Position numbers and translations under genes: made by a program
The notes under the pieces: model-generated
What the model was told of the DNA's origin: nothing
What the model saw: only the letters and a program-made list of their open reading frames with translations
Database searches by the model: none
Shown: in pieces, positions 1-64,000 of the stretch
Position numbering within the stretch: position 1 is the first letter of the stretch
Layout of the letters: each line of letters opens with the position of its first letter
IMG/VR virus record: IMGVR_UViG_3300027963_000066
Coordinates: 1-64,000 of that record
Source of the DNA: a virus
Length of the DNA stretch: 64,000 nt
Direction: 5' to 3' (one strand)

Positions 1-130
1 ATAAGATTGGAAATACTACCATGTCCATGGTACATATCACCATATACATCCAACCCATCATTGGACGCCATTTTGAATTCATCCAATCTTCTTTTTTTGT
101 TTCGCTTACGCTTTTAACTTCTTCTGCCAT
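1..130 (-). CDS. Holin-like membrane protein (N-terminal part; runs off window)
   Basis: Reads MAEEVKSVSETKKEDWMNSKWRPMMGWMYMVICTMDMVVFPIL after a GGAG RBS and a TAAATA motif; hydrophobic segment; adjacent to endolysin. Confidence 0.55.
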   Translation of the reverse strand, partial: MAEEVKSVSETKKEDWMNSKWRPMMGWMYMVICTMDMVVFPIL

Positions 131-161
131 TGTGTGCTCCGTTTAGTGTTAACGATATTTA

Positions 162-725
162 TTAGAACCAAAGAAATAAACCGTTTAGGCTTAGTAAAAT
201 GCCAACGCCTGCTACAGCAAAACTTCCCCAGAACATGGCCATACTAACAGCTAAAATACTTGCTGATAGAACAACAATGGCTAACTGGTAAGCAGTGCTA
301 GCATATCCAATCCACGGACTAGATTTCTTAGCCTCTTCACGAACTGCTTCTAGTTCTCTTGCTTTAACAGCAAGTTCTTTCTTGTCTGCATCCATGCGCT
401 CTTTCTCAGCTTGGAATTCTGCTTTTAGTTTTGGATCAGTTGAGGTCTTAGCCGCAATTTCGTAAGTGACACCACGACCTGCCTTGGCTTGGTATTGTGC
501 CCAGGTGTTATTAGCACCTAGTGTATTGTTTAATACTGTGCTACCTAACTTGCCACCGTACCATGCATTAACGGCTAACAACAATGCAAATACAGAAATA
601 ACCATACCTGCTTTGTCTTTTAGTTTAGCTTCACGCTCCGAACGTGATCCGACCGGCGGCTTAGGTGCATCCGGATCTTTAGGTTGTTTGTTTACTAAAT
701 TTAATACTGAATCTATTAATGCCAT
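162..725 (-). CDS. Membrane protein with coiled coil (DUF4337-like)
   Basis: 3 TM segments, WAQYQAK motif, in lysis region. Confidence 0.55.
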   Translation of the reverse strand: MALIDSVLNLVNKQPKDPDAPKPPVGSRSEREAKLKDKAGMVISVFALLLAVNAWYGGKLGSTVLNNTLGANNTWAQYQAKAGRGVTYEIAAKTSTDPKLKAEFQAEKERMDADKKELAVKARELEAVREEAKKSSPWIGYASTAYQLAIVVLSASILAVSMAMFWGSFAVAGVGILLSLNGLFLWF

Positions 726-726
726 G

Positions 727-1350
727 TTATGCTCCTAAAACATGTAGTGCATGTTCGTAATGCTTTTTACGATCTTCTAAACCAATGGTACCTCCGTTGA
801 TACGTTTGGTCATTGTTAAAATATCACCGCTGTCGGCATATTGATTTAGGTTATTGCTTTCCCAAAACCAACAGGCTGATTGTACGGCCCCTTCAAAAGT
901 AGCCAAATATTCTGGCAAATCTTCTACAGGTGTTTCAATGCTGTCAGCAAAGTTCTGATAGTTTTGTTTGCCTGTAAGTTGAATAAGTCCACGGCCACAA
1001 TAACGATATCCGTCACCGCTATGCTCGTCACCGTTGCCCATACGTCCACCGTATACACGATTGGCAATCATTTCTGCTTTGCCTGCATATGCATTGGCAA
1101 TTTCGTCATTGGGGAAATATTTAGGAAATACCTTACGTAGTGTTACAGCACGATAGTTTAGATTTTCTTTCAGTGCCCTAAACCCGCCACTTTCGTGAGC
1201 ACACTGAGCAATAAAAGCCGCTACACGATGCGGGGTGTTGATATCATAATCAGGTAATGCTTGTTCTAATGCATGGTACCAGTAATCAATATATGGATTA
1301 CCTGGTAATAATTGTTTTAATTGTTCTTTTGATAAAATAAAATTTGACAT
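727..1350 (-). CDS. Glycoside hydrolase family 19 endolysin
   Basis: AAFIAQCAHESGGF, ENLNY, YCGRGLIQLTG, TKRINGG motifs. Confidence 0.9.
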   Translation of the reverse strand: MSNFILSKEQLKQLLPGNPYIDYWYHALEQALPDYDINTPHRVAAFIAQCAHESGGFRALKENLNYRAVTLRKVFPKYFPNDEIANAYAGKAEMIANRVYGGRMGNGDEHSGDGYRYCGRGLIQLTGKQNYQNFADSIETPVEDLPEYLATFEGAVQSACWFWESNNLNQYADSGDILTMTKRINGGTIGLEDRKKHYEHALHVLGA

Positions 1351-1360
1351 TTTGCCCCCG

Positions 1361-1621
1361 TTATGCTAGTGTGGCTAAATTTATTAAGCCGTTTATGGCA
1401 ACATTCATGTGCTCCATGATTTCCATGTTGTCCATGTTTTTATTGATATTGTTTGTTCTTGCAATATCTTCCATTAGTGCTAGATATTCGTCTCGACTAA
1501 TCTGACCTGTTTTAAACAGTTCAGTATAATGATTAGCTGTTTGTGCGGCCCCTTGCACAGCCGAATCCTGACTTGAATTAAAACTGGTTAATAATGCCTG
1601 TTGGTATTGTTCTACGCTCAT
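1361..1621 (-). CDS. Hypothetical protein
   Basis: ORF tightly coupled in operon. Confidence 0.6.
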   Translation of the reverse strand: MSVEQYQQALLTSFNSSQDSAVQGAAQTANHYTELFKTGQISRDEYLALMEDIARTNNINKNMDNMEIMEHMNVAINGLINLATLA

Positions 1622-2025
1622 CTTGGTCTCCCTGCAATTACGGTCTGCATTTTATTTGCAGATTTTTCCAATGTTTCAAATTTAATTTTGCAAAATGCAG
1701 GACTAACTCTATCGGATTTGTTATACTGATCGGCTAGTCCTCGAGCAATAGCATGTAGATCCTTTGATGATTCTACAAGTTCTTTGTTTCTTGGTATATG
1801 TTCGCTATACATGGCAAATAATTGAGTATCGTATGCTATTTTATTTGCGTTAGCTTTGCTGGCTATTTGATCGTCGCAGTCATTTTTATATGTTAGAGCT
1901 TGTGATCTAACATCAGTGATTAGTTTGTATTCGTTAGGATCATAATGAGTCATTAGATATGCGTCTAATAAACTACATCCTGACAAACTTAACATAACAA
2001 TAGTGGCTATTAATAATTTTTTCAT
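1618..2025 (-). CDS. Lipoprotein
   Basis: Signal peptide with LSGC lipobox. Confidence 0.65.
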   Translation of the reverse strand: MKKLLIATIVMLSLSGCSLLDAYLMTHYDPNEYKLITDVRSQALTYKNDCDDQIASKANANKIAYDTQLFAMYSEHIPRNKELVESSKDLHAIARGLADQYNKSDRVSPAFCKIKFETLEKSANKMQTVIAGRPR

Positions 2026-2026
2026 G

Positions 2027-2302
2027 TTATTTTATCTTATCAAAAATTGATTTTTGTGTTTTGTACCACACAATCCAGTCATCTACTTTTAGTCTGCATT
2101 CGTGATACTCTGCATAGTTATCTGTAACCACAGAAATTACTTCACTTAGCTTGGTAGTTTTAGGATCTACTTCTTTTAAGTCCGGGCATGCTTCTAACAA
2201 TTCTGCAGGAACGTTGGGAAATTTTACAGCCACGGGAACAGCACCGTCTTCACATCCTGTTAACATTGCTAAAGGAATTAATACTGCTATCAATCTTTTC
2301 AT
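2027..2302 (-). CDS. Outer-membrane spanin (Rz1-like lipoprotein)
   Basis: LTGC lipobox, Pro-rich, PAELLEACP; follows i-spanin-like gene. Confidence 0.65.
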   Translation of the reverse strand: MKRLIAVLIPLAMLTGCEDGAVPVAVKFPNVPAELLEACPDLKEVDPKTTKLSEVISVVTDNYAEYHECRLKVDDWIVWYKTQKSIFDKIK

Positions 2303-2790
2303 TTCTTACCTCCGTCAGTTACTTCTACATTAACTGTTCCATTTCTAAGAGGATTTTTAGCAGATTGATTGAGAATGGTTATGGCTTCTGGTGCTATTTT
2401 ACATTCGGCATCAATGATTTTTTCTTTCTCAACAATCTGTTCTTTGACTGTTATAGCATATTCTCTAATAACTTTTTGTTTTTTCTTGTGTTCTTTTTCT
2501 AATGCTAGATTAGCAGTGTTACTTTCTGCTTGGGCCTGTGCAACTTTTGCTTCGGCTTCTTTTAATTTTTCTTCCCAGGCATGCTGTACATCTCGGCCAC
2601 CTTTGACCCACACAGTTCCAATGATGATTAAAATGCTTAGTATTCTAAGAGGAGTATTATATTGATTGATGAATGGAATTCTTTTTAAGATATATGAAGC
2701 AACAACACCAACTATGCCTGATATAAGAAGTAAATGAAATACCCAATCTGGTAGTAGATTAAGTATCCATGTTATTTGCCACATTACCAA
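2299..2790 (-). CDS. Inner-membrane spanin (Rz-like)
   Basis: N-terminal TM helices followed by coiled coil and a C-terminal Cys. Confidence 0.6.
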   Translation of the reverse strand: MVMWQITWILNLLPDWVFHLLLISGIVGVVASYILKRIPFINQYNTPLRILSILIIIGTVWVKGGRDVQHAWEEKLKEAEAKVAQAQAESNTANLALEKEHKKKQKVIREYAITVKEQIVEKEKIIDAECKIAPEAITILNQSAKNPLRNGTVNVEVTDGGKK

Positions 2791-3575
2791 CGATCCTTTT
2801 CAATGACTATTGCCTTTGATCCATTTCTAATTAAAAACTTATTTCCGATTTTATTAATGTCGTAATTGCCTAGATATTTTGCCAAGAAAAACATTTGGCT
2901 TTGACTAGATTCATCAAGACTTAGTTTCCCTGGGACAGTATTTTTAACATCGTCGTAGTCACCGATAGCAATGAACTTAGCCTGGACATCACCTGCATAT
3001 GGGCGTTTGAATGTTAGTGTGTTATCTGCCTCGAGCGTGACATCAGTTGCTCCCTGATCAAAGAAATCCTTAACATCTGCTGTTTTAATTTCTAAAATTT
3101 TACCTTCGTATTCTTGTGGAGTAGTAGGAACATGTTCCATAACTGATTTTTCATCAAACTCAATACTGGTAGGAGCTTTTTGATACCTAAATCTCCAGTC
3201 ATAGCATCCGCATAGTTGCCCCACTCCGTTTAACAATTCTCTCAGTTGTCCGGGAATATTAGGAGTGCGTTCCATTTCTACAAACACTTGGTATTGTCCG
3301 TCGTGCTCTTCACCTGCGCTCATGTCGGCATCGAGGATAAATTTATAACCTTTTTCAATGAACTCTACTAGGTCCATTGCGGGATATTTTTCTTTGACAC
3401 GGAATCCAAGAACCACAATATCTCGGTCCTCGCCCATTTTGCTCTTATATTGATCTATGGTGAATATGTCATTAACATAATCTTTAAGATCGCCTGAACG
3501 TAGCCCTTCGGCAAGAATTTTTTTATGCTGGTAGCTGTTCATCTGCGGGATTCTCCTGGGCAATTTCGTCGGCAC
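2784..3575 (-). CDS. Hypothetical phage protein (true start probably downstream, near 3542)
   Basis: Long ORF in operon. Confidence 0.65.
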   Translation of the reverse strand: MPTKLPRRIPQMNSYQHKKILAEGLRSGDLKDYVNDIFTIDQYKSKMGEDRDIVVLGFRVKEKYPAMDLVEFIEKGYKFILDADMSAGEEHDGQYQVFVEMERTPNIPGQLRELLNGVGQLCGCYDWRFRYQKAPTSIEFDEKSVMEHVPTTPQEYEGKILEIKTADVKDFFDQGATDVTLEADNTLTFKRPYAGDVQAKFIAIGDYDDVKNTVPGKLSLDESSQSQMFFLAKYLGNYDINKIGNKFLIRNGSKAIVIEKDRW

Positions 3576-4047
3576 TCATAGCTTGATTGTTATATCTCAT
3601 AAGTTCGGCCATTTGGTTATTCTCTTTATTTTCTTTGCCCACATACACATCTTGCATGAGCTTTTTAGGCATTTCTATTGTGACGGTCCAAATAGGATGG
3701 GCATCAATTTTACCTTTTTTGGTACCTGGCCTATAGTCGCCCGGCTCTTTGATTTTCCTTGGAATTAAAATATGCTCTTTGCTGTAGACCACTTTACATC
3801 CATAATCGCCTAGTCGTTTGCCTCCTTGAGGATCGGGCATTTCTTTTTCGTCCCACATCCATTTGCACTTAACTGAATAGCGGCTAACATCAGGTCCTTG
3901 TATCAATTCGCCTTCGTCCCAGTTTTTAAAAACATAGACATCTAGTTCGTCAAGGACTCTTTCAAAATCCTTTAGCACTTGGAATGCACTATTGTTTTCG
4001 CTCAGTGTTTGAAGATTTTTAATTACATCAATAATATCGTGGTGCAT
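3523..4047 (-). CDS. Hypothetical phage protein
   Basis: ORF with RBS and upstream TAAATA motif. Confidence 0.65.
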   Translation of the reverse strand: MHHDIIDVIKNLQTLSENNSAFQVLKDFERVLDELDVYVFKNWDEGELIQGPDVSRYSVKCKWMWDEKEMPDPQGGKRLGDYGCKVVYSKEHILIPRKIKEPGDYRPGTKKGKIDAHPIWTVTIEMPKKLMQDVYVGKENKENNQMAELMRYNNQAMSADEIAQENPADEQLPA

Positions 4048-4190
4048 AATGGCTCTCTTTATTATTATTTATGACTAAATTAATTCAAATGCAGTTATGC
4101 TAACAGCTTTCGTTTTGTGGCTCTTTTAATGTGTTTTTTTGGATTACCTGTAAATATCTACGCAGGTCGATCTTCACCAAGGAGGTAAAA

Positions 4191-4949
4191 TTGCCCAAAG
4201 CTAGAAGACGCGAAAGAGATCCTGGAACACAGCGCGATGTTCGATTCCCACAGGATTCAAATAACTTGATTCAAATCAAGCCTTATCTTAAAAGAAACAA
4301 GCAGGTTCTTATAGTTCCCCGTAATATATCACAGGAAAACTACCTAGAATTGCTTAAAAACCCCAAAAAATTCATTGTTTTTGCTATCGGACCAGCCGGA
4401 ACAGGCAAAACTATGTTGGGTGTTCAAATGGCCATTAAACTATATAAAGAGGGGGTGATTAGTAAAATTATTATCACAAGGCCAGCGGTTAGTGTGGATG
4501 AAGAACACGGGTTTTTGCCAGGCACATTAAATCAAAAAATGGAGCCGTGGACAAGACCTATTATGGATGTGTTTGAGGAATACTATCATCCTCGTGAAAT
4601 AACAGAAATGTTAGATGACGGTGTTATCGAAATAAGCCCGCTGGCTTATATGAGGGGTAGAACATTCAAGAATGCTTTTGTCATTGCTGACGAAATGCAG
4701 AATGCAACGCCGAGTCAAATGAAAATGTTACTTACTCGTATTGGTGAAAACAGCCGTATGGTAGTAACTGGAGACCTGAACCAGGCAGATCGTCCTCAAG
4801 AAAACGGATTGCTAGAATTCTGCTCATTGTACGGCCAAGGAGGTGATTATCGTATGATAGCTATGGCAAGGTTCGAGGCACGAGATGTAGAACGTCATCC
4901 CGTGGTAAAAGAAATCTTAAAAATTTACAAAGAAGATTCTAAAGATTGA
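4191..4949 (+). CDS. phoH: PhoH family ATPase
   Basis: GPAGTGKT Walker A, RPAV, LPG, AYMRGRT, DEMQN, GDLNQAD; likely TTG start at 4191 after GGAGG. Confidence 0.93.
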   Translation: MPKARRRERDPGTQRDVRFPQDSNNLIQIKPYLKRNKQVLIVPRNISQENYLELLKNPKKFIVFAIGPAGTGKTMLGVQMAIKLYKEGVISKIIITRPAVSVDEEHGFLPGTLNQKMEPWTRPIMDVFEEYYHPREITEMLDDGVIEISPLAYMRGRTFKNAFVIADEMQNATPSQMKMLLTRIGENSRMVVTGDLNQADRPQENGLLEFCSLYGQGGDYRMIAMARFEARDVERHPVVKEILKIYKEDSKD

Positions 4950-4967
4950 TCTAACCTAGTTCAACCT

Positions 4968-5014
4968 AAACCGCATAGTAATCGACCTGCAATCGACTAT
5001 GCGGTTTATTTTTT
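4968..5014. terminator. Hairpin between convergent phoH and ferredoxin genes (probable bidirectional terminator)
   Basis: aaaccgcatagt...actatgcggttt inverted repeat followed by a T-run. Confidence 0.6.
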
Positions 5015-5275
5015 GGCCAACGGTTCTTTACGCTGTGTAATAATAGGCCAGTCTAGGTGTTGATTGGCAAAATCTAACCAACCTTCTACCCTGGTGTCAT
5101 CGTCTTGTACAATGGCATCAACTGGGCATGCTGGAATGCAGACTCCACAGTCAATGCATTCGTCGGGATCGATAATTAAAAAATTAGGACCTTCTTTAAA
5201 GCAATCAACAGGGCATACTACTACGCAGTCTGTATACTTGCAGTCCTGGCAAGCGCCAGTAACAACATGTGTCAT
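5006..5275 (-). CDS. fdxA: 7Fe ferredoxin (FdxA-like)
   Basis: [17 protein letters not shown] and [12 protein letters not shown] cluster motifs. Confidence 0.9.
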
Positions 5276-6195
5276 TGGATTCTCGCTAGTTTAACCAACG
5301 TGGCGGCTAAATTAATCTCTGGGTCGGCAATAAGAGTGTGATCTACCAGACCTTGTTTAATGATTAGCAATGCAGAATCTTTTTGTTCTTCTGATTCACC
5401 AAACAGATCTAAATTTTGATACATCCATGTATAAATTTCTTCAATCTCTTCAGGGCGAACTCGGCCGCATAGCAGTTTACGTGCTTCTTGGATCCGGCCT
5501 TTCTTGAATAACTCGACCATTTCAATTTTGTAATCACTGGCCGCATCGTCCCCGGCAGTGGGTGCAGACAATTTGTTTTCGTCTGTGACATTTTGCTGTA
5601 CCATATTGATACATTTGCGCAGATCTGGATATGTAAGTTTAACATATGTGTCTAACGTATCGAGATCAAAATCTACACCTTCTGTTACCAAAATCGTAGC
5701 AACACGGGCAGTGAATTCTGTTTGATCAGTCTTTTCGACATGGAAGCCTTGGCAACGACTATGTAGTGCAGGAATAATCTTGTTAGGATAGTTGCAGGTT
5801 AGGATGAATCGACTTGTACTAGAATAGGTTTCCATCAATCCACGTAGGATAGCCTGTGCATTCAATGTCAAATAATCTGACTCATCTAACAACACAACTT
5901 TGAATGGCCCAAACGGAATCATCTGAACAAAATTTGTAATCTTGTCTCGGATAACGTCTACACTATTTTCACGTGACGCATTTATTTCTAATACGTCATA
6001 ATCTTCAATACCTAGCTCGTGTAGCAATACTTTTGCCAATGTAGTTTTACCAATGCCGGCAGATCCGCTGAACAACAAGTGGGGAATGCTACCTTCTTTA
6101 ATCCAAGATTTGACCTGTCGTTTCTGTGCCTCATCTTTGAACACATACTCGTCAATAGTATTAGGACGATATTTTTCTACCCATAATTCTTTCAT
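5272..6195 (-). CDS. Sliding clamp loader subunit (RFC small/T4 gp44-like)
   Basis: [30 protein letters not shown] motifs. Confidence 0.92.
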
Positions 6196-6410
6196 ACAAT
6201 TTTCCCTAGTCCTAGCCAGATCAATCGATCTAACTCTTGTTGATAATCTTTGCCCAATCTACGCTTTTCATAAATTGATTGTAAAACTTCTGTGCCGTTA
6301 CCATAGTCTATAGTACCAGTACCTCGGCGTTCTAATTCTTCAATTAGCTCGTCAGTATCAAAATCTTCTAAATCAATTTCAATTTCAACTTCTTTATACA
6401 CTAGTGGCAT
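6192..6410 (-). CDS. Hypothetical protein
   Basis: Coupled ORF. Confidence 0.6.
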   Translation of the reverse strand: MPLVYKEVEIEIDLEDFDTDELIEELERRGTGTIDYGNGTEVLQSIYEKRRLGKDYQQELDRLIWLGLGKIV

Positions 6411-6661
6411 TATACAATCTCCTCAACAACGCCTAAAATTTCTGCTAAGATTAGCAACCATCCACATACTGCCAGAGATCCCATAATTAGTCCAGCACCT
6501 GCCGCAATGCGTACAGCACTCTTACAAACACTAACATAAAAATGTCCCCGGCTGGTATCTTTAGGTTGAATATTAATCATAGGTGGGTGATGCGGGCATC
6601 TTCCTTGTTTATAGTCGCATTCCGGACTGTATTCTTTACCACAGGTTGTACATTTATCCAC
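6410..6661 (-). CDS. Small Cys-rich membrane protein
   Basis: CxxC N-terminus, C-terminal hydrophobic segment. Confidence 0.55.
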   Translation of the reverse strand: MDKCTTCGKEYSPECDYKQGRCPHHPPMINIQPKDTSRGHFYVSVCKSAVRIAAGAGLIMGSLAVCGWLLILAEILGVVEEIV

Positions 6662-6944
6662 GCAGTGACTCCATGGTAATAATCTTGCTTAGACTTTCGC
6701 CGAGGTCTTGATCATGACCAACAATGTGTAGTTGTTGGAAACTGCGATCCTTTTGTCTGTCGTAGATATGAGTTTGCACCACAGTACCGCCATTTGCCCT
6801 GAAGATATTGAAACGAAGAGGCTCGCCATCTAGCTCGTGACTGTCTCTTGCAACAAGTGATCCTCTAGTAATCTTAGAGTTTACCTCGTTTACTTCGCGT
6901 CCTTCTTGGGTCCACTGCCACATCATTTTCTTAAACCATTTCAT
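6654..6944 (-). CDS. Hypothetical protein
   Basis: Coupled ORF. Confidence 0.6.
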   Translation of the reverse strand: MKWFKKMMWQWTQEGREVNEVNSKITRGSLVARDSHELDGEPLRFNIFRANGGTVVQTHIYDRQKDRSFQQLHIVGHDQDLGESLSKIITMESLRG

Positions 6945-7405
6945 TGTTTATTCCTTTCTGCTTCTGCTACACGCTTGCGTAGGCTACTTGAACTAAAACT
7001 ATGGTCTCTACTATTGTAGACAATTTCGATACCACGATCAACACAGATTTGCTTTCCTGTAAAGTCTTTGTCTGCATACTCTATACCTAATATTCTAACA
7101 TCAATAGGCAAGGTTAGCAAGATATCTTCGAGATCTTTTTCTGTTTGATACACAACTATTTCGTCCACATAACGAGTAGCACTGAGTGTGATCTGTCTCT
7201 CAACAATACTTTGAACTGGTGGATTTTTTGTATCCGGTCGATCAATGGTTGGATCTGTTTGTAGTCCGGCAATAAGATAATCGCAATGATTCTTAACCTC
7301 AGCCAACATGGCAATATGCCCCGCATGTAGTAGATCAAATGTAGAAAATACTATTCCTATTTTTTGTCCATCTAATTTAAGTTCTTTAATTTTATTGAAG
7401 ATCAT
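6941..7405 (-). CDS. Cytidylyltransferase (TagD/glycerol-3-phosphate CTase-like)
   Basis: STFDLLHAGH (HxGH) and RDHSFSSSSLR motifs. Confidence 0.85.
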   Translation of the reverse strand: MIFNKIKELKLDGQKIGIVFSTFDLLHAGHIAMLAEVKNHCDYLIAGLQTDPTIDRPDTKNPPVQSIVERQITLSATRYVDEIVVYQTEKDLEDILLTLPIDVRILGIEYADKDFTGKQICVDRGIEIVYNSRDHSFSSSSLRKRVAEAERNKQ

Positions 7406-7643
7406 CTTTACTTAGAATATCTATTATTCTTTTTTGTTCTTGTTCTCTGATCCATCCACGCTCTGTGTCCCCGAATGATGGACACTGCCGAATAGCATCG
7501 TCGAGTATATATTTTAATCTTAGAAGGTCTTGTTTTGCACCCCAGGCTATAAACCCGTCATTCAATGAATTACTGGCGTCTCTTTTAGCACCGTGAATTT
7601 CTCTAACGGCATTTTCAATGTTGTAACAATATTTAAACCCCAT
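7392..7643 (-). CDS. Hypothetical protein (probably leaderless)
   Basis: ATG at 7643 lies 5 nt after a sigma70 -10 box. Confidence 0.55.
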   Translation of the reverse strand: MGFKYCYNIENAVREIHGAKRDASNSLNDGFIAWGAKQDLLRLKYILDDAIRQCPSFGDTERGWIREQEQKRIIDILSKDDLQ

Positions 7644-7648
7644 GCTAC

Positions 7649-7677
7649 ATAATAACATGGGGTTTTTCAGTTGTCAA
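7649..7677 (-). promoter_or_regulatory. Sigma70-type early promoter
   Basis: TTGACA-N17-TATTAT. Confidence 0.7.
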
Positions 7678-7686
7678 CAATTTTGA

Positions 7687-8025
7687 TTAAATTGATCGAT
7701 AAATGTAATCAGCTGGCGGATCGTCTGCACTCAGCATGATAGCATCGCTATCTACCATTCGAACTTCTAAAATACTACCATCGGCTTGCTCAAATTCTAT
7801 TGTGCGTGTCCATCGACCGTGTTCGATCAAGATCCATTCGCCAATTGTAAGATCAGTCTGCTCTGGTCCAACGGCCCACACTTTGCCCCATCGTGGGCTA
7901 ATCCCGGCTGATTTGCCGTTAGCACTGGGGATAAAAATTCCAGTGGATGTTACTTGCTCGCCAAACTCCATATCACTAACAAAGATTTTGTCACGCAATG
8001 GTTTGATAGTTCCTGTTACTTTCAT
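7687..8025 (-). CDS. groES: Co-chaperonin GroES-like
   Basis: IKPLRDKI, TSTGIFIP, GKVWAVGP. Confidence 0.85.
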   Translation of the reverse strand: MKVTGTIKPLRDKIFVSDMEFGEQVTSTGIFIPSANGKSAGISPRWGKVWAVGPEQTDLTIGEWILIEHGRWTRTIEFEQADGSILEVRMVDSDAIMLSADDPPADYIYRSI

Positions 8026-8289
8026 TTATTCCTCTGACTGAGATTTTTTAGATTTTGATGCAGGCACGGCAGGTGGAGTATCTGCGGCCGGTGTAAAATA
8101 CTTGGCCTTGGGATTATTTTCGTAATATTCTGCAACAATTTCCTCACGCTTACGGATAATTTGACCACCTGGGCCGAGTTCATCTCCTCTTGCGTTGACT
8201 TTCATGTTTCCGATTGCAGGAACCAATTCATTTTGACTCATTAATTTTTCAAGATCAATTTCTCGACCTTGCATTGTTCTATGTACCAT
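8026..8289 (-). CDS. Hypothetical phage protein
   Basis: RBS; GNMKVNARGDELGPGG segment. Confidence 0.65.
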   Translation of the reverse strand: MVHRTMQGREIDLEKLMSQNELVPAIGNMKVNARGDELGPGGQIIRKREEIVAEYYENNPKAKYFTPAADTPPAVPASKSKKSQSEE

Positions 8290-8290
8290 T

Positions 8291-8812
8291 TTATTCTCCT
8301 TTTTTTAGAAATTCTTCAATATCTAAATTATATTTAATGCTGTCAATTTTATGCACACCTAATAGATAAAGCACATAACTTGCAACACTGCTACCACGCC
8401 CTACTCCCCAAACAACATTATTTTCACGCATGGTATCGACCAAGTATTTAAGATACTTTAATAGGTCGAGCATGTTATGCTGGATAAACAATTCGAGTTC
8501 TGTTACAACTCTTTGATATTCAGTTTCATTGGAAGTTTTATCTAAAAGAAAGCCCACAATTTCAAAATCGTAGTATTCTTTGGGCATAAACCAGTTACTT
8601 TGGTTAGCTTTATCAAATTCTATTATGTTTTCAAATTCTAAATCTTCTAACAGTCTAAGTTCAAAGATTTTGTCCGCATTTTTTTCTCGTGACTGATTAT
8701 ATTGAGTTACATCACAGTCAATAGTTACATTGTTTAAATTTTTACCTGAGTATAATGCGTCAAACGCTTCTTGCTCGGTAATTGAGACTCTGCCGTAATT
8801 ATCAGTTTTCAC
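8291..8812 (-). CDS. DNA polymerase III alpha (DnaE) NTPase/palm-region fragment
   Basis: RVVTELE...WGVGRGSSVASYVLYLLGVHKIDSIKYNL matches the DnaE GRGS motif region. Confidence 0.8.
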   Translation of the reverse strand: MKTDNYGRVSITEQEAFDALYSGKNLNNVTIDCDVTQYNQSREKNADKIFELRLLEDLEFENIIEFDKANQSNWFMPKEYYDFEIVGFLLDKTSNETEYQRVVTELELFIQHNMLDLLKYLKYLVDTMRENNVVWGVGRGSSVASYVLYLLGVHKIDSIKYNLDIEEFLKKGE

Positions 8813-9359
8813 TTAATCCGCCTTTGACCACTATTGGTGCAAATCGCGGAGAGTCTTTCAAGTTGAGATCTTGCCAACTGGTATGATCGTCTGTACCTGT
8901 GTTTACTGAATCCATATTCCACCAAAAATTTCCACGCAAGTCAACACCTATGTCGTTATCGTGAGTTATTGTGTATTGTACACGATCTCCAATAACGCTG
9001 TCAACAGTTAAATGATTGATATGAAAATATTTTTCCGAAATAGTCACAAGTTTTATATAAAGGATTGAAGCAAAAAAATAATCAAATGGTTCTACAGGCA
9101 ACAACACTAGGTTTGAATCAAGATTGACTAAGGATTTAACCAGAGGATTTTCTTGGCTCACCAAAATAGAATTGTTAAGATAAGTGTCGATGAAATATCT
9201 AATCTTTCTAAACCCTAAGTTAACATCGTTGATTTTAGGATCAGTGGGTTCGACACTGAGTTTAACAGTGTAATAATTTGGTAATACTAATTTTTCGGTA
9301 ACAAGTGTACAGGCAAATTCAGAAGGCCATACAAAATTATCTAGGTGCTCAGTCAACAT
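8802..9359 (-). CDS. Hypothetical protein
   Basis: Coupled ORF. Confidence 0.6.
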   Translation of the reverse strand: MLTEHLDNFVWPSEFACTLVTEKLVLPNYYTVKLSVEPTDPKINDVNLGFRKIRYFIDTYLNNSILVSQENPLVKSLVNLDSNLVLLPVEPFDYFFASILYIKLVTISEKYFHINHLTVDSVIGDRVQYTITHDNDIGVDLRGNFWWNMDSVNTGTDDHTSWQDLNLKDSPRFAPIVVKGGLSEN

Positions 9360-9606
9360 TTATTAAATCATCTAAATCTTTGTTTTGTTTTTTAACAATG
9401 GTCTTCATATTTTCAGCCTGTCTGCGCATCTGTTCGGACTTGTACATATCTAATGCTGTGATAATTTGAGAGCATGCTCCACCTTGACCCATGCTGGCGG
9501 CTATTCCGTACTTTCTACTAAGGTCAATAATTTTATTTTCTAAATCTTGATCTTTTAACTTTCTTGGATCGCCTAGCAAGGGATGAAACATCTTATACTC
9601 CGACAA
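9349..9606 (-). CDS. Hypothetical protein
   Basis: Coupled ORF. Confidence 0.6.
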   Translation of the reverse strand: MSEYKMFHPLLGDPRKLKDQDLENKIIDLSRKYGIAASMGQGGACSQIITALDMYKSEQMRRQAENMKTIVKKQNKDLDDLINVD

Positions 9607-11332
9607 CCTTCATGATATAACACAATGCGTAGAATGGAGGAATATTAGTATAGTTGGTAGTAGTAGATCCCGTGCTGGCCGCGGTGATTGATCCACTAGC
9701 AGTTACGCCTGTAGCAGGACTAATAGTAATTCCAGTAGAGACTTTTGCCATAGGAGCACCGTCTCCGGGTCCAACAGCCTGCTCACTGCCCGATCCAGTT
9801 CGATCATTACCGGTTAATGAACCATCATATGGTGGACGTAGCAAATATCGGAAAGGATCGGCGTCGTGCGTGTGTTGAGGATCGTTAATTTGGTGTGTGT
9901 GATCGGCCACTGTACCACTGAATGTACCACCGTGCATGTGACTTACTAATGATGTAGCTGATGTACCACCTACTGTGGCAGTATTGAACACGCCCATAAT
10001 TTTTGTGCTGGCTAACTCTCTAGTACCACCTGCAGGCATATAATCTACGGATGCACCTGCAACAAATCTATCTCTTAAATCTGGAGTAGTGTATCCGTTT
10101 ACAGTTTGTCCGTTACATAATGCCCAACCTGTCGGGATAGTAGCAATGCTACCGTACCAAAGGATAATTGCGCCACCGGGCATAACACTATGTACAAATT
10201 GTGCGCTGACTAGATCAGTGCCAGTATTAGTAACAGTATTAGTCGGCATTGTGGTAATGGCAAATGTATTTTTAAGTCCATTACCGTAATCTTTATAGGT
10301 TACTTCTAATCTATTTTCTCTAGCATAGATAGAACCTTTATAATTGGTTATTACACCTGTAGTGGTTGTTGCTGATGTAGCTATTAAAGTAGTTAATATT
10401 GGTTGATCAAATACAGGATTAATAAAGGTAATTGAATCAAATGCTCTTACATTGTTATCTTCAAAAGACCCAACAGTATAAATGTTTTTACCACTTACAC
10501 TTGAAACAGTATAAATGGTATTGGTATTGGTAAAACAAAATGTAGCATTGGTTAGGATGTTTGTTGCAGATGATACTTCAAACCATGTATGTGGTAAAGT
10601 TCCGGAAACAATCCCAGTCATGGTAGTTACAATTCTATTAGGTACTAGTCCAATATTACCCGCCCGCCCGCCACGAGAAACTACAGTAACATCATTAGTG
10701 CCCGTGGTGAATTTATTTTCTTTGATATACAATGAATCAACGTGCTGTGTAATTGTATTTTCAGCTTCTAATTTGGCAATCGATCTTACATAATAAACAG
10801 GTCCAGCATTGCCAATTGGGTTTTCACTCCATACTTCGAACACATTGGTACCGGCTGATAGATCATAATTGGTACTTCTGTTAAGGTCTACGCATTTATA
10901 ATCGCCTGGGAAGTTAATTTTAGTAGCACTAGAACTACTAGGAGTTATGGATAATTTAATAGTACCAGACTTGCCTTCACCGGGCCAATTAATAATGTCT
11001 AGGTTGTGTTCTCCAGAAGAAACTTGAAATACCTGATAGCTACCTAAACTATAATCTATAGTAACATCGTAAAGTTCAGCAATGTCATTTTGCCAAATTT
11101 CTGTAGAACAGTTTTTAAAATTAGCAGATTCGATGGTATTTCCGTAGAATGTGCTAGTTTGATCAGTCCTTACACTGCTTTGTTCTAACCAACCAGTCCT
11201 GTCACCTACAGATTTAATAGCTTCGTGGATATTATGAAAGTTATCTCGAAATCCCTGTGAGTCATTATCCTGTCCTCGAACAGGAAAATTTTGCTTGATT
11301 TTTGACAAATAATTTGTGGTCGTACTAGACAA
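9593..11332 (-). CDS. Tail/baseplate fibre protein with tail-collar domain
   Basis: DNDSQGFRDNF N-terminus; PGGAIILWYG..IPTGWALCNG..TPDLRDRFV collar; HxH metal motifs; PPFYALCYIMK end. Confidence 0.8.
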   Translation of the reverse strand: MSSTTTNYLSKIKQNFPVRGQDNDSQGFRDNFHNIHEAIKSVGDRTGWLEQSSVRTDQTSTFYGNTIESANFKNCSTEIWQNDIAELYDVTIDYSLGSYQVFQVSSGEHNLDIINWPGEGKSGTIKLSITPSSSSATKINFPGDYKCVDLNRSTNYDLSAGTNVFEVWSENPIGNAGPVYYVRSIAKLEAENTITQHVDSLYIKENKFTTGTNDVTVVSRGGRAGNIGLVPNRIVTTMTGIVSGTLPHTWFEVSSATNILTNATFCFTNTNTIYTVSSVSGKNIYTVGSFEDNNVRAFDSITFINPVFDQPILTTLIATSATTTTGVITNYKGSIYARENRLEVTYKDYGNGLKNTFAITTMPTNTVTNTGTDLVSAQFVHSVMPGGAIILWYGSIATIPTGWALCNGQTVNGYTTPDLRDRFVAGASVDYMPAGGTRELASTKIMGVFNTATVGGTSATSLVSHMHGGTFSGTVADHTHQINDPQHTHDADPFRYLLRPPYDGSLTGNDRTGSGSEQAVGPGDGAPMAKVSTGITISPATGVTASGSITAASTGSTTTNYTNIPPFYALCYIMKVVGV

Positions 11333-11376
11333 TTTGGAACTCCATATAATTTACCCGATATTTATTGCTAAAATTA

Positions 11377-14064
11377 TCATGGTAGTTTTTTCTTAACTTC
11401 GTCTAGCTCGTGTTTTAGCTCTTTAATGGCTTCGATCAGCAGACCGGCGATGTTACCATAACTTACTGATAAGAACCCTTCGTCATCAATACGAACCAAT
11501 TCTGGAATTACTGCCTGTAGTTCTTGCGCTAGAACACCCGCATCAGCCTCACCATTGTTAATCCTGGTAAACAACACACCTCGAATCTGCATGACTTTTT
11601 CAAGAGCATTTTCAATAACTCGAATATCAGTTTTTAATCTTTCGTCAGATGTAGCATATACGTTACTAAACGTAGGAGTACCGCCTTGATTTAACTGAGC
11701 ATTTTGGTCAGTATTCCAACTTGGACCTTGTGGTCCTTGTGGTCCCTCGTTACCTTGGTTACCTGGGTTACCTGGGTTACCTTGGTTACCTTGGTTACCT
11801 GGGTTACCTTGAGCACCTTGAGGCCCTGTTGGTCCTATGTTACCATTGTTACCATTGTTACCCGGATTTCCCTGAGGTCCTTGATTACCTGGATTACCTT
11901 GATTACCTTGAGAGCCGGTCGGCCCGGTCGGCCCGGTCGGCCCTGCCACGTTACTTGGATTACCTTGATTTCCCTGATTACCTTGTGCGCCAGTTGGTCC
12001 TTGTGGCCCAGTTGGTCCCTGCGCTCCCTGATTACCTTGAGAGCCAGTCGGTCCGGTGGGTCCTTGCGGCCCTTGATTACCTGGGGCATTGCTGGGAGCA
12101 CCAGTCGGTCCTTGTGGTCCAGTTGGCCCTTGATTACCTGGGGCATTGCTGGGTGCACCTTGTGGTCCAGTTGGTCCCTGTGGGCCACTAGCATTACTAC
12201 CCGCTCCAGTTGGTCCAGTTGGTCCAGCCACATTACTGGCCGCACCTTGTGGTCCTGTCGGTCCTAGTGTATTGCTACCTGCACCAGTCGGTCCGGTTGG
12301 TCCTGCCACATTACTGGCCGCACCTTGTGGTCCTGTCGGTCCAGTAGGACCGCTTGCGGTGCTTCCTGGTCCAGTCCACCCCGTAGGTCCTGTAGCCCCG
12401 ACGGCATTACTAGCCGCACCTGTTGGGCCCTGTGGGCCCTGTGGTCCAGTTACTCCTTGCGGCCCTGTAGGTCCAGTTACGGATCCTGCATCCACAAATC
12501 CACTGTAAGGTCCTGTGCCCGTATAGACATATAAGTGTCCGTCAGCTGTAACAATGTATGAATCACCAATTGTTGGAGTTGGTACTGTAGGAAGGTTACC
12601 AGCTGTAGCAACCTGTCCTTTAATTGTAATACCTGAACCTTGTGGACCTGTCCATCCTGTAGGTCCTTGAACGCCTTGAGGTCCCTGTAATCCGGTTGGA
12701 CCTGTAGATCCTATTCCCTGTGGGCCAGTAGCGCCGCTAGGTCCTGTAGGGCCAGTTACACCTTGCGGCCCAGTAGCACCGGTTGGTCCCATTTCAGTAC
12801 TGCCCGGTCCAGTCCAGCCTGTAGGCCCAGTGACCCCTTGAGGTCCAGTCCAACCTGTAGGCCCAGTCCAACCTGTAGGCCCTGTGGGTCCTTGAACTCC
12901 AGTAGGACCAATTGGTCCACCACTAGGTCCAGTCGGCCCAGTTGATCCGGCACCTGTAGCACCTGTAGGTCCAGTTGGCCCGTCTAAACCACTAGGTCCA
13001 GTTGGTCCAATAGGTCCACCACTAGGTCCAGTTGGCCCTGTAGAACCAGTTCCTGTAGGTCCAGTTGAACCTGTAGGTCCTGTAGGTCCGGTCCATCCGG
13101 TAGGTCCAGTTGGTCCTTGTGGCCCTGTTGGCCCCGTAGGTCCTTGTGGCCCTGTTGGCCCCTGTGGTCCTGTAGCACCTGAAGGTTGGAACAGAACACC
13201 ATTTTGATAAAGATTACCACTAAAGTAAATGTCTCCGCCTACTCCTACGCCCCCTCGAACTACTAGGGCACCAGTCGATGTGCTGTTACTAGCAGTAGTT
13301 GCAGAAACTAAAATCTTTGGAGATGTTAACAGACCAGGATTTGCTAGGAATGAAAGACTGCTATCGGCTTTTGCTCCAACATAATCGTTAGGAAAAGGAA
13401 CCATGGTCAAATATTGTACTACATCAGTTGAGGTGGTAGCAGTTACATATATTTTTTGTGTTTGAGTAGCATTACCTGAAAAAATAGTTGCAGTACTGAC
13501 CCAAGTAGCAGTACTGCCATTGCTTAATAGAATATATCCGCTAGTGCCGATAGGAATAAATGCAGTGGTATCGGGCGCACTTTGGATAGGAATACTTCCA
13601 GCCGCACCGCCTGCTATGTTGGCAGGAGTATTAGGCCCAGTGGGTCCAGTGACACCTTGATTACCCTGAGCTCCTGTAGGACCTGTGGCTCCTGTAGGAC
13701 CTGTCCATCCCGTAGGTCCAGTGACACCTTGTGGGCCAGTTGCACCTCGTGGGCCAGTCCATCCTGTAGGTCCTGTAACTCCCTGTGGGCCTGTAGCACC
13801 ACGCTGACCTGTAGGTCCAGTCCATCCCGTAGGACCAGTGACCCCTTGTGGGCCAGTAGGTCCTTGTTGTCCAGTCGGTCCAGTAGCACCGGTCGGTCCA
13901 GTAGGTCCAATAGGGCCAGTTGGCCCTATTGTGTTAAGTAAACTTCTAGCCTGTGGTACTGTGATATACTGGTTTACAGTAGAATCCTGAACCACAAATA
14001 ATGTTTCCCCTTCTGTAGGGTTAGTTAGTTGCGGCAGTGATGTTATATTCGGTCTTATTGTCAT
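11377..14064 (-). CDS. Collagen-like tail fibre with C-terminal intramolecular chaperone (peptidase S74)
   Basis: Long Gly-X-Y (GPT/GPQ/GNQ) tracts; [10 protein letters not shown]...GVLAQE...VSYG chaperone motif. Confidence 0.88.
11725..13925 (-). repeat. Collagen Gly-X-Y coding repeats (9-bp periodicity, internal duplications), interrupted by non-repeat domains
   Basis: Repeated ggtcc/ggacc units, e.g. [19 protein letters not shown] duplicated. Confidence 0.9.
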
Positions 14065-14106
14065 AATTCTGGGATATTTTTAATAGTGTATTTATTGGAA
14101 AGTATT

Positions 14107-16479
14107 TTATCCAATTCTCCAGGCTGACCCGTCGTAATATACAGGTACTTTATAAGACCCAGTGCCTAATCCGGACACATTTGTATAGAATGTAGTGGTT
14201 GTGCAATCACTTATTGTGGCTCGCATACCTAGCACAAGATTTGTATTTGGTAACCCGGATACTGTATAGGTTGGGGGTAATAATGGCACCGCAGACTGTA
14301 CATATGTTTTATCCATCACTAGTACATTTGTTGATGATGTATAGAAAGAATATCGATAGGTACTTCTGTCAAATGTTAGATAAGAATTTTGACCCAATGA
14401 CAGCAAAGGATTGCTACCATTCATTTCTAAATAATAATCATCGTCGTTGACACTTAATCGATTTACTGTGGTCCAAACAGCGCCTGTGGTTTTGCCCACA
14501 GTATTGCTTGATAGGTCAGTAGATCCACCTAATAATACCACTCCGCCTGCATTTTCAATCCCATATCCTGTATTGCCTGTTATTTTACCGCCATTAATAC
14601 GGACATTATAATTGTTTATAGCCGCCCCAATTTTAATTCCACTAGCACCGCAACCTTGGATGTATGGAATGTTAAAATCAAAATCCAATCCAGCTGTAAT
14701 TTCTACGCCGTAGCTAGTAGCATAATCAATTTCAATGTGATTAAATTTACCAATAGCCGGGTAAGTGGCACCGCCACTGGTATTACGAATGATTGCACCC
14801 TTGGTAGTTACTAGTCCTAGATATCCAATTTCTAAACTATGGCAGTTACCGTCCCAATCTAAACCATATTGATTATTGGCACAATCAATTACAGCAAAAT
14901 TTATACGTAGAATATCTGATCTTAAAATGTCTGTTCCGTACCAAGTAATACCCTTACCGCCACAATACGCCCATAGCCAATCAACGACACAGGTATTCGA
15001 ATCCTGTATATACAATACAGAACTTGAAGTATAATTTGAACCAATATCAACGCCGTATAATTTTTTGATTGTTACCCTATCGGCATTATCAATCCTTAGC
15101 GCACATCCTGCTAGGTTTGGAGAATTAAAAGTCAAATCAACTTCTACACCTGCGCAACCACCTGTAATAGTTATTCCATTAATACTACCTGTAGGTCTTA
15201 AAACTCCAGGTCCTCCAAATCGCTGAAAAGTGTTACTTAAGATCAGCCCGGTGTTGTATTTGTAAATTTTACCTTCAGTTAATCGAACAGTTAGCCCTGA
15301 GTTTATTGCAGACTGTAGAGCAAAATAATCGTCAGCTATACCATCCCCCACTGCACCAAAATCTTCTGGTGTGACATATATGTCTTTTAATTTAGCATCA
15401 ACGGTTCTTGAAGTTACGGTATTAATTTGTGTAAATGTCGACAGCCCGGTTGGTCCAGTAGGCCCGGCTGTGCCAGCACCAGTGGGTCCAATTGCACCAG
15501 TAGGTCCTGTCACGCTAGGCCCAGTAGGACCTGTTACGCTGGGTCCAGTTGGACCTGTTGCACCCTGTACACCAGTTGGTCCTGTTGCACCGGTATTCCC
15601 TTGTGAGCCTTGTGGCCCAGTTACACTGGGACCAGTTGGACCAGTAGAACCAAGATCGCCAGTTGGTCCTGTTGCACCGGTATTCCCTTGTGAGCCTTGT
15701 GGCCCAGTTACACTGGGACCAGTTGGACCAGTTACATTACTGGCCGCCCCAGTGGGACCTGTTACGCTAGGGCCTGTCCATCCTGTCGGACCTGTTACAC
15801 TACTGGCCGCACCAGTAGGACCTGAGGGTCCAGTTGGACCAAATCCTTGTGGACCAACATTACCTTGAGCTCCTGTTGGGCCAGTAGCACCTGCACCAGT
15901 TGGTCCAGTAGCGCCTACTCCCCCTGCACCTGTTGGACCCGTTGGACCATTAGCCGGCCCAGTTGGACCAGTAGCACCTGCGCCAGTTGGACCTGTTACA
16001 CCGTTATTACCTGCAACACCTTGTGGTCCTTGTGGTCCAGTTGGTCCTCTAGTGCCTTGTGGGCCCGATCCGCTAGGGCCAGTCCATCCTGTAGGCCCAG
16101 TGGCACCTGCACCAGTTGGACCAGTCCTGCCAGTTGGTCCAGTAGCGCCAGGTTCACCTGTTAGACCTGTTGGGCCGCCCGGAGCACCTGGATTTCCTGT
16201 AGGACCTCTGACACCTTGTGGGCCTGTAGGACCAGCGCCTTGTGCGCCAGTAGGGCCTTGCGGACCCGGAGGGCCGCCGCTTGGTCCAGTTGCTCCTTGT
16301 TGACCTTGTAATCCGTCAATACCTCGAGGTCCTGTAGGGCCTGTGGCACCTTTAGATGCAGTAACCAATTGCGCCAGGGTCATTTTTTTGGTCCTAGATG
16401 CATCAGTTACATCAACTACCGGCAACACTATCTGGTTAGTTAATGTACTCACTGATGGCAAACTGGTAATAGCAGTCAT
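14107..16479 (-). CDS. Collagen-like fibre with C-terminal pectate-lyase-like beta-helix (tailspike/depolymerase)
   Basis: GPT tract, then [16 protein letters not shown] followed by beta-helix-like repeats. Confidence 0.8.
15445..16350 (-). repeat. Collagen Gly-X-Y coding repeats
   Basis: GPT triplets; near-exact duplication of the [24 protein letters not shown]-coding DNA. Confidence 0.9.
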
Positions 16480-16482
16480 TGT

Positions 16483-18651
16483 TTATTTCCTGGTTAATGT
16501 GACATTATCGTCGAACGTCCAAACAATATCTTCTTCCAAATATGGATCAGAAGAAATAGCGTCTCCTATGTTCTGTCGTTGTAATAATAGATATTTAGTC
16601 GTTGCACTATCCTGCGTACCTTGAATGATAATTCGATCTATTTCAAAGTCTAAAAGTTTAAAATCAAATCCGCTCAATTTAATTCTGCTGACGATTCTTG
16701 ATCCTTGACCAGGTAAAGCATAACAAATAGGCACCACTGTCATATATCCCGGGATTCGATATTCTCCTGCCTGTGGAGTCTGCATGTATAAAGGTTGATA
16801 GGAATCGTCAACGCTAATAACTGAACCGTCGGGCAATTGCAGTGCTCTTAGGCTTTTTTGCATATTTTCAATGCTTCCTGGGTAATAGGAGTCGTTATCA
16901 ACATATATTACCGAATTAGCCCCGGCTTGATCATCAATCATATCGAGGTAAACTACTTCGTACAATGGTTGATTGAATGAATTTTTGGCTATGGCTATTT
17001 TAATGTCACCAAAGTAAAAACGTTTTTTATAAAAATTACGTTTTAATGCCTTTACATACTCTCTTAAAGTAAGTTTTTCTATTCCAAACTCAACAACTAA
17101 TTGAATACCTCGTTGTACTCCAAAATTATAATCGTAATACCTGTAGATTAAATTTGGATCAAAAGTAAAAGTGTTGCTGATAAATTCTCTAAATTGATCT
17201 TTCTTATCCTGAGATAAAAATGGTCTTAGACTAATACTGGTATATTCCGGTGAATCCTCACCGTTTGTCTGAACTACAAACATGCGACTAACTGAGCTTA
17301 GATCATATACATCGCCGGCGTTGATGGTAAATGTGTATGATGCGGGATTTGCATATGCCACCCTTCCATAGATACTGCCATCACTGCCCAATGTTAATCC
17401 TGGAGGCAATGTTCCGCTGGCCAAGGAATACTTGATTGAGTAATTTGAATTAATATGTTTAGCTACCACAGCCAGCTCGCTGACATGTCCAACAAACACC
17501 TGCCCTAAATTTGAATTAGTTACCCATTGAATAGTACTTTCGACTTCTCCCTTAATGGCCAAGGTAAATGTATTAGTGGCAGTGGTTTTAGTCTGAGTAG
17601 CTGTGTCAGTTTTAGTAGCTTCTATTGTCAAGTTATAATTTTTAGTATAAGCTGGCTGATACGGCACATACCCGGACAGGTAACCTTTGTCAGGATCTAA
17701 AGTAAGTCCTAAAGGTAAATTTGTTGCTACGGTTCCTGTATTGATTAATCTGTATTGTAATGTGCCAGAATACGGTGATGCATCATAGACTGTGACAGGA
17801 ATATCTTGACTATTATTGGCTCGAATAGTGCCAAGACTTGTGCCATTGATCCACTGCAATGGTTGCATGTAGATATTAGGTGCAGATATAGCGGGTAATA
17901 CGATATCTACTGGCATGGAAGTTGTATTGTAGTTTAAAATATCTACACTGGTCACTACAATTTTAAAAAATTTTCTAGTTTCTAAAATGCCATCAGTTGC
18001 CGCTACAATAAATTGATAAATTCTAGGAACCCCGGGTATTTTACCAAAAGTAGTCGCAGAGTGATCGTATGTATATTTGTCATATGATTCTGTGTCATAC
18101 CCGCCAGTAGTCGATATTTGTCCATCAACTGACACAGAATCTTGAACAAATCCGGTAATTTTTCCTAACTCAGTTAGAGTTAGCCCTGGAGGTAATATAC
18201 CACCCTTGTCTGGAATGTAGTAACGAATTTTAGCGTCACTTGGAGCTTCGGTCGGGTTGGCCTGTAGTTGAAAATCTACCCATTCGCCTGTAAAAACATA
18301 TTCTTTACCGTTGATTTTTAAGTATTGATTATTACCGGTAGTGGTAATCCATGTTGGTTGATCCGGTCCTAGGATGTCGATGCTAAATGTTCTGTCTGCT
18401 AACCCGTAGTTGTTCCTGGCTCTAATAACAAATTCGTATTTGCTTAAATTTAACGTGTTACCTGCTACACCTCTAATTAATCCTATACCATTAAGTGCAG
18501 GTGACGCCAAGCTAAGTCCTGGCGGAAGTGCTCCAGAAATCAGTGTATAACTAGTATCTGCTGTGGTAGTTCGTATGTATTCACGGACTGTATTTCCTTC
18601 GTAGGCACTGAACAAGGGTCCTGCAGGGGTAATCCAAACTGGTGAGCTCAT
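16483..18651 (-). CDS. Baseplate/virion structural protein with Ig-like repeats
   Basis: Repeated SGxLPPGLxL..G.I.G motifs; late TAAATA motif upstream. Confidence 0.7.
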   Translation of the reverse strand: MSSPVWITPAGPLFSAYEGNTVREYIRTTTADTSYTLISGALPPGLSLASPALNGIGLIRGVAGNTLNLSKYEFVIRARNNYGLADRTFSIDILGPDQPTWITTTGNNQYLKINGKEYVFTGEWVDFQLQANPTEAPSDAKIRYYIPDKGGILPPGLTLTELGKITGFVQDSVSVDGQISTTGGYDTESYDKYTYDHSATTFGKIPGVPRIYQFIVAATDGILETRKFFKIVVTSVDILNYNTTSMPVDIVLPAISAPNIYMQPLQWINGTSLGTIRANNSQDIPVTVYDASPYSGTLQYRLINTGTVATNLPLGLTLDPDKGYLSGYVPYQPAYTKNYNLTIEATKTDTATQTKTTATNTFTLAIKGEVESTIQWVTNSNLGQVFVGHVSELAVVAKHINSNYSIKYSLASGTLPPGLTLGSDGSIYGRVAYANPASYTFTINAGDVYDLSSVSRMFVVQTNGEDSPEYTSISLRPFLSQDKKDQFREFISNTFTFDPNLIYRYYDYNFGVQRGIQLVVEFGIEKLTLREYVKALKRNFYKKRFYFGDIKIAIAKNSFNQPLYEVVYLDMIDDQAGANSVIYVDNDSYYPGSIENMQKSLRALQLPDGSVISVDDSYQPLYMQTPQAGEYRIPGYMTVVPICYALPGQGSRIVSRIKLSGFDFKLLDFEIDRIIIQGTQDSATTKYLLLQRQNIGDAISSDPYLEEDIVWTFDDNVTLTRK

Positions 18652-18699
18652 ATTTTTGATAAATCCTTTACTCGGGTATTTACCAAAAATATGTATTGA

Positions 18700-18921
18700 T
18701 TAATGCAGGGTTCTATTCCCTACATCTTCTATTCGATCGATGCCAAAAATGCTTAATATAGCCTGTATTTCTTCCGGAGGGTCTTCCATCAAATGTTCTG
18801 GATACATCATACTTTTTAGTTCACCATCTGGACCTATGATAAATCCAAAATCGTCTGGTGAATAGTCGTCGTCTCGTTCTTCTTCTATTTCTACAGCATT
18901 AGCTGGGATGTTGTTGGGCAT
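18700..18921 (-). CDS. Hypothetical acidic protein
   Basis: GGAG RBS, ORF. Confidence 0.6.
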   Translation of the reverse strand: MPNNIPANAVEIEEERDDDYSPDDFGFIIGPDGELKSMMYPEHLMEDPPEEIQAILSIFGIDRIEDVGNRTLH

Positions 18922-18951
18922 TTTAGCACTCCAAAATTAGTTTTTGATAGA

Positions 18952-19524
18952 TTATTTTTTAAGGTTGATTCTATCGTTTATCACCGACCAGTTAATTGCC
19001 CTCCATATATTTTTTAAGTATTTTGCCTTGTCTGCTTGGTAATCCAGAGACCAAGCATGCTCCCACCAATCTATTAACAGTATGATATCCTGTTTTACTT
19101 GATGATTTGTTATAATTTTTACTTGCCCGTTCCGAGCAAGGTATACCCACCCACTGCCTTGTATAGCCATGGCTGTTGTTTCGACAGTATTTTTTAATTC
19201 GTCAACACCGTCTTTAAAGTGTTTTTCTATAAATTCTAGACTAGCGCCGTGGGGTTGATTTCCTGAACTAGGAGATTTTAATTGCGGAAAAAAAATGTTA
19301 TGGAGAAATGCCCCTGCATGGTTAAAATCAGCATCTCCCTCGTCTCGATTGTACCGATCAACATATCCTTTGGCTAATTTTCCGTAATGATAATCTATAG
19401 TATCTTCACTCATTACTGGTGCTAGGTCTGTTCTAGCATAAGGAAGCGGCTCTAATACCAATTTGTCTTTTTTGGTATCTGCTTCAATAACCAATCGTTT
19501 TAAATCAGATAAACTTTTTTCCAT
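18952..19524 (-). CDS. sod: Fe/Mn superoxide dismutase
   Basis: LPY..LAPVMS, YHYGK, QGSGWVYL, DWWEHAW; start at 19524 follows TAAATA. Confidence 0.88.
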   Translation of the reverse strand: MEKSLSDLKRLVIEADTKKDKLVLEPLPYARTDLAPVMSEDTIDYHYGKLAKGYVDRYNRDEGDADFNHAGAFLHNIFFPQLKSPSSGNQPHGASLEFIEKHFKDGVDELKNTVETTAMAIQGSGWVYLARNGQVKIITNHQVKQDIILLIDWWEHAWSLDYQADKAKYLKNIWRAINWSVINDRINLKK

Positions 19525-19577
19525 GTAAGTATTTATGAAGGTTAAATAAAGATACAATTTTTGAAAGGAATCCTATC

Positions 19578-19940
19578 ATGGAATTAATTATTGCAGGTAT
19601 TTTTGTTGTAGCAGTGGCCGCTTTCTTGATTTTTAGAAAAAAATCAGAGCCACAAGAAACTACAGCAAGTGTACCATATAAAGTAGAAACCCCCGAACCA
19701 ACTCCTGTGGTTGCTGAACCAACTCCAGTAGTGGAAGTTGCTCCTATAGCAGAAGCAATCCCGGTAGTTGCTGAAGTTGCTCCAGTACAGGCAGAAGTAG
19801 TCGAAGCTCCGGCTAAGAAACCACGTAAGCCACGTACTCCTAAGGCCCAACCAGCAGTTAAAGAAAAAGCCCCGGCTAAAGCCAAGGCTCCAAAAGCTAC
19901 TGCTAAAAAGCCAGCCGCAAGAACAGTTAAGAAAAAATAA
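19578..19940 (+). CDS. Membrane-anchored Pro/Glu- then Lys/Ala-rich protein
   Basis: AAGGA RBS; N-terminal TM; histone-like basic tail. Confidence 0.65.
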   Translation: MELIIAGIFVVAVAAFLIFRKKSEPQETTASVPYKVETPEPTPVVAEPTPVVEVAPIAEAIPVVAEVAPVQAEVVEAPAKKPRKPRTPKAQPAVKEKAPAKAKAPKATAKKPAARTVKKK

Positions 19941-19965
19941 ATAGTACTAACATTACAACAACACC

Positions 19966-20691
19966 ATGACTAGCATATACCCTATTATTAAAGACCAGGA
20001 CTGGATTTCTCCAGTTACATATAATCTTTTCAAAAGATTTAACTATGACGGATGTGGAATTGATTGGGCTACTGTTAGAGTGTTAGACGTTGGATGTAAT
20101 GTAGGAAATTATGTTAACTGGGCAAACAATGTTGTATCTCGGGAGAATTATGTAGGCTTAGATATAAATGAAAAATTTATTAACATTGCCCGCATGATAC
20201 ATCCCGAGTATCAATTTGTACATTGTAACAAATGGCATCGTAGTTATAATCCTACAGGAATTAAGAATCTTTCAATCCGCGATTCTTTATCTGGTGAGTT
20301 TGATATTGTTGTATTGAACAGTGTATTCTCCCATGCCAATGCTGATGAAATTCGTGCAGAAATTTTAGATATTTTTACTGTATTAAAACCTGGTGGAATT
20401 TTGTTAACTACATTTTTTACAGATATTAATTTAACACCGTTCTTGGGATACATAAAAAATATATACGGAGTTGACACTGAATATTCAATTCCTGAATATG
20501 AAACATCTGTGTATCTAATTGATTATGAGACTATTGTGGTTGATCAAGATTCTTTAAATTTAGAGACTTGCAACAGTTTCTCTAGTTTTTATAAAGAAAC
20601 AAAACTTACAGAATTGTTTACAGGGGCAGAAGTGATAAACACTGCACAGCCCTTTGCTCAAGCATTGGTCAAGTTTACTAAACCGTTGTAA
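19966..20691 (+). CDS. Class I SAM-dependent methyltransferase
   Basis: VLDVGCNVG, YVGLDIN, FDIVVLNSVFSH, LKPGG. Confidence 0.85.
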   Translation: MTSIYPIIKDQDWISPVTYNLFKRFNYDGCGIDWATVRVLDVGCNVGNYVNWANNVVSRENYVGLDINEKFINIARMIHPEYQFVHCNKWHRSYNPTGIKNLSIRDSLSGEFDIVVLNSVFSHANADEIRAEILDIFTVLKPGGILLTTFFTDINLTPFLGYIKNIYGVDTEYSIPEYETSVYLIDYETIVVDQDSLNLETCNSFSSFYKETKLTELFTGAEVINTAQPFAQALVKFTKPL

Positions 20692-21703
20692 GTTTAGATT
20701 GCTCATATAGAGCAAAGCTGGCTAGATTCTTGCCTTTGGCTTCGATCATCATATCAAAGTGATCTAAGAATTGTAAGGCCCAAGCATTGACTTCGGTGTT
20801 CCACATAAAATCACTGTGGGCTCGAAGTTTTTGTTTTTTGTAGCCCGACTCTAATAGAGTAGACATTATAGGTTTAGTTGCTGTATCGTGGGCTACTAGA
20901 TAATCCTCACGGCTAACACTATAATGACAAGTTGGGCGAACACCTCGCCAGCTATCAATTACACGTTTAACTCTATCGTCGGAGGGCTGGATATAGTCTC
21001 CCGTACGGATCCAGTGATGGTGTATATCAAGTACGAGGGCGCAGTGTTTTTCGAGTTCGAGACTGCTGTCAATTCCCCAACAGTTTTCGTCATTTTCGAT
21101 AGTGATACAGTTTCTTGCTTCGGGGGTAAGGCGTTGGAGGGCAGAGATAATACCTTGGGGACCTTGTTTACCCGAGATGTGTACATTGATTTTAAAGTCT
21201 TGAAAAGTCTTGCCGTATCCCATCCACCTGACCATATCTGCATGATATTCAAATTCCTCTATTGATCGTTCTACAATGCCAGGGTTCTCACTTGCCAACA
21301 CAGTAAACTGCCCAGGATGCATAGACAACCTAACGTTATTCTTGCGAGCCAAAGCTCCCACGGCTCCAAATGCTCTTTCGCAATAGGCTCTAACATCGCT
21401 ACGCCGCCAAAACCCGCACCAATCCTGCTGAGTATATACAGGGAGTATATCGCTCGAGAGTCGTACCATTCTAAGATTTTCATTGAGTGAGCCTACCTTT
21501 TCAACGAGCTTGCGAGTAGCTTCAATGTTACCTACCATTAGGTCCCACAACTTTTGTTCAGCTACTTCTTTGCTCTGTCTATTTAACCAAGCAACGGTAG
21601 TAGAGCCTGTGTTAAAAGCCTTAGCATCGTCGGTGGGTTTAATTCCGTCCACCTGCTCTGCGTGATCAATCCACTTACAGGCAAATCCAATTCTTTTAAT
21701 CAT
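20678..21703 (-). CDS. uvsE: UV damage endonuclease
   Basis: RIGFAC, RLSSD, RLSMHPGQF, IENDE, LDIHHH, AHSD, MIEAKGK. Confidence 0.92.
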   Translation of the reverse strand: MIKRIGFACKWIDHAEQVDGIKPTDDAKAFNTGSTTVAWLNRQSKEVAEQKLWDLMVGNIEATRKLVEKVGSLNENLRMVRLSSDILPVYTQQDWCGFWRRSDVRAYCERAFGAVGALARKNNVRLSMHPGQFTVLASENPGIVERSIEEFEYHADMVRWMGYGKTFQDFKINVHISGKQGPQGIISALQRLTPEARNCITIENDENCWGIDSSLELEKHCALVLDIHHHWIRTGDYIQPSDDRVKRVIDSWRGVRPTCHYSVSREDYLVAHDTATKPIMSTLLESGYKKQKLRAHSDFMWNTEVNAWALQFLDHFDMMIEAKGKNLASFALYEQSKLTTV

Positions 21704-22307
21704 GTGATACTTTTTTTTGATACATCCAATCTAGACCATCTCGGTCTAGACCGCGACCCGCAAATTCAAAATTATATTTTTCCAAGTGTTGCTTTACTGG
21801 TTCAGTCTGTCCGTGAAGGTTGGTGTATTCAAAACTAAGTTGATCAATATCAAATAGACTCCAATCTGTGTCAAGAATAACGTCGCCATCGACACCTTCA
21901 ATATCTAATGCTAACACATCTACATGTGAATTGCCAACAGTTTTATTGAGGAAATTGGTTAATGTTTCACAAGGTGCTTGAAATTCTACAAGATCATCTC
22001 TTCCTGTATGATTTCTATTAACGCTGGTACATTGATAGTGAGGACCGTCACCTTTGGAATAATAAAAGGTAACTGTTTTATCTGTGTAGTAGCTAGGAAT
22101 TATACCGATGTCGTAAATTTCTGCTTGAGGATAATCTTTCCAACATTCTTTTAAAAATGGAATGTTAATAGGATTTGGTTCTACTAAAATAACCCTACCA
22201 ATTGTAGTAGGATCTAACGCCTTAACCATGCGAGTAAATCCATCTATAAAATTAGCACTGGGATCTCTGTCACCGGCACCGGCACCTACTTGTATAAAAG
22301 TTTTCAT
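21696..22307 (-). CDS. FkbM-family methyltransferase
   Basis: FIQVGA, VEPNP, LDIEG. Confidence 0.8.
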   Translation of the reverse strand: MKTFIQVGAGAGDRDPSANFIDGFTRMVKALDPTTIGRVILVEPNPINIPFLKECWKDYPQAEIYDIGIIPSYYTDKTVTFYYSKGDGPHYQCTSVNRNHTGRDDLVEFQAPCETLTNFLNKTVGNSHVDVLALDIEGVDGDVILDTDWSLFDIDQLSFEYTNLHGQTEPVKQHLEKYNFEFAGRGLDRDGLDWMYQKKVSHD

Positions 22308-22465
22308 TATTCTTTCTCCATGGACCACGATCCATCTTTATTATCTGTCCATTTTAACACATCGCCTTCTTTCCATCCTTGCATTTCCAACAGCTCTGGT
22401 GGTAAAGGTAAAATAAGATCTCCGGTCTCCGGATCTTCTTCAACGGTAATAGTCCACTGTGTCAT
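22307..22465 (-). CDS. Small AbrB/MazE-like DNA-binding protein (not in ORF track)
   Basis: MTQWTITVEEDPETGDLILPLPPELLEMQGWKEGDVLKW; RBS in upstream gene end. Confidence 0.65.
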   Translation of the reverse strand: MTQWTITVEEDPETGDLILPLPPELLEMQGWKEGDVLKWTDNKDGSWSMEKE

Positions 22466-22467
22466 AG

Positions 22468-22715
22468 TTAATTCCTTGTAAGTGCGTGATAAACTAAAAA
22501 TTCTTTAAAAGCCTTATAGACGGCGGCCGCTTCTTCTTCGTCCGCCTTGACTTTTACTCCTCGAACATAAAATCCATCTTCGGTAATTTTAAGCATTTCT
22601 ATTTGCCCACCGACAAGTGTAATATTACTTTCTGGAGGTGCCGATACAGTCAATACCGGTTCAGGCAGTGGGGTGTTAATGATAAACATTTCTTGCGCTA
22701 TAATTCCGTGTGTCA
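22468..22715 (-). CDS. Hypothetical protein (start uncertain)
   Basis: ORF; sigma70-like boxes just upstream. Confidence 0.5.
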
Positions 22716-22746
22716 TGTTATTATTATACACTGTTTGCAGGTTAAG

Positions 22747-23325
22747 TCAAATCTTATTATACCATCCAGTCAGTATATATTTTGGCTGTGTGTAAACTGT
22801 ATTGCCTCGATGCACATGGGTCATGCCTGCAGGCCAAATGACCACAGTACCTCTGGTAGGCCGAACTTTTCGATGCTGGAATAAAAACTCAGTTTCAGCT
22901 TCACCTTCGGGCATGTCATTCAAATAGATCATCCAAGTTAGTTCTCTTGAATGATAATTTATTCCGCCGTTTTCGTAATGCCAAATATGAAATCCACCGC
23001 GTGGCGGAGTTTTCTGCAATTTCATTTCGCAGTTGTTAGTCATGTTTAAATCTTTTAATTGACTAAATTCTGCAATATATTCGGTTAGGCAATCATGTAG
23101 ATAGTACAAATATTTGCTACAGAGATCTGCTTTATTAAACACAGGATTTTGTAAGAATACAGCAATATCGGCTCTCCCTAATCCACCATTAGAAAACTGT
23201 GTGTTATTATTAATGACATGATCTTTAAGATCCGGATTAACGATAACTGATTCAATAGTATCAATAGTTTCTTGGCAATCCTCGGAAGAGACTTTACCAG
23301 GCCATATTCTAATAAAATCTTCCAT
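22747..23325 (-). CDS. 2OG-Fe(II) oxygenase
   Basis: GGFHIWHYE, WMIYLND, THVHRG, KYILTGW. Confidence 0.88.
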   Translation of the reverse strand: MEDFIRIWPGKVSSEDCQETIDTIESVIVNPDLKDHVINNNTQFSNGGLGRADIAVFLQNPVFNKADLCSKYLYYLHDCLTEYIAEFSQLKDLNMTNNCEMKLQKTPPRGGFHIWHYENGGINYHSRELTWMIYLNDMPEGEAETEFLFQHRKVRPTRGTVVIWPAGMTHVHRGNTVYTQPKYILTGWYNKI

Positions 23326-24260
23326 TATAGATGGCTTCGAAAATAATCAATAGTTTTAATTAACCCTTGCTCTAGGTTAATAGTAGGCTCCCAATTGAGC
23401 ATGGCTTTTGCTCGAGTGATATCCGGCCTGCGCTGTTTTGGATCATCCTGAGGTAAAGTTTGTTGTAATATTTGGCTCTTACTTCCGGTTAATTCAATGA
23501 CCTTATGTGCTAATTCCCACATGGTAAACTCCCCAGGATTACCGATGTTAACTGGCCCAATAAAAGAGTCGTCTGGATGATTCATCATGGCTTGTATAGC
23601 ATCTAACAGATCATCAACATAGCAGAAACTGCGAGTTTGCATACCGTCTCCGTAGATAGTAATGTCGCGACCTTGCAATGCCTGTACCACAAAATTACTA
23701 ACAACTCTGCCGTCATTCTGTGCCATTCTAGGACCATATGTGTTAAAAATACGCACAATTTTGGCCTTAACATCGTGTGTGCGATAGTAGTCCATGAACA
23801 AGGTTTCCGCGGCTCGTTTGCCTTCGTCGTAGCAACTGCGTATACCAATTGGATTTACATTGCCCCAATATTCCTCAGGTTGAGGATGAACTGTGGGATC
23901 ACCGTAGCACTCACTGGTTGACGCCTGTAAGATTTTAGCACCAGTACGTTTGGCCAGTCCCAACATATTGTAAGAACCAATTACACTGGTTTTCATCGTC
24001 TGGATTGGATCCCATTGATAATAAAATGGACTCGCTGGACAAGCAAGATTGTAGATTTCATCTACTTCTACATACAGAGGCAGGCAGATATCTTGTCGGA
24101 TAACTTCAAAGTTCTTGTTATCTAACAAGTGTGCAATATTATTTTTACTGCCTGTAAAATAATTGTCTACACAAAGAACATGATGTCCTTCTTTGACTAA
24201 CCGTTCGCAGAGATGACTGCCTAAGAAACCTGCTCCGCCTGTTACTAAAATTTTTTTCAT
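23325..24260 (-). CDS. UDP-glucuronate decarboxylase (UDP-xylose synthase-like SDR)
   Basis: [35 protein letters not shown]. Confidence 0.92.
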
Positions 24261-24407
24261 TTATCTACCTTTGCTGGCTGTATAATGCCATATTGTTTAT
24301 ATAACCAGCTGATAAAATTTTCAACTGGCAAACTAGGACTTACCTGCGTTTGATAAGCCCTATATGCTATACTTATTTTTTCTAACCATTCTTTATCTGT
24401 CATTTGA

Positions 24408-24599
24408 TCACCAATGCCTTATTGTATTTGCTATAATAAAGAAGCAGGTCACTACGTGAATTATAACCCAAAAGGTTTTAAAAAATAATGCTACCCTAGC
24501 TTCTCGTAAAGTAAGAATAGGAACATCCGGACGATCGTCGTCCGTGTTCCCCATAAGATGTCCAGTTGCTCGCGCCCATACTCTCTCGATACTGTTCAT
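24408..24599 (-). CDS. Small membrane protein
   Basis: C-terminal TM; coupled to queD. Confidence 0.55.
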   Translation of the reverse strand: MNSIERVWARATGHLMGNTDDDRPDVPILTLREARVALFFKTFWVIIHVVTCFFIIANTIRHW

Positions 24600-25048
24600 T
24601 GTGCCTCGTAAATCGCTGAATTAGCGCCATGTTCCGCACACTCAACTCTGACACAATAACAACGACCGCTAGTCTTCTCACGTATTAGTGCGTCGGCAAA
24701 GTTAAAAGCATGTTCAGCAAACTTCTCTGCACCTACACCATCAAAATATCGAATTTCAGCCAACCCCAATTCTTCTAATTCCACAAATTTGCTTAAATAT
24801 GGATCTTGTCGATCCAATGCCAACTTGTGATCAAAGTGATCTTCCAACCAGGCTTTGAGAGGTTTAAGCCCGCCAAAGTCCACTGCCCAGTTCTTGTTGT
24901 CTAGGGTATCACAGCCGAATGTGAATGTGAACGCTAGACTGTAGCCATGTAGCAGGTGACAATGACTGTGATCTGCATTAGGTTGACGGAATACCGCTGA
25001 CAGACCAATGTTATGTCCGTAGTGTTTTGTTGAGAAAAATTTTGCCAT
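24596..25048 (-). CDS. queD: 6-carboxytetrahydropterin synthase / PTPS
   Basis: HCHLLHGY, VDFGGLK, FDHK, EKFA. Confidence 0.85.
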   Translation of the reverse strand: MAKFFSTKHYGHNIGLSAVFRQPNADHSHCHLLHGYSLAFTFTFGCDTLDNKNWAVDFGGLKPLKAWLEDHFDHKLALDRQDPYLSKFVELEELGLAEIRYFDGVGAEKFAEHAFNFADALIREKTSGRCYCVRVECAEHGANSAIYEAQ

Positions 25049-25070
25049 CTCTAGTCTCCTTTATTTAAAG

Positions 25071-25130
25071 TAGCAAGTTTGACGACATGCAGAATTTATA
25101 AAGCGGGGTGAAAGTCGTAAAAGGCCGCTA
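25071..25130 (-). promoter_or_regulatory. Structured 5' leader of queD (predicted pseudoknot)
   Basis: AGCGG/CCGCU pairing interleaved with ACGAC/GUCGU pairing. Confidence 0.5.
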
Positions 25131-25135
25131 ATGAA

Positions 25136-25164
25136 ATTATATAGATATGTTTGCTATATGTCAA
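25136..25164 (-). promoter_or_regulatory. Sigma70 promoter for queD
   Basis: Perfect TTGACA-N17-TATAAT. Confidence 0.85.
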
Positions 25165-25177
25165 TATTTATGAACAA

Positions 25178-25348
25178 TTATTTTAGTTGTTTTATTTCTT
25201 CTTTGATGATTTTTATTTCATCTGTGATGTGGTCAAGAATTTCTATTTCATTTTGCCTTGCTGACATAAATTTATAAACTGTAAGGGCAAATAACGCCCA
25301 TCCAATAAATCCGCCTATTAATAAAGATACAATAATAAAATTTGCCAT
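25178..25348 (-). CDS. Small membrane protein
   Basis: GGGAG RBS before MANFIIV; TM helix. Confidence 0.5.
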   Translation of the reverse strand: MANFIIVSLLIGGFIGWALFALTVYKFMSARQNEIEILDHITDEIKIIKEEIKQLK

Positions 25349-25410
25349 AATGATTCTCCCTTGAGTAGAGTATTTACAACTGCCCAAGGAAGTATTTTAC
25401 TCATAGTTAA

Positions 25411-26007
25411 TCAACGTTTTTCAATTATCTTATCACATAAGCCATAGGCCAGTGCTTCTTCGGCTGACATAAAGGTGTCACGGTCCATGTCACGTTCAAA
25501 ATCGGCGTAAGATTTACCGGCAGTGTTGTGTTCAACATATAGTTTGGTTAACATTGTTTTCATCTGAGTAATTTCTTTGTATTGGATCTCAATGTCACTT
25601 TGCATGCCACGGGCGCCACCACTTGGCTGATGAATCATATGTCGAGCATGCGGTAGCATAAATCGTTTGCCGGGATGTCCTGCCTGAGCCAAAAAACTAC
25701 CCATGCTACATGCCTGGCCTAACACATAGGTACAGACATTGGGTTTAACAAACTGCATGACATCATAGATGGCCATGCCGCTGGTAATGACACCGCCTGG
25801 ACTGTTGATGTAAAAGTGGATATCCTTCTCACTATCGGCACTCTCTAAATGTAAGATCTGTGCCACAATTAAATTGCTACTGTGATCATCAACTGGTCCA
25901 TTAAGGAACACAATACGCTCATTAAGCAATCGACTAAAAATATCAAAGGCACGTTCGCCTTGACCGGTCTTTTCGACCACCATTGGTACTAACATATTAA
26001 AACTCAT
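25411..26007 (-). CDS. clpP: ATP-dependent Clp protease proteolytic subunit
   Basis: [31 protein letters not shown]. Confidence 0.95.
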
Positions 26008-26422
26008 CCTTTATTGTTTTTGTATTTGCAAGACCTGCAAGAATTTGAAACTGTTCCCAGGCTTTCTTTACTGTGATGTTACTTTCGATATCTTCTGACT
26101 GAAGCCCTGCTTCTAACCAATAGTAAGGCAACCGGCGAGGATGTGCTCCGAACTTGCGAGGCTGATGTATTTTACCCTGCTCCCATAGTTCGGTGCTAAC
26201 ATTGCGGAACTTGGCTTGGTCCTCTGGACTGTTAAAGTCATAATTGCTCCATTCGGGATTACTCAATCCGCCATAACAATAACCTTCCCAAATGCCCGCC
26301 CACTCATCATCGATAGTAGGATCAAAATCTGTGCGGGCAATAATCACCAACACATCGCTAATATCTACTCGACCTTCGACAATATCAAGAATACAACGGC
26401 TATAGCTTAATCCAATTTTCAT
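25997..26422 (-). CDS. Hypothetical protein
   Basis: Coupled ORF. Confidence 0.6.
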
Positions 26423-26685
26423 TCTTCTTCCCTAAGTTGGTCACGGAATACTGCTAACTGTTCGATAAGATTTTGAACACCTGCTTTGGTCATAGTGAGG
26501 GTACTATACCCTACTTTTAAAGTCATATGCATCCCTTCAGCAGTAACACCAACACTGTATATAGTCTCTGGAGCATTTGACTCTTTTGGGGGCACGATAG
26601 GAATTGCTCTAGTCTCTGGGAATTTAACCACATTAGAGTAATCAGGTTTCTTAAACCAATCAAACATCTTTTTTCTCCATATCAT
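26419..26685 (-). CDS. Hypothetical protein
   Basis: Coupled ORF. Confidence 0.55.
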   Translation of the reverse strand: MIWRKKMFDWFKKPDYSNVVKFPETRAIPIVPPKESNAPETIYSVGVTAEGMHMTLKVGYSTLTMTKAGVQNLIEQLAVFRDQLREEE

Positions 26686-26902
26686 ACTGTTTAACCATAC
26701 GATAAAGTGGTTCCATACGTTCTTGAAATATTGATGGGCAGTTCTCAGCGGCTACTTTCATATCCCACGCACTGGGATAATGTCGCAGGCACCAACGAGC
26801 CTGATCCTTGATTGCTTTTGGGACTCGAGGAGTATTAAGTATCTCTACTAAAAACTCCTGAGTCTTTATTACTGCACGATAACGTTCATCAGGGAGTGTC
26901 AT
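26660..26902 (-). CDS. Hypothetical phage protein
   Basis: MTLPDERYRA...PRVPK...LRHYP pattern. Confidence 0.65.
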   Translation of the reverse strand: MTLPDERYRAVIKTQEFLVEILNTPRVPKAIKDQARWCLRHYPSAWDMKVAAENCPSIFQERMEPLYRMVKQYDMEKKDV

Positions 26903-27350
26903 GTGTTGGTTCGTTCATTTTATGATATTCGGCTAATTCTTGAGCTCGAGTCGCTTCTCGTTGTTCTTCGCAAGGTGTGCAAATAGTACGCACCCATCCA
27001 CCGCCGTGGGTTTCAGCTGGATTACCACAACCTTCACAAGTCACACCTGACATCGATTCTGCCATAGTAACTAAGCCGCTAATGTAGTCATCGCCACCTG
27101 TGTAGTAAAAACGCAGTGTACCGAACTTTTCTTTAACTTGATCCAGTGTCACCTGAGGAACAACTTCGCCGTCTCGATTCTTCCAATCGATATGATGTTG
27201 GATATTGCCCATGAGTTGATTTAGAATATTAAACCAACCGTCTCCGCATTCAAAACCCCAACACATGCAGGTTTCGGTCATAGGTAGATTACGATTGACC
27301 ATCATCTTTGGATATACCTTACACAGGTATTCGTCTAGTTCTCTTTTCAT
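26889..27350 (-). CDS. Hypothetical phage protein
   Basis: GDGW, QVKEKFGTLRFY, CEGCG motifs. Confidence 0.7.
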   Translation of the reverse strand: MKRELDEYLCKVYPKMMVNRNLPMTETCMCWGFECGDGWFNILNQLMGNIQHHIDWKNRDGEVVPQVTLDQVKEKFGTLRFYYTGGDDYISGLVTMAESMSGVTCEGCGNPAETHGGGWVRTICTPCEEQREATRAQELAEYHKMNEPTHDTP

Positions 27351-27949
27351 TCTTCTTCCGATACTTCGTCGCCGAAACTATATTCTACTTTATTTTCTTT
27401 AAATTTCATTGCTCGAGCCCGAGCACCTTCTGGATCACGCTTAACTTCATCGACTAGTTCCATCAATGCATTGTTGATGTAGTCGTTGAGAGTAATGCCT
27501 TGACGATGTGCGTTCATTGCGGCTTCCAATAACAGGTCGTCTGGCAGATCTAAAGGAACGCTGATTCGGGTATCGTAATCCTCGCCGTCTTTGATAGCCA
27601 GGCACTTTTGAATAAAGTCATCGTCGACTTCTAAATCTATATAGTCTACATCATCCCATGCTTGATTCAAGTTGACTCCGAGTTCTTTGGCTTCTTTGGC
27701 ATGCTTCTTTTGTTTGTCCTCAGCAATCATGCGATATGCACGGTCGTTGGTATAATCGCATACACTGACTTCATAGACCTTTTGTGTCTTAGTACTGAAC
27801 ACAATACTAAAACTGTATCCGCCTTTGCCGTGGACACCGTTCCAACTGTCTAAGCAGTAGGCATTGTCGCCGTAGCAACTCCACCCATAATCACTGCCTT
27901 CAGTGATTTTATAGTCAACCAACTCCATCCATTCTTTCATAGTGATCAT
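27347..27949 (-). CDS. Hypothetical protein with possible C-terminal ribbon-helix-helix
   Basis: AAMNAHRQGITLNDYIN resembles a HicB-like RHH. Confidence 0.6.
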   Translation of the reverse strand: MITMKEWMELVDYKITEGSDYGWSCYGDNAYCLDSWNGVHGKGGYSFSIVFSTKTQKVYEVSVCDYTNDRAYRMIAEDKQKKHAKEAKELGVNLNQAWDDVDYIDLEVDDDFIQKCLAIKDGEDYDTRISVPLDLPDDLLLEAAMNAHRQGITLNDYINNALMELVDEVKRDPEGARARAMKFKENKVEYSFGDEVSEEE

Positions 27950-27977
27950 TTCAACACTCCTTTAAATATATATTATA

Positions 27978-28169
27978 CTAGATAGTAACCTTATCTGTCA
28001 ATAGTTCTCGACAAATACTTTTAATCTCCGGCCTAATGTTTTGATCTGTCTGCACAGCCTCACAATCTACTTCGATGGCACTTTCATCATCTTCCTGCAT
28101 TAGCCCTATAAGGAATAACAAACCTATAACAGCCAACACAGTTACAACAATATCAAAGATTTTTTTCAC
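27978..28169 (-). CDS. Small membrane protein
   Basis: N-terminal TM. Confidence 0.5.
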   Translation of the reverse strand: MKKIFDIVVTVLAVIGLLFLIGLMQEDDESAIEVDCEAVQTDQNIRPEIKSICRELLTDKVTI

Positions 28170-29350
28170 TTAAATACCTTCAAGATAACAATGTCCTCAC
28201 TCATGCGTCCATTGCACAGAGTTTCTGTAGTCTTAATGTTTTTAACAAACCAAGTTTCAATTCGCCGCTGTGTATTCTGCTCTTTAAACTCTTTGAGTTG
28301 TTCTGCAGGTTTACGCAGAGTCTTTTGGAAACTCTTATCAGTAAATTCTGTAATGCTGGTACCTTTGACGCTTAAACCGTTTGAAGTTTTGGCAGTGTAC
28401 ATACCAATCTTACGAGTCTTGGTATTATAAACAACTGCCAGTTGAGCACCAATAATACCTGCTGGCGGCACTGAAGTAATACCGAGCTTGGCGTCGCTCA
28501 ACATGAACTTCATTTTCTTAACCAAGTCTTCTGCTGGCTTAACTTTCTTAGCACGAGGTTTCTTAAGTACTTTCTGTTCAGCCGCAATCTGCTCACAAGC
28601 CGCCGCAATAGCTTCATAGAAGTCGATCAATTTTTTAACATTTTTGCGGCTGACATGTTTGTAACCCTCGCGGAGTTGTTCATCAGCATTACCGCTGGCA
28701 AGCTCATGAAGTTCATCAAGGCCGCTTTGGAAGTATTGTTTAATAATACGAGCATGAGCGGCCTTGGCACCCTTGCCTTTGAGCAGATTAATGATCTTAA
28801 ATGCCTTTGGGTCAAATGCATCTGGGTCTGTGATCCAGCTGTCAATAGCATAGTCGAGTTCTTCGCCCATATCTCCGGCAGTTTCGCGCAGACGATCTTG
28901 GATAGTAACCACCGGTGCTTGTGCAACCACTGGCTTGACTTCTGGTACTACTTCAATGTCAAACCGGCCATCTTCGATAACCTTGGCGATTTCTTTACGC
29001 AACCAATCGGCAGTGTTTTTGCCACCATTGAAATCTGTACGAACTTCGGGCATGCCTTTGATCAAACAACTAGCAACGGCGCCCATGGTTGTATTGCAAC
29101 GCCAATCTTTAGTTTTCTTAAAACTTTGAATAGCATCTCGGCTGTAGCCAGCACGACCCATCCAATCAATTACCTTGGGTTTAAGATCTTTGGCCGTGGT
29201 TTCCATATTGTAATAACGCATAGCGTTACGGAAGTGTTGAGAAAATTGGTCAGCGGACCAAGAATCTGCACCATCCCACTTGGGACTGTGATCTCGTTTA
29301 GAGTTTTCTCGAATGCTTTGACCAGTAATACGTTTAGTAGCTGTTGCCAT
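28166..29350 (-). CDS. Hypothetical phage protein (early)
   Basis: 394-aa ORF, AAGGAG RBS, perfect sigma70 promoter upstream. Confidence 0.75.
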   Translation of the reverse strand: MATATKRITGQSIRENSKRDHSPKWDGADSWSADQFSQHFRNAMRYYNMETTAKDLKPKVIDWMGRAGYSRDAIQSFKKTKDWRCNTTMGAVASCLIKGMPEVRTDFNGGKNTADWLRKEIAKVIEDGRFDIEVVPEVKPVVAQAPVVTIQDRLRETAGDMGEELDYAIDSWITDPDAFDPKAFKIINLLKGKGAKAAHARIIKQYFQSGLDELHELASGNADEQLREGYKHVSRKNVKKLIDFYEAIAAACEQIAAEQKVLKKPRAKKVKPAEDLVKKMKFMLSDAKLGITSVPPAGIIGAQLAVVYNTKTRKIGMYTAKTSNGLSVKGTSITEFTDKSFQKTLRKPAEQLKEFKEQNTQRRIETWFVKNIKTTETLCNGRMSEDIVILKVFK

Positions 29351-29384
29351 GAATAGTGCTCCTTTAGTGCCTTACAATAGTTAT

Positions 29385-29413
29385 ATTATACAGGGATCTA
29401 GGCCCTGTGTCAA
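29385..29413 (-). promoter_or_regulatory. Sigma70 promoter with palindromic spacer
   Basis: TTGACA-CAGGGCCTAGATCCCTG-TATAAT. Confidence 0.85.
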
Positions 29414-29469
29414 GAGACCGGTTTTACCAAAATGTCCAATATAAATAACAGATTACCGGGAAACTTAAC

Positions 29470-30147
29470 ATGGAAAGTAATTGGGAATTAACCAAACAAA
29501 AAAGTCAGTATCATTTTGATCCAACTATTATAGACCCTAGATGGGATTCTGTCACCCGTTTAGGCAATTTTATTCCAAATTGGGCAACAGAACTTGAAGA
29601 AATAATCCAAAGTTCCAGGCCTGCTACATGGGCAACTCGTGCAGAATTTGTAAGACCCTTAGAAGCTAGAAAAGGTAATAAAGAACTCCAAAAAGAAGAA
29701 TACGATTTATTGCAGTCTGGATTATCCGCGGATCATCAAATCAGTCATTTAAGTTGGCATGTTCCTCCACTGTTTCAAAAGATGAGCGATCTGTTTGGAA
29801 TGGAGGACACATGGAATCGCATGCATATCCAAAAAACTGGTGAACTTTGGAATCTGCATATTGACAAACTGGAAAAAGCCTGCCCAGAAGATCCTAGCAG
29901 AGTATTAAGAGTTTTTGTTCAACTAACTGATTGGCAACCTGGACAATTTTGGCAATATGGAAATTATAATTACTGCCAATGGCGGGCAGGCGATATTACC
30001 ACATTTGATTGGCAGAATGTTCCTCACTGTACTGCCAACGCAGGGTACCATCCAAGAGTAACATTCCAGATTACAGGATTGATCACTGACAAGACCCGAG
30101 AATTTTTACAAGTATTAAATGCCGGATCTTACCAGGTAGATCAATAA
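29470..30147 (+). CDS. Cupin/2OG-oxygenase-like protein
   Basis: LHID...VPHCTAN..RVTFQITG facial-triad-like motifs; TATAAATA upstream. Confidence 0.55.
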   Translation: MESNWELTKQKSQYHFDPTIIDPRWDSVTRLGNFIPNWATELEEIIQSSRPATWATRAEFVRPLEARKGNKELQKEEYDLLQSGLSADHQISHLSWHVPPLFQKMSDLFGMEDTWNRMHIQKTGELWNLHIDKLEKACPEDPSRVLRVFVQLTDWQPGQFWQYGNYNYCQWRAGDITTFDWQNVPHCTANAGYHPRVTFQITGLITDKTREFLQVLNAGSYQVDQ

Positions 30148-30716
30148 AAATCATCATCCCAAGGTACGGGAACCCAACCTAATTTTTTTAGATCTTCTCG
30201 AATTTCATCTGTAACTATGCCTTCTGGTACATAGTCTCGACCGACCGGATCTGGAGTAGGATCATACCCATCTAATCCGTAGCCCTTTTCTTTGTTGCCA
30301 ATGCCACTACAGTACCAATCAATGTAGTCGCCCTTTTCTTGCATGTCGGCAATGATACCACCGCTATGACGCCAGCTGGCACTCCAACGTTGATCCTTGA
30401 GGATAGGCATAACATCCAATTTGATAAACTGCATGTTACACATGGCCGCATACAAGTTTTGAGCATAGTTATCACTAGCCTTTACCTTATCGCAGATCCA
30501 TTTAGTGCTACGGAGATCATACTCCATATTATCTTTTTGCCAAACAGGATCGTGAATCTTGTTAGCTTCATCGATCTTGATCTGTTCCCACATGTCAATA
30601 TAATCTTGATTGAGCTCTTCACCTGCTTCTTTTGCCCGTTTGATTGCACCTTCCTTTTGGAAGGTATGACGTTCAGGACTTGATGCTACTTCTGGCTTCT
30701 TTGAATTGTTTGACAT
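30141..30716 (-). CDS. Hypothetical protein
   Basis: ORF. Confidence 0.65.
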   Translation of the reverse strand: MSNNSKKPEVASSPERHTFQKEGAIKRAKEAGEELNQDYIDMWEQIKIDEANKIHDPVWQKDNMEYDLRSTKWICDKVKASDNYAQNLYAAMCNMQFIKLDVMPILKDQRWSASWRHSGGIIADMQEKGDYIDWYCSGIGNKEKGYGLDGYDPTPDPVGRDYVPEGIVTDEIREDLKKLGWVPVPWDDDFY

Positions 30717-31020
30717 CGGCGATTGCCTTTTTTAGTGTTTCGGAATAGTTAAGAGCCTGTTGTTCTGACATAATTAAACTGGCTTCATATTCTACATAAC
30801 CTTTGGTCAGCAGGGTCCAAATAATTTTGAAACGATTAAGTTCCCACCATTTGGATTTTTGTTGAGTATATGTAGTTACAATAACACCAGTTTCGTCTGC
30901 TTCTACCCAAACATTGTGTTGATGTGTGGGGTCTGAACATTCGCAAGGAACCCCGTACATGACAGCGTCACCCCATTCGTTATGTTTAAAAATTCCTTCT
31001 GCTGGCAGTTGTGCTTTCAT
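30673..31020 (-). CDS. Hypothetical protein
   Basis: ORF. Confidence 0.6.
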   Translation of the reverse strand: MKAQLPAEGIFKHNEWGDAVMYGVPCECSDPTHQHNVWVEADETGVIVTTYTQQKSKWWELNRFKIIWTLLTKGYVEYEASLIMSEQQALNYSETLKKAIADVKQFKEARSSIKS

Positions 31021-31250
31021 TGAATTTTTCTTTCTTTTGAAATACCGGCCTGTGACAGATGTTCGATAGCTTCGAGGTCTTCTTCAGTGGGGTCATCGAA
31101 GTTAATCAATCGAGAATTTTCTTGTAGTTCACCGGATTTGATCATACGAGTGATTTCTTTAATCAACCCGTCTAGTTCTTCTTGAGAACCTTCAAAATTA
31201 TCAAAGCATCCGGGAGCAAACTCGATTTTAAGTTTCTTTTCTTCAGTCAT
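31017..31250 (-). CDS. Hypothetical protein
   Basis: ORF. Confidence 0.6.
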   Translation of the reverse strand: MTEEKKLKIEFAPGCFDNFEGSQEELDGLIKEITRMIKSGELQENSRLINFDDPTEEDLEAIEHLSQAGISKERKIQ

Positions 31251-31410
31251 TTTTTTCATTTGGAGTTAGGGGACGGTTAATACAAAATTCACAAGTTGGG
31301 TCGTCACATTTGGACTCTGACCATTTATTACACTCTGCACAATAGTAAGCATCGTACTCTTTTGAGTACAATCTCTTAATATCACAACTGCAATTATAAA
31401 TTAGGTCCAT
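31243..31410 (-). CDS. Small Cys-rich (zinc-finger-like) protein (not in ORF track)
   Basis: MDLIYNCSC...YDAYYCAECNKWSESKCDDPTCEFCINRP fills the gap between genes. Confidence 0.55.
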   Translation of the reverse strand: MDLIYNCSCDIKRLYSKEYDAYYCAECNKWSESKCDDPTCEFCINRPLTPNEKND

Positions 31411-32243
31411 AAGCTATCACGAGCTTTGATAAGACGGATCATCATTGCTTCGTCTTCTGCTTCGTAGGCGGCTTCGATTTCTTGTAGTAGCTGGTGTGAT
31501 TTGTCACTCATTTCTTTAAGTTCGGGACTCTTATCGCCGCTGAAACTTAGCTTGCCGCCATTGGCAATACGACTTGCTTCACAGTACTCTGTCCAACCAC
31601 TGGCATCATATGGATCAGGACGATTTGGGTAGACAGTGGTCCACCAAGTATACAGTTCTTTGATCTCTCGAGCACGGATAGCTTGTCCAGTTGGCTTACC
31701 GTAGTTAGGATCACTTTCCTCTACACCCCAGTCGGAACTCATAGTCAAAGTCATTGCCCAATCAAGATGATCAAGGCCTGCTTGTGGACAACGCCATGTA
31801 CGCCAACGCCACCACCCACTGGCCCAGAATGGAGATTTGTATTTCTTACGTGCTTCTTCATCCCAGGCAATGTGACTCCATGCTTGTTCTACTTCAACAA
31901 AATCAACCAACTCATTGAATAAGCAAGGCAGAAAGCGGTTACCCACGTCGCACCATTGACCCGGTTTAATATCCCGGGGATGAGCGGTAAGACCATGAGT
32001 ACGAGTAACCCAACGGTTGTTAATGTAGTATTTGATATCATATATTTTCCTTACAGGCCAAGTGACGAAATCTTGAATGTGGCCGAGGGCTTCCTCCGCT
32101 AACCAGTAGCGAAAGTTATGCTTCATTTGGGCACGGGTAGTCCACTCGTCCCACTCTTCGGCAGTGCCTGCATCTAGCTTTTTAGTGCCACGAAGCCAAT
32201 CTGCGAAAGGACTGCATGACCAGTAATTTGAATGTTGTGCCAT
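31401..32243 (-). CDS. Hypothetical Trp-rich phage protein
   Basis: 280-aa ORF. Confidence 0.7.
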   Translation of the reverse strand: MAQHSNYWSCSPFADWLRGTKKLDAGTAEEWDEWTTRAQMKHNFRYWLAEEALGHIQDFVTWPVRKIYDIKYYINNRWVTRTHGLTAHPRDIKPGQWCDVGNRFLPCLFNELVDFVEVEQAWSHIAWDEEARKKYKSPFWASGWWRWRTWRCPQAGLDHLDWAMTLTMSSDWGVEESDPNYGKPTGQAIRAREIKELYTWWTTVYPNRPDPYDASGWTEYCEASRIANGGKLSFSGDKSPELKEMSDKSHQLLQEIEAAYEAEDEAMMIRLIKARDSLWT

Positions 32244-32680
32244 TATAGTTTCTCGTAAGTTTTTGCAAAGATATCTTTTTTAACTACACCGTAGTCGTTT
32301 TCACCGTGGCGGACAATAATGTCTACACCTTTGTTATATGCCAACTTGGCTCCGTTATATTGTAACGTAACTTCACCGTTATGATCTGCTGGCTTACAAA
32401 GTTTTATAATCTTCTTCGGGCTAGCAGTTCCGTCACCGTTGTCACTTTTAAGTTTATTAAATGTTTCTGGACCGATAGGATATTGTTCACCGTCTGGTCC
32501 AGTCATAATATAATCACCCTTTTTATAAGGTACAGGGTTTTCAAGTGTATCGATCACACCGTCGTCTGTGGCTACCTCAAAAGGTTCACGTTTATCGGGA
32601 ATTTTAAAGGCTTCAAATGATCCGTCTTTAAACCAAGCATCGGTGATACCTTCCACAATATTGATAAATTCACGCATCAT
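32243..32680 (-). CDS. PGDYG-like hypothetical protein
   Basis: TLE..GDYIMTGPDGEQYPI and DIFAKTY motifs. Confidence 0.55.
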   Translation of the reverse strand: MMREFINIVEGITDAWFKDGSFEAFKIPDKREPFEVATDDGVIDTLENPVPYKKGDYIMTGPDGEQYPIGPETFNKLKSDNGDGTASPKKIIKLCKPADHNGEVTLQYNGAKLAYNKGVDIIVRHGENDYGVVKKDIFAKTYEKL

Positions 32681-33366
32681 TTACGATCTCCAAAAAGTTG
32701 TAACAGATTAATAAACAAGTTGATAAAGTCCATATACAGAGTTAGTGCTCCACTAACTTCGGCGGCTGGGCTGGTATCTACACTTAGTTCCTCACGAATC
32801 TTTTGTGTATCGTAGGCAGTGAGCCCTAGGAAGATGATGATGGCTAATGCAGAGATTACCATAGCTACTGGACCGCTCTGAAGAAAGATATTAACAATAC
32901 TGGCTATAAAAATAGCAATCAAACCAACAAACATAAACTTACCAAGACTATCTAGACTCTGTTTGGTAAAGTAGCCATACACACTCATTACACCAAACAA
33001 TATAGCCGCACCCATAAAGGCTGACACAATACTACCCATAGTAAACACAGCAAAAATCATAGCAAAGCTCAGTCCCATCAAGGCCGCAAAACCATGTAAG
33101 CATAACTGTGCTATACTCTTACTTGGATTGTTGGCCAACACCATACTAACACCAAAGATTGCGGCAAGTGGCGAAAGGATCACGAGCCATTTTACCCAAC
33201 CTGTAAAAAAGAATGCCAATAACTCTGGACTGGTGCCCACAAAGTAGCTGACCATCATTGATACAATAACAGCAAGACTCATATGTCCGTAGACACGACC
33301 CATTGCTGAATTAATTTCACTAGCAGACCGATATGATACTGCATTTTCATAAGTTGTTTCAAACAT
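32677..33366 (-). CDS. Bax inhibitor-1/YccA family membrane protein
   Basis: 7 TM; AYDTQKIR and ALTLYMDFINLF. Confidence 0.9.
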   Translation of the reverse strand: MFETTYENAVSYRSASEINSAMGRVYGHMSLAVIVSMMVSYFVGTSPELLAFFFTGWVKWLVILSPLAAIFGVSMVLANNPSKSIAQLCLHGFAALMGLSFAMIFAVFTMGSIVSAFMGAAILFGVMSVYGYFTKQSLDSLGKFMFVGLIAIFIASIVNIFLQSGPVAMVISALAIIIFLGLTAYDTQKIREELSVDTSPAAEVSGALTLYMDFINLFINLLQLFGDRK

Positions 33367-33377
33367 AATTTTCTCCT

Positions 33378-33578
33378 TTAGGCTAATTTATCTATATTTT
33401 GACCAGGACGATTCAGAAGCCTGTTCATTTCAATTCTTTTTTGCTCGTCTACTTCGTGACGATGTTTAATGCGTTTTTCTTCTTGAATGCGATCAGTATG
33501 TCGTTGTTCTGCATGTCTGATCTCAGACCGTCTATACAATTTTGCATTGTATGCTGTAACACTGTTAATTGATGACAT
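33378..33578 (-). CDS. Small basic protein (leaderless late candidate)
   Basis: TAAATA-N4-ATG. Confidence 0.5.
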   Translation of the reverse strand: MSSINSVTAYNAKLYRRSEIRHAEQRHTDRIQEEKRIKHRHEVDEQKRIEMNRLLNRPGQNIDKLA

Positions 33579-33581
33579 ATG

Positions 33582-33950
33582 CTATTTATTTAAAAACGGG
33601 GTCAAGTTTGGAGGCGTCCATCCTAGAGGTTTCAGGACTTTACCATCTTCACGCTTACGCACTTTTCCGGTATCTCGATCAATTTTGGCAAAATTAGTCT
33701 GCATAACTTCTTTCCATGCACCTTCGGCATCATACCCTGCACTATGGATAGCACCGACAGTTACAACAAGAATATCAATTAACGCATCTAATGTTTCTAA
33801 TTGATCGTGATTGTTAATAGCTTCTTTAAGCTCTTTATATTCTTCTTCAATTAATCCAAGGTACAGTTTAAATTGAGGTTGATTAAAACCTTCAACCGAC
33901 TGGTCACAGGCCCGCATAAATTTTTCTTGATCACGAAATGGGTTTGTCAT
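33582..33950 (-). CDS. MazG-like NTP pyrophosphohydrolase
   Basis: IEEEYKEL, DALID, KREDGKVLKP. Confidence 0.85.
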   Translation of the reverse strand: MTNPFRDQEKFMRACDQSVEGFNQPQFKLYLGLIEEEYKELKEAINNHDQLETLDALIDILVVTVGAIHSAGYDAEGAWKEVMQTNFAKIDRDTGKVRKREDGKVLKPLGWTPPNLTPFLNK

Positions 33951-34347
33951 ATACTTCCTCTTGTAAATATCTTTTTAATTCTTTGTCAGTGGGAGTCACT
34001 GAATAGTTGTGTTTGAAAAATATCTCGTAACTGTCGCTACCATATTTTCCGATCCCATATAACATTGTAGCATCATCTCCATCCCAAGTCAAAAAGTCTT
34101 GACTCATTTTTACTAGACGTTTATAACGAACGTTCATCATACCTAATGGTTCAATAATACTTTTAACGAACTCCTCGTTCGACTTGAGCAAGGCATACGG
34201 AGTAGGAAACCAATAAAGGAATTCTGGTAGGACCATCTTAACTGGCTTACGGCCAGTTTGATTAAGCATGATCACTCCGACCATATGTTGCCAAGGTCCG
34301 TCGATCTGTTGTTGTACCATTAGGTCGTCTCGTAATGGGTTGAACAT
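33931..34347 (-). CDS. HhH-GPD DNA glycosylase, MBD4-like
   Basis: PWQHMVGVIMLNQT, LYGIGKYGSDSYEIF, PTDKEL. Confidence 0.8.
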   Translation of the reverse strand: MFNPLRDDLMVQQQIDGPWQHMVGVIMLNQTGRKPVKMVLPEFLYWFPTPYALLKSNEEFVKSIIEPLGMMNVRYKRLVKMSQDFLTWDGDDATMLYGIGKYGSDSYEIFFKHNYSVTPTDKELKRYLQEEVYDKPIS

Positions 34348-34348
34348 A

Positions 34349-34531
34349 TTATTCTGCAATCTTCAATTGTTTTTCGTTATAGATATGCAATGCACCTGCA
34401 ATCTCAGGTACAGTACATTCTACTACTACTCTACGCTCTCCGGCTAGTGTATCAAATACTGACACAACAACTCCGGGCCATTTATAGCCGCTAACCTTTT
34501 CTACTCGATCACCTACTGCAAGTAATGCCAT
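34349..34531 (-). CDS. DfrB/R67 type II dihydrofolate reductase-like SH3 protein
   Basis: GDRVEKVSGYKWPG...VVE...GALHIY aligns with R67 GDRVRKKSGAAWQG...VE...GSVQIY. Confidence 0.6.
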   Translation of the reverse strand: MALLAVGDRVEKVSGYKWPGVVVSVFDTLAGERRVVVECTVPEIAGALHIYNEKQLKIAE

Positions 34532-34533
34532 TT

Positions 34534-34767
34534 TTATCTCCCTGTTGATGTACGTGTTACTTTTGGGCCGGTAGTAACAAAATCCATACCGGCCATTCTT
34601 CCCTCGTAAAGTCTACCATTCCATTTCATAGGCAACTTCACGCTTTTATTCAAGACCACTATTAATTTGTCTTTTTCTTTAAATTCAAGTATCTCCGCTG
34701 AGGCGTTCTTGCCACTATTTCCCACCTGTTGAACAATGCATGTATCTTCGTGTCTAGTAATTTCCAT
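34534..34767 (-). CDS. Hypothetical protein
   Basis: ORF with RBS. Confidence 0.6.
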   Translation of the reverse strand: MEITRHEDTCIVQQVGNSGKNASAEILEFKEKDKLIVVLNKSVKLPMKWNGRLYEGRMAGMDFVTTGPKVTRTSTGR

Positions 34768-35371
34768 GATCTTCCTTTATGATTGAATGAAAAATTTCCA
34801 CAAGTTCTTGATCTACTGCTGTGTACAAGATTTGATTAAATGATTTCCAATAATCAAAATTCTCTTGGCTAAGGTTGTAATCTTTTACAAACCTACCTTC
34901 AACAATATCTGCAAACTCTATATTAACACAGTTTTCAAAAGATTCAAAGTCTTCTACGACAATTTGGACATAATGTTCAGCAGGATGTTCTGGATAAAAT
35001 AATCCACGCGATTGCCACGCCCGTAAAAATCTATAGAACTTACTTTTTACTGTTTGGGTAGTAATAGAAATAACTTGATCAAAATCTGCAAGATATTTTT
35101 TTGGAATACAGCTAGGATGGCAGTGCGAGCCTACCCAAATATCATCTCGATCGAGAATGTTCTTGATCCATTTATTTTCTAATTTGGTTTTTTGAGCCAA
35201 CCATCGATCTTCGTCAAACTCTCTATAGACATGAGAATTATCGCCAATTTTAAAAACATTATGTTCTCTATTATCGACTATTTGATCTTTTATTACAATA
35301 TTAGCTTTGTTATTGAGTAAATCGCATACAAGACCGCCGGCAGTGTAGTTTGAAAAACAAACAAGATTCAT
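34754..35371 (-). CDS. Hypothetical protein (sulfotransferase-like fold possible)
   Basis: ORF. Confidence 0.55.
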   Translation of the reverse strand: MNLVCFSNYTAGGLVCDLLNNKANIVIKDQIVDNREHNVFKIGDNSHVYREFDEDRWLAQKTKLENKWIKNILDRDDIWVGSHCHPSCIPKKYLADFDQVISITTQTVKSKFYRFLRAWQSRGLFYPEHPAEHYVQIVVEDFESFENCVNIEFADIVEGRFVKDYNLSQENFDYWKSFNQILYTAVDQELVEIFHSIIKEDHGNY

Positions 35372-35378
35372 TGATCAC

Positions 35379-35687
35379 CTAACTTGGGTGTCCCCATCGA
35401 AGATAGTATTCACTTAGTTTTTTCATTTCCATTTCGGCAATGATCAAATATATGTGCCCGTATGTAAGATGATCTACATGTCGATGCCACTCCGGAGTAC
35501 CATTAATTGAATTTGACATGACAAACTTTCCTGCTTCAGTCTGTTGCCATTCGTGTATAGGTTGCGCTACAAACAGGTCCGGGTCCTCAACATCACTCAT
35601 TCGGATCTTGTGAAATACTACCTTGTGAATTTCTTCAACAATTTCTTTGCCGTTTTCCTCAACAACCTGATATCTTACTGATCCCAT
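35379..35687 (-). CDS. Hypothetical protein
   Basis: ORF. Confidence 0.6.
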   Translation of the reverse strand: MGSVRYQVVEENGKEIVEEIHKVVFHKIRMSDVEDPDLFVAQPIHEWQQTEAGKFVMSNSINGTPEWHRHVDHLTYGHIYLIIAEMEMKKLSEYYLRWGHPS

Positions 35688-35995
35688 GATAAATGAAATA
35701 GTGTAATAAATTTTTCAGCTTCTCGGCGAGATTTAAAATCCCACATGTCCCACGCCATGCGATTGCAGTTGGGCCAGTCCTTTAATTTTTCTTCTACCCA
35801 TTTAACACATTTGTCTAGAGAACCACTTGGCATAGGAGAACCCGCATCATCAACTGTTCCCCAATCTTCTACCAGTTGCAGTCGGTACCAATAGTTTGGT
35901 CCATTAGCTCTCCGATGCAATGTGGGTTTAATGGTTGAATTGGTCATCTTCGCCCACTCTTTAATCACCTTGTCTAATTCGTCAAATGCGCTCAC
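35675..35995 (-). CDS. Hypothetical protein
   Basis: ORF. Confidence 0.6.
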   Translation of the reverse strand: MSAFDELDKVIKEWAKMTNSTIKPTLHRRANGPNYWYRLQLVEDWGTVDDAGSPMPSGSLDKCVKWVEEKLKDWPNCNRMAWDMWDFKSRREAEKFITLFHLSWDQ

Positions 35996-36504
35996 ACTTT
36001 CTTTTTCCGTGGATAATTTCGACGTTTTGGTTTATTTTCTTTAAGGTTAAGTGGTTGGTGAGTAGATGTTTGTTTGGCCCTTTCTATGGCCGCATGTATT
36101 TGCTCGGGAGTTGGATCATTTTCATCTAGTGCATAATCATCAAACTCTTCTAGTGTAGTGTCCATGTCATCGTGCCCGTCACCCTCAAACCATTCATCGT
36201 CAACAGTTAGTCCCATCTGAGATAGTTTTTTATTAACAGGTTCAATATCTGCCTGTGCTACCTGTTCTCTAAATGCTCCAACTGGCCCTCGGCTATCTTG
36301 ACTCATACTTTGCCAAGTTCTAACTTCTAACAATGGATCAATTTCACAAGGTATTTCAACCAAATAGTATTTTTCGTTACTGTACCCCGCATGTGTTAAA
36401 TTAAAAATATGTAACACACGACCTTTGGTAAGTTTATTATTAGTTCGAGAAATACCGTAGACCCATGCTGGATCCCCTACGTTGTAAGATTTTTTAATAT
36501 TCAT
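35992..36504 (-). CDS. Hypothetical protein
   Basis: ORF. Confidence 0.6.
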   Translation of the reverse strand: MNIKKSYNVGDPAWVYGISRTNNKLTKGRVLHIFNLTHAGYSNEKYYLVEIPCEIDPLLEVRTWQSMSQDSRGPVGAFREQVAQADIEPVNKKLSQMGLTVDDEWFEGDGHDDMDTTLEEFDDYALDENDPTPEQIHAAIERAKQTSTHQPLNLKENKPKRRNYPRKKKV

Positions 36505-36511
36505 TTAACTC

Positions 36512-36679
36512 TCAAGCCGAAACTTGTTCTTTATTTTTTGTGTCTAGAAGATCTTTAACGAACTTAATGGCCTTACGATCTGTATCGTAGACATATTCTT
36601 GATCTTCATCAGCTTCGCTTCGTAGAGTAACAATAACACCGTTACGAACTTTGCGAATTTCTATACTTTCAAACAACAT
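36512..36679 (-). CDS. Hypothetical protein
   Basis: AAGGTG RBS before MLFESIEI. Confidence 0.55.
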   Translation of the reverse strand: MLFESIEIRKVRNGVIVTLRSEADEDQEYVYDTDRKAIKFVKDLLDTKNKEQVSA

Positions 36680-36692
36680 AGGATCACCTTTT

Positions 36693-37415
36693 TCATTTTG
36701 GCACAGATAAATTATAATTAAAATGGAAGATACCAATGTGCGCAGTCTCGCGACTTAGCTCTTGGTCACACCAAATTTGATATCCTGCCTTCTGTGCTTG
36801 CTGGCAGAAAAATATGTCCTCCCCAATTTCTAAGTTTAGATGTGGAACATATTCTTGTAGGTAATGCGGTTGCGGAATCTTTTCGTAGACTTCTCGTTTG
36901 CACATGACCAAACCGTGTGGTAATACATCAATCAGTTCCATAGCTGGACTGTTATCTGTGGTTTGGAACTCTTGGAAAGCACCGGCACTACCACTCATGC
37001 CAGTAAAGTTTGGATTAGGAAAGCGGCGACGACGATAATTAGCACCAACAATTTCCTTATTACGTGCCAACAATCGAAGAGGAGCATCAATTGGAAATTT
37101 CATGTCACTATCTACCCAGAAGATATGAGTAAAATCACTCTTTAGGAAAATATCAACTAGATTGCGACGAGCAATGGTAATAACTGAACCAATGTTAAAT
37201 GCACAATTAATTTTAATGCCATTGGCAACCATATTGGCCGCGGCCATTGCCAAGTGTTGTGCAAATTCTGCATTGACCATTTCCATGGCCGGAACCGCAA
37301 TCATTACTGACGGTGCAGTACCTCCGGGCCGAATTTGTTGTGCGGCTGGTGCTGGTTGCGGACGAGAGGCCATTGCCTGGCGGCTCGGAATGTTTAGTTT
37401 ACCCTTATTTTTCAT
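36693..37415 (-). CDS. Glycosyltransferase family 2-like
   Basis: ARRNLV, FWVDSD (DxD), GEDIFFC. Confidence 0.8.
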   Translation of the reverse strand: MKNKGKLNIPSRQAMASRPQPAPAAQQIRPGGTAPSVMIAVPAMEMVNAEFAQHLAMAAANMVANGIKINCAFNIGSVITIARRNLVDIFLKSDFTHIFWVDSDMKFPIDAPLRLLARNKEIVGANYRRRRFPNPNFTGMSGSAGAFQEFQTTDNSPAMELIDVLPHGLVMCKREVYEKIPQPHYLQEYVPHLNLEIGEDIFFCQQAQKAGYQIWCDQELSRETAHIGIFHFNYNLSVPK

Positions 37416-37477
37416 ATTATCCTTTAGTGTTTATTATAGTAGAGTATTGATAATTGAGCAATGATTAATTTGTCCAA

Positions 37478-38317
37478 TTACCTGGGTGCAAACTCTTGTT
37501 GGAGTTTGATGTTATCGAAGAATTCTTTTTTAGTGTTGCCATCTGTATTAAACGCACCTTTGAGTACTGTGGTCTGCGTTAAACTACTATGTGCCATGAT
37601 GCCGCGATTCTCACAGCATCCATGAACTGCCTGTACATATACAGCTACATTTTCGGAGTCTGTTGCTCGGGATATTTCCCTAGCGATATCATTACAAAGT
37701 TCCTCCTGGAGAGTACCACGTCGGGCACACCACTGGGCGATCCGTGTATACTTTGATAGGCCAATAAGTTTATTAGCGGCAATAATACCAATATAGGCAA
37801 CACCAGAAACGGGTTGGTGATGATGACTACATATAGAACGAAGCTCGCTACGCACGACCAACATACCTTCATAACGGTCTTTGCTATCATTCGGAAAAGC
37901 TGTTGCATCTGGTGCTGGATCATATCTACCTGCCATTATTTCATTAAAATACATCTTGGCAAGCCTACGGGCTGTGCCTTTACTGTTTGGATCGTTTTCA
38001 CGATCAATAAGCAATCGATCCAATACTAGTTCAAATGCTTCTGTTGCTTCGTTGATTAGACGTTCTTTATCTTCTTCGCTAACATAGTCGCTAATGTTAT
38101 CACCGGCCCAAAAGCGTTTACCTTCACGCTTCATCTTGAATCGAAGATAATCTCCTATGTATTTGCCTTCTTGGTAACCACCGTCACCTGCCATGGCATC
38201 TAATGCTGTTTCTTTTTTGATGTAAACTTCTTTGCCTAGCGGCTGAAATTCGTCTTGTTTAAATTCTGGTTTAACACCGGCTTCTATTACAGGGTGTGGT
38301 TTAAATTCTGGTTTCAA
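37478..38317 (-). CDS. folE: GTP cyclohydrolase I
   Basis: TARRLAK, CSHHH, GLSKYTR, QEEL, HGCCENRG. Confidence 0.93.
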   Translation of the reverse strand: MKPEFKPHPVIEAGVKPEFKQDEFQPLGKEVYIKKETALDAMAGDGGYQEGKYIGDYLRFKMKREGKRFWAGDNISDYVSEEDKERLINEATEAFELVLDRLLIDRENDPNSKGTARRLAKMYFNEIMAGRYDPAPDATAFPNDSKDRYEGMLVVRSELRSICSHHHQPVSGVAYIGIIAANKLIGLSKYTRIAQWCARRGTLQEELCNDIAREISRATDSENVAVYVQAVHGCCENRGIMAHSSLTQTTVLKGAFNTDGNTKKEFFDNIKLQQEFAPR

Positions 38318-38369
38318 TTATTATTCTCCGAGTTTGTGTCGAGGATGACATGATTTTTATAATACATTG

Positions 38370-39242
38370 TTATTTAGACTCTGTCAACCTGAGGAAGGTG
38401 TTTTTCCGGACAGCCGCATCTAATACCATAGGTGTTAAATTTAGTGACTCGGCAATTTTTAACAATGCACTAGTATCTTTAGGGAAACATGCACCGCCGA
38501 ATCCAAATGACCCGTCTGGTCCTGGAACTTGCATATGACTGCTTCCGATTCGTTTATCGCTTGTTACCATGTGGGCAATGTCATCATAATTTAAATTCAT
38601 TGCTTGGGCCATCTGATAAAGTTCATTCATAAAAATAACTTTAGTGGCCAAAAAACTATTAATAGCGTATTTGGCAAGACTGGCTTCTCCAATGGAACAA
38701 TGATGTACTGTTGTTAATTCTTTTTGGCTTAATCGAATTAATCGTTCAGCTTCATTTCTATATGCTTCAATTTTGCCTCCTATGATGGCAAATGTACCGT
38801 TAGCATAATCTCTAACAGCATTGGCCGCGGTTAAAAATTCAGGAGCATGAACTAGGTTAGGAAATTCTTCATTTAGTTGAGTATAAACATTTGGCGGTGC
38901 TGTGCATTTACTGATAATAACACCTTGATAATTCATAGACTTTAGCTTGGCCAATACATCTTCTAAAATACTAGTGTCACATACTCCATCTTCACCTTGC
39001 GGACTAGGTACACAGATAAAAATTCCAGCACAATCACTTAGCTCAGAGAACTGGTGAACTCCGCGAGCCGGATTGTTATCTACTAAAATTAATTTGGCTT
39101 CAAAATCGAAGGTGTGTTGAATGGCACTGCCTACAAACCCTAGTCCGACAATTCCAATCTTAGGAAGGGCTGATTTCATGGTTGTTTTGAAAAGTATTTT
39201 GGCACCACCGATAGTGCCTGGCATGGACATATTTAAGGTCAT
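38370..39242 (-). CDS. ugd: UDP-glucose 6-dehydrogenase-like
   Basis: GLGFVG, CVPSP, KCT, PEFL, KYAINSFLA, GFGGACFPKD. Confidence 0.88.
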   Translation of the reverse strand: MTLNMSMPGTIGGAKILFKTTMKSALPKIGIVGLGFVGSAIQHTFDFEAKLILVDNNPARGVHQFSELSDCAGIFICVPSPQGEDGVCDTSILEDVLAKLKSMNYQGVIISKCTAPPNVYTQLNEEFPNLVHAPEFLTAANAVRDYANGTFAIIGGKIEAYRNEAERLIRLSQKELTTVHHCSIGEASLAKYAINSFLATKVIFMNELYQMAQAMNLNYDDIAHMVTSDKRIGSSHMQVPGPDGSFGFGGACFPKDTSALLKIAESLNLTPMVLDAAVRKNTFLRLTESK

Positions 39243-39466
39243 TTAGTAAGACCCATAAAAATAAGTTCACGTTCCGTAATATTGGCCACAGGTTTAAGCC
39301 AACCGTGACGAATACATTCTAGAATGAGATCTTTGTAATTTTCCGGGCACCTTTGACTAATTTCCAATCCTGCTCGGTTAGCCTGAACTACTCCGTCGGT
39401 GATTACAAAATTAGGGTCGCCTGGTTTAAGTGTGCGAATTTGACTTTGATGTGCAGTGATATTCAT
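39239..39466 (-). CDS. Hypothetical protein (leaderless candidate)
   Basis: ATG 5 nt after a -10 box. Confidence 0.55.
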   Translation of the reverse strand: MNITAHQSQIRTLKPGDPNFVITDGVVQANRAGLEISQRCPENYKDLILECIRHGWLKPVANITERELIFMGLTK

Positions 39467-39471
39467 ACTTT

Positions 39472-39500
39472 AATATAGCATGAATATGATTTTTTGTCAA
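39472..39500 (-). promoter_or_regulatory. Sigma70 promoter
   Basis: TTGACA-N17-TATATT. Confidence 0.65.
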
Positions 39501-40231
39501 CGAATAAACCACTCTTTATTTCTATAAGGTTTGCCAAGTTCTGCATTAGGCAAATATCTAACCACCTTTTTCTTAACACGTTTAATGATTCGATGCTTGT
39601 GATCAAAATCAAATGCTTTTAGATACATGCGCCAACTGTTATGTCTACGGCGCAGTCCTCTTTGGTCTTCATTCAAATAGTTTACAACCTGTTGTCGATC
39701 ATTTTGGAATTTACCCATTAGTTCACATGCTATGTTAAAACTATATGCATCGATCTCATCTGAATTTCCCAAATAACTTTGCTCTTCTCTTTGTTCTTGT
39801 TTTTCGGCAGTACTGGCATAATCCGGCAAATATTTAAATTTCCTGCGCCTATATTGTCTCATGTGCATTATTTCATGCAACAGTGTATCTGCGATACCCG
39901 CACACATTCTTTTGAATCTACGGGTTGACATTTTTATTTTTTCTTCAAACGGGTTGTAAGACAGCACAATCTCTATGGCAGTTTTTTTGAGCTTGTCGTC
40001 ATCGCTATAGTAAGTTCCGCCAATGTACACCCACCCAAAATCAACTTTGGTGCTAGAAGTTTTGGTAACTTTGATAGGATATTGCGTTTTAAGATGGCTG
40101 GCCAAAATTCTGTGGAATTTGGCAATGGTCATTTCTTGATTGGTTATTTTTGGAGCAATCAAGGACACGAATTCAATGATGCTATTTTTATCTAGCATTG
40201 ACCAATCGAATTTATGTAGGCTCACGGGCAT
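39497..40231 (-). CDS. Hypothetical protein with HExxH zincin motif
   Basis: LLHEIMHMRQ...DEIDAY. Confidence 0.6.
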   Translation of the reverse strand: MPVSLHKFDWSMLDKNSIIEFVSLIAPKITNQEMTIAKFHRILASHLKTQYPIKVTKTSSTKVDFGWVYIGGTYYSDDDKLKKTAIEIVLSYNPFEEKIKMSTRRFKRMCAGIADTLLHEIMHMRQYRRRKFKYLPDYASTAEKQEQREEQSYLGNSDEIDAYSFNIACELMGKFQNDRQQVVNYLNEDQRGLRRRHNSWRMYLKAFDFDHKHRIIKRVKKKVVRYLPNAELGKPYRNKEWFIR

Positions 40232-40287
40232 AAACGATCCTTCTGTAGTAGTGTTATTTACACTATTTTACAGCAGAAACCGAATAT

Positions 40288-41742
40288 TTAAAATACCTTT
40301 ATTTTGTGTTTGGCTTGAAATCTTTGGGCATCTTGCCAAGTGTTTACCAACGGTTCGCCTTTTATGTTCAAACTGGTGTTCATTAGTATAGGACATCCGG
40401 TTTTTTCATGCCAAAGTTCTAAAATTGCCCGAAATTTAGGATTATCTGAGTAGTTAACAGTCTGTACACGACTAGTACCATCTACATGGCAGACACCCGG
40501 AAGATATACTTGATCACGACACTTGGCCACAAATTGCATGTATGGGCTGGAATCCACTGGCATTTCAAACCAGGTATTTGCATGTTCTTCTAAAACTGCC
40601 GGTGCAAATGGGCGGAATCTTTCTCTCTTTTTAATAGAGTTCATCCGGTCTTTGGCCTTAGCCCCTCTAGGGTCGCACAACAAACTTCTATTTCCCAAGG
40701 CCCTTGGACCAAACTCTGCACGACCGTTAGCAACTGCCACAACATTGCCTTCTATCAACTCTTTGACAATTCCGTCAACATCCAGCTCCTTATCTATGTC
40801 TGTTCCTAGATAAGGACCCTGCCAATTTAACTTTTCCTGGGTATAGGCCGCCACTGCACCGATGGCGCTTCCCGAATCACCGGGATTGGGCATGATCCAT
40901 ATTTGATCATATTCTTTTGCCAGCAGACTATTTGCAACACAATTGAGAGCAACTCCTCCCATAAAAACCAAATTACGACTGGGCAATGTTGACTTCATCC
41001 ATTGTGCAGTTTTAATTAGATATTCTTCCATGATGGCCTGTACACAGGCCGCAAGGTCAAACTTTGTGATACCGTCCGGAGTTGTCCACCACCGACAGCC
41101 GTTATGTAGATTAAATCTTAATTTAAAATCTGGACAAGAGAAGTCTTTAAAAAACTCTTCTTTAAGATGATTGATCAACGAGGGTACTCGCCGACCAATT
41201 GCGGCCATGCCCATGAGTATGTATTCTTCTTCGTTGGGCTTTAATCCCAGATACTGTGTAAATGCAGTATAAAATAGCCCCATGCTATCTGGATAGCTTT
41301 TACTCCAAATTTGATTAAGCCCCTGCTCGTCAGCATGCCATATAGTAACAGTATTCCATTCACCTATAGCATCGACCACTAAAACACTAGCGTCATTGAA
41401 TTTACTGGTGTAGAATCCCGCGGCCGCATGGCTCTCGTGATGTTTAACATAGGTAATGGGCAAATGTCCTAATTTTAAACTTTTTAATACGTCTCTGGGA
41501 TTTACTAACCACGGACGCTCTCCACTATAAATTTTTCTTAGACTTTTTTGTAGAGGTTTCTCAAACCATACTATTTCTTTTGGGCTACCGTAATCATACA
41601 TTTCTTCGACCATGGCATGGTCAAGATGGCTGGTATTTTTAACTCTTGAGTACCGTTCAGAATGTCCTGCCCACAGTATATCTGGCCCGTCAATGAGAGC
41701 CATACTGGCGTCATGGTTGAGCCCATTGATTCCTAAAATCAT
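40288..41742 (-). CDS. Carbamoyltransferase (NodU/CmcH family)
   Basis: HDAS, HHESHAA, GGVALNC, EFGPRALGNRS, FRPFAP, NTSLN. Confidence 0.92.
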   Translation of the reverse strand: MILGINGLNHDASMALIDGPDILWAGHSERYSRVKNTSHLDHAMVEEMYDYGSPKEIVWFEKPLQKSLRKIYSGERPWLVNPRDVLKSLKLGHLPITYVKHHESHAAAGFYTSKFNDASVLVVDAIGEWNTVTIWHADEQGLNQIWSKSYPDSMGLFYTAFTQYLGLKPNEEEYILMGMAAIGRRVPSLINHLKEEFFKDFSCPDFKLRFNLHNGCRWWTTPDGITKFDLAACVQAIMEEYLIKTAQWMKSTLPSRNLVFMGGVALNCVANSLLAKEYDQIWIMPNPGDSGSAIGAVAAYTQEKLNWQGPYLGTDIDKELDVDGIVKELIEGNVVAVANGRAEFGPRALGNRSLLCDPRGAKAKDRMNSIKKRERFRPFAPAVLEEHANTWFEMPVDSSPYMQFVAKCRDQVYLPGVCHVDGTSRVQTVNYSDNPKFRAILELWHEKTGCPILMNTSLNIKGEPLVNTWQDAQRFQAKHKIKVF

Positions 41743-41743
41743 T

Positions 41744-41851
41744 TTAATAAATGAACGGGTCGCGTTTGCGTAATTCTTCTATACGCTTTTTAAGTGCTCG
41801 ACGTTTGCGCAGATCACGTATCCAGTTGATTAGTTTTTTAAATGGGTTCAT
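41744..41851 (-). CDS. Small basic protein (not in ORF track)
   Basis: MNPFKKLINWIRDLRKRRALKKRIEELRKRDPFIY, directly upstream of the carbamoyltransferase. Confidence 0.55.
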   Translation of the reverse strand: MNPFKKLINWIRDLRKRRALKKRIEELRKRDPFIY

Positions 41852-41867
41852 TTTAATTTCTCAAATT

Positions 41868-41963
41868 TGGTATGGTCGGTAGGTTTCGAACCTACAAAGG
41901 CTATGTCTAAGACTGCGCCCCGTCCTGCCTAAGCAGAGGTCTGCCAATTCCACTCACGACCAC
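41868..41963 (-). ncRNA. tRNA-like RNA lacking a canonical anticodon loop
   Basis: Acceptor GUGGUCG/CGACCAU-A-CCA, Leu-like D loop GGAAUUGGCAGA, T arm GUAGG-UUCGAAA-CCUAC; anticodon arm closed by a UUAG tetraloop; long extra arm. Confidence 0.75.
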
Positions 41964-41969
41964 ATATAT

Positions 41970-41998
41970 ATTATATATGCAATCACGTTGAAAGTCAA
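41970..41998 (-). promoter_or_regulatory. Sigma70 promoter for the tRNA-like RNA
   Basis: TTGACT-N17-TATAAT, 6 nt before the RNA 5' end. Confidence 0.8.
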
Positions 41999-42546
41999 TA
42001 ACGTTCAGTATCAAAGAAAAAAGTTTGAAACAATCGTCCGTTTTGTAGTCCATCTCCAAAGTAGTCTAGACTAGCATGGAACAGATCTCCTCGGTAAATT
42101 ACCAATCGGTTATATCTGTTTCCAATTTTGTCGACCATATCCCATTTGGTATAATCGTAGGCTTCGTGATTTTCTTCACCTAGCTTCCTACATTCGCCGG
42201 TGGCCTTGTGTCGAAATAACCCTGTTCCTCCGGTGTGCGGTGCATCGGGAGTTAGATAGCATACACCTGCCCACATGTTATGGTGGTCTGCATGTATCCA
42301 GGTTCTATCCATTGCAGTGGCAATTTGAAATGCTCCTGTGTATCCGTCGTGATCATAGCTATTTGTAATTTTACCGGCAAATTGCATATATCTTTCAATT
42401 GCGGCTTTTACATCATCTGTAAAGAAAGATTTTGTTCTAACTCCGGGATAATTTCCTCGAACACTGAACTCTTGTTGCAGGGCAAAGTTTCTAACGGAAT
42501 CCGGATCACCGTAAAAATCATCTATAATAATTAAGTTAACATTCAT
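41995..42546 (-). CDS. 2OG-Fe(II) oxygenase-like protein (DUF6445-like)
   Basis: IIDDFY, YPGVRT, WIHAD, WAGVCYLTP, FHAS, RLFQTFF. Confidence 0.7.
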   Translation of the reverse strand: MNVNLIIIDDFYGDPDSVRNFALQQEFSVRGNYPGVRTKSFFTDDVKAAIERYMQFAGKITNSYDHDGYTGAFQIATAMDRTWIHADHHNMWAGVCYLTPDAPHTGGTGLFRHKATGECRKLGEENHEAYDYTKWDMVDKIGNRYNRLVIYRGDLFHASLDYFGDGLQNGRLFQTFFFDTERY

Positions 42547-43610
42547 TTTAAGTACCAATCTAGGTTAGTTTTAAGTCTTTCGTTGTTGAGGTCCATTTCT
42601 AATGCAATGGTTCCATATTCAACAGCTTTGTCTTTAAGTCCGAGATGCCATGATGACAGGGCGGCTAGGTCATAAGGGCGACTGCCCCATGCTTCTGGAT
42701 CTACTGTATAGACCAATTCTTTTTCTGTAATTGACAGTGCCTGCATAGATGCATAGAAGCACTCATTCCAGAGATTTTTCATCATACAACTATTTGCAAG
42801 CCCAACCCAAGGTTCCCTAAGGTAGGGAGCTTCGAAGGTGGCCTTACGGAAAGCCATTAAGGCATCTAACCCCTTGCCTAACTCGTCGTAGCATTTTCCT
42901 TGTACCCGGCGAGCATAGGCTCTCTCATGTCCCCAGTCTACTCCTGGCATGGCCAGATACTTTTCACAAGCATCAACCGCTTGTTGCCATCGACCATTAA
43001 AACTTAATTCTCGGGCATAATAGAATGCATTTCTCGAGTTGTGGGGATTATCTCGTACATCTGCTTCTAGTAGATCCAGATACTGCCCTCGGCTCTTGGT
43101 AGGATCAGGATGATGTACTACCATTAGCATATCAGTTTGTTCCCACTTATCTTGTACTCGGGGATCTGTGACAATTACTTCGTGACACATATTTTCCCAA
43201 TGGAATCCCGACCTTGCATGGATTTTTTCGTAATAAAAAACTACACCTTCACCCCATTGATATTTGTAGCGAATTCGATTAGTTTCTCCATGCTTCCAGA
43301 GTCTTTCAATTTCTTCGCGCCATCCTGGCATCAATACTTCGTCTAGGTCGAGACTAATACAGATATCAAAATCTTTAGGAACTAGATGAAGAGATGCGTT
43401 TCTTGCAGAATCAAATCTCCAAGGACTCACATAAATTTCATGCACCTGCATGCCGCATTGGCGAGCCAGTTCTACTGTGTTGTCTGTACTACCGGTATCT
43501 GCTAACAGCACAAGGTCTGCATCTTTGCAACTTTCGGCAAATCTTTCGACAAACATTGATTCATTTTTAGATATTGCATATACGCAAATTTTTAATTTTT
43601 TATCTTCCAT
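42543..43610 (-). CDS. GT2 glycosyltransferase with TPR region
   Basis: DTGSTD, FDSARN, LDLDE, HE; TPR-like C-terminus. Confidence 0.85.
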   Translation of the reverse strand: MEDKKLKICVYAISKNESMFVERFAESCKDADLVLLADTGSTDNTVELARQCGMQVHEIYVSPWRFDSARNASLHLVPKDFDICISLDLDEVLMPGWREEIERLWKHGETNRIRYKYQWGEGVVFYYEKIHARSGFHWENMCHEVIVTDPRVQDKWEQTDMLMVVHHPDPTKSRGQYLDLLEADVRDNPHNSRNAFYYARELSFNGRWQQAVDACEKYLAMPGVDWGHERAYARRVQGKCYDELGKGLDALMAFRKATFEAPYLREPWVGLANSCMMKNLWNECFYASMQALSITEKELVYTVDPEAWGSRPYDLAALSSWHLGLKDKAVEYGTIALEMDLNNERLKTNLDWYLK

Positions 43611-43631
43611 GTTGTTATTTAAATTTTATTC

Positions 43632-43706
43632 TGGCCGGCCCTGCAGGAATTGAACCCACATCGCATGGTTCGAAGCCACGTATTCTATCCATTGAACTAA
43701 GGGCCG
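43632..43706 (-). tRNA. tRNA-Arg(UCG)
   Basis: Cloverleaf; anticodon loop CUUCGAA; encoded CCA. Confidence 0.9.
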
Positions 43707-43715
43707 ATAACAATT

Positions 43716-43744
43716 ATTATACGCTGTTAAAATAATTAAGTCAA
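43716..43744 (-). promoter_or_regulatory. Sigma70 promoter for tRNA-Arg(UCG)
   Basis: TTGACT-N17-TATAAT. Confidence 0.75.
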
Positions 43745-43772
43745 AAAAATAGGACTCCGAAGAGTCCTATTT
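43743..43772 (-). terminator. Intrinsic terminator after the TROVE-like gene and element 1
   Basis: AUAGGACUC-UUCG-GAGUCCUAU followed by a U-run. Confidence 0.9.
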
Positions 43773-43773
43773 A

Positions 43774-43929
43774 ACAGGCTAGTTGTCTACTTTGAGTTTA
43801 TATCGGTGTCAATATCGAAACACACCTATCTAGTTTGTCTTCAGCTATAACCTTCAAAGCCCATACAGGCTCCAGTTATAACCAACTCCCTAGCATTCCT
43901 TTAATATTAAAGGTTGCTGAACCTAGCCT
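43774..43929 (-). ncRNA. CAGCAA-stem element 1 (Y-RNA-like candidate)
   Basis: 5' AGGCUAG-G-UUCAGCAA ... CUAGCCU-GU 3', with internal hairpins. Confidence 0.7.
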
Positions 43930-43940
43930 TATAACACTAT

Positions 43941-45332
43941 TTATAGAACGCTGTAGCGATCTACATCAACAGTGGCTAGCATGATACCGTATGGAGTCAT
44001 GTCAGTACCACTTAGGATACCCTTCATAACTGCTGGACTAAACCCGCTAACCAACGCGGTACCGCGCTTGTCGAACTTAACAGGGACATTGTCCCGGCTG
44101 TTCAGGTTCCAGAATACAATGTTTGGAACTTCGTATCCTGCATCCTTGTACTTACGCTTGATCATTTGGTGAGCAGAGTCATCAAAACTTACGCATTGAT
44201 CAAACTGCATATCCGAAAGGATCAGCAAAGTCTTTGGCATGTCACTTGCGTTCACACCGCCCTTGACTGCGATGCGTAGGATTTCGTCAAACGCCGCATG
44301 TAGGTTAGTGTTCATGCCCCAGTCGCTAGAGTTCATTTGTGCCATCTTTTCAGATAGCGAACCCTTAACGACCTGTGCCTTTGGCTTAGCACTGAAAGTC
44401 AAGAATGTATCCTTGAATACACCTGTGTTCTTATCAGCACAGTACAGACCCAACGACAGGGCAATATCGATGCACATTAGGTTAGCGTTTCCGCCAACTG
44501 GGCATGACATCGAACCGCTAACGTCAACCAAAGGCATAACGCTGGCATCGCCAATGTAGTTTGGCAACGATGCCCATTGAGCATCTGCTACCACACTGTC
44601 GCCACCATGACGCAAGGTCTTGATGACATCGTATGGGTAAACCGCACTAGCGTTTACCTTGTCAGTACCTGCAGTCAAACGAGCCTTGTAGGCAGTGTAA
44701 GACGCAGAAGCATTCTTGGCAAATGCCTTGTTGTAACGAGCACTGGCTAGACTTGGCAACTTACCGAATTCGATAGAATCCCAGTCCTTTGCACACATCT
44801 TGCTTTCGACAACATTGGTCAACGCAACCAAACTCTTACGGTAGAACTTTGGAGTCATACCATAGAAGTTACGGATTTCAACCGCGATTGGGCCTTGACG
44901 AGGCATCCATTTGGCACACAGACCGTTGCGTTCACGCAGTGCATCACCGATTAGGGTATAGGCCATGTGTTTGAACTTTTCAGTCTTGAATACCAGCAAG
45001 TCGTCCCAACGGCCGAACTCGCTTACGAAAGGAAGAACTGCTTCCAGAGTTTCTGGATGCAACTTTTCCAGATGTACAAGTACATCACGGAACAGCTGAC
45101 GTTCACCTGCGCCACCACGGACATCACGTGACCAGAACGCAATCTTCATTGCAAGGTCACTGTCTTCCTGGAAAGCCTTTTCGAAGTCTGCGGTCACAGA
45201 CTTACCACGGCTTGCACCAATCTTGTAGAACAAATCTACAAGGGCATTGCCCGAATGGGCCTTTGCCTTCATACCGTTTTCGGTACGAGCTACCTCTGGG
45301 GTAGACTTAACTGCTTCAGCGAAAGTGATCAT
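43941..45332 (-). CDS. TROVE/Ro60-like RNA-binding protein with vWA domain (DUF2828-type)
   Basis: RDVRGGAGER, GRWDDLL, AKWMPR; MIDAS VDVSGSM, NTNL, LSDMQFD, IVFWNL. Confidence 0.8.
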   Translation of the reverse strand: MITFAEAVKSTPEVARTENGMKAKAHSGNALVDLFYKIGASRGKSVTADFEKAFQEDSDLAMKIAFWSRDVRGGAGERQLFRDVLVHLEKLHPETLEAVLPFVSEFGRWDDLLVFKTEKFKHMAYTLIGDALRERNGLCAKWMPRQGPIAVEIRNFYGMTPKFYRKSLVALTNVVESKMCAKDWDSIEFGKLPSLASARYNKAFAKNASASYTAYKARLTAGTDKVNASAVYPYDVIKTLRHGGDSVVADAQWASLPNYIGDASVMPLVDVSGSMSCPVGGNANLMCIDIALSLGLYCADKNTGVFKDTFLTFSAKPKAQVVKGSLSEKMAQMNSSDWGMNTNLHAAFDEILRIAVKGGVNASDMPKTLLILSDMQFDQCVSFDDSAHQMIKRKYKDAGYEVPNIVFWNLNSRDNVPVKFDKRGTALVSGFSPAVMKGILSGTDMTPYGIMLATVDVDRYSVL

Positions 45333-45355
45333 TTCGTTCTCCTTTCTTTAAAATG

Positions 45356-45408
45356 ACAGGATGCTTTTTTTACTATAAGAAAAGTATAAAAATTGCTGTA
45401 AGCATCCT
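45356..45408 (-). ncRNA. CAGCAA-stem element 2, in the 5' UTR of the TROVE-like gene
   Basis: 5' AGGAUGCU-UACAGCAA ... AGCAUCCU-GU 3'. Confidence 0.75.
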
Positions 45409-45437
45409 AAAAACTTTTTGTTTCTTTCTAAGCATTA

Positions 45438-45466
45438 ATTATAGCGTATAAGTCATTGTTTGTCAA
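45438..45466 (-). promoter_or_regulatory. Sigma70 promoter driving element 2, the TROVE-like gene and element 1
   Basis: Perfect TTGACA-N17-TATAAT. Confidence 0.88.
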
Positions 45467-45483
45467 CAACTTTATTAGCCAAA

Positions 45484-46089
45484 TTACATTGTAGGACCGT
45501 TCCCGGACTTAAAACCTACACTACCACCCTCTGCTTCAATGCGAGCAATAACATCTTCAAACAAGATAGGAGCAAAGTCTGGAAGTTGTTCTACGCAAAC
45601 GCAGTGGTATCTAACATCAATCTCATCGCTGTACAAGACTTCTCCAGTACGGGCATCGACACCTCTCGCCTTCATAACTCTGTTGGCGTGTAAGTGTCCG
45701 TGTATATTACAACCAAACCTGCCAAGGCTTGCTTCGTGAACAGGAATATGACTTAAAATAAGTCCATTCATGACATGATACGCTCGTAATTCACGGAAGT
45801 ACTGCCTGTACTCGTCATCACGGAAAATGTCGTGGTTACCACGGATCAAAACCTTGTCACCGTTTAATCGGGCCAATGTCTTTAATGCCTTTCGATTAAT
45901 AACCACATCGCCCAAATGATATATTTTATCTGTAGGCTTAACACGGTCGTTCCAAGCCTTGACCATTGCTTCGTCCATCTCATCTGCGTCATCCCATGGC
46001 CTTAACTTTGTAACACCATCGTTACGTGTGAAGCGGCATACACCTGTGTGACCAAAGTGTGTGTCGCTGACTAAAAATACACTAGGCAT
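45484..46089 (-). CDS. Calcineurin-like metallophosphoesterase
   Basis: SDTHFGH, HLGD, GNHD, SHIP, HGHLH. Confidence 0.9.
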   Translation of the reverse strand: MPSVFLVSDTHFGHTGVCRFTRNDGVTKLRPWDDADEMDEAMVKAWNDRVKPTDKIYHLGDVVINRKALKTLARLNGDKVLIRGNHDIFRDDEYRQYFRELRAYHVMNGLILSHIPVHEASLGRFGCNIHGHLHANRVMKARGVDARTGEVLYSDEIDVRYHCVCVEQLPDFAPILFEDVIARIEAEGGSVGFKSGNGPTM

Positions 46090-46099
46090 ATTCGCCCCC

Positions 46100-47125
46100 T
46101 TAAATAATGTTAACTAACGATTTTACCCACCACAAGTTTTTATCCAATGTGACCTTTGTCTTAGCTTCTATAATTATAGCATCTTTAACAATTTCTGGAT
46201 AATAATTTTTATCAAAAATAATTTCTTTGGCTCTTGCTTGATTACGTATTATTTTGTCTTTAACTTTGTCATTTAGCATCTTAAGCTCACCGATGGGTGT
46301 TTGGCATAGATTCTTAAAATTTTCAATGATCATACCAAACCTTTTTTCCATATCTGGCTCTTGATCAAAACTGTAGTCAAATATTTCGTCGTATAATTCA
46401 AACCCTAGATCTTGAATATGTCTAAAGAATCCGTGTCCAGACGCAGTTAAAAATGGTTTACCCACTAATAATGCCGTGGCAGTTTTTTCTGTTATAAAAA
46501 TATCTTTGTGAACACTTTCACTGATCAGTTGCGCAAATGATTCATGATACTGAGCGGGAATTAAGTGCTGATCAGTGTGACCAGCAAATCCATCAAGATC
46601 TAAAATTTGAGGAACAAAATATTTAAAATCATATGCAGGGTTTGGTTGTGACCACGAAACGTTGGCAAACTGTAGTAGATCATGTTTAGCAACCTGATCG
46701 ATCAGATAACATCTATGCCAATGAGGTTTATGATTAAGATAAACAAAATGTTTTTTAAATTCTAAATCCGTTTTTATTTCTAATCTAGTTTTCTTTCGAA
46801 TGACCAATTCGAAATATGTTTTCTTCAACCAACAAGTTGGCCAGAAATGTATTTCTACATTAGGGTGCGGCGGAGGAGCATCAACACTTGCTATTCCTGA
46901 AGTGATAACAAATAGTTTTTTGTTACTTTCAGTAAGAGCCGTTACAAGCCTATCCCAGTATTTAAAATCTTCATTGACCAATGACCAATATTGATATTCG
47001 TTGTGAGCAAATAAAATTACAGCATCCTTATCAGTAGTTCGGATACGATCCGGAATGGTAAGTTTAAAATCATCGGAATCCCATATATCAAAACACAGGT
47101 ATTTTAATTCTTGTGATAAAATCAT
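46100..47125 (-). CDS. Hypothetical protein (glycosyltransferase-like)
   Basis: HR..L, SES...FITEKT, GFELY..FDYSFD motifs. Confidence 0.55.
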   Translation of the reverse strand: MILSQELKYLCFDIWDSDDFKLTIPDRIRTTDKDAVILFAHNEYQYWSLVNEDFKYWDRLVTALTESNKKLFVITSGIASVDAPPPHPNVEIHFWPTCWLKKTYFELVIRKKTRLEIKTDLEFKKHFVYLNHKPHWHRCYLIDQVAKHDLLQFANVSWSQPNPAYDFKYFVPQILDLDGFAGHTDQHLIPAQYHESFAQLISESVHKDIFITEKTATALLVGKPFLTASGHGFFRHIQDLGFELYDEIFDYSFDQEPDMEKRFGMIIENFKNLCQTPIGELKMLNDKVKDKIIRNQARAKEIIFDKNYYPEIVKDAIIIEAKTKVTLDKNLWWVKSLVNII

Positions 47126-47145
47126 AATGATGCTATATCCTATTT

Positions 47146-47610
47146 TTATACTGCATACCAAATTTCCTTAAACCCTTCTTCTTCTGAAGGCATTTCAAAA
47201 CTTGCCAGCATTCCTTCTATTACAGCATCCGGAATGTCTTTCCCAGGACGGCCGTCCAATCGACGCTTTAATTCAAGCCTTGACGGTGTTTCAAATACCA
47301 CAGCAATATGATCGTAGCCGGGCAACATGTTAAATTTACGCAGACGACTTGTTACGGTAGTACTAGTTTGATCCCAAATAATGTCTCGACCCGCTTCTCG
47401 AGCTTTAACAACATCGCCTGCCATTAGATTAACACATTCTGGCATGACCTCAGTAAAAACTTCACTGTAGGTTTTGCCCATATCTTTGGCAAATTTTTCA
47501 ACATAGACATCGGTGCTGATATAGGCACAGTCGCCTGCCCAATCTTGATTAGCTACCCAGGTACTTTTACCAGAACCAGGCACTCCGACCAATTGATAAC
47601 ATTTAGGCAT
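47146..47610 (-). CDS. P-loop kinase (AAA_33/polynucleotide kinase-like)
   Basis: GVPGSGKST, ISTD, WDQT, R...R lid, EEGF. Confidence 0.8.
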   Translation of the reverse strand: MPKCYQLVGVPGSGKSTWVANQDWAGDCAYISTDVYVEKFAKDMGKTYSEVFTEVMPECVNLMAGDVVKAREAGRDIIWDQTSTTVTSRLRKFNMLPGYDHIAVVFETPSRLELKRRLDGRPGKDIPDAVIEGMLASFEMPSEEEGFKEIWYAV

Positions 47611-47773
47611 TAATGTACCGCTTCCTTAACATTGACTTCGCACTCGATTACCCAATTGTTAAATTCGGTAAACTTGTTTACTTCTACTCCAAGTCCGACT
47701 GCTTCGTTTACAAAATGCTGTAAGAGTACATTGTACAATGCATCGGGCATTGTGTCTTTATCAAATTTAATTT

Positions 47774-48061
47774 TCATTCTTCAACTCCAAAATGTTTTAA
47801 GATATTCTGCTCACAATGAACAGGTATGTACGTTACTGAATCTTGAACCCAATGTCGTTCTGGAGTATGCGGTAGAGTTTTAGCAACCAAAGCACATTCT
47901 CTCACAATCAACTCGGCGAACTTTTCGTTAAACTGTGTATGCCAACCCACGTGGCCATCTTCCCAAATCTTGCCAGGAGTCTTGCTTCTAACAGGTCCAG
48001 TATATGTTTCATTCACATAGTCACCAGCCTGTAGAGCAAGTTGTTTAATTCGTTCGTTCAT
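47774..48061 (-). CDS. Hypothetical protein
   Basis: MNERIKQLA...EKFAELIVREC phage-type pattern. Confidence 0.6.
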   Translation of the reverse strand: MNERIKQLALQAGDYVNETYTGPVRSKTPGKIWEDGHVGWHTQFNEKFAELIVRECALVAKTLPHTPERHWVQDSVTYIPVHCEQNILKHFGVEE

Positions 48062-48252
48062 TACCAATTCTCCACACCAGAAATTTCAGTTTTAAACTCG
48101 CCATCTAGTCCGTTAATGTTAGTATGTACAACTAAACTAGTAACACTACCAATTCCGCTAGAATTATCTTGCAGTAATTCGAAGCTAGTGGCATCTGGAA
48201 ATTTGTCCATAGTCTCTAAAATTTTAACAACTTCTTCTCTACATAAAAACAT
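48061..48252 (-). CDS. Hypothetical protein
   Basis: Coupled ORF. Confidence 0.55.
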   Translation of the reverse strand: MFLCREEVVKILETMDKFPDATSFELLQDNSSGIGSVTSLVVHTNINGLDGEFKTEISGVENW

Positions 48253-48815
48253 TATACATCTCCTTCTAATTTCCTACGCTCCCTGCGTTCCGCGGCCAAC
48301 GTAAAAACCTTTTCGTTGTCATTAGTCCAATCAATTGCTTTTGCAGGCACAATCAAACCAGAGTCGAGCGTCACACCGTTGATGGTGTGAGGCTCGTTCT
48401 CATCATAGGTCCAACCCAAATGCCGCATCATACGATGCTTGACGCACAGATTAGGACTACGGAATACTTCGGTATCATCGAATCCCATCATGACGCCGAC
48501 TTCGCAAACTGCACCACTACGGCATACACCTGCTACACAATGAACGATAACGTTCATGTGATTGTCTAGTGCATGTTGTAACAACTGTGCCAACTTGGCC
48601 GCCTGCTCATGACTACACCGCATTTCTTCGTCTAAGCATTCGTCTTTTTCTTCAATGTCCAAAAATTGGAATTGATGTACTTCTTTGAATTTGTACAGAG
48701 GTGTTGGAAAATCACCAGGAGGATCCACAATTTGGATCAGCATGGCATTCTCGCCCGGGTTGATGTGGAACCCTTTTTTGATGTCACTCAGTGCAACGTT
48801 TTGAATCCATGGCAT
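48252..48815 (-). CDS. Cys-dependent (PTP/dual-specificity-like) phosphatase
   Basis: VHCVAGVCRS (CX5R). Confidence 0.82.
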   Translation of the reverse strand: MPWIQNVALSDIKKGFHINPGENAMLIQIVDPPGDFPTPLYKFKEVHQFQFLDIEEKDECLDEEMRCSHEQAAKLAQLLQHALDNHMNVIVHCVAGVCRSGAVCEVGVMMGFDDTEVFRSPNLCVKHRMMRHLGWTYDENEPHTINGVTLDSGLIVPAKAIDWTNDNEKVFTLAAERRERRKLEGDV

Positions 48816-48835
48816 ATCTTTTCTCCTTATGCACT

Positions 48836-48864
48836 ATTATACTAGGTTTTTTACCAGAAGTCAA
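48836..48864 (-). promoter_or_regulatory. Sigma70 promoter
   Basis: TTGACT-N17-TATAAT. Confidence 0.75.
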
Positions 48865-49454
48865 CTAATTAGACTGTTGTTTCTAAACAAAAAATTGTTT
48901 CTAGCTGTTTGATATTGTTCAACATCTAGTTCCCAAACAGTTTGATCGGTATAAAAAAGTTTTACCTTTTCCTCTAGGCATTTTACAATGCCCTGTCGTT
49001 CTAACAATTTAAACGTCCTATGGCTCTTATTCATACTGGGAATGTCTGGGTTATCCCAATTAGTTGTTACTACAAATTTAGTATACCCTACTTCTTTTGC
49101 CCAATCGATTTCTTTTGGTACATGATGTAAGAACGTTATGCTGTTCATGTGTGTTTTGGAAACCACATTTAAAAAGTTTTGATATTCTGGTATAGTGGCA
49201 CCTCTAAATAATATCCTATAAACTTTTTCTCCAATTTCTGGCAATGGGTGGCATCCACTTACGGAAACAACTTGATCGTCGGCATAGGTTAAGAAAAATT
49301 GGCCACCTAGATCTAAACACCAATCTAATTTTAGTGCCTCGGCGCTGGCATTGTTTTTAAAGCCATGGGATGAGCATTTTTTAAAATATTGTTCAAGATC
49401 ACACCGCAGTTGATCTCTATACTTAACAGTGGTTAGCCTTTCTGTGGGTTCCAT
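48861..49454 (-). CDS. Hypothetical protein (GNAT-like possible)
   Basis: ORF coupled to AMP-binding gene. Confidence 0.5.
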   Translation of the reverse strand: MEPTERLTTVKYRDQLRCDLEQYFKKCSSHGFKNNASAEALKLDWCLDLGGQFFLTYADDQVVSVSGCHPLPEIGEKVYRILFRGATIPEYQNFLNVVSKTHMNSITFLHHVPKEIDWAKEVGYTKFVVTTNWDNPDIPSMNKSHRTFKLLERQGIVKCLEEKVKLFYTDQTVWELDVEQYQTARNNFLFRNNSLIS

Positions 49455-50170
49455 AGATCTACCTCTTTATTGGTTCGTCCAACATAATATAAAATATCGT
49501 TTTGTACAACAACTTGATCCTGGGTAGGGTACCATCCTTCATAAATGCAGATGTCTCCCTTGACCAGTAATTCATCATTGACTATCTTGTAGTGGCAATG
49601 TTTGTTTCTTCCCATGATAGTAGTATCGGCAGGTGCAGATTCTTTTAGATAATATACTTCATCAAGATCTTCAAATGTAATATTAATAGCAATAGGGCCT
49701 ACTTCACTCATGCCCCAATTGACCATAAATTTTGCTCCCTTGGCAACAAATGCTTCTATGATATCCCAGGTCACCGGATCAGCACCGCAGGTAATAAAAA
49801 TTCCACTGAGGTCTAACTCTTGAAACCCCTTGGTTAACATAATAGCCTTGGCATGTTTGGGGGTAATGTGAGTGTGCGTGTAATTTTTAATGTCACGTAC
49901 AAAATCATATGCTGAAAAATTTACAACATCGACATGTGCTCCTACGGCCAATGCAGGCAAAGTCTGTGCCAATAGTCCACCAGCATGGGTAGTTTTGCAA
50001 CAGGTATAAACTCTACTCTTTGGCCGTATGCCTTGCGCCACAGCCGCCACACGACTGCTAATGGCCAATTTGTCAGGGTTTTGAAAATAAGGTTTTGGCT
50101 CTCCGCTGGTACCACTACTATAAATGGTAATACCTTTTTCGAGAATATCTTTAAAATTAATCTGCATCAT
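49433..50170 (-). CDS. Truncated AMP-binding (adenylate-forming) enzyme
   Basis: YSSGTSGEPK, WGMSE, GR motifs. Confidence 0.75.
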   Translation of the reverse strand: MMQINFKDILEKGITIYSSGTSGEPKPYFQNPDKLAISSRVAAVAQGIRPKSRVYTCCKTTHAGGLLAQTLPALAVGAHVDVVNFSAYDFVRDIKNYTHTHITPKHAKAIMLTKGFQELDLSGIFITCGADPVTWDIIEAFVAKGAKFMVNWGMSEVGPIAINITFEDLDEVYYLKESAPADTTIMGRNKHCHYKIVNDELLVKGDICIYEGWYPTQDQVVVQNDILYYVGRTNKEVDLWNPQKG

Positions 50171-50208
50171 ATAATTATAACATCTTTAAATTGGTCAATA
50201 AATACCCC

Positions 50209-50991
50209 ATGCCACAATATTTTGACTCAAATCGTTACCTTTTCATACTGGCCAACGAGGGTGCCGGAGGCCATAGGTTAGGTAGGATCATCAGCTGTCT
50301 TGACAATGTACATTGGTACTCGGATCCGGCAAACGGCCTGAATCCTTGGGATGTGTTTAACACCGACGGGGTGGCAGGGAAGAATATAAGCCCTTACCAT
50401 TATGATCGACTAGTTGACGGAAAGCATGTTCCATTATTAGGAGAACGCATTGAAAAATGGTGGGACGCATCTGACATTAGCCAATTCTATAATCACACTT
50501 GGGCTAAGATAATTGCCCAGGAAAATTTTCAAACAATTTTAGAAACCAAATATCTGCATTGGATCCTGCATGATACTCCCGAGGTGTTGCATCGCAGATT
50601 TACACAGGCTAAATTTATTGCACTAATAGATGACGATATTGAATCAGTTGTTGATAGGTACATGGAAACCACTGCAAAATTTCCTGTTGATTTAAAATTG
50701 CCCGATGTAAGGCCTCAGTATCTCAATCGTCATGCCAAGTTAATCAAAGCATTGACCACATTGTATAAAAAACCTACAGAACAAGATCTGTGGAAAATTT
50801 ACAATCAAAACTCTAAAGACACCTATCGAACTGCTATTGAAAAACGGCTGACTGCTAATAATAAACTTAGGGCCGAGTATAATTCAGACAGATACTTAAA
50901 GGTGTCTTGGAATTCTTTTGATGCTGACCAAATCTTTAAATTCTTAGATTCAGATGACCTAGACAGTCACTGGATTAATTTAATGAAATAG
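50209..50991 (+). CDS. Hypothetical protein (sulfotransferase-like P-loop possible)
   Basis: EGAGGHRL; TAAATA-N4-ATG. Confidence 0.55.
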   Translation: MPQYFDSNRYLFILANEGAGGHRLGRIISCLDNVHWYSDPANGLNPWDVFNTDGVAGKNISPYHYDRLVDGKHVPLLGERIEKWWDASDISQFYNHTWAKIIAQENFQTILETKYLHWILHDTPEVLHRRFTQAKFIALIDDDIESVVDRYMETTAKFPVDLKLPDVRPQYLNRHAKLIKALTTLYKKPTEQDLWKIYNQNSKDTYRTAIEKRLTANNKLRAEYNSDRYLKVSWNSFDADQIFKFLDSDDLDSHWINLMK

Positions 50992-51336
50992 ATTCTTAAA
51001 AATAAAATAGTCGCAGATAAAGGTTAACTCTGCACCTAAGAATACTGCAACCCAATAGTTGCCAATCCACGCCCATAGTTTGCGTATCACCCACCAAGCC
51101 GCCAACACACGCAGGGTATATAATGCATCGTGCTGTAGATAATCTAACACATCAGGCAATGCTGTTGCATTGAAATAATATCCGAAGACAAAAGTATCGT
51201 AGGCATAACTAGCCTGAGCCATAATAAAAACTGCCGCAAAAAACGGCAGGAATTTGTTTAAGAATTTAACTATAAGCCCACTGACTATGAGCCTGTAGCT
51301 AACATATATAATATTGGCAATTAGTAATTCAAACAA
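50980..51336 (-). CDS. Membrane protein
   Basis: Hydrophobic, multiple TM. Confidence 0.55.
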   Translation of the reverse strand: MFELLIANIIYVSYRLIVSGLIVKFLNKFLPFFAAVFIMAQASYAYDTFVFGYYFNATALPDVLDYLQHDALYTLRVLAAWWVIRKLWAWIGNYWVAVFLGAELTFICDYFIFKNLFH

Positions 51337-51338
51337 TT

Positions 51339-52304
51339 TTATTCAGGCTTGATTTTTCTAGCAAATGGTTGCCATTGTTCACGTAGTCTGTGCATGGCCG
51401 CCCGAACACCTTCTGGAGTCTGTTCTTTAGGACTAATGAATATAAATTGTTCATCATATCGTTCTTTTGTTTCTTTTGAATTAAGTACAGGAATAAAATT
51501 CTTATGATACCAATCCTGTACGTCTTCTGGGGTATTCTTTGGTAGTATTAAATTCCAGCAAGCATAAACATTTAGTCCAGGAACGTAATCTTTCATTAGT
51601 TTGGCGTTTTCTAACCCTGGCATAGGTTGTTCCCCTGCAAGTGCAATTAATTTGATCTTTCCTGATTTGACCATCTGGGCTCCCACTGCAATAGGAAATA
51701 CTCCAAATTCAACCTGTCCCGCCAATACATCAGTCATGGCCTGCGCAGGCCCTTTATACATCACAGTTTCAACAGTATCTTTGCTAGGTTTAATTTTTGT
51801 AACCATGTATTCGACTGCTAATTTATGTCCAGATCCTCCAACAGCAAAATTAATAGGACGATTACCTGCTTTAATTTCGGCAATTAATTTTTCTGGAGTA
51901 TCAATATCTGATCCTAACTTGGCATAAAATCCTAATGGGCTTTTACCCATATTTGTAACAGGCGTAAAATCCATAGCATTAAATTTTACATAAGTTGGAT
52001 ACCAAATTTCTGCGGTAACGTATGTGCTTTGACATGCGGGGATACCAATGTGATACCCGTCATTTTTTAGGGTATTAAGATGATTCATTGCAATGGTATC
52101 GCCTGCACCTGGTTTATAATCAAATACAAATTTGACTTTTGCTTTTTCTTCCACCTGTTTAGCTAAAATTCTAAATGCAATTTCGTTGCCTGCACCCGGT
52201 GCGTTAGGAACAACAACGGTAATAGGTGCTGTCGGCTCCCAGGCATGTGCAAATATTGTGCTAGCAGATAATAAAATTGCTGTTAAAAATTTTTTCATGT
52301 TCAT
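51339..52304 (-). CDS. Bug/TctC tripartite tricarboxylate transporter substrate-binding protein
   Basis: Signal peptide; VVPNAPGAG, KPGAG, YKGPAQAMTDVLAGQV, PKNTP. Confidence 0.85.
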   Translation of the reverse strand: MNMKKFLTAILLSASTIFAHAWEPTAPITVVVPNAPGAGNEIAFRILAKQVEEKAKVKFVFDYKPGAGDTIAMNHLNTLKNDGYHIGIPACQSTYVTAEIWYPTYVKFNAMDFTPVTNMGKSPLGFYAKLGSDIDTPEKLIAEIKAGNRPINFAVGGSGHKLAVEYMVTKIKPSKDTVETVMYKGPAQAMTDVLAGQVEFGVFPIAVGAQMVKSGKIKLIALAGEQPMPGLENAKLMKDYVPGLNVYACWNLILPKNTPEDVQDWYHKNFIPVLNSKETKERYDEQFIFISPKEQTPEGVRAAMHRLREQWQPFARKIKPE

Positions 52305-52397
52305 GTAATCTCCTTAAATATATTTAATAAAAAATTGAAAACCAAATAAATTTTTGGTGTATCATTAAAAATATTTATCAAAAAAGGAAAAAATACA

Positions 52398-53135
52398 ATG
52401 AATAACAAAATTTTTGCATTAATTGTGAAAAATTTAGAATTAGCCTTTAATTTACCCAAATATCAAGAAATTAGAGAAACCCTAGGTAAAGACACAGTGA
52501 TAAGTACTTTGCCCTGGACTCCGGCACGCCTTGAAAAATTTAAAGAGGCAATCAGTACTGAGTTAGACTTGCCCGTCCTTAAATTGGATGATACTCTAGA
52601 ATCCATAGTCAACGATCTTGATGCAAAATACCTAGATCGATTCTTTGGTCAGATCTGGAAACCTAGTACAGATGAATTCCAATATAGTGGTTGGGCCCTA
52701 GTCGAAGAAATCAATCGACAAAATCCTCGAGCAGTATTAGACTTTGGATGTGGTTACAACCAGTTTAAAGGCAGAATTAAAAATCTAGTGGGCATTGATC
52801 CCTACAATAATTGTGCAGACTATATGGTTGATATTTTAGAATTTAAAGTTGAACCAGAAAGTTATGATCACATACTGGTATTGGGAAGCCTTAATTTTAA
52901 CGATGAAGCACTGATCAAAGTAAGATTTGAAAGATTACTAAGTTTACTGATGTCCGGCGGCCGTATGTACTTTAGAGCCAATCCCGGGCTACCTCATAAG
53001 ACAGGACCTTATGTAGATATTTTTCCTTGGTCTTTTGAATTTGCCTACCAATTGGCTTCTGAGTATAATCTTGAATTAGAAACTTTTAAGAAAGATTCTA
53101 AAGACCGTTTGTACTTTGTCTACAAGAAAAATTAA
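52398..53135 (+). CDS. Class I SAM methyltransferase with N-terminal extension
   Basis: VLDFGCG, GIDP, LGSLNF. Confidence 0.75.
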   Translation: MNNKIFALIVKNLELAFNLPKYQEIRETLGKDTVISTLPWTPARLEKFKEAISTELDLPVLKLDDTLESIVNDLDAKYLDRFFGQIWKPSTDEFQYSGWALVEEINRQNPRAVLDFGCGYNQFKGRIKNLVGIDPYNNCADYMVDILEFKVEPESYDHILVLGSLNFNDEALIKVRFERLLSLLMSGGRMYFRANPGLPHKTGPYVDIFPWSFEFAYQLASEYNLELETFKKDSKDRLYFVYKKN

Positions 53136-53830
53136 TCTAACAGATGACGATTGTAGATAGCAATTTCTACATCGGCTGTATGTTCGGTATGATGTAGATG
53201 CACATCGACAAATTTGCGATAGGTCTCGTCTTCAATTCTTTCCACGGTCCAATTAAATTCTTCTGCAAACCACTCTCTGGTAAATTTGTTAATTTTTACA
53301 TTGCGGGCTTTGCAAAACTTTCTCATTAGAATATTGTGTTCTTGGATCATCCTATGCATGGTGTTATCGTCTTTGTAAAACGGACGATAATCCGGGTAGC
53401 TGATATCCCAACCTCCTGCACCATACCACCCTTGGGCACACTTATCATCGGGCCTGAACACCATGATGATTGGGCTAGTTGGCCAACGTTCTGCAATAGA
53501 ATCAAGATGATGACTTAAAAAATGACTCTTAACCAGTAGGCGTCCCCAACTAGGATCACGCCATTCATTAACAACCTGTTGTTCAATGTGTGAAGGATCC
53601 AAATTAGTAAAGTTATTCCAATCTTCTCCGAACCCGTGGCCTGGTCCAAAGTACACTCCAGTATGCACAATACTACGGGCTAAGGTGGTAGGTCCTACAT
53701 GACGATACTCTCGTTCTGGAGTTCGATCAGTAGTATTAAAATTTAAATGCTCAATGGCCTGAAACACATTGGCAGTACCGGACCATTTAGATCCCGGAGC
53801 TCCGGTAAACCAGACAAGATTTTTATTCAT
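53132..53830 (-). CDS. Sulfotransferase-like P-loop protein
   Basis: FTGAPGSKWSG, VKSH, MVFRP. Confidence 0.5.
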   Translation of the reverse strand: MNKNLVWFTGAPGSKWSGTANVFQAIEHLNFNTTDRTPEREYRHVGPTTLARSIVHTGVYFGPGHGFGEDWNNFTNLDPSHIEQQVVNEWRDPSWGRLLVKSHFLSHHLDSIAERWPTSPIIMVFRPDDKCAQGWYGAGGWDISYPDYRPFYKDDNTMHRMIQEHNILMRKFCKARNVKINKFTREWFAEEFNWTVERIEDETYRKFVDVHLHHTEHTADVEIAIYNRHLLD

Positions 53831-53833
53831 ACT

Positions 53834-54646
53834 TTATTTAAGACGCCGTTTGCAATGATCAATTAATAGTGATATCCAATCATTGGAAACTCCTATTTCT
53901 TTTTCTAACACAGCAAGATTTTTATTATTGTAAGAGATAATTTTGTCCTGATCAATCGATATGTTAAGATGCTGTTCTATGATATATTGATTAAGTCTAT
54001 TGCCGCAAATCAGTTGCCCTATATCAAAATAAAACCAGCCATCGTACTTGGTAGTAGACCATGTCTTATACCATTTGTATCTTGTTCTAATATAGTGTTC
54101 AAGATCTGCCTGCCCGTTAATCAATATTCCTAATTTGTAGGCAAGGAATTTCCAATTTTCATAAAGATCAGCATCGAGCAAGTCTGTCAGCTGGTGCGAA
54201 TATTGATGCCCTGAGTATATTAGATCTTCTATTTCTTTTCGTCTTGCGGGCCAGGCCTGTGAGTCGCTGATGTTTGATTTGATCCAACTTAGACAATAGG
54301 CACGATCGACATGTTCAGTATCCGATGAATACAATCGTATACCTTGACAGGGCAAGTTGGTCATTGAAATGTTGTTAAACCAATGTGTAGGAACACAAAA
54401 TGATTGATCACCATACGTTGATTCTAACTTGGCAACTTGTTCAGTGTTAATTGGCCATTCTTTGTTGCTGGGAAAAGTTTTTACATCTAAATTGATGGCC
54501 GCTAAATAATTTGGAAACAGTACTCTATTAGATTCTGTAGTCGCGAGATCAGGCACGTGGTAAAAATCTTTGCCGCTTGCGTGTACAAGACTAACAAAAA
54601 ATTCACCAAACATTCCTGGTTGATAACTTACGATAATGGGCTTCAT
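53834..54646 (-). CDS. Hypothetical protein
   Basis: 270-aa ORF. Confidence 0.6.
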   Translation of the reverse strand: MKPIIVSYQPGMFGEFFVSLVHASGKDFYHVPDLATTESNRVLFPNYLAAINLDVKTFPSNKEWPINTEQVAKLESTYGDQSFCVPTHWFNNISMTNLPCQGIRLYSSDTEHVDRAYCLSWIKSNISDSQAWPARRKEIEDLIYSGHQYSHQLTDLLDADLYENWKFLAYKLGILINGQADLEHYIRTRYKWYKTWSTTKYDGWFYFDIGQLICGNRLNQYIIEQHLNISIDQDKIISYNNKNLAVLEKEIGVSNDWISLLIDHCKRRLK

Positions 54647-55246
54647 ATGATCAATTTAAAAAATTTACAATTTGATATTACTACTTATGGTCAAAATCTA
54701 GCCTTGACATTTTCTGGAGGCTCTGATAGCTCACTGTTATTTTATTTGGCCGCACGACAAATACTAGATGAAAAATTAGATATCAATCTAAATTTATTTG
54801 TCACAGAACGTTTTAATCAACCGGTACCCTACGCCTTTGCGGTACATAAACGAATATGTGATCTGTTGGGATGCCACCAGTTTACTTTAACAGAAATGAA
54901 GCGTTCTGAATTACCGCAGGATGCAGTTATAGGGCCACTGGTACAATATCTAACTGATGTAAAAACTTTTGACAGTATCCTTTCTGGCAAAAACAAATAT
55001 CCTGATCACATACGCCCATTCCATTTTGCCTGGTTTGAAGAAACTGAAATCCTTAGATATCCTTTTAAAGAGTATACTAAGGATACGTTAATCGATTGTT
55101 TTTATCAGTGTGGGATAGAAGAAGTGTTATCAATGACACACTCCTGTGGTTGGCAGAGTGCAGGTTATTGTGGGAAATGTTTTAACTGTCAAGAACGTGA
55201 GTGGGCCTATAGTCAATTGCCCCATAAATTAAACATGGGGGCATAA
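54647..55246 (+). CDS. QueC-like PP-loop ATPase
   Basis: FSGGSDSS; THSC...CGKCFNCQER zinc motif. Confidence 0.75.
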   Translation: MINLKNLQFDITTYGQNLALTFSGGSDSSLLFYLAARQILDEKLDINLNLFVTERFNQPVPYAFAVHKRICDLLGCHQFTLTEMKRSELPQDAVIGPLVQYLTDVKTFDSILSGKNKYPDHIRPFHFAWFEETEILRYPFKEYTKDTLIDCFYQCGIEEVLSMTHSCGWQSAGYCGKCFNCQEREWAYSQLPHKLNMGA

Positions 55247-55791
55247 TGAAAATTTTAATCTGCGGAGATAGTTTTGCGGCCGATTGGACTGTTAAACATA
55301 AAGGAACAGGTTGGCCAAACATGCTGGCCGATCTATATCAAGTAACCAATCTAGCTCAAGCAGGGTGCAGTGAATACAAAATTTTAAAACAAATACAGTC
55401 GGTGGATTTGTTTGAATACGATAAAATTATTGTTTGGCATACTAGCCCTTATCGGATCTATGTTGAAGAACATCCTACGCACAATAAAGATGTTTTGCAC
55501 AAAAACTGTGATTTTATCTACAGCGATGTCAAAGCTCAGCAATCAAAAGAGCTAACTCCTATAATAGATTATTTTGAAAAATATTTCAGTTTTGAATATG
55601 CTGATTTTGTACACTCTTTAATATGTAAACAGATAGATGAACTCTTAGAGCCTGTAAAAGATAAAGTAATTCAAATACCTCAGATGATCGATTTTGATCA
55701 TTTGACCAAGCCAAATCAAGGACTAAATCATTTTGACACTGATGGGAATCAAATAGTTTTCAACAAGTTAGTCAAAATTATCAACCCATAA
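55246..55791 (+). CDS. SGNH/GDSL hydrolase-like protein
   Basis: ICGDSF, NLAQAGCS, C-terminal NH. Confidence 0.6.
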   Translation: MKILICGDSFAADWTVKHKGTGWPNMLADLYQVTNLAQAGCSEYKILKQIQSVDLFEYDKIIVWHTSPYRIYVEEHPTHNKDVLHKNCDFIYSDVKAQQSKELTPIIDYFEKYFSFEYADFVHSLICKQIDELLEPVKDKVIQIPQMIDFDHLTKPNQGLNHFDTDGNQIVFNKLVKIINP

Positions 55792-55798
55792 ATACAGT

Positions 55799-56548
55799 AT
55801 GAACATCAATGATCCAAAATTCCATCCAGTGTATGCGGATAGAAATACCACCCTCGAATGGTGGGGGTCAGATAACAAAAATCGGTTTAACGAAAATTTA
55901 AAAACTAAAAAATCTGATCTCGAAAAAAACGGGTGGCTAGAAAAAGAAATTACCTATTCTATAAACAGTGAAGGATTTAGATGTCCCCAGTTTGACAATA
56001 ATGATTGTGTCATGTTCTTAGGAAAAAGCGTTTCAATAGGAATTGGTTTAGAATACGAAAGAATTTATCCTACTTTGGTATCAAAGGTATTAGGATTAAG
56101 ATGTGCAAATCTTTCTATTGCAGGCACTTCAAACGACACGTCATTTAGAATGGCATTGCACTGGATAGGCAAATTAAAACCAAAAATTCTTGTGTTTGAT
56201 TCAGAGGCAAAAGATAGGGTAGAGCTGTTATCAATGGACAGTGTTATGAATTTTGTGCCATCTTTGCCCGACACACACCCTTTTTATCTAACACATCTAT
56301 CAGCAGAAGAAAATAGTGTGCTTAACTATAAGAAAAACCTGTTGGCCATTATAAAACTCTGTGATATCAACCAAACAAAATTTGTTGAAGTCTCGACCTA
56401 TAAGACCAATCTATCGAGCGACAGATGTACTTATGAATTAAAAAGACCGGATCCGGCCTCAAATCAATATGCTAGAGATTTAATTCATCCTGGTAACTTT
56501 ATTCATTTTTATAAAGCACTGGACATCCTAGATATGATAAACAAATAA
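55799..56548 (+). CDS. SGNH-like protein (paralog of 62932..63630)
   Basis: NSEGFR, FLGKS, NLSIAGTSND, ARDLIHPG. Confidence 0.6.
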   Translation: MNINDPKFHPVYADRNTTLEWWGSDNKNRFNENLKTKKSDLEKNGWLEKEITYSINSEGFRCPQFDNNDCVMFLGKSVSIGIGLEYERIYPTLVSKVLGLRCANLSIAGTSNDTSFRMALHWIGKLKPKILVFDSEAKDRVELLSMDSVMNFVPSLPDTHPFYLTHLSAEENSVLNYKKNLLAIIKLCDINQTKFVEVSTYKTNLSSDRCTYELKRPDPASNQYARDLIHPGNFIHFYKALDILDMINK

Positions 56549-56549
56549 C

Positions 56550-56625
56550 TGGCCTGCCCGGGAGGGATCGAACCTCCGACCCACAGCTTAGAAGGCTGTT
56601 GTTCTATCCACTGAACTACGGGCAG
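56550..56625 (-). tRNA. tRNA-Arg(UCU)
   Basis: Cloverleaf; loop CUUCUAA; CCA. Confidence 0.95.
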
Positions 56626-56631
56626 GTAATC

Positions 56632-57426
56632 TTATTCGATGCCTAGAGATTTTCTAATCTTGGTAGCACTGATATCGGTAATTGTAGAATCAAAAGATTC
56701 TTGCTCAATTTTATACCCAACATCTCTACCATACGTGATGTTAACAATATTAGGCACTACCTGTATAGTATACTGTCCCTGGTACTTAGGGTCAAGATCT
56801 CTTCGAATAAATTTAGTAACTTTTTCAAGTTCAAACGGATTACTGCCCTGCCAGCCTTGGCAGTCTCGTATCATAATACAGACCTGTCCAGTTTTAGCGA
56901 TGGCACGTTCAAATAAGGCTCGATGTCCTTCGTGCCAAGGTTGCCAACGACCCAGCATCTGTACTGTTTCTCGTTGCCAATCAAACACCGGGCGTCGACG
57001 ATTGTCTAAAATGTGTGCGGCAATAAACTCGCCCCACCATTCGGCACGTTGTTCGGTGATTCTAAAGTCATAGACTTCGGGTTCTTGGAACATGGCATTG
57101 GTGTCGGCGTAACGTCCTTCACGTATTGTGTCTACCCAAACGGTCCAATCTGCTTTAAAGTTATTGCGCATCTCGGCCAAGGGTGCTACAAAATCACAGA
57201 TCACATAGTCCATATCTGACATTGCATCGGCAAGTTCACGCATACGCTTACTCTGGCGAATCCGTCCAGCTTCACTGAAATCCCAATCGTCATACTTCTT
57301 ACGTACATCGTCGGCATTGAGCCAACCAATGCGCTTGCCTTCCCGTTGAAGGTAGTCAACAACCCATTGTGCCAGTGTTGTTTTACCTGAGCCTGGCAAT
57401 CCCATGATTAGTATTCGTTTAGTCAT
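56632..57426 (-). CDS. cysC: Adenylylsulfate kinase-like domain fused to an HxGH nucleotidyltransferase domain
   Basis: GLPGSGKTT, NADDVR, DWDFS..GRIRQ; GRWQPWHEGH and ISATKIR; start follows TAAATA-N5. Confidence 0.75.
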   Translation of the reverse strand: MTKRILIMGLPGSGKTTLAQWVVDYLQREGKRIGWLNADDVRKKYDDWDFSEAGRIRQSKRMRELADAMSDMDYVICDFVAPLAEMRNNFKADWTVWVDTIREGRYADTNAMFQEPEVYDFRITEQRAEWWGEFIAAHILDNRRRPVFDWQRETVQMLGRWQPWHEGHRALFERAIAKTGQVCIMIRDCQGWQGSNPFELEKVTKFIRRDLDPKYQGQYTIQVVPNIVNITYGRDVGYKIEQESFDSTITDISATKIRKSLGIE

Positions 57427-57442
57427 GCAGGTATTTATTTTA

Positions 57443-57519
57443 TGGTACCTCGTCTCAGATTCGAACTGAGAGCCAACAGATTTTGAATCTATCCGCACTA
57501 CCAATTAGCGTAACGAGGC
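57443..57519 (-). tRNA. tRNA with CAA (Leu) anticodon and short variable loop
   Basis: Cloverleaf; loop UUCAAAA; acceptor identical to tRNA-Val at 59585. Confidence 0.85.
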
Positions 57520-57522
57520 AAA

Positions 57523-57642
57523 ACAGGTTCTCATTTTTTGTGCTACCACTACACCAACACCGCTGACCAAGCAGTGCCCAGGATTCGAACCTGGCCCGTC
57601 TTTTTTACAGAAAGATTTTAATAAGATTGCTGAAAAGAACCT
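57523..57642 (-). ncRNA. CAGCAA-stem element 3 carrying a circularly permuted tRNA-Tyr(GUA)-like domain (YrlA-like)
   Basis: AGGUUCU..UUCAGCAA; UCUUU-CUGUAAA-AAAGA; CCAGG-UUCGAAU-CCUGG; GCACUGCU-UGGUC-AGCGGUGU; UG; GUGU-AGUGGUA-GCAC; AGAACCU-GU. Confidence 0.85.
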
Positions 57643-57657
57643 AGATGGTCAAATAAA

Positions 57658-57766
57658 ACAGGATGAGCTGTCATGGCCGGGAATCGAACCCTATTTCAGA
57701 CAATGTCCCCAAATGGACGGCCTCGCGAAATGTGGAGCGAGTAAAATGGTTTGCTGTAATCATCCT
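57658..57766 (-). ncRNA. CAGCAA-stem element 4 with T-loop module
   Basis: AGGAUGA-U-UACAGCAA ... GGG-UUCGAUU-CCC ... UCAUCCU-GU. Confidence 0.75.
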
Positions 57767-57782
57767 AAAACTAAATATTTGT

Positions 57783-58283
57783 ATGAACCGACTTCTTGAA
57801 TATTTGGATTTGCCTAAATTGCCTGCCGAACTGATCGAAGAAGCAAAGTTAAGCACACAGATCAATCCAAATGTTTTTATTTTTAAAGACTATTCAGCTT
57901 ACAAAATCTTTGATGCTACTGAATCAATCTCAGAATACACTCGTAGTATATTTGATTTTCCGCACCATACAAAAGTACAATTGATATCAGGGGACATCGC
58001 CATACACATTGATTATGGTCGATCAGTAGTTTATAATTATCTAATTGACTATCCTGGAGAAATAGCTTACTCTTGCCACTATCAAACTAGCGATCCTGCT
58101 AGTTTGATCAGTAAGGAAGCATTAACACCAGACTGCTGGTCTAGATTAGATGTCAGTGTTTATCACAATCTTTTAGGAGTCAAGGTTCCGAGATTGTTTA
58201 TCAGTGTTGCTCCTATAGAAAAAATATCCAAAGAAGATATTCGACGGAGCAGACAATGGTACAAAGAATTTGGAGCGGGATAG
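57783..58283 (+). CDS. Hypothetical protein (cupin/oxygenase-like HxD...H)
   Basis: TAAATA-N5-ATG; IHID...YHN..RL; 3' end overlaps tRNA-Gly. Confidence 0.55.
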   Translation: MNRLLEYLDLPKLPAELIEEAKLSTQINPNVFIFKDYSAYKIFDATESISEYTRSIFDFPHHTKVQLISGDIAIHIDYGRSVVYNYLIDYPGEIAYSCHYQTSDPASLISKEALTPDCWSRLDVSVYHNLLGVKVPRLFISVAPIEKISKEDIRRSRQWYKEFGAG

Positions 58284-58344
58284 GAGAATCGAACTCCTGA
58301 CTAAACCTTGGCAAGGTTTCGTTTGACCATTAAACTAATCCCGC
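58271..58344 (-). tRNA. tRNA-Gly(GCC)
   Basis: Cloverleaf; loop UUGCCAA; U73. Confidence 0.95.
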
Positions 58345-58357
58345 ATGTTTTTATTTA

Positions 58358-58447
58358 TGGTCCCCCACTGAGGAATCGAACCTCATCCTGGACCTTATCT
58401 AGATTAATCGGTTATAAGCCGACCTGCTCTCCATGAGCTAGCGGGGG
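58358..58447 (-). tRNA. tRNA with UAU (Ile) anticodon and long variable arm
   Basis: CCCCCGC/GUGGGGG-A-CCA; loop CUUAUAA; about 20-nt extra arm. Confidence 0.8.
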
Positions 58448-58460
58448 AATAAATATCGTT

Positions 58461-59327
58461 ATGATTAACATCTTAAAAGAATACACCAGTAAAGATTTGA
58501 GTAAAAAACTGATCCTGTCATTGCATGATCAAGCCGTTGTTGAAAGTGTGATAATGCCCGAGTCTGCACTGGGACCGTCGGCACTTTGCATCAGCGTTCA
58601 GGTAGGTTGTGCAGTAGGATGTACTTTTTGCAAAACTGGTCAAGATGGTCTGAAGCGTAATTTATCCGCTGACGAAATTATCGATCAATTGACCATCGCC
58701 GAAGAACAAAAATTTATAGATTTTATAGTGTTCATGGGCATGGGCGATTCTGCCCACAACATTGATGCTGTACTAACGGCAGTTGAAGAATTTGTTCATC
58801 GAGGAAAAAATAAAGATAAACTTCTTGTCAGTAGCATAGGCACAGATAAGTTTTTTGATAAATTAGAATCTGCAGTGGTTAAACCCAGACTAGCAGTCAG
58901 CCTGCATTCTGCAATAGATGCCACTAGAAAATCTATAATTCCCATGGCCAATTTAATGAGTGTACAAGAATTGATCGAACGCTCTCAACAGTATGCACAA
59001 TTAACCAATCGAAAAATCATGTATCAATTGACCATGCTGGCTGGAGTCAATGATACCGATGAAGAGATTTCAACAGTTATAGATCAATTAACACCATACA
59101 AACAGCATTCTATTATACAGATAATACCTTGGAATTTTATATCCGATGCAATGTTTACCTGTACACCCCAATCTAAAATTAAAGAAATAGTTGATCGATT
59201 TAGGAATCTAGATTTTGATGTTAGGCAAAGATATTCTTTTGGACAAGATATAGGCGCGGCCTGCGGCCAACTGTCGTCACAAAATCAATTGGCTCCCCAG
59301 GGTGGGATCGAACCACCGACACCCTGA
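58461..59327 (+). CDS. RlmN/Cfr-family radical SAM RNA methyltransferase
   Basis: CISVQVGCAVGCTFCKTG, VFMGMGD, SLH, GVND, DIGAACGQL. Confidence 0.85.
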   Translation: MINILKEYTSKDLSKKLILSLHDQAVVESVIMPESALGPSALCISVQVGCAVGCTFCKTGQDGLKRNLSADEIIDQLTIAEEQKFIDFIVFMGMGDSAHNIDAVLTAVEEFVHRGKNKDKLLVSSIGTDKFFDKLESAVVKPRLAVSLHSAIDATRKSIIPMANLMSVQELIERSQQYAQLTNRKIMYQLTMLAGVNDTDEEISTVIDQLTPYKQHSIIQIIPWNFISDAMFTCTPQSKIKEIVDRFRNLDFDVRQRYSFGQDIGAACGQLSSQNQLAPQGGIEPPTP

Positions 59328-59365
59328 TTAACAGTCAGGTGCTTCTACCGCTGAGCTACTAGGGA
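59290..59365 (-). tRNA. tRNA-Asn(GUU)
   Basis: Cloverleaf; loop CUGUUAA. Confidence 0.95.
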
Positions 59366-59371
59366 ATAAAA

Positions 59372-59447
59372 TGGTTGCGGGACTTGGATTCGAACCAAGG
59401 ATGGCAAAGGCTTATGAGACCTCGCTGGTGACCAGACCCTTCCCGCG
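59372..59447 (-). tRNA. tRNA-Met(CAU), probably initiator
   Basis: Loop CUCAUAA; C1:A72 mismatch. Confidence 0.85.
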
Positions 59448-59500
59448 ATATTCGTTTACACACTACTTATCCTATTGTACACCGTGTGTAAGGGTGACAT

Positions 59501-59577
59501 TGGTCGGAGTACAAGGATTCGAACCTTGGGCCCCTGCGTCCCAAACGCAGTGCTCTACCAGACTGAGCTACACTCCG
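59501..59577 (-). tRNA. tRNA-Pro(UGG)
   Basis: Cloverleaf; loop UUUGGGA. Confidence 0.95.
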
Positions 59578-59584
59578 AATAAAC

Positions 59585-59659
59585 TGGTACCTCGTGACAG
59601 GGTCGAACTGCCGACATTCGCCGTGTAAAGGCGCTACTCTACCACTGAGTTAACGAGGC
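59585..59659 (-). tRNA. tRNA-Val(UAC)
   Basis: Cloverleaf; loop UUUACAC. Confidence 0.95.
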
Positions 59660-59667
59660 AAAAACCG

Positions 59668-59901
59668 TTATCTAATTTTTTTCAAATAGTCTTTGAGAGA
59701 ATAATCACCATTCTCAAATTCTTTAAGAGCAGTTACGCATGGATATACCTGATCTCTGCTTTCACTATTCTTATGTTGCCTTGCGATTTCTCTGGCTCGA
59801 GTGGCCAAGGCCAGGACCATAGAAAATCTATCATTGCCGGAATTTTTAACACATTTTTCAATATCTATCTCTGTGCCACGACTAAGTGTTTTTACTTTCA
59901 T
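59668..59901 (-). CDS. rpoZ: RNA polymerase omega subunit-like protein
   Basis: GAGGA RBS; NDRFSMVLALATRAREI...VTALKEFENG resembles RpoZ NRFxLVLxAAxRARQ...ALxEI. Confidence 0.65.
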   Translation of the reverse strand: MKVKTLSRGTEIDIEKCVKNSGNDRFSMVLALATRAREIARQHKNSESRDQVYPCVTALKEFENGDYSLKDYLKKIR

Positions 59902-59921
59902 ATTGTCCTCTTTTAAAAAAC

Positions 59922-59995
59922 TGGAGCGGGGTAAGAGAATCGAACTCTCAGCATTAGCTTGGAAGGCTAAGGTATTACCACTATACGAACCCCGC
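59922..59995 (-). tRNA. tRNA-Gly(UCC)
   Basis: Cloverleaf; loop CUUCCAA. Confidence 0.95.
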
Positions 59996-59997
59996 AT

Positions 59998-60106
59998 ACT
60001 TTATTGAAACACATTGTTGCGGCCGCAGGATACCGAGTGATGTAGTGAGTCGGAATCAAACCTTCCCAATCTACACAGTGCTCTCCACAATGCGCTTCAA
60101 TAAAGT
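59998..60106 (-). ncRNA. Long-terminal-stem ncRNA candidate (family B)
   Basis: actttattgaaacacattgt ... acaatgcgcttcaataaagt inverted repeat. Confidence 0.55.
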
Positions 60107-60308
60107 GTCTAGCTACCTACACCACATAGGCCCTAGACTGAGCAGTTACTCTGTCCATAACATTTATTCTTTTGGAAAGGTGTTATACCTCACCTAATGC
60201 GTTCCCGCCACTCCTCTACAGAGTACGGATGGTCAATGCATTACACACCTGGCGCTCTCTATGGTGACTGCCCCACCCTCCTTCGCTAACGGGCAGGAGT
60301 GCCCGGGT
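60107..60308 (-). ncRNA. Structured non-coding RNA candidate
   Basis: GC-rich, no ORF, multiple nested helices. Confidence 0.5.
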
Positions 60309-60313
60309 TTTCA

Positions 60314-60377
60314 ACAGGTTAATACTAGTTTAACGTCCTAGCAGACAGCCATTTTTTTTAATCGCTGTAATTAACCT
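60314..60377 (-). ncRNA. CAGCAA-stem element 5
   Basis: AGGUUAAU-UACAGCGA ... CUAG-GACGUUAAA-CUAG ... AUUAACCU-GU. Confidence 0.72.
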
Positions 60378-60382
60378 AAAAC

Positions 60383-60456
60383 TGGTGCCCCTACACAGAA
60401 TCGAACTGCAAATTGCGGATTACAAAACCGCCGTTATACCATTTAACTATAAGGGC
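60383..60456 (-). tRNA. tRNA-Thr(UGU)
   Basis: Cloverleaf; loop UUUGUAA. Confidence 0.92.
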
Positions 60457-60462
60457 TCTAAC

Positions 60463-60556
60463 TGGCAGTGACGGAGGGATTCGAACCCTCGGACCCGGTT
60501 TATGCCGAATCGTCTTCTTAGCAGGAAGGTGGTTTAAACCGCTCACCCACGTCACT
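60463..60556 (-). tRNA. tRNA-Ser(GCU)
   Basis: Loop CUGCUAA; long variable arm; G73. Confidence 0.92.
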
Positions 60557-60562
60557 ATAATT

Positions 60563-60638
60563 TGGTGCCCCAGAGGAGACTCGAACTCCTAGGATTTGGT
60601 TTCTAAGACCAACACGTATACCATTCCGTCACCGGGGC
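60563..60638 (-). tRNA. tRNA-Leu(UAG), short variable loop
   Basis: Loop CUUAGAA; Leu-type D loop; A73. Confidence 0.88.
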
Positions 60639-60654
60639 ATTATACTCTACTTAT

Positions 60655-60743
60655 CATATAGAAACACACTTATCACTTTTCTCGACAGTGGTGTGAAGTC
60701 CTTACAACCTAAATTACATTTAGGCTAAATGTGTTTTTATATG
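60655..60743 (-). ncRNA. Long-terminal-stem ncRNA candidate (family B)
   Basis: catatagaaacacactta ... taaatgtgtttttatatg inverted repeat. Confidence 0.55.
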
Positions 60744-60816
60744 GTAGGGGCACAGAGAATCGAACTCTGATTAATAGGTTAAAAGCCTACTACTTTAGCC
60801 GTTAAGTTATACCCCC
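60742..60816 (-). tRNA. tRNA-Lys(UUU)
   Basis: Loop CUUUUAA. Confidence 0.93.
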
Positions 60817-60819
60817 ATA

Positions 60820-60894
60820 TGGTCCACGCTCTGAGAATCGAACTCAGTTAGTCCGGTTAAGAGCCGGGTACTTCGCCACTAAAGTTTAGCGTGG
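60820..60894 (-). tRNA. tRNA-Lys(CUU)
   Basis: Loop CUCUUAA. Confidence 0.9.
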
Positions 60895-60957
60895 ATGGAT
60901 TCGTAATTGATTTTCTTTTACGTGCCATCCAGGACCATACGGGGGTCTAGGATGACA

Positions 60958-60978
60958 CTAACGTTTAGCACGTTTCAT
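60958..60978 (-). CDS. Six-codon minigene MKRAKR
   Basis: AAGGAG RBS 6 nt before ATG AAA CGT GCT AAA CGT TAG, followed by a hairpin. Confidence 0.5.
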   Translation of the reverse strand: MKRAKR

Positions 60979-61007
60979 GTCGTTCTCCTTTTGAACATTA
61001 AAAAATT

Positions 61008-61082
61008 TGGCGGTCTCAAGGGGTAACGATCCCCTTCTTCAACAGTGACAGTGTTGTGTGCGTCCATGAACACTTTGAGACC
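61008..61082 (-). tRNA. tRNA-Asp(GUC) with atypical T loop
   Basis: Loop CUGUCAC; G73; T loop AUCGUUA. Confidence 0.85.
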
Positions 61083-61351
61083 ATTAATTATATTGTCGAG
61101 TTATGGACAGTAATCGCCCTACTGTCGTTTGTCAACCGTATCATATTCTATTATGTTTAGCATAATATTATTGAAGTTCTGATACCGTCCAGGACGCTTA
61201 TTGCTAAGACCGCTAAGTCTATGATTCGTCGTCTCCGCTTCGGTTAAGGTTATAGCAGAACTAAGTTCTACAATGAGCCGGCACTCACCTATATTGCATT
61301 GAATGACACTGGGCTGGTGAACACAGCCATTTTCCTTGACAACATAATTAA
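61083..61351 (-). ncRNA. About 270-nt ncRNA candidate closed by a long terminal stem
   Basis: attaattatattgtcgag ... cttgacaacataattaat pairing, exactly filling the Leu-Asp tRNA spacer. Confidence 0.55.
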
Positions 61352-61437
61352 TGGTACCCGAGACCGGACTCGAACCGGTACGCTTTTGAATGCGGCAGAT
61401 TTTAAGTCTGCTGTGTCTACCATTCCACCACTCGGGC
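61352..61437 (-). tRNA. tRNA-Leu(UAA)
   Basis: Loop CUUAAAA; long variable arm. Confidence 0.95.
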
Positions 61438-61442
61438 AAAGT

Positions 61443-61518
61443 TGGCGTCCCGTACGAGATTCGAACTCGTGTACTCGCCGTGAAAGGGCGATATCCTAGG
61501 CCTCTAGATGAACGGGAC
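61443..61518 (-). tRNA. tRNA-Glu(UUC)
   Basis: Loop CUUUCAC. Confidence 0.95.
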
Positions 61519-61579
61519 GTAAAAATTGCAATTAATTTTTAAAGAGCTATGACAGCTATTTCTAACTGTCTAAGTATAT

Positions 61580-61608
61580 ATTGTACTGCCATTTTACCCT
61601 TGTGTCAA
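61580..61608 (-). promoter_or_regulatory. Sigma70 promoter for the tRNA array
   Basis: TTGACA-N17-TACAAT. Confidence 0.75.
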
Positions 61609-61632
61609 GTCTAAAATTGCCTAAATAGTCAA

Positions 61633-62229
61633 ATGCTCTACACTGAATTTGAATCTATTGCCTTGCCCTATCTACAGTCTAAAGACCGTGTAGCAGTTAT
61701 GGTCAGCGGCGGATTTGACAGTGCAGTCTTGTTGTACAGTCTGTGTCTAGTAAAGTCCTCACTCAAACTTGCTGTCAGCATCAGTACTTTTACAGTACCA
61801 TTACACAATGATTCTGAACGATATTCAAGAATGGTCACCGCATGGGTGGGTAACAGATTTTGTCTAGACCTAACTCCTACAATATGTGGCGATCCCGATC
61901 TTGCACATAATCAAGTGGTCAAAAGTGGGATTGCTCATGCTGTAAGCATTTGCCCGAATATAATCATCGCCGAGACTACTAATCCGTCACATTTGACAAA
62001 TCTTAGTTCAGCTCCTGCACGTACACGAGCTCTTAAAATATTCCAACCATTTATCAATTGGACTAAAAAAGAAACTGTGAAATTATCTATTGATTTGGAT
62101 CTAGACGACCTTGTGTCGCTTACACACAGTTGTACGGAAAAAACTGTGCGATGTAATCAGTGCTGGCAATGCCAAGAGCGGGCCTGGGGATACGCAGAAA
62201 ACGCATACCCTGATCCGGGCTGTTATTAA
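61633..62229 (+). CDS. QueC-like PP-loop ATPase (second paralog)
   Basis: VSGGFDS; THSC...CNQCWQCQER; TAAATA-N5-ATG. Confidence 0.75.
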   Translation: MLYTEFESIALPYLQSKDRVAVMVSGGFDSAVLLYSLCLVKSSLKLAVSISTFTVPLHNDSERYSRMVTAWVGNRFCLDLTPTICGDPDLAHNQVVKSGIAHAVSICPNIIIAETTNPSHLTNLSSAPARTRALKIFQPFINWTKKETVKLSIDLDLDDLVSLTHSCTEKTVRCNQCWQCQERAWGYAENAYPDPGCY

Positions 62230-62877
62230 TTATTTTGTAGGATAAATGTAATGCTTTTGCAGTTCTGGGCGTAACGGTTCATCCCATTTACCTGCACGAC
62301 AAATATCAACCATGCCTTTTGGCACTCCAAACTCTAGCATTTCTTCATAAGAGCTAAGTTCGTAACCTTTGGCACGAGGTTGCATCATGCAGGGCATGCC
62401 CATGTTGGTCCACTGTCTATCGGGATCGGTCATGTCTTCGTAGTGCGTATCTCTGGTAGGAGTACGTTTGAAGATGGTCCTTCCTCGATCCGGAGTTTCA
62501 AAAATAGTATTGTTTCGATGAAAAATTTCAGCGGTGTCTTCACACTCTAGTATAGCCTGCATTCTTTGCAAATGATCTAGATAGCGACCATCCGGTCCTA
62601 CGCCGTTGGTACATCGTTCTATACGTCCCGGAATTCGTTCAACAATTATGGGGTCTTCATAATTTTCTTCGTGTACACCTACAATGTCGCTGAAGTTATC
62701 ACTGATCCAACGCTTCTCAACGTACCAATCGTTTTCAGTAAGCACAGTGACTTCACCTCGATAGGTTTTTTTATAACCCAGACTTCCGCCCTCAAAGGCC
62801 TCGTATTCTAAATCGTCTCCGATTTTACAAGTTAATCGTTGATTCGGTGTGTCAAAAACCCAGTCTAGTAGCATCAT
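62230..62877 (-). CDS. Hypothetical protein
   Basis: GGAG RBS, TAAATA upstream. Confidence 0.6.
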   Translation of the reverse strand: MMLLDWVFDTPNQRLTCKIGDDLEYEAFEGGSLGYKKTYRGEVTVLTENDWYVEKRWISDNFSDIVGVHEENYEDPIIVERIPGRIERCTNGVGPDGRYLDHLQRMQAILECEDTAEIFHRNNTIFETPDRGRTIFKRTPTRDTHYEDMTDPDRQWTNMGMPCMMQPRAKGYELSSYEEMLEFGVPKGMVDICRAGKWDEPLRPELQKHYIYPTK

Positions 62878-62931
62878 AGTTGTTCAAACTCCATAAGTTA
62901 TATGTGTGTTTATTTATTAATAAATATTTGT

Positions 62932-63630
62932 ATGGATAGACTTAATTACAATTCAATATACAAAGGATTTTCAAAAAAATCTGTAGACTGGGTTTCCGGG
63001 GACACCCAAGAAAAATACAAAGAAAATTTATTATCACACAGATCCGAACTTGAAAAGCACGGGTGGATTGATAATAAATTCAATTACTCTTTTAATTCTG
63101 AAGGATTTAGATGTGACGAATTTTCATCAGATCCCACAGTTATGTTTTTAGGTTGTAGTTTTACTGTAGGCATCGGCATGCCTATAGAACAAACTTGGTC
63201 TTCACTGGTTGCCAAATCTCTTGATTTAAAATCAGCAAATCTTGGGCAGGGCGGCGGATCTAATGACACTGCTTTTAGATTAGGGGTTCATTGGATCCCA
63301 AAAATTAAACCTAAGCTAGTTGTATTGTTAGTAACACCGTACCATAGGTTTGAAATAGTGTCGTCTGGAATGATACACTTGATCACGCCTCAACACCATG
63401 CTGAACAATTTACTAATTTTATGGCCGAATGGGGATCTGATGATACTAATCCATATCATAATCGCCTTAAAAATGTATTAGCAATAAAACAGGTATGTGC
63501 AGAAAATCAAATCAAATTTGTCAAACATGACTGTAACCTTTTTCAAAGATTGGACCTAGCCAGAGACCTGGCTCACCCTGGTGTAATGTCTAATCAAAAG
63601 TTAGCAGAAGATATATTAAAATTAATATAG
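62932..63630 (+). CDS. SGNH-like protein (paralog of 55799..56548)
   Basis: NSEGFR, FLGCSFTVGIG, NLGQGGGSND, ARDLAHPG; TAAATA-N5-ATG. Confidence 0.65.
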   Translation: MDRLNYNSIYKGFSKKSVDWVSGDTQEKYKENLLSHRSELEKHGWIDNKFNYSFNSEGFRCDEFSSDPTVMFLGCSFTVGIGMPIEQTWSSLVAKSLDLKSANLGQGGGSNDTAFRLGVHWIPKIKPKLVVLLVTPYHRFEIVSSGMIHLITPQHHAEQFTNFMAEWGSDDTNPYHNRLKNVLAIKQVCAENQIKFVKHDCNLFQRLDLARDLAHPGVMSNQKLAEDILKLI

Positions 63631-63660
63631 TGGCAGGCGCATTAGGGATCGAACCTACTC
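63631..63660 (-). pseudogene. tRNA 3' fragment (T arm plus acceptor 3' strand and CCA only)
   Basis: UAGG-UUCGAUC-CCUA-AUGCGCCU-G-CCA, with no 5' half. Confidence 0.65.
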
Positions 63661-63671
63661 CAAATAAATAT

Positions 63672-63745
63672 TGGCAGAGGGTAATGGAATCGAACCATTA
63701 ATAGCGGAATCAAAATCCGCTGTTATACCATTTAACTAACCCCCA
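63672..63745 (-). tRNA. tRNA-Gln(UUG)
   Basis: Loop UUUUGAU; U1 start; G73. Confidence 0.9.
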
Positions 63746-63753
63746 ACAATAAA

Positions 63754-63810
63754 ACAGGTTGCTTATTTTTCAATTAAAAGTTGAATTGGTAAATTTGCTG
63801 AACGCAACCT
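63754..63810 (-). ncRNA. CAGCAA-stem element 6 carrying a Lys(UUU) anticodon stem-loop
   Basis: AGGUUGC-G-UUCAGCAA ... UUCAA-CUUUUAA-UUGAA ... GCAACCU-GU. Confidence 0.78.
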
Positions 63811-63815
63811 AAAAA

Positions 63816-63907
63816 TGGAGGAAGGATGGTAGAATCGAACTCCAACCGGCTCATCACCGATCCATCTGTTTTCAAGACAGTGCCGGGCCCAGCCCAGATA
63901 ACCTTCC
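63816..63907 (-). tRNA. Atypical tRNA-Ser(UGA)
   Basis: Loop CUUGAAA; long variable arm; 6-bp D stem with tiny loop; bulged T stem; U73. Confidence 0.75.
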
Positions 63908-63912
63908 ATGTT

Positions 63913-63988
63913 TGGTAGTGATGGTCAGACTCGAACTGACGATAATCTCCGTATGAAGGAGGCACATTAGCCGCTATGCTACATCACT
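63913..63988 (-). tRNA. tRNA(CAU), elongator Met or Ile2
   Basis: Cloverleaf; loop UUCAUAC. Confidence 0.85.
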
Positions 63989-64000
63989 ATAATTTGGTGC

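Follow-up and report, generated by a model that had tools for sequence, protein, structure and literature searches.

A probable second Ro/Y-RNA-type RNP in a large uncultured freshwater phage, with a Ro60-like ring protein and seven candidate partner RNAs

How a phage gene for a Ro60-like protein relates to the small elements of constant ends and variable middle that lie around it and among tRNA genes is the question raised by this locus. The window, the whole 64,000-nucleotide stretch analyzed, is part of a 75,995-nt viral record (IMGVR_UViG_3300027963_000066). We think it probable that this large uncultured freshwater phage encodes a second, undescribed Ro/Y-RNA-type RNP, in which a Ro-type ring protein would bind seven partner RNAs. 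Two of the elements share a transcription unit with the gene:

45438..45466, minus strand: sigma-70-type promoter heading the unit, TTGACA-17-TATAAT, 12 of 12 consensus matches
45356..45408, minus strand: Element 2, short handle RNA of 51 nt plus GU in the 5' leader of the Ro-like gene (motif, paired stem, fold)
43941..45332, minus strand: gene for the Ro60-like protein of 463 aa, Pfam DUF2828 (TROVE-like helical ring) and DUF7788 (vWA with complete MIDAS)
43774..43929, minus strand: Element 1, long handle RNA of 154 nt plus GU just past the stop codon (motif, stem, fold, alignment of 12 homologues)
43747..43772, minus strand: intrinsic terminator ending the unit, UUCG loop, 11-bp stem and U run, read from the sequence

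By sequence, the 463-aa protein, a member of PHROG 850, is far from Ro60 and Rsr: identity is 11 to 16%, Pfam TROVE gave no match to it, and a profile of its family reached Ro60 sequences with E values of 0.06 to 0.14 at best. What it shares with them is a ring-shaped helical-repeat domain and a vWA domain with a MIDAS. When its AlphaFold2 model (pLDDT 90.5) was searched with Foldseek, all 13 PDB matches at an E value of 1e-3 or less were Ro60/TROVE chains. Moreover, alignment to Xenopus Ro60 (1yvp_A) with VIA-align gave a Z score of 21.9 over 409 residues, and the next-best family reached 10.9 over the vWA domain only. The MIDAS residues D270, S272, S274, T342 and D374 are invariant in 67 homologous sequences, as are many Arg and Lys residues of the helical half. 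We conclude that the predicted structure supports a full-length Ro60 fold, TROVE ring plus vWA domain, and the TROVE-like (DUF2828-type) protein called by the initial annotation was borne out by the comparison with Ro60 that it had proposed.

Elements 1 and 2 bracket the open reading frame (43941-45332) between the promoter upstream and the terminator downstream, as had been claimed. The terminal stem of Element 1 carries compensatory changes across the 12 aligned homologues, and its cargo is kept among these relatives at UGGAGC..GCUUUGAAGG, GUUUCGAU and AAAGUAGA. A lake metatranscriptome contig of 1,724 nt spans 43772-45410 with one mismatch, as an assembled contig in which DNA carry-over is possible, and two more RNA runs contain parts of that region in assembled contigs from which ends, strand and level are not readable. 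The other elements lie further off:

57523..57642, minus strand: Element 3, handle plus permuted tRNA mimic (motif, paired stem, fold)
57658..57766, minus strand: Element 4, handle plus 107-nt cargo with a T-arm-like hairpin, GGG-UUCGAUU-CCC (motif, stem, fold)
60314..60377, minus strand: Element 5, short handle RNA of 62 nt plus GU, CAGCGA variant (motif, stem, fold)
63754..63810, minus strand: Element 6, short handle RNA of 55 nt plus GU (motif, stem, fold)
64471-64533 of the contig (G000:C1), minus strand: seventh element, beyond the window (5' motif at 64518-64533, paired stem)

Four of the six elements in the window are found among its 20 tRNA genes, which agrees with the interleaving described earlier; the earlier count of six copies was short by the seventh, just outside the window. 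Element 5 is immediately preceded by tRNA-Thr, and Element 6 is flanked by a tRNA-like gene and tRNA-Gln.

All seven elements follow a common design: UAGG, 4 to 5 nt of variable stem, an unpaired U(A/U)CAGC(A/G)A, a variable cargo, the complementary strand and CCUGU. The motif AGG-N5-TWCAGCRA occurs six times in the window, always on the minus strand and at the elements, against a shuffle mean of 0.20, and none of 100 shuffles reached six. Over the full record it occurs seven times on the reverse strand and never on the forward strand or in a control read backwards. In seven of seven elements (51 to 154 nt long), AGG plus N4 has a perfect complement downstream with GT next, and in minimum-free-energy folds the terminal stem closes every element of the contig. 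When 73 related viral loci were added to this contig, the gene strand had 96 instances of the 5' motif and the opposite strand had none. A perfect 7-nt partner lay within 400 nt in 91 of the 96 instances, where swapping of stems gave an expected mean of 3.0 and a maximum of 8. Twenty distinct N4 stems were seen, and GT ends 63 of 71 distinct elements. A looser scan returned 219 gene-strand, 32 opposite-strand and 25 to 27 reversed-sequence matches, with at least one match in 68 of the 73 loci. Model R1 scored Elements 2 and 5, both part of the model, at 60.9 and 46.9 bits, and two copies outside it, Element 4 and the seventh, at 34.9 (E value 1.7e-5) and 55.8 bits. We conclude that the evidence supports a real family of structured RNAs, in which the stem changes in a compensatory way while the unpaired CAGC(A/G)A beside it is invariant. 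The six positions, the pairing stems and the covariation reported by the initial annotation all hold. Its tRNA-mimic cargo holds in part: Elements 3 and 4 carry tRNA-like parts, but a T-loop-like motif is present in only 8 of 71 distinct elements, so such cargo is a minority. Most cargos are short A/U-rich hairpins.

The element family goes with the gene. In 56 of 57 loci the gene has an element no more than 1 kb away, upstream or downstream. In the reverse direction, a search of IMG/VR with the motif only placed a DUF2828 homologue within 10 kb of 57 of 78 stem-paired instances, on the same strand in 57 of 57, and near only 3 of 21 unpaired, chance-like ones; the association put forward at the outset therefore held. 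All six named phage loci examined have handle-type elements beside the gene, on its strand:

Listeria LMTA-57: three elements
Escherichia phage mio: three elements
Campylobacter NCTC12673: two elements
Mycobacterium LeBron: two elements
Bacillus Nate: five elements
Cronobacter S13: one element

A model built from one lineage matched Listeria (E value 4e-5), Campylobacter (0.029) and Bacillus (0.1) copies and gave no match at an E value of 1 or less in the mio, LeBron and S13 loci. Cross-lineage calls therefore rest on a custom scanner, which also yields background matches. We conclude that a tight, strand-specific linkage of the family to DUF2828-type genes in distant phages is supported, and a Ro60-fold protein lies beside such RNAs in many well-known phages too. 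Similar flanking elements span FelixO1-like, Listeria P100-like, Campylobacter, Bacillus, Cronobacter and mycobacterial phages.

Could the elements be cis-acting signals in an mRNA or precursor instead of stand-alone RNAs? They might be stems for processing or stability of tRNA transcripts, or a translational operator in the leader, read by a host RNase or chaperone or by the Ro-like protein in a role confined to its own mRNA. The 5' leader contains Element 2, which starts 23 nt past the predicted transcription start, with an AAGGAG ribosome site about 13 nt past its 3' end; in 55 of 68 loci an element ends upstream of the gene at a distance of 300 nt or less, and only a few nucleotides separate the copies in the tRNA cluster from tRNA genes. 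Such signals are nonetheless an unlikely explanation. The same handle bears long, conserved and partly tRNA-like cargos that would be superfluous for plain processing stems, and some copies are as far as 20 kb away from the gene. Moreover, the unpaired motif is kept across phages of Gram-negative, Gram-positive, actinobacterial and Campylobacter hosts, which would be easier to explain by a reader that the phages inherit along with it than by a range of host factors. Finally, phage T5, with 24 tRNAs and no DUF2828 homologue, has no handle element in its tRNA cluster; in this single-phage control, the cluster manages without them. Regulation through the leader is also compatible with a Ro-type RNP, as the leader copy may allow autoregulation.

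Less likely again, the RNAs might have a function independent of the Ro-like protein: they could divert host nucleases or tRNA-binding enzymes, as decoys or sponges, or be small regulatory RNAs. Linkage would then reflect only a shared position in the early tRNA region. Indeed, 77 of 78 stem-paired IMG/VR instances are in loci that also hold tRNA genes, and some cargos mimic tRNA. In LeBron, however, two elements directly follow the DUF2828-type gene with no tRNA gene in the surrounding 13.4 kb, and the constant part of the family is a non-tRNA handle that would be unnecessary in a decoy for tRNA enzymes. Moreover, in every system covered by the cited accounts, the Ro60 fold has a partner RNA of the 5'-3'-stem kind (PMC4201824; PMC12135203). 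Any function as a decoy or in repair is speculative. Only 4 of the 16 loci sampled have RNA-repair or tRNA-end genes less than roughly 6 kb away from the gene. As for a neighboring 353-aa protein, identity as a ligase was ruled out.

That the elements are mobile or recombination DNA structures (miniature inverted repeats, attC-like boundaries or homing sites) with no RNA function is very improbable: constant ends, a variable middle, copy number and cargo that differ between close relatives (loci L010, L019 and L024, with an extra copy after Element 1, and the strain behind RNA-run contig X1) and homing-endonuclease genes near the gene in some loci would suit such structures, but within one genome the arms of separate copies have different sequences and still pair every time, which indicates compensatory change and not duplication of a single repeat, the transcribed strand holds all 96 copies, G-U pairs are tolerated and a U-G pair forms the stem base in 25 of 25 aligned sequences, which is sensible only in RNA, and no recombinase consistently adjoins the gene among the sampled loci.

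How a Ro-type RNP might work at this locus can be proposed. The 463-aa DUF2828/DUF7788 protein would be a divergent Ro60-type ring protein, and the seven elements would be its non-coding partners, a new Y-RNA-like class. Each RNA may be released by processing of a longer transcript (the Ro-like mRNA or a tRNA-cluster precursor) and would be closed by a 7- to 9-bp stem joining its 5' and 3' ends. The constant handle (terminal stem, unpaired U(A/U)CAGC(A/G)A and 3' CCUG(U)) is the putative recognition site for the protein. Such recognition would mirror that of canonical Ro60, which recognizes the terminal stem of Y RNA and an adjacent conserved bulge. The variable middle may be an exchangeable module, a small hairpin in short forms and a larger fold, including a YrlA-like tRNA mimic, in long ones. 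By analogy with Rsr/YrlA and with Thermus-phage Ro60/Yrl/PNPase, the likely task of the modules is to gate the ring or to link it with RNA-handling enzymes of the host or the phage. They would thereby probably direct how tRNAs and other stable RNAs are turned over, quality-checked or protected in the infected cell.

The nearest known RNAs are YrlA (Rfam RF02553; Chen et al. 2014, PMC4201824) and the Yrl RNAs bound by the Ro60 of Thermus phage phiLo (PDB 9KOP/9L5Y), in which a 5'-3' stem flanks a bulge with a conserved CGAA motif (PMC12135203). Like Y and YrlA RNAs, the phage RNAs lie beside the gene and have a 5'-3' stem, an adjoining unpaired motif and a variable module beyond, and some modules consist of a T arm, a closed acceptor and a D arm, as in YrlA. 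Element 3 has a T arm (CCAGG-UUCGAAU-CCUGG), an 8-bp acceptor-like stem with a 5-nt loop and a D arm (GUGU-AGUGGUA-GCAC), in that order. Its likeness to YrlA is architectural only, because the YrlA model did not match it at an E value of 10 or less. The phage handle is CAGC(A/G)A, unlike the CGAA/GNCGAA-type motif or bulged helix, and many handle elements are tiny (45 to 70 nt), lack a tRNA-like part and are scattered through tRNA clusters. No Rfam family reached its own threshold on the elements, which upholds the view that the handle is not of the canonical Ro60-binding or YrlA type. The best YrlA score was that of a LeBron element (39.8 bits against a threshold of 69, E value 2.5e-7), in which T arm, closed acceptor and D arm match and the stem region aligns poorly; it therefore carries like cargo on a different handle beside a different Ro-type protein.

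Among phages, Listeria phage CKA15 encodes a homolog, CKA15_055, which its purified virions contain. The 2 kb upstream of its gene include regions of abundant non-coding RNA; the authors noted an HHpred match to Rsr and suggested that these RNAs could be Y RNAs (PMC12282133). The locus has the same layout as that of LMTA-57, with three handle elements between a TTGACA-17-TATCAT promoter and the gene. The cited parts of that paper name no RNA motif or structure, and they give no coordinates tying two of the abundant regions to handle elements (PMC12282133). The third and most abundant region is probably a ROOL RNA, judging from sequence. In T5, RNAs I, III, IV, 1, 2, 2H, 3 and X are likewise small, stable and in some cases tRNA-like RNAs among phage tRNA genes.

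The short elements (51 to 62 nt, 27 to 36% G+C) matched only one Rfam family, Dictyostelium Class I RNA (RF01414), below threshold. Element 2 scored 31.5 bits, Element 6 30.7 and the seventh copy 26.2 (gathering score 41.5), and CUUACAGCAAUU of Element 2 is identical to the model consensus. All four matches in a 66.7-kb scan fell on handle elements, on the right strand. Class I RNAs are 42 to 65 nt long with a 6-bp stem, an 11-nt motif, an AAG start and a CUGU end, and in the account cited they are stated to be unique to Dictyostelia, with no direct binder known in Dictyostelium other than the RRM protein Rnp1A (Kjellin et al. 2021, PMC7919456). In both groups the terminal stem varies through compensatory changes, its 5' strand is followed at once by an unpaired motif, its 3' strand is preceded by an A-rich run, and the RNA finishes 3' with CUG(U). 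They differ in that the phage scores (23.1 to 31.5) are below the gathering score, the phage RNAs are encoded by phages and not by amoebae, and the promoters are bacterial and not DUSE. The initial annotation overlooked this resemblance, a close one between the shortest phage elements and an unexplained class of social-amoeba RNA.

The minus strand of the record carries six copies of AGG-N5-TWCAGCRA within the window, where shuffled sequence predicted 0.20, and a seventh copy lies just outside. The initial annotation had read these copies as a candidate Ro/Y-RNA-like system built around a TROVE-like protein, and its description of the sequence proved correct in every detail. The elements and the gene are as follows.

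43774-43929, minus strand, element 1
43941-45332, minus strand, Ro-like gene (463 codons, DUF2828 plus DUF7788)
45356-45408, minus strand, element 2
57523-57642, minus strand, element 3
57658-57766, minus strand, element 4
60314-60377, minus strand, element 5
63754-63810, minus strand, element 6

Each element consists of a handle (a terminal 5'/3' stem and an unpaired CAGC(A/G)A) and a variable middle, the cargo. The stems always pair: in every copy the first seven bases have a perfect complement 45 to 150 nt downstream, GU directly follows the complementary strand, and the terminal stem closes the element in the minimum-energy fold. Four of the seven copies are 51 to 62 nt long. Elements 1 and 2 bracket the 463-codon ORF, and the unit runs from a 12/12 match to a sigma-70 promoter to an intrinsic terminator with a UUCG loop. 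Twenty tRNA genes, all on the minus strand, are found in the window, and 13 more lie past its end. The viral contig is 75,995 nt in full, of which the window is the first 64 kb, and it is only 21% complete by CheckV; therefore, the source phage is probably a jumbo phage.

The pattern of conservation argues that the elements are RNAs. We compared 73 IMG/VR loci that encode relatives of the Ro-like ORF at 38 to 98% identity. In these loci and the contig together, the 5' motif had 96 copies on the gene strand and none on the opposite strand, and 91 of the 96 copies had a perfect 7-nt partner within 400 nt downstream, against a mean of 3.0 partners (maximum, 8) when the variable stem letters were swapped between elements. 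There were 71 distinct elements with 20 different stem tetramers, and 63 of the 71 had the GU end. Moreover, a looser structural scan gave 219 matches on the gene strand versus 32 on the opposite strand and 25 to 27 on reversed sequence, with at least one match in 68 of the 73 loci. A U-G pair at the stem base was kept in 25 of 25 aligned sequences and, with the strict strand bias, indicates an RNA and not a DNA repeat. Pair counts of 100% in the alignment behind our covariance model, R1, arise by construction, as its rows were picked for a perfect stem, and the stem-swap test is the unbiased one. R1 was built from 25 short elements of a single lineage and found no copy at E≤1 in the loci of phages mio, LeBron, and S13; thus, R1 is too lineage specific to define the family.

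The elements are tied to the Ro-like gene across distant phages, an association that the initial annotation had named as a check on its proposal. In 55 of the 68 loci with room upstream of the gene, an element ended no more than 300 nt before it, and 56 of 57 loci had an element no farther than 1 kb from the gene on one side or the other. For the reverse comparison, IMG/VR was scanned for the motif by sequence alone, which gave at least 134 stretches, and the DNA of 78 loci was analyzed. Among the matches listed, a homologue of the gene was found within 10 kb of 57 of 78 stem-paired instances, in all 57 on the motif's strand, versus near 3 of 21 unpaired, chance-like instances. Finally, all six named phage loci that we examined carry handle-type elements beside the gene and on its strand.

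Handle-type elements beside the Ro-like gene in named phages. Calls were made with our own scanner, which also gives background matches elsewhere in the same loci.
Listeria phage LMTA-57: 3 elements, gene strand
Escherichia phage mio (Felixounavirus): 3 elements, gene strand
Campylobacter phage NCTC12673: 2 elements, gene strand
Mycobacterium phage LeBron: 2 elements, gene strand
Bacillus phage vB_BanS_Nate: 5 elements, gene strand
Cronobacter phage S13: 1 element, gene strand

The letters at the stem base vary by lineage (e.g., AGAC..GUCUGG in mio), and what stays constant is a stem of 7 to 9 bp followed, after 1 to 3 spacer bases, by CAGC(A/G)A. In most cases the gene borders a tRNA cluster. 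LeBron departs from this: the 13.4 kb around its Ro-like gene contain no tRNA gene, yet two elements directly follow the gene. Phage T5, our single negative control, encodes 24 tRNAs as well as several stable RNAs of unknown function; we found no Ro-like gene in it and no handle element in its tRNA cluster. We note that the T5 stable RNAs I, III, IV, 1, 2, 2H, 3, and X (record positions 28,000 to 41,600) share the tRNA-cluster setting and lack the CAGCAA handle. We also note that S13 has two oversized annotated "tRNAs," a tRNA-Ser of 121 nt and a tRNA-OTHER of 113 nt (positions 7896 to 8138 of the fetched locus, L086), between the Ro-like gene, which they closely follow, and the handle element at 8154 to 8288, which they immediately precede. 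These may be tRNA-mimic RNAs and not tRNAs.

The Ro-like protein is predicted to adopt the fold of Ro60. By sequence, Pfam at E≤0.01 reported only DUF7788 (3.2e-50) and DUF2828 (3.7e-28), with no membership in TROVE (PF05731) at that threshold, and a phmmer search of PDB sequences gave only weak integrin matches. A profile of 67 homologues reached Ro60 chains only at E values of 0.06 to 0.14 and on the vWA part. The protein matched PHROG 850, a family named "RNA-binding protein," over residues 1 to 461 (E 1.4e-150). An AlphaFold2 model made from 67 diverse homologues had a pLDDT of 90.5, and all 13 of its Foldseek matches in the PDB at E≤1e-3 were Ro60/TROVE chains, aligned over the full length (TM 0.38 to 0.67, normalized by query). 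VIA-align superposed model residues 11 to 444 on residues 12 to 537 of Xenopus Ro60 (1yvp_A) with a Z score of 21.9 and an rmsd of 4.2 over 409 residues; the next family reached only Z 10.9, on the vWA domain alone. Thus, the model bears out the TROVE fold first proposed, a Ro60 ring plus vWA domain, and, as Pfam TROVE does not match, the protein is modeled as a Ro60-fold protein from a separate sequence family. The MIDAS residues of the vWA domain, D270, S272, S274, T342, and D374, are invariant in the 67 sequences, as are many basic residues of the helical half.

The family is large, and its Ro-like assignment is not new. Relatives were found by tblastn in 711 of 50,697 deposited phage records, among them FelixO1-like, P100/A511-like, Campylobacter, and mycobacterial phages, and 6,419 relatives were found at E≤1e-3 in a 50%-clustered library. 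Members already bear the label "Ro-like RNA binding protein" in some databases, and ROT/TROVE proteins in jumbo phages were noted by Aravind's group (PMC7824862); what is new is the candidate RNA partner. Rfam 15 has no model for the handle RNA family, and our text searches of the literature returned no description of the family or of its link to the protein, although publications outside that search could differ.

What the elements carry is diverse. The initial annotation had described tRNA-mimic cargo, and this holds for element 3 and for an element of LeBron but describes a minority, as 8 of the 71 distinct elements had a T-loop-like motif. Element 3 (57523-57642) folds into a T arm, a loop-sealed acceptor-like stem, and a D arm, in the order that bacterial YrlA RNAs use. 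The LeBron element scored 39.8 bits against Rfam YrlA (RF02553; gathering score, 69), aligning to the T arm, acceptor, and D arm parts and poorly to the stem region of the model. A module of this kind thus recurs on another handle, next to another Ro-type protein. We infer that the handle is what the Ro-like protein would read, and this arrangement is the best indirect argument for it. By comparison, the long element after the gene (element 1) has conserved motifs of its own that are not tRNA-like, and the cargo of the short elements amounts to one small A/U-rich hairpin plus an A-rich run. Like Ro60/TROVE RNPs, the locus places a partner-type RNA with a 5'-3' terminal stem beside the gene, here one on each side of the ORF. 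As was first pointed out, however, the handle differs from the canonical Ro-binding bulged helix. It differs from the CGAA-type motif as well, and it has CAGC(A/G)A instead. Rfam at gathering scores returned tRNAs only from the window, with neither Y_RNA nor YrlA, and a search around the elements at E≤10 gave no match to either family. A megablast search with the locus found no match in the phage collection.

Public data touch on expression of the elements at several points. Contigs of three lake-water metatranscriptome runs contain the Ro-like unit, and one of 1,724 nt spans 43772 to 45410 with a single mismatch. Such contigs are only a hint of expression, as their ends, strand, and abundance are unreadable and DNA is a possible source, and we draw nothing from the parts of the 20-kb stretch that have no cover in them. 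From where element 2 starts to where element 1 ends (45410 and 43772), the 1,724-nt contig matches the window exactly; it then diverges, and its loose downstream end, read on the minus strand, is the beginning of another handle element (AGGAUGAAUACAGCAG). Hence the number of elements differs between strains, right at element borders.

Work on Listeria phage CKA15 reports the homologous protein in purified virions (20 peptides, 57% coverage) and three very abundant, apparently noncoding regions within 2 kb upstream, which the authors proposed might be Y RNAs (PMC12282133). The same paper gives CKA15_059-061 as by far the most transcribed region of the phage. We mapped onto it a match to ROOL RNA (RF03087; 88.5 bits, gathering score 99.1, E 2e-16) at 4470 to 5021 of the LMTA-57 locus (L081), or about 26,236 to 26,727 of the CKA15 record, and this RNA is therefore probably ROOL and not a Y RNA or three small ORFs. 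Three handle elements lie just before the CKA15 gene, behind a TTGACA-17-TATCAT promoter, and that paper and its supplement carry no transcript coordinates tying them to the other two abundant regions. The Listeria phage tRNA cluster also contains a match to drum RNA (RF02958; 50.2 versus a gathering score of 43) at 1983 to 2081 of the LMTA-57 locus. A 158-nt RNA of NCTC12673, described as its "most densely transcribed feature" (PMC6024767), lies at 1611 to 1768 of the fetched locus (L221; record positions 7110 to 7267), directly upstream of gp012. We identify the gp012 product as a truncated paralogue of the Ro-like protein (residues 50 to 206; 32% identity; E 1e-21). The 158-nt RNA folds into two hairpins closed by AGG..CCUG and lacks CAGCAA, and we treat it as a lead and do not count it in the family.

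What the predicted RNP might do for the phage is argued by analogy. Of 16 loci sampled (139 ORFs in all), 4 had an RNA ligase, CCA-adding-type, or RlaP gene within about 6 kb of the Ro-like gene. RtcB is encoded 1.3 kb downstream of the gene in Listeria phages, and S13 has a tRNA nucleotidyltransferase gene near it. Upstream in the window are genes for a phosphoesterase, a polynucleotide-kinase-like P-loop protein, and a DSP-type phosphatase. Between these lies a gene for a 353-aa protein (46100-47161) that had no match in Pfam, PHROG, NCBIfam, or PDB sequences and that Atlas points weakly toward sugar-modifying enzymes; we rejected it as the RNA ligase of a kinase-ligase-phosphoesterase cassette, as it has no family match and only that weak pointer, and we propose no repair cassette in the window. 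It is plausible that the RNP handles tRNAs and other stable RNAs during infection. It might do so by tethering host exonucleases, or it might protect or repair RNAs. A Thermus phage Ro60 tethers PNPase in vitro (PMC12135203).

The short elements also resemble Class I RNA of Dictyostelium. In a permissive Rfam search, Class I (RF01414) was the sole family that they matched, with scores of 31.5, 30.7, and 26.2 bits for three copies of this phage and 23.1 bits for a Listeria phage copy. These four matches are full length and on the right strand; a further one scored 18.6 bits, and the best, 31.5, is below the gathering score of 41.5. No match fell outside handle elements in a 66.7-kb scan. Element 2 and the RF01414 consensus share CUUACAGCAAUU, the A-rich run, and a terminal CUG. 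According to Kjellin et al. 2021 (PMC7919456), Class I RNAs are 42 to 65 nt long and unique to Dictyostelia; compensatory changes preserve their terminal stem of 6 bp, an unpaired motif of 11 nt comes after the 5' strand, the ends are AAG and CUGU, and Rnp1A, an RRM protein, is the one direct binder known. The phage RNAs likewise have a short, covarying terminal stem, an unpaired motif after its 5' strand, and a 3' end of CUGU. Unlike Class I, however, their stems are 7 to 9 bp and not 6, the unit is headed by a bacterial sigma-70-type promoter in place of the DUSE promoter that lies about 60 nt upstream of Class I RNAs, and the copies come from a phage contig that carries tRNA genes and not from a dictyostelid. 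The likeness may reflect common descent, transfer, convergence on a similar reader, or chance. DUF2828 plus DUF7788 proteins do occur in eukaryotes, as plant and ascomycete proteins were among 21 longer homologues, of which the named ones are only plant or fungal, which is not evidence of absence from dictyostelids. We speculate, and consider it somewhat doubtful, that the phage and dictyostelid RNAs are one family by common descent or transfer, that the DUF2828/DUF7788 Ro-like branch, also present in plants and fungi, is the shared reader, and that Class I RNAs would be the Y RNAs of a second Ro-type RNP across phages and eukaryotes. If so, an orphan eukaryotic RNA class and a large domain-of-unknown-function family would gain a partner and a testable function, and the view of Class I as restricted to social amoebae would be overturned. 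We regard it as unlikely that the elements are self-cleaving ribozymes, retrons, group I introns, or riboswitches, as Rfam lends no support, the cargo varies too much, and no reverse transcriptase is nearby.

Ro60 and Y RNAs form a classic RNP whose bacterial and phage roles are only recently being worked out. Our analysis gives a second, sequence-distinct family of Ro-type proteins a defined candidate RNA partner, whose handle is simple and mutable. Phages bearing the gene include ones used in laboratories and in biocontrol, and binding, structure, and function become testable in tractable phage-host pairs. The handle RNAs would account for gaps in the annotation of many phage tRNA regions and for odd "tRNA-like" calls made there, and the handle may be a natural scaffold that displays exchangeable RNA modules.

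Further features stand among the tRNA genes of the window.

54557-55246, 58461-59327, and 61633-62229, plus strand, ORFs interleaved with minus-strand tRNA genes
61083-61351, minus strand, 269-nt spacer between tRNA-Asp and tRNA-Leu
about 63820-63911, minus strand, tRNA-like gene with a long extra arm, between tRNA-Met and element 6

The spacer folds at -72.4 kcal/mol, matched no RNA family, and is present in part (61146-61335) in a metatranscriptome contig at a depth of 11.3; it is possibly another noncoding RNA. The tRNA-like gene scored 45 bits against tRNA-Sec (gathering score, 47), and ARAGORN makes no call there. Two of the plus-strand ORFs have QueC-like C-terminal matches and one encodes a radical-SAM protein, which hints at genes for a 7-deazaguanine (queuosine-type) modification. 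QueC-like ORFs are found near the Ro-like gene in two other fetched loci, L053 and L065, as well.

What the first reader, a model, noticed from the sequence alone, without database searches (positions are those of the whole stretch)
57523..57642. Complete circularly permuted tRNA-Tyr(GUA) inside a CAGCAA-stem element
Read 5'->3' on the minus strand after the handle: anticodon arm UCUUU-CUGUAAA-AAAGA (the canonical Tyr loop), short variable CGGG, T arm CCAGG-UUCGAAU-CCUGG, acceptor stem closed into a hairpin (GCACUGCU-UGGUC-AGCGGUGU), UG linker, D arm GUGU-AGUGGUA-GCAC, then the closing stem. All four tRNA arms are present, but the chain is opened at the D/anticodon junction and there is no CCA, so it cannot be charged as transcribed. 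YrlA RNAs show the T-acceptor-D permutation, but there the Ro-binding stem takes the place of the anticodon arm; here a full anticodon arm is retained. No ordinary tRNA-Tyr is present in this window. Inference: it is either a decoy for tRNA-Tyr-targeting defences (retron Ec78/PtuAB is reported to target tRNA-Tyr) or a precursor needing ligation, as with algal and archaeal permuted tRNAs.
Basis: partly seen in the sequence, partly recalled or inferred. Interest (0 to 1): 0.9.

Follow-up and report, generated by a model that had tools for sequence, protein, structure and literature searches.

The report
Inside-out tRNA on phage Y-RNA handle
This phage carries a small RNA gene that is a whole tRNA with its parts in rotated order and its charging end sealed, mounted on a conserved "handle" that travels with a Ro60-like protein gene, so it is most likely that protein's partner RNA (a new kind of Y RNA) and not a tyrosine tRNA.

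Summary
All four tRNA arms lie at 57525-57642 (minus strand) in the order anticodon, T, capped acceptor, D. They sit inside a 7-bp closing stem that is followed by UUUCAGCAA. It is one of more than 100 homologues in viral contigs. Covariation supports every helix, a 15-48 tertiary pair, and a new pseudoknot between the 5' leader and the acceptor cap.

The "Tyr" label does not hold. Among 28 close relatives the loop frame CU-NNN-AA is invariant, but the triplet takes eight values. The body has a short variable loop. The phage has an ordinary long-arm tRNA-Tyr 1.6 kb beyond the window.

The handle is tightly linked to a 463-aa gene (43941-45332) whose model matches Ro60 structures. In 69 of 75 related loci a handle lies within 600 nt upstream of that gene on the same strand.

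Best reading: a YrlA-like Y RNA of a divergent phage Ro60, with a different binding motif. Protein binding and function are not shown.

Homologues exist in E. coli phage Bas63, whose Ro60-like gp130 is reported in a preprint to counter a defence system. The scan found this family before on other DNA. I found it in neither Rfam nor the papers I could search.

The parts
57646..57650 (-). 5' leader segment GACCA that pairs with the acceptor-cap loop (pseudoknot strand 1)
   Evidence: Register-free Watson-Crick match between the 11-nt leader and the cap loop averages 5.19 bp in 42 homologues. Shuffled leaders average 2.60 bp (maximum 2.90 in 500 shuffles). Five complementary allele pairs occur.
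57636..57642 (-). Closing stem, 5' strand (AGGUUCU)
   Evidence: 98.6% of cells paired; 4 of 7 pairs show compensatory changes.
57627..57635 (-). Handle motif UUUCAGCAA, unpaired, immediately 3' of the closing stem
   Evidence: Entropy is 0 in 28 close relatives. CAGCAA is the one motif shared by all handle RNAs, including those of Felixounavirus, Listeria and Mycobacterium phages.
57616..57626 (-). A/U-rich linker between the handle and the anticodon-like arm
   Evidence: Variable in length and sequence.
57599..57615 (-). Anticodon-like arm: 5-bp stem and 7-nt loop CUGUAAA (triplet GUA at 57606-57608)
   Evidence: All 5 stem pairs covary. Loop positions 32-33 and 37-38 are invariant. Positions 34-36 have entropy 0.85, 1.89 and 0.75 bits.
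57595..57598 (-). Short variable loop CGGG; its last base covaries with D-loop position 15
   Evidence: Position 15-48 combinations: A-U 23, G-G 13, G-C 4, other 2.
57578..57594 (-). T arm with UUCGAAU loop
   Evidence: 100% paired; 3 of 5 pairs show double changes; the loop is invariant.
57557..57577 (-). Acceptor stem closed into a hairpin; cap loop UGGUC (57565-57569) is pseudoknot strand 2
   Evidence: 6 of 6 modelled pairs covary. No CCA is encoded.
57540..57556 (-). U8-G9 linker and D arm GUGU-AGUGGUA-GCAC
   Evidence: 100% paired. The GG of the D loop is conserved.
57525..57539 (-). A-rich linker and closing stem 3' strand (AGAACCU), followed by GUU and then tRNA-Leu(CAA) at 57443-57519
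43941..45332 (-). Ro60-like protein gene (463 aa; Pfam DUF2828 + DUF7788; PHROG 850 'RNA-binding protein'), the presumed protein partner
   Evidence: Family hits. The AlphaFold model (pLDDT 77) matches Ro60 structures over the full length: 9kop, 9l5y, 2nvo, 1yvr, E 4e-9 to 1e-4.
45354..45424 (-). Handle RNA immediately upstream of the Ro60-like gene (short hairpin cargo)
   Evidence: Model R1 scores 30.7 bits, E 4e-5. Fold. Sequence.
43775..43929 (-). Handle RNA immediately downstream of the Ro60-like gene, followed by a terminator-like hairpin
   Evidence: Sequence. The 5' handle part is matched at 43863-43945 by R1 (16.6 bits, E 0.11). Fold.
57658..57766 (-). Neighbouring handle RNA, 15 nt upstream, with a T-loop-like cargo
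   Evidence: Sequence. Fold shows the closing stem AGGAUGA/UCAUCCU.
60314..60377 (-). Handle RNA with the CAGCGA variant
   Evidence: R1 scores 23.4 bits. Fold z -3.4.
63754..63810 (-). Minimal handle RNA that displays one hairpin
   Evidence: R1 scores 30.7 bits. Fold.

Best explanation
The element is a non-coding RNA of a large phage family that I call handle RNAs. Each has a 7-bp closing stem plus an unpaired CAGCAA motif enclosing a variable cargo.

Here the cargo is a whole class-I tRNA body in permuted order. Its acceptor end is sealed by a loop that pairs with the RNA's own 5' leader.

The handle is most likely the docking site for the phage's Ro60-like ring protein, encoded 12 kb away and itself flanked by two other handle RNAs. 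The molecule would then be the functional analogue of bacterial YrlA Y RNAs: one module binds Ro60 and one module mimics tRNA.

The tRNA-shaped module would present an L-shaped body and an exposed anticodon-type loop to tRNA-binding factors. These could be host nucleases, modification or processing enzymes, or an exoribonuclease recruited as in Ro-Y RNA-PNPase complexes.

It is not a decoding tRNA-Tyr.

Shown here: the fold, the family, the genetic linkage, and the Ro60-like fold of the protein. Inferred: protein binding, expression and processing, and any counter-defence role.
For: 1. Structure. Five helices are supported on unfitted and fitted alignments. The 15-48 tertiary pair covaries. 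A leader-cap pseudoknot has five compensating alleles. All 42 members are called as tRNAs once rotated.

2. Family. The pattern scan gave 119 or more viral stretches. Model R1 gave 111 matches at E <= 1e-6, with many different cargos on the same handle.

3. Linkage.
- The window's 463-aa DUF2828/DUF7788 protein is flanked by handle RNAs.
- In 69 of 75 viral loci that encode relatives, a strict handle ends within 600 nt upstream on the same strand. There are 116 handles in the 500 nt before the gene and none there on the other strand.
- 5 of 5 and then 20 of 30 pattern-bearing contigs have the gene, including all 9 that are at least 90% complete.
- The gene occurs in only 710 of 50,697 phage records.

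4. The protein model matches Ro60 crystal and cryo-EM structures over its full length.

5. Precedent.
- YrlA has the same T-acceptor-D permutation and lies beside Ro60 genes (PMC4201824).
- Thermus phage Ro60 binds two upstream Y-like RNAs and host PNPase (PMC12135203).

6. Cultured relatives carry the same pairing.
- Bas63 has a homologous permuted tRNA-like handle RNA about 1 kb downstream of bas63_0130 (64.6 bits).
- Garuso has four handles.
- Listeria phage cka14 has three.
- Mycobacterium phage DuncansLeg has three after its annotated Ro-like gene.
Against: - Binding of the handle to the Ro60-like protein was not tested and cannot be tested with these tools.
- This copy lies 12 kb from the protein gene, not beside it.
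- The handle motif CAGCAA differs from the GNCGAA/CGAA motif of known Ro60-bound bacterial and phage Y RNAs.
- Pfam TROVE does not hit the protein.
- Rfam YrlA does not hit the element at E <= 10.
- No sigma-70-like promoter was found on the minus strand near the element.
- The only expression hint is that near-identical sequence sits in contigs of freshwater RNA libraries. That does not show transcription.
Confidence: 0.72

Rival explanations
1. It is an anticodon-specific decoy. The RNA, with or without the protein, soaks up a host tRNA-Tyr-targeting (or other anticodon-specific) defence nuclease, and the triplet is tuned to the nuclease that the phage meets.
For: - A perfect CU-NNN-AA anticodon-loop frame is kept while the triplet changes between near-identical relatives. 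One pair differs at a single base of the triplet and nowhere else in the element.
- Other handle RNAs in this window display a single hairpin.
- The Felixounavirus homologue of the protein is reported to counter a defence system (10.1101/2024.10.10.617714).
Against: - The triplet's variability (mean 1.16 bits) is no higher than that of the freely covarying acceptor stem (1.25 bits). Neutral drift of unread bases explains it equally well.
- The defence countered by gp130 (Ppl) is not known to cleave tRNA.
- The phage already has an ordinary tRNA-Tyr.
- No nuclease was tested.
Confidence: 0.12
2. It is a permuted tRNA gene that is processed into a working tRNA. One route is ligation of the D and anticodon ends. 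Another is RNase P cleavage of the cap plus CCA addition, which would give a two-piece tRNA held together by the handle.
For: - All arms, U33, purine 37, a 7-bp acceptor stem and the 15-48 pair are present.
- M. smegmatis YrlA, which also has a 7-bp acceptor stem, is cut by RNase P and receives CCA in vivo (PMC4201824).
Against: - One conserved body carries at least nine anticodon classes, including Tyr, Ser and Leu. In bacteria these need long variable arms; here the variable loop is 4 nt.
- There is no bulge-helix-bulge at the junction.
- The same handle carries non-tRNA cargo.
- The cap loop is conserved and pseudoknotted, not a disposable spacer.
Confidence: 0.05
3. The handle is a processing or stability cassette that host or phage RNases recognise in the tRNA-array transcript. 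It works independently of the Ro60-like protein, and the gene linkage only reflects a shared genomic neighbourhood (tRNA arrays).
For: - Handle RNAs sit among tRNA genes and often end in GUU just before the next tRNA.
- The Ro60-like gene often borders tRNA arrays.
Against: - Handles peak sharply in the 500 nt just upstream of the protein gene and just after it, on the same strand only.
- They also occur where no tRNA array adjoins the gene, as in Mycobacterium phage DuncansLeg.
Confidence: 0.08
4. It is a decaying or rearranged tRNA pseudogene, or a chance resemblance.
For: The single-sequence fold is only marginally better than shuffles.
Against: There are more than 100 homologues, with compensatory changes in every helix and invariant T loop, D loop and handle.
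Confidence: 0.01

Closest known systems
YrlA Y RNAs of bacterial and mycobacteriophage Ro60/Rsr (Rfam RF02553; Chen et al. 2014, PMC4201824)
   Same: - Two-module RNA: a terminal stem with a short conserved unpaired motif, plus a tRNA-like domain in the order T arm, loop-closed acceptor stem, D arm.
- The 15-48 pair covaries.
- Encoded with a Ro60-fold protein gene, often several RNAs per locus.
   Different: - The motif is CAGCAA, not GNCGAA.
- The protein is the DUF2828/DUF7788 family, which the Pfam TROVE model does not detect.
- A full 5-bp/7-nt anticodon-type arm is retained.
- The acceptor cap pairs with the 5' leader.
- Copies are scattered through the tRNA array.
- The Rfam model does not find it. 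It only weakly touches the tRNA-like part of the mycobacteriophage copy (27 bits against a 69-bit threshold).
Yrl1/Yrl2 of Thermus phage phiLo with phage Ro60 (PMC12135203; PDB 9KOP, 9L5Y)
   Same: - Phage-encoded Ro60-fold protein with small RNAs just upstream.
- These structures are the best structural matches of this window's protein.
   Different: - The phiLo RNAs are stem-bulge-stem RNAs with a CGAA motif. No tRNA-like body is mentioned in the passages read.
- Sequence identity of the proteins in the structural alignment is only 15-17%.
Deinococcus radiodurans Yrn1
   Same: Y RNA drawn with a possible 5-bp anticodon-type arm as well as a T arm.
   Different: Yrn1 has a 6-nt loop, a different orientation of the arms and no clear D arm. 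It keeps the metazoan-type Ro-binding helix.
Circularly permuted tRNA genes of red and green algae and some archaea
   Same: The 3' half of the tRNA is encoded before the 5' half, and the acceptor ends are joined by an intervening loop.
   Different: Those precursors form a bulge-helix-bulge that a splicing endonuclease cuts before ligation, and they yield ordinary decoding tRNAs. This is from my own knowledge of Soma et al. 2007 and was not read here. In this element the junction is a continuous 7-bp stem plus CAGCAA, and the anticodon is not conserved.
Two-piece tmRNA from permuted ssrA genes
   Same: Permuted gene order in which the acceptor 3' strand precedes the 5' strand. Excising the connecting loop gives a two-piece, non-covalent tRNA-like domain (own knowledge).
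   Different: There is no evidence here for loop excision or charging. ARAGORN finds no tmRNA.

Membership tests
YrlA / Y RNA (Rfam RF02553) | Scores at or above the Rfam gathering threshold | tested here: not met
   No YrlA hit on 56400-64000 even at E <= 10. As a partial control, the model touches a mycobacteriophage handle RNA at 27.3 bits against a 69-bit threshold.
YrlA / Y RNA (Rfam RF02553) | tRNA-like domain in T arm, closed acceptor stem, D arm order with tRNA tertiary signatures | tested here: met
   The T loop is UUCGAAU, the D loop has GG, and positions 15-48 covary.
YrlA / Y RNA (Rfam RF02553) | Conserved GNCGAAN(0-1)G Ro-binding motif near the 5' end | tested here: not met
   The invariant motif is UUUCAGCAA.
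YrlA / Y RNA (Rfam RF02553) | Encoded with a Ro60 orthologue, same strand | tested here: met
   A Ro60-fold protein is encoded at 43941-45332 on the same strand. Family-wide adjacency holds in 69 of 75 loci. This particular copy is 12 kb away. Pfam TROVE does not hit the protein.
YrlA / Y RNA (Rfam RF02553) | Physically bound by the Ro60 protein | not testable with these tools
   Needs RIP/CLIP or EMSA.
Functional tRNA-Tyr | Contiguous cloverleaf with free acceptor ends and a CCA or processable 3' end | tested here: not met
   Not called by ARAGORN or the Rfam tRNA model in native order. The acceptor is closed by a conserved, pseudoknotted loop and there is no CCA.
Functional tRNA-Tyr | Bacterial-type Tyr body (long variable arm) and a conserved GUA anticodon | tested here: not met
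   The variable loop is 4 nt, whereas the phage's own tRNA-Tyr has a long arm. The triplet differs among close homologues.
Permuted tRNA genes (algal/archaeal type) | 3' half upstream of 5' half | tested here: met
Permuted tRNA genes (algal/archaeal type) | Bulge-helix-bulge at the leader/trailer junction for a splicing endonuclease | tested here: not met
   The junction is a continuous 7-bp helix followed by a 9-nt conserved single strand on one side and an A-rich strand on the other.
CAGCAA-handle RNAs (provisional family of this scan) | Covarying 7-bp closing stem with CAGC(A/G)A 1-4 nt after its 5' strand | tested here: met
CAGCAA-handle RNAs (provisional family of this scan) | Genome also encodes a DUF2828/DUF7788 Ro60-like protein | tested here: met

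The most novel reading that the evidence does not exclude
The capped acceptor loop is opened by RNase P and given a CCA tail, as shown for M. smegmatis YrlA. That would produce a two-piece, handle-clamped, Ro60-bound molecule with every feature of a tRNA. Its three-base 'anticodon' would be under diversifying selection, making it a programmable bait or adaptor with which phages track host anticodon nucleases or tRNA-sensing immune systems.
Probability: 0.1. Interest if true: 0.9.

Novelty: new variant of a known kind. Interest (0 to 1): 0.68.

Why it matters
- What bacterial Y RNAs and their tRNA-like modules do is still unsettled.
- Here the Ro60/Y-RNA idea appears in a much expanded, modular phage form: one handle with many tRNA-derived cargos, up to a whole permuted tRNA.
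- The protein occurs in about 1.4% of sequenced phages, including E. coli, Salmonella, Listeria, Staphylococcus, Mycobacterium and cyanobacterial phages.
- The RNAs are unannotated, or are annotated as small antisense ORFs. In Bas63 the RNA lies under bas63_0137.
- The protein of Bas63 already has a reported phenotype, countering the Ppl defence (preprint). The role of the tRNA-shaped RNA can therefore be tested directly in E. coli K-12.
- This could link Ro60 biology to the phage-host conflict over tRNAs.

Tried and rejected
- Rfam at gathering and at E <= 10 gave no family for the element.
- A six-frame Pfam TROVE search of five handle-bearing genomes gave no hit. The protein was then found through DUF2828/DUF7788.
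- A sequence search of the protein against PDB gave only noise. The Ro60 match came from the fold search.
- A column-wise count of the pseudoknot on the MAFFT alignment gave only 54.7% paired, because the leader is out of register by 1-4 nt between sequences. The pseudoknot claim therefore rests on the register-free test and the five allele pairs.
- The promoter scan found no minus-strand site near the element.
- Reads: only Logan contigs of RNA libraries were available. They cover 57522-57662 (one contig with 0 mismatches) but run on into unlike flanks. They show neither transcription nor RNA ends.
- The 353-aa neighbour gene (46100-47161) was checked as a possible RNA ligase. There was no family hit, and the nearest named atlas clusters were glycosyltransferase-like at low score. 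An RNA-repair operon reading is not supported beyond a small kinase and a metallophosphoesterase.
- I could not map the three highly transcribed regions of Listeria phage CKA15 (PMC12282133) onto the three handles of cka14. A ROOL-like RNA lies in the same stretch, so I do not count that paper as expression evidence for handle RNAs.
- Complex prediction was not used because it does not take RNA.

Full report
WHAT IS THERE

Read on the minus strand, 57642-57525 holds the following parts in order:
- a 7-bp closing stem (AGGUUCU/AGAACCU);
- an unpaired UUUCAGCAA and an A/U linker;
- a 5-bp/7-nt anticodon-type arm with loop CUGUAAA;
- a 4-nt variable loop;
- a canonical T arm;
- a 7+1-bp acceptor stem closed by the loop UGGUC;
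- U8-G9;
- a canonical D arm;
- an A-rich linker.

tRNA-Leu(CAA) follows 5 nt later. ARAGORN and Rfam and 17 tRNAs in the window but not this element. The MFE fold shows all five helices. As a single sequence it is only marginally better than shuffles (z -1.85).

IT IS A CONSERVED RNA

- A blastn search found an unannotated homologue in Synechococcus phage BUCT-ZZ01. Every stem there is changed but still pairs, and the loop triplet is different.
- A pattern of the handle plus a T loop hit 119 or more viral contigs. Ninety-nine unique elements could be parsed into the same architecture.
- RNAalifold on an unfitted MAFFT alignment of 38 close homologues predicts the closing, anticodon, T, acceptor and D helices by itself. 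Sixteen of its 26 pairs show compensatory changes.
- A covariance model built on that alignment scores the window element at 136 bits. It finds 111 matches at E <= 1e-6 in the loci held.
- On the 42-sequence fitted alignment, 96.7% of cells pair, against 42-53% for slid partners. Twenty of 28 pairs have double changes, and no shuffle in 500 reaches the observed values.
- D-loop position 15 and the last variable base covary as A-U (23), G-G (13) and G-C (4), with two exceptions. This is the Levitt-pair position of tRNA.
- Rotated in a script to the canonical order, all 42 are called by ARAGORN as complete tRNAs of about 70 nt.

A NEW STRUCTURAL FEATURE

The leader just 5' of the closing stem (GACCA at 57650-57646) is complementary to the acceptor cap loop.

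- Without fixing a register, the best Watson-Crick match between leader and cap averages 5.19 bp in 42 homologues.
- Shuffled leaders average 2.60 bp, with a maximum of 2.90 in 500 shuffles.
- Five different complementary allele pairs occur: GACCA/UGGUC, AUACCA/UGGUAU, AUCCC/GGGAU, UACCU/AGGUA and AGUUUU/AAAACU.
- Minority alleles pair 5-6 bp with their own leader but only 2-4 bp with the majority leader.
- A column-wise count on the MAFFT alignment is spoiled by register shifts.

The acceptor end is thus sealed and tied to the leader. It is not left as a disposable spacer.

IT IS NOT A tRNA-Tyr

- In 28 relatives that share the identical anticodon stem, loop positions 32-33 (CU) and 37-38 (AA) never vary.
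- Positions 34, 35 and 36 have 0.85, 1.89 and 0.75 bits of entropy. The triplets seen are GUA 9, GAA 6, GGA 5, GCA 2, UAG 2, AUG 2, GCG 1 and ACG 1.
- Two elements differ at one triplet base and nowhere else.
- Over the wider family ARAGORN names at least nine anticodon classes on one body type.
- The body has a 4-nt variable loop. The phage's own tRNA-Tyr(GTA), 1.6 kb beyond the window end, has the long variable arm expected for a bacterial-type tRNA-Tyr.
- The triplet's variability equals that of the freely covarying acceptor stem (1.16 against 1.25 bits). It can therefore be read as unconstrained drift as easily as an arms race.

THE HANDLE AND ITS PROTEIN

An earlier first-stage note on this genome pointed to a DUF2828-type gene, and I tested that lead.

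- Window 43941-45332 (minus strand) encodes a 463-aa protein with Pfam DUF2828 and DUF7788 and PHROG 850 'RNA-binding protein'.
- Handle RNAs lie immediately upstream (45354-45424, after a TTGACA-17-TATAAT promoter-like site that I read by eye; no scan was run there) and immediately downstream (43775-43929, before a terminator-like hairpin).
- Its AlphaFold model (22-row alignment, pLDDT 77) matches Ro60 structures over about 500 columns. The matches are phage phiLo Ro60 (9kop, 9l5y), D. radiodurans Rsr (2nvo) and Xenopus and human Ro60, with E 4e-9 to 3e-4 and query-normalised TM 0.40-0.59. Pfam TROVE itself does not detect it.
- In 80 viral loci that encode relatives, 198 handle candidates lie on the gene's strand against 40 on the other. 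About 24 per strand are expected by shuffling.
- With a stricter definition, 69 of 75 loci have a handle ending within 600 nt upstream. There are 116 handles in the 500 nt before the start codon and 19 just after the gene, and none on the opposite strand in those bins.
- Conversely, 5 of 5 and 20 of 30 pattern-bearing contigs have the gene, including all 9 that are at least 90% complete. Only 710 of 50,697 phage records have it.

CULTURED RELATIVES AND LITERATURE

- The protein family includes the 'Ro-like RNA binding protein' of mycobacteriophages and proteins of Felixounavirus, Listeria P100-like, Staphylococcus, Vibrio, Campylobacter and other phages.
- Mycobacterium phage DuncansLeg has three CAGCAA handle RNAs after the gene. 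One has a T-acceptor-D body that the Rfam YrlA model touches only weakly.
- Listeria phage cka14 has three tandem handles within 340 nt upstream of the gene.
- E. coli phage garuso has four handles in the tRNA array after the gene, one of them a permuted tRNA-like RNA with an anticodon-type arm (64.6 bits).
- The same RNA is in BASEL phage Bas63 (JohannRWettstein), about 1 kb downstream of bas63_0130. It lies under an antisense 'hypothetical protein' annotation.
- A preprint reports that Bas63 gp130 resembles Ro60, lies upstream of the tRNA genes and counters the Ppl defence. It guesses that some of the 'tRNAs' may be Y RNAs.
- Chen et al. 2014 define YrlA by a GNCGAA motif plus a T-acceptor-D tRNA-like domain beside Ro60. 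[quoted passage not shown]
- The phiLo study shows a phage Ro60 binding two upstream CGAA-type RNAs and host PNPase.
- I found no paper describing the CAGCAA handle or a permuted complete tRNA on it. The searchable library is incomplete.

HOW IT MOST LIKELY WORKS

- Shown: a compact RNA whose termini are clamped by the handle stem. Its body has all tRNA helices and a tertiary-pair signature, and its acceptor cap is tied to the leader.
- Inferred from linkage and from YrlA/Ro60 precedent: the handle docks on the Ro60-like ring, and the tRNA-shaped module is held out to tRNA-recognising factors.
- Open: which factor is met. It could be a nuclease to be decoyed or recruited, a modification enzyme, PNPase, or a defence sensor. 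Whether the RNP acts in counter-defence, as the Bas63 phenotype hints, is also open.
- The precursor and two-piece tRNA readings are kept as low-probability rivals.

COMPARISON AND NOVELTY

It works like YrlA, but it fails two of that family's defining tests: the motif and the Rfam model. Its protein partner belongs to a divergent Ro60-fold family. I therefore file it as a new variant of a known kind.

Other agents of this scan have reported the same handle family on other genomes. It adds the following:
- the leader-cap pseudoknot;
- the frame-invariant, triplet-variable loop;
- the 15-48 covariation;
- the Bas63, garuso, cka14 and DuncansLeg copies.

Noticed in passing
window 63820-63907 (-): An 88-nt class-II tRNA-like gene scores 45 bits on Rfam tRNA-Sec (threshold 47) and is missed by ARAGORN. 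Its loop CUUGAAA reads as anticodon UGA, so it is probably a tRNA-Ser(UGA).
   Followed up: partly
L122:1500-1590 (-), contig about 65500-65590: Next to the canonical tRNA-Tyr lies a second CCA-ending RNA with a CUGUAAC loop (GUA) and an odd D region and long variable region. It is another Tyr-type oddity in the same contig.
   Followed up: no
window 59996-60313 and 61083-61351 (-): Two long (about 270-320 nt) G+C-richer non-coding stretches lie between tRNA genes. They have no Rfam hit and could be further structured RNAs.
   Followed up: no
window 54557-55246, 58461-59327, 61633-62229 (+): QueC-like and radical-SAM genes sit on the opposite strand inside the tRNA array. They suggest a 7-deazaguanine pathway interleaved with the tRNA genes.
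   Followed up: no
window 59668-59901 (-): A 77-aa ORF inside the tRNA array matches RNA polymerase Rpb6/omega (PF01192, E 1e-6).
   Followed up: no
window 45484-47610 (-): Just upstream of the Ro60-like operon lie three genes. They are a metallophosphoesterase, an unassigned 353-aa protein, and a 154-aa AAA_33 kinase with weak likeness to the Pnkp kinase domain. This could be RNA-end healing, but no ligase was found.
   Followed up: partly
L211:5430-5582 (Bas63, record 82748-82900): The annotated 153-nt 'hypothetical protein' bas63_0137 lies antisense over the permuted tRNA-like handle RNA. It is probably a mis-annotation.
   Followed up: partly
L209:1470-2021 (Listeria phage cka14): A ROOL-like RNA (86 bits, below the 99-bit threshold) lies between tRNA genes, about 650 nt upstream of the three handle RNAs and the Ro60-like gene.
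   Followed up: no
L016, L027, L045, L070, L086, L092, L093, L095 (viral contigs): In another subfamily the break point seems to lie inside the anticodon stem. Two bases after the D arm (CG of ACG) can pair with CG after the loop, so the handle branches from within the stem. The loops there read GUU or UUU/CUU.
   Followed up: partly
PMC12282133 (Listeria phage CKA15): The Ro60-like protein CKA15_055 was detected in purified virions at 57% sequence coverage. The protein may be delivered with the DNA.
   Followed up: no

What the first reader, a model, noticed from the sequence alone, without database searches (positions are those of the whole stretch)
63754..63810. Minimal element presenting an isolated tRNA-Lys(UUU) anticodon stem-loop
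The cargo is essentially UUCAA-CUUUUAA-UUGAA: a 5-bp stem and a 7-nt loop identical to the anticodon loop of this phage's own tRNA-Lys(UUU) at 60742. Established knowledge: tRNA-Lys(UUU) is the substrate of the PrrC and PARIS (AriB) antiphage nucleases. Inference: a decoy anticodon displayed on the Ro-like scaffold. The sequence is AT-rich, so a chance hairpin is possible.
Basis: partly seen in the sequence, partly recalled or inferred. Interest (0 to 1): 0.78.

Follow-up and report, generated by a model that had tools for sequence, protein, structure and literature searches.

The report
Anticodon-arm mimic on phage Y-like RNA
A large freshwater phage encodes, between two tRNA genes, a roughly 57-nt RNA that joins a conserved "handle" (probably held by the phage's Ro60-shaped protein) to a copy of a tRNA anticodon hairpin; related phages keep the hairpin's shape but change its "anticodon" letters, so it is a tRNA-arm mimic and not specifically a lysine-tRNA decoy.

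Summary
On the minus strand, 63810-63754 reads AGGUUGC-GUUCAGCAA-spacer-UUCAA-CUUUUAA-UUGAA-spacer-GCAACCU-GU. The loop equals that of the phage's tRNA-Lys(UUU).

It is one of 7-8 copies of a "CAGCAA handle" RNA family in this 76-kb jumbo-phage fragment. Two copies flank a DUF2828/DUF7788 gene whose predicted fold matches Ro60.

Among 49 clusters of short relatives, 13 carry a 5-bp stem with a 7-nt loop of the form Y-U-NNN-R-N. Shuffles give 0.33, and 7 is the commonest loop size.

The lysine identity is not conserved. The closest orthologues carry UGU, UUU, UCU or GUU, and the family shows 14 different triplets. U36-A37-A38-U39 is invariant in this subgroup. That motif, with UUU/UGU/GUU, matches the published PARIS AriB targets, which is suggestive only.

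I have no expression or binding data, and the hairpin alone is very weak.

Best reading: a Y-RNA-like partner RNA presenting an anticodon-arm bait, set in a tRNA-damage or repair context (a PNK-like kinase and a phosphoesterase lie next door).

The scan has noted the same design on at least seven other genomes. I found it in no paper or Rfam family.

The parts
63754..63810 (-). The element: a minimal CAGCAA-handle RNA with an anticodon-arm mimic as its only cargo
   Evidence: Model R1 scores it 80.9 bits. Rfam RF01414 scores 30.7 bits over its full length, below the gathering score.
63804..63810 (-). Handle, 5' strand AGGUUGC. It pairs with 63756-63762.
   Evidence: All 7 pairs form in 10/10 orthologues, and 3 of the 7 pairs show changes on both sides.
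63795..63803 (-). Unpaired conserved motif G-UUCAGCAA, the presumed protein contact
   Evidence: CAGCAA is invariant in A2 and A3. The same motif occurs in all copies.
63781..63785 (-). Mimic of anticodon-stem positions 27-31 (UUCAA)
   Evidence: It pairs with 63769-63773. 3 of the 5 pairs show compensatory changes in orthologues.
63774..63780 (-). 7-nt loop CUUUUAA (C32 U33 U34 U35 U36 A37 A38)
   Evidence: Identical to the loop of tRNA-Lys(UUU). Positions 32, 36, 37 and 38 are invariant and 33 nearly so, while 34 and 35 vary.
63769..63773 (-). Mimic of anticodon-stem positions 39-43 (UUGAA)
63756..63762 (-). Handle, 3' strand GCAACCU, followed by a conserved GU (63755-63754)
63672..63745 (-). 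tRNA-Gln(UUG), starting 8-10 nt after the element. RNase P cleavage at its 5' end would set the element's 3' end (inference).
63820..63907 (-). tRNA-Ser(UGA)-like gene with a tRNA-Sec-like shape. It ends in CCA 9 nt before the element.
   Evidence: Rfam tRNA-Sec scores 45 bits against a gathering score of 47. ARAGORN does not call it.
60742..60816 (-). The phage's real tRNA-Lys(UUU), whose loop the element copies
43941..45332 (-). Ro60-fold protein gene (DUF2828 + DUF7788, vWA MIDAS motif DVSGSM), the presumed partner of the handle
   Evidence: Pfam hit. AF2 model with pLDDT 78. Foldseek top hits are Ro60 structures, E from 2e-8 to 3e-5, TM 0.55-0.58.
45358..45408 (-). Handle RNA copy in the 5' UTR of the Ro-like gene
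43776..43929 (-). Handle RNA copy (154 nt) just 3' of the Ro-like gene
57525..57642 (-). Handle RNA copy whose cargo is a permuted tRNA-like body. It begins with an anticodon arm UCUUU-CUGUAAA-AAAGA, followed by a T arm, a closed acceptor stem and a D arm.
   Evidence: The orthologue in L086 has CUGAAAA.
57660..57766 (-). Handle RNA copy with a tRNA-like T arm
60316..60377 (-). Handle RNA copy (CAGCGA variant) without an anticodon-like loop
45484..46089 (-). Calcineurin-type metallophosphoesterase next to the Ro-like gene
   Evidence: Pfam PF00149. phrog_547, E 1.8e-46. The synteny is conserved.
47146..47610 (-). P-loop kinase (AAA_33), polynucleotide-kinase-like
   Evidence: Pfam PF13671. phrog_505 'polynucleotide kinase', E 1.8e-8. 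Synteny.

Best explanation
The element is a gene for a small non-coding RNA of about 57-65 nt. It is the minimal member of a phage family of Y-RNA-like RNAs.

Handle. The 5' and 3' ends pair into a 7-bp stem (AGG.../...CCU). That stem is followed on the 5' side by unpaired (U)UCAGCAA and on the 3' side by GU. I infer that this constant handle is the docking site for the phage's Ro60-fold protein (DUF2828/DUF7788).

Cargo. The variable part is a bare copy of a tRNA anticodon arm: 5 bp plus a 7-nt loop C32-U33-N-N-U36-A37-A38. Selection keeps the arm's frame and lets positions 34 and 35 drift or diversify.

Maturation (inferred). The RNA is made as part of the tRNA-array transcript and cut out by the tRNA-processing enzymes.

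Function (inferred). As Y RNAs tether partner proteins to Ro, the arm offers an anticodon loop to a factor that reads anticodon arms. The factor could be a host anticodon nuclease (as bait or competitor), or a repair or modification enzyme (as tether). The setting is the phage's tRNA-damage and repair toolkit.

Shown: the anatomy, family membership, covariation, enrichment of the anticodon-arm frame, the Ro60 fold of the neighbouring protein, and the gene neighbourhood.
Inferred: expression, protein binding, and the identity of the factor that the arm engages.
For: Family and handle:
- 6 pattern hits in the window against 0.17 expected, all on the minus strand. A seventh strict copy and a looser eighth lie just beyond the window.
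- In the 10 closest orthologues, 120/120 cells pair and 6/12 pairs change on both sides; 0/500 shuffles reach this.
- Covariance model R1 finds 151 hits in 1.16 Mb around homologous genes, all on the gene's strand.

Protein:
- Pfam DUF2828 + DUF7788.
- The AF2 model (pLDDT 78, pTM 0.71) matches Thermus phage phiLo Ro60, D. radiodurans Rsr, and Xenopus and human Ro60 over about 500 columns.
- Two handle RNAs flank the gene.

Anticodon-arm frame:
- 13 of 49 clusters of short elements carry a stem of at least 5 bp with a 7-nt Y-U-NNN-R-N loop, against 0.33 +/- 0.57 in shuffles (maximum 4 of 2000).
- Loop size 7 is the mode, 22 observed against 4.9 expected (an earlier subset).
- Stems differ but always pair: UUCAA/UUGAA, UUUGA/UCAAA, UACAA/UUGUA, UUCUA/UGGAA, UUAGA/UCUAA.
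- Longer family members carry whole tRNA-like bodies whose first module after the handle is such an arm. The minimal form therefore looks like a trimmed tRNA mimic.

Context:
- The element is packed 9 nt after one tRNA and 8-10 nt before the next.
- A PNK-like kinase and a metallophosphoesterase sit beside the Ro-like gene. They stay near it in all close relatives and in many relatives at 55-58% identity.
- One close relative has an Rnl2-type RNA ligase.

Literature:
- Ro60 with tRNA-like Y RNAs is known in bacteria and phages (PMC4201824, PMC12135203).
- Jumbo-phage TROVE proteins have been read as RNA-repair platforms (PMC7824862).
- A Ro60-like protein of the Felix O1-type phage Bas63 counters the ppl defence (bioRxiv 10.1101/2024.10.10.617714).
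Against: - No RNA evidence. The only metatranscriptome that holds parts of the tRNA array has no contig over 63512-64000.
- No binding evidence. The handle differs in sequence from the known Ro-binding helix, and the protein is not recognisable as TROVE by sequence.
- The hairpin alone is barely stable (-0.7 to -1.0 kcal/mol), and in this copy a shifted register is slightly better.
- About two thirds of short family members have no anticodon-like hairpin. Felixounavirus and Vibrio phage copies do not clearly show one. The arm is therefore one cargo type among several and is not needed for the handle's function.
- In the Bas63 work the protein alone, without phage RNAs, was enough to counter ppl in T7.
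Confidence: 0.6

Rival explanations
1. One reading: a specific decoy of tRNA-Lys(UUU). It soaks up or blocks a lysine-tRNA anticodon nuclease (PrrC or PARIS AriB) while held on the Ro-like protein.
For: - The loop is identical to that of the phage's tRNA-Lys(UUU).
- U36-A37-A38-U39 is invariant in the 15 closest orthologues. It equals the UAAU motif shared by the E. coli AriB targets.
- Three of the four triplets in this subgroup (UUU, UGU, GUU) are exactly the three main AriB targets: Lys(UUU), Thr(UGU) and Asn(GUU) (PMC12409363).
- The authors of that paper suggest that viral tRNAs may also act as competitive inhibitors.
- The lineage carries end-healing enzymes and, in one relative, an RNA ligase.
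Against: - The Lys triplet is found in only 4 of the 15 closest orthologues. UGU is commoner, UCU (not a reported AriB target) also occurs, and the wider family shows 14 triplets.
- UGU and GUU are single-step neighbours of UUU, so the coincidence is about 1 in 15 by my estimate.
- The residues at the AriB cut, C40|A41, are U40 G41 here.
- According to PMC12409363, PrrC needs a modified A37. Whether a mini-hairpin would be modified is unknown.
- The host and its defences are unknown.
- A stoichiometric decoy would have to compete with abundant tRNA.
Confidence: 0.08
2. Remnant or filler. The hairpin is what is left of a tRNA-like cargo after deletion, or simply a short hairpin that keeps the RNA compact. 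Only the handle matters, and the anticodon-like look has no function of its own.
For: - Longer copies hold whole tRNA-like bodies with the arm in the same place after the handle.
- Two thirds of short copies have other hairpins or none.
- The hairpin is AU-only and very weak.
- Positions 34 and 35 vary like free spacer.
- The same cassette occupies different genomic places in relatives, in front of tRNA-Gln or in the gene's 5' UTR.
Against: - A decaying remnant should lose loop size and the C32-U33 / A37-A38 frame. Instead these are kept in 13 diverged clusters with different, compensated stems.
- In the closest group the stem, U36-A37-A38 and the 3' spacer are far more conserved than the 5' spacer.
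Confidence: 0.2
3. Cis-acting signal. On this reading it is not a stable RNA partner of a protein. It would be a processing or spacing signal within the tRNA precursor, or a leader that regulates the Ro-like gene where it sits in the 5' UTR.
For: - It lies tightly between two tRNAs.
- Orthologous cassettes sit in the 5' UTR of the Ro-like gene in L016 and L018.
- There is no independent promoter or terminator signal around it.
Against: - Copies also occur 3' of the gene and in tandem.
- The closed-stem, conserved-end design with variable cargo is that of a stand-alone RNA.
- It matches, at 27-33 bits and full length, the model of the abundant stand-alone Class I RNAs of Dictyostelium.
- tRNA arrays without this gene family do not need such signals (general knowledge).
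Confidence: 0.07

Closest known systems
Ro60 (Rsr) with Y RNAs, especially bacterial and phage YrlA (Rfam RF02553; Chen et al. 2014, PMC4201824) and Thermus phage phiLo Ro60 with Yrl1/Yrl2 (PMC12135203)
   Same: - A ring-shaped Ro60-fold protein with a vWA/MIDAS domain.
- Small RNAs encoded beside it whose 5' and 3' ends form the closing stem.
- A modular design with a constant protein-binding part and a variable part.
- tRNA mimicry in the variable part.
- Phage-encoded, next to tRNA genes.
   Different: - The protein is DUF2828/DUF7788. It matches neither the TROVE family in Pfam nor any PDB sequence.
- The handle is a short stem plus unpaired CAGCAA. It is not the bulged Ro-binding helix or the CGAA motif used to find the phiLo RNAs.
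- This copy has no T arm, D arm or acceptor mimic and gives no YrlA hit.
- YrlA lacks an anticodon arm, and D. radiodurans Yrn1 has only a 6-nt 'anticodon' loop. Here the arm has the true 5-bp/7-nt frame and is the whole cargo.
Class I RNAs of Dictyostelium (Rfam RF01414; Kjellin et al. 2021, PMC7919456)
   Same: - Length 42-65 nt.
- A short stem joins the ends.
- A conserved unpaired motif (CCUUACAGCAA there, n-UUCAGCAA or UUACAGCAA here) lies directly after the 5' strand.
- The middle is variable.
- Conserved termini: AAG...CUGU there, AGG...CUGU here.
- The Rfam model aligns full length to this copy (30.7 bits), to the 5'-UTR copy (31.5 bits) and to 8 copies in relatives (27-33 bits), always on the right strand.
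   Different: - All scores are below the gathering score of 41.5.
- Class I RNAs are eukaryotic, have their own DUSE promoter, and are reported as unique to Dictyostelia.
- Their known direct partner is the RRM protein Rnp1A/CIBP.
- No anticodon-like cargo is described for them.
tRNA anticodon stem-loop, and phage tRNAs that defeat anticodon nucleases (T5 tRNAs against PARIS AriB; PMC11464382, PMC12409363)
   Same: - 5-bp stem, 7-nt loop, C32, U33, A37, A38.
- The loop is identical to that of tRNA-Lys(UUU).
- The UAAU motif (36-39) of the AriB targets is present.
- It is encoded within a phage tRNA array.
   Different: - It has no acceptor, D or T arm, so it cannot be charged or decode.
- The T5 tRNAs work by replacing cleaved host tRNAs. 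Inhibition by competition is only a suggestion.
- The stem is AU-only, and its residues 40 and 41 differ from the AriB cut site.

Membership tests
CAGCAA-handle RNA family of this phage clade (uncatalogued) | 7-bp closing stem AGGnnnn/nnnnCCU with compensatory variation | tested here: met
CAGCAA-handle RNA family of this phage clade (uncatalogued) | Unpaired W-W-CAGCAA 1-2 nt after the 5' strand, and G-U after the 3' strand | tested here: met
CAGCAA-handle RNA family of this phage clade (uncatalogued) | Same strand as, and linked to, a DUF2828/DUF7788 gene | tested here: met
   The gene lies 18.4 kb downstream on the same strand. Two other copies flank it. All 151 model hits lie on the gene's strand.
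Y RNA / Ro60 RNP | Partner protein with the Ro60 fold (HEAT-repeat ring + vWA) | tested here: met
   Foldseek against PDB: Ro60 structures fill ranks 1-13, E 2e-8 to 3e-4.
Y RNA / Ro60 RNP | Partner protein belongs to the TROVE sequence family | tested here: not met
   Pfam gives only DUF2828 and DUF7788. phmmer against PDB finds no Ro60.
Y RNA / Ro60 RNP | RNA bound by the protein through its terminal stem | not testable with these tools
   Needs EMSA, CLIP or co-purification.
YrlA (RF02553) | tRNA-like domain with T arm, D arm and acceptor-like stem; score at or above the Rfam gathering score | tested here: not met
   There is no YrlA hit on 63300-64000 even at E up to 10. Only a longer relative, L030:7113-7175, scores 30.7 against a gathering score of 69.
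Dictyostelium Class I RNA (RF01414) | Rfam gathering score (41.5 bits) | tested here: not met
   30.7 bits, E 1e-3, full-length alignment.
Dictyostelium Class I RNA (RF01414) | 42-65 nt, a short stem joining the ends, a conserved motif next to the 5' strand, termini AAG...CUGU | tested here: inconclusive
   Size, stem, motif position and the CUGU end fit. The motif shares about 8 of 11 letters, and the start is AGG, not AAG.
Dictyostelium Class I RNA (RF01414) | DUSE promoter; dictyostelid genome | tested here: not met
   This is a phage tRNA array from lake metagenomes.
tRNA anticodon arm (as a mimic) | 5-bp stem and 7-nt loop with Y32, U33 and purine 37 | tested here: met
tRNA-Lys(UUU)-specific decoy | UUU triplet conserved among orthologues | tested here: not met
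   UGU 7, UUU 4, UCU 2, GUU 2 among the 15 closest.
tRNA-Lys(UUU)-specific decoy | AriB recognition and cut-site letters U36-A-A-U39-C40|A41 (PMC12409363) | tested here: inconclusive
   UAAU is present and invariant. Positions 40 and 41 are U and G.
tRNA-Lys(UUU)-specific decoy | Binds or inhibits PrrC or AriB; the host carries such a nuclease | not testable with these tools
   The host is unknown and the phage is uncultured.

The most novel reading that the evidence does not exclude
The phage clade keeps a small, fast-changing set of Ro60-tethered anticodon-arm baits. Each RNA offers the loop frame of a class of tRNAs to host anticodon nucleases. This subgroup offers N-N-U36-A37-A38-U39, the frame shared by the PARIS AriB targets Lys(UUU), Thr(UGU) and Asn(GUU). 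The Ro-like protein would sequester or disarm the nuclease, or report the cut to the neighbouring end-healing enzymes. Positions 34 and 35 would change under an arms race.

A second, independent possibility concerns the handle. It is so close to that of the Dictyostelium Class I RNAs, and DUF2828/DUF7788 proteins are so common in eukaryotes, that Class I RNAs may be the Y-like partners of a eukaryotic member of this protein family.
Probability: 0.15. Interest if true: 0.9.

Novelty: new variant of a known kind. Interest (0 to 1): 0.66.

Why it matters
- Ro60/Y-RNA particles are known from animals to phages, but what the tRNA-like part of bacterial Y RNAs is for remains open. Here the variable part is reduced to the one piece of tRNA that known Y RNAs lack: a true anticodon arm. 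It sits in a phage lineage that also carries RNA end-healing enzymes.
- This gives a simple, testable handle on the question of which protein reads the arm.
- If the arm engages anticodon nucleases, this would be a new kind of counter-defence: RNA bait on a protein scaffold.
- The pattern of a conserved frame with a changing triplet also offers a way to tell bait from remnant.
- The link between this handle and the unexplained Class I RNAs of social amoebae could give those RNAs a candidate protein partner.

Tried and rejected
- megablast of 62000-64000 against GenBank phages gave no match. The phage has no close cultured relative.
- phmmer of the Ro-like protein against PDB sequences gave only chance integrin hits. 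The fold search was needed.
- Expression: one metatranscriptome (X20) holds exact contigs from other parts of the tRNA array but none over 63512-64000. This is no evidence either way.
- Thermodynamic support is absent.
- The 353-aa ORF between the kinase and the phosphoesterase (46100-47161) has no Pfam, PHROG or PDB sequence match. I had hoped for an RNA ligase, and it does not look like one.
- RtcB was found in none of five related records. All are fragments, so this is weak evidence.
- DDB_G0281243 is the unknown-function protein pulled down with a Class I RNA. I could not check whether it is a DUF2828 protein. It appears in no other held paper and not in the supplements. Avesson 2011 is not held. 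My search of longer homologues listed plants, fungi and algae but no Dictyostelium.
- I guessed an accession for phage Bas63 and got another phage. I therefore did not verify that Bas63 gp130 is the DUF2828 homologue, only that Felixounaviruses carry one at about 40% identity next to their tRNAs.
- Model R1 and a pattern scan of a Felixounavirus, a Citrobacter phage and a Vibrio phage found handle RNAs in the first and the last but no clear Y-U-NNN-R-N arm. The anticodon-arm cargo may be commoner in the freshwater clade.
- The match between mimic triplets and the phage's own tRNA set is uninformative, because these phages carry nearly complete tRNA sets.
Full report
**1. What is there**

All tRNA genes of the window lie on the minus strand, and so does the element. 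Read 5' to 3' from 63810 to 63754 it is AGGUUGC / GUUCAGCAA / AUUUACCAA / UUCAA-CUUUUAA-UUGAA / AAAUAA / GCAACCU / GU.

It starts 9 nt after the CCA end of a tRNA-Ser(UGA)-like gene at 63820-63907. That gene scores 45 bits on Rfam tRNA-Sec and is missed by ARAGORN. The element ends 8-10 nt before tRNA-Gln at 63672-63745.

The loop CUUUUAA equals the anticodon loop of the phage's tRNA-Lys(UUU) at 60742-60816, whose arm is GUAGG-CUUUUAA-CCUAU.

**2. It belongs to a family with a constant handle**

The pattern AGGNNNNNTNCAGCRA occurs six times in the window against 0.17 expected, all on the minus strand. A seventh strict copy (64533-64473) and a looser eighth lie just beyond the window in the same 75,995-b IMG/VR record, which CheckV rates as about 21% complete. 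Every copy has a perfect 7-bp partner ending in CCU-G downstream.

Around homologues of the neighbouring protein I collected about 110 distinct elements of 34-290 nt. I aligned the ten closest orthologues of this copy (A3) and counted the two helices I propose. All 120 cells pair, six of twelve pairs change on both sides, and no shuffle or slid register comes close.

A covariance model built from that alignment finds 151 hits in 1.16 Mb of related loci. All lie on the strand of the protein gene.

**3. The protein is Ro60 by fold**

Two copies flank ORF 43941-45332. Pfam calls it DUF2828 + DUF7788, and sequence search of the PDB finds nothing.

An AlphaFold model from 22 homologues has pLDDT 78 and pTM 0.71. 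It matches the following over about 500 columns at E 2e-8 to 3e-5, TM 0.55-0.58:
- Thermus phage phiLo Ro60 (9kop, 9l5y)
- D. radiodurans Rsr (2nvo)
- Xenopus Ro60 (1yvr, 1yvp, 2i91)
- human Ro60

The vWA MIDAS motif DVSGSM is invariant.

The family occurs in 711 GenBank phages, always below 60% identity to this protein. It is often annotated 'Ro-like RNA-binding protein' and often lies beside tRNA arrays. So 'Ro-like scaffold' is justified at the level of fold and gene linkage. Binding itself is inferred.

**4. Is the hairpin an anticodon-arm mimic or a chance AU hairpin?**

Energy does not help. The whole element has z = -1.24, and the hairpin alone is worth -0.7 to -1.0 kcal/mol. In this copy a shifted register with an 8-nt loop is marginally better.

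Comparison decides the matter:
- Orthologues cannot form the shifted register and do form the 7-nt-loop one.
- I took 81 distinct short elements in 49 clusters at 85% identity. Of these, 22 clusters have a stem of at least 5 bp closing a 7-nt loop, against 4.9 in shuffles. Seven is the commonest loop size.
- 13 clusters have the anticodon-loop form Y32-U33-NNN-R37-N38, against 0.33 +/- 0.57 in shuffles, with a maximum of 4 in 2000. An earlier subset gave 10 of 30 against 0.20.
- For this copy's own cargo, 1% of shuffles give such a hairpin.
- The stems differ between clusters and are compensated: UUCAA/UUGAA, UUUGA/UCAAA, UACAA/UUGUA, UUCUA/UGGAA, UUAGA/UCUAA, UUUCA/UGAAA and others.
- Longer members carry complete, sometimes permuted, tRNA-like bodies in which the first module after the handle is such an arm. 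An example is 57642-57525 with UCUUU-CUGUAAA-AAAGA.

The minimal element therefore looks like a tRNA mimic trimmed to its anticodon arm.

**5. The lysine identity does not hold**

In the 15 closest relatives (68-91 bits with R1) the loops are:
- CUUGUAA, 7 copies
- CUUUUAA, 4 copies
- CUUCUAA, 2 copies
- CUGUUAA, 1 copy
- CCGUUAA, 1 copy

Column diversity is 0 at positions 32, 36, 37 and 38, about 0.1 at 33, about 0.2 at 34 and about 0.6 at 35. The last value is as high as in the free 5' spacer. The stem and the 3' spacer are nearly fixed.

A second orthologous series keeps UUUCA/UGAAA and G34 while the loop reads CUGUAAA, CUGUCAA, CUGAAAA or CUGCAAA. The orthologue of the permuted tRNA-like copy changes GUA to GAA. 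The family shows 14 triplets in all. The frame is selected; the triplet drifts or diversifies.

**6. The nuclease idea**

Belukhina et al. 2025 (PMC12409363) show that E. coli PARIS AriB cleaves tRNA-Lys(UUU), Thr(UGU) and Asn(GUU) between positions 40 and 41. These tRNAs share U36-A-A-U39. T5's resistant tRNA-Lys differs at 39 and 41, and the authors suggest that viral tRNAs might also compete as inhibitors.

This subgroup has an invariant U36-A37-A38-U39, and three of its four triplets are exactly UUU, UGU and GUU. That is striking, but several points weaken it:
- UGU and GUU are two of the six single-step neighbours of UUU at positions 34 and 35, so the coincidence is about 1 in 15 by my estimate.
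- UCU also occurs.
- Positions 40 and 41 are U and G, where the targets have C and A.
- The host is unknown.

According to the same paper, PrrC needs a modified A37.

I rate the specific Lys-decoy reading at about 0.08. I rate the broader 'bait for anticodon nucleases' reading at about 0.15.

**7. Context**

Beside the Ro-like gene lie a calcineurin-type phosphoesterase (45484-46089) and a PNK-like P-loop kinase (47146-47610). Both stay within a few kb of the gene in all close relatives and in many relatives at 55-58% identity. One close relative has an Rnl2-type RNA ligase. No RtcB was seen.

Kinase, phosphoesterase and ligase are the activities that heal and seal tRNAs cut in the anticodon loop. 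This is established knowledge from T4 Pnkp/Rnl1 and bacterial Pnkp/Hen1.

Iyer et al. 2021 (PMC7824862) already read jumbo-phage TROVE proteins with a tRNA-like partner as an RNA-repair platform. A Ro60-like protein of the Felix O1-type phage Bas63 counters the ppl defence, even alone in T7. I did not verify that it is the DUF2828 homologue.

**8. Comparison with known RNAs**

Known YrlA RNAs have T, D and acceptor mimics but no anticodon arm. D. radiodurans Yrn1 has a 5-bp arm with a 6-nt loop. This copy gives no YrlA hit.

Rfam's model of the Dictyostelium Class I RNAs aligns full length to this copy (30.7 bits), to the 5'-UTR copy (31.5 bits) and to eight copies in relatives (27-33 bits). 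All are below the gathering score of 41.5.

The shared features are size, a short stem joining the ends, the unpaired ..UUACAGCAA directly after the 5' strand, a variable middle, and conserved AAG/AGG and CUGU termini. Kjellin et al. report that class as unique to Dictyostelia. Homologues of the protein are common in plants, fungi and algae. I could not find out whether the unknown-function Class I partner DDB_G0281243 is one of them.

**9. Earlier notes of this scan**

The first readers of this genome listed the family and the other anticodon-like copies. On at least seven other genomes, follow-up agents reached the same reading of 'anticodon-arm mimics on a CAGCAA handle', including 'frame kept, letters changing'. 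I treated these as leads. The statistics, the fold and the alignments above were computed here.

**10. Verdict**

A Ro-like scaffold presenting an anticodon-arm mimic: yes. A lysine-specific decoy: no.
- Expression, binding and the arm's partner remain untested.
- It is a new variant of the Ro60/Y-RNA kind, absent from Rfam and from the papers I could search.

Noticed in passing
window 63820-63907 (-): A tRNA-like gene with anticodon loop CUUGAAA (UGA, Ser) and a tRNA-Sec-like shape (long acceptor and D stems). Rfam tRNA-Sec scores 45 bits, just under its gathering score of 47, and ARAGORN does not call it. Similar sub-threshold tRNA-Sec-like hits recur in relatives (L091:2488-2572, L091:2905-2994, L086:434-518, L030:5708-5794).
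   Followed up: partly
window 63620-63671 (-): Directly after tRNA-Gln lies what looks like an orphan 3' part of a tRNA: a T arm GGUUCGAUCC plus a 3' acceptor strand, with no 5' half. No tool calls it.
   Followed up: no
L016:9921-9975, L018:2369-2423, compared with window 63754-63810 and 45358-45408: The same cassette (identical handle AGGUUGCG..GCAACCU and the same hairpin stem) sits in front of tRNA-Gln in this genome and in G002. In G004, L016 and L018 it sits in the 5' UTR of the Ro-like gene. This genome has a different handle RNA in that place. The handle RNAs therefore seem to be exchanged as cassettes between sites.
   Followed up: partly
window 45484-46089, 46100-47161 and 47146-47610 (-): A metallophosphoesterase, an unknown 353-aa ORF and a PNK-like AAA_33 kinase lie just upstream of the Ro-like gene. 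The kinase and phosphoesterase keep this neighbourhood in many relatives, which suggests an RNA end-healing set. A relative (G004:151480-151974) has an Rnl2-type RNA ligase.
   Followed up: partly
window 59995-60145 and 61146-61335: A lake metatranscriptome holds exact contigs (no differences) over two non-tRNA stretches inside the tRNA array. These G+C-richer spacers may be stable RNAs of their own.
   Followed up: no
L029:9137-9203 and L048:356-418: Two family members have CCGCAA in place of CAGCAA in the handle, while keeping the stem and (in L029) a UUAGA-CUUCUAA-UCUAA arm. This is a natural variant of the otherwise invariant motif.
   Followed up: no
L067:8057-8320 and L016:3974-4177: There are group I intron matches above the Rfam gathering score inside the tRNA regions of two relatives.
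   Followed up: no
L099 (Escherichia phage ekra, MN850644.1) 8716-9577: A cultured Felixounavirus has four unannotated handle RNAs (AGACCnn..CAGCAA...nnGGUCU-G) between its tRNA genes, just after its DUF2828 gene. One carries a tRNA-like body. This is a tractable laboratory system for the family.
   Followed up: partly
(protein homologues): DUF2828/DUF7788 proteins at about 30% identity to the phage protein are widespread in plants, fungi, chytrids and green algae. This makes a eukaryotic protein partner for CAGCAA-type RNAs, such as the Dictyostelium Class I RNAs, conceivable.
   Followed up: partly
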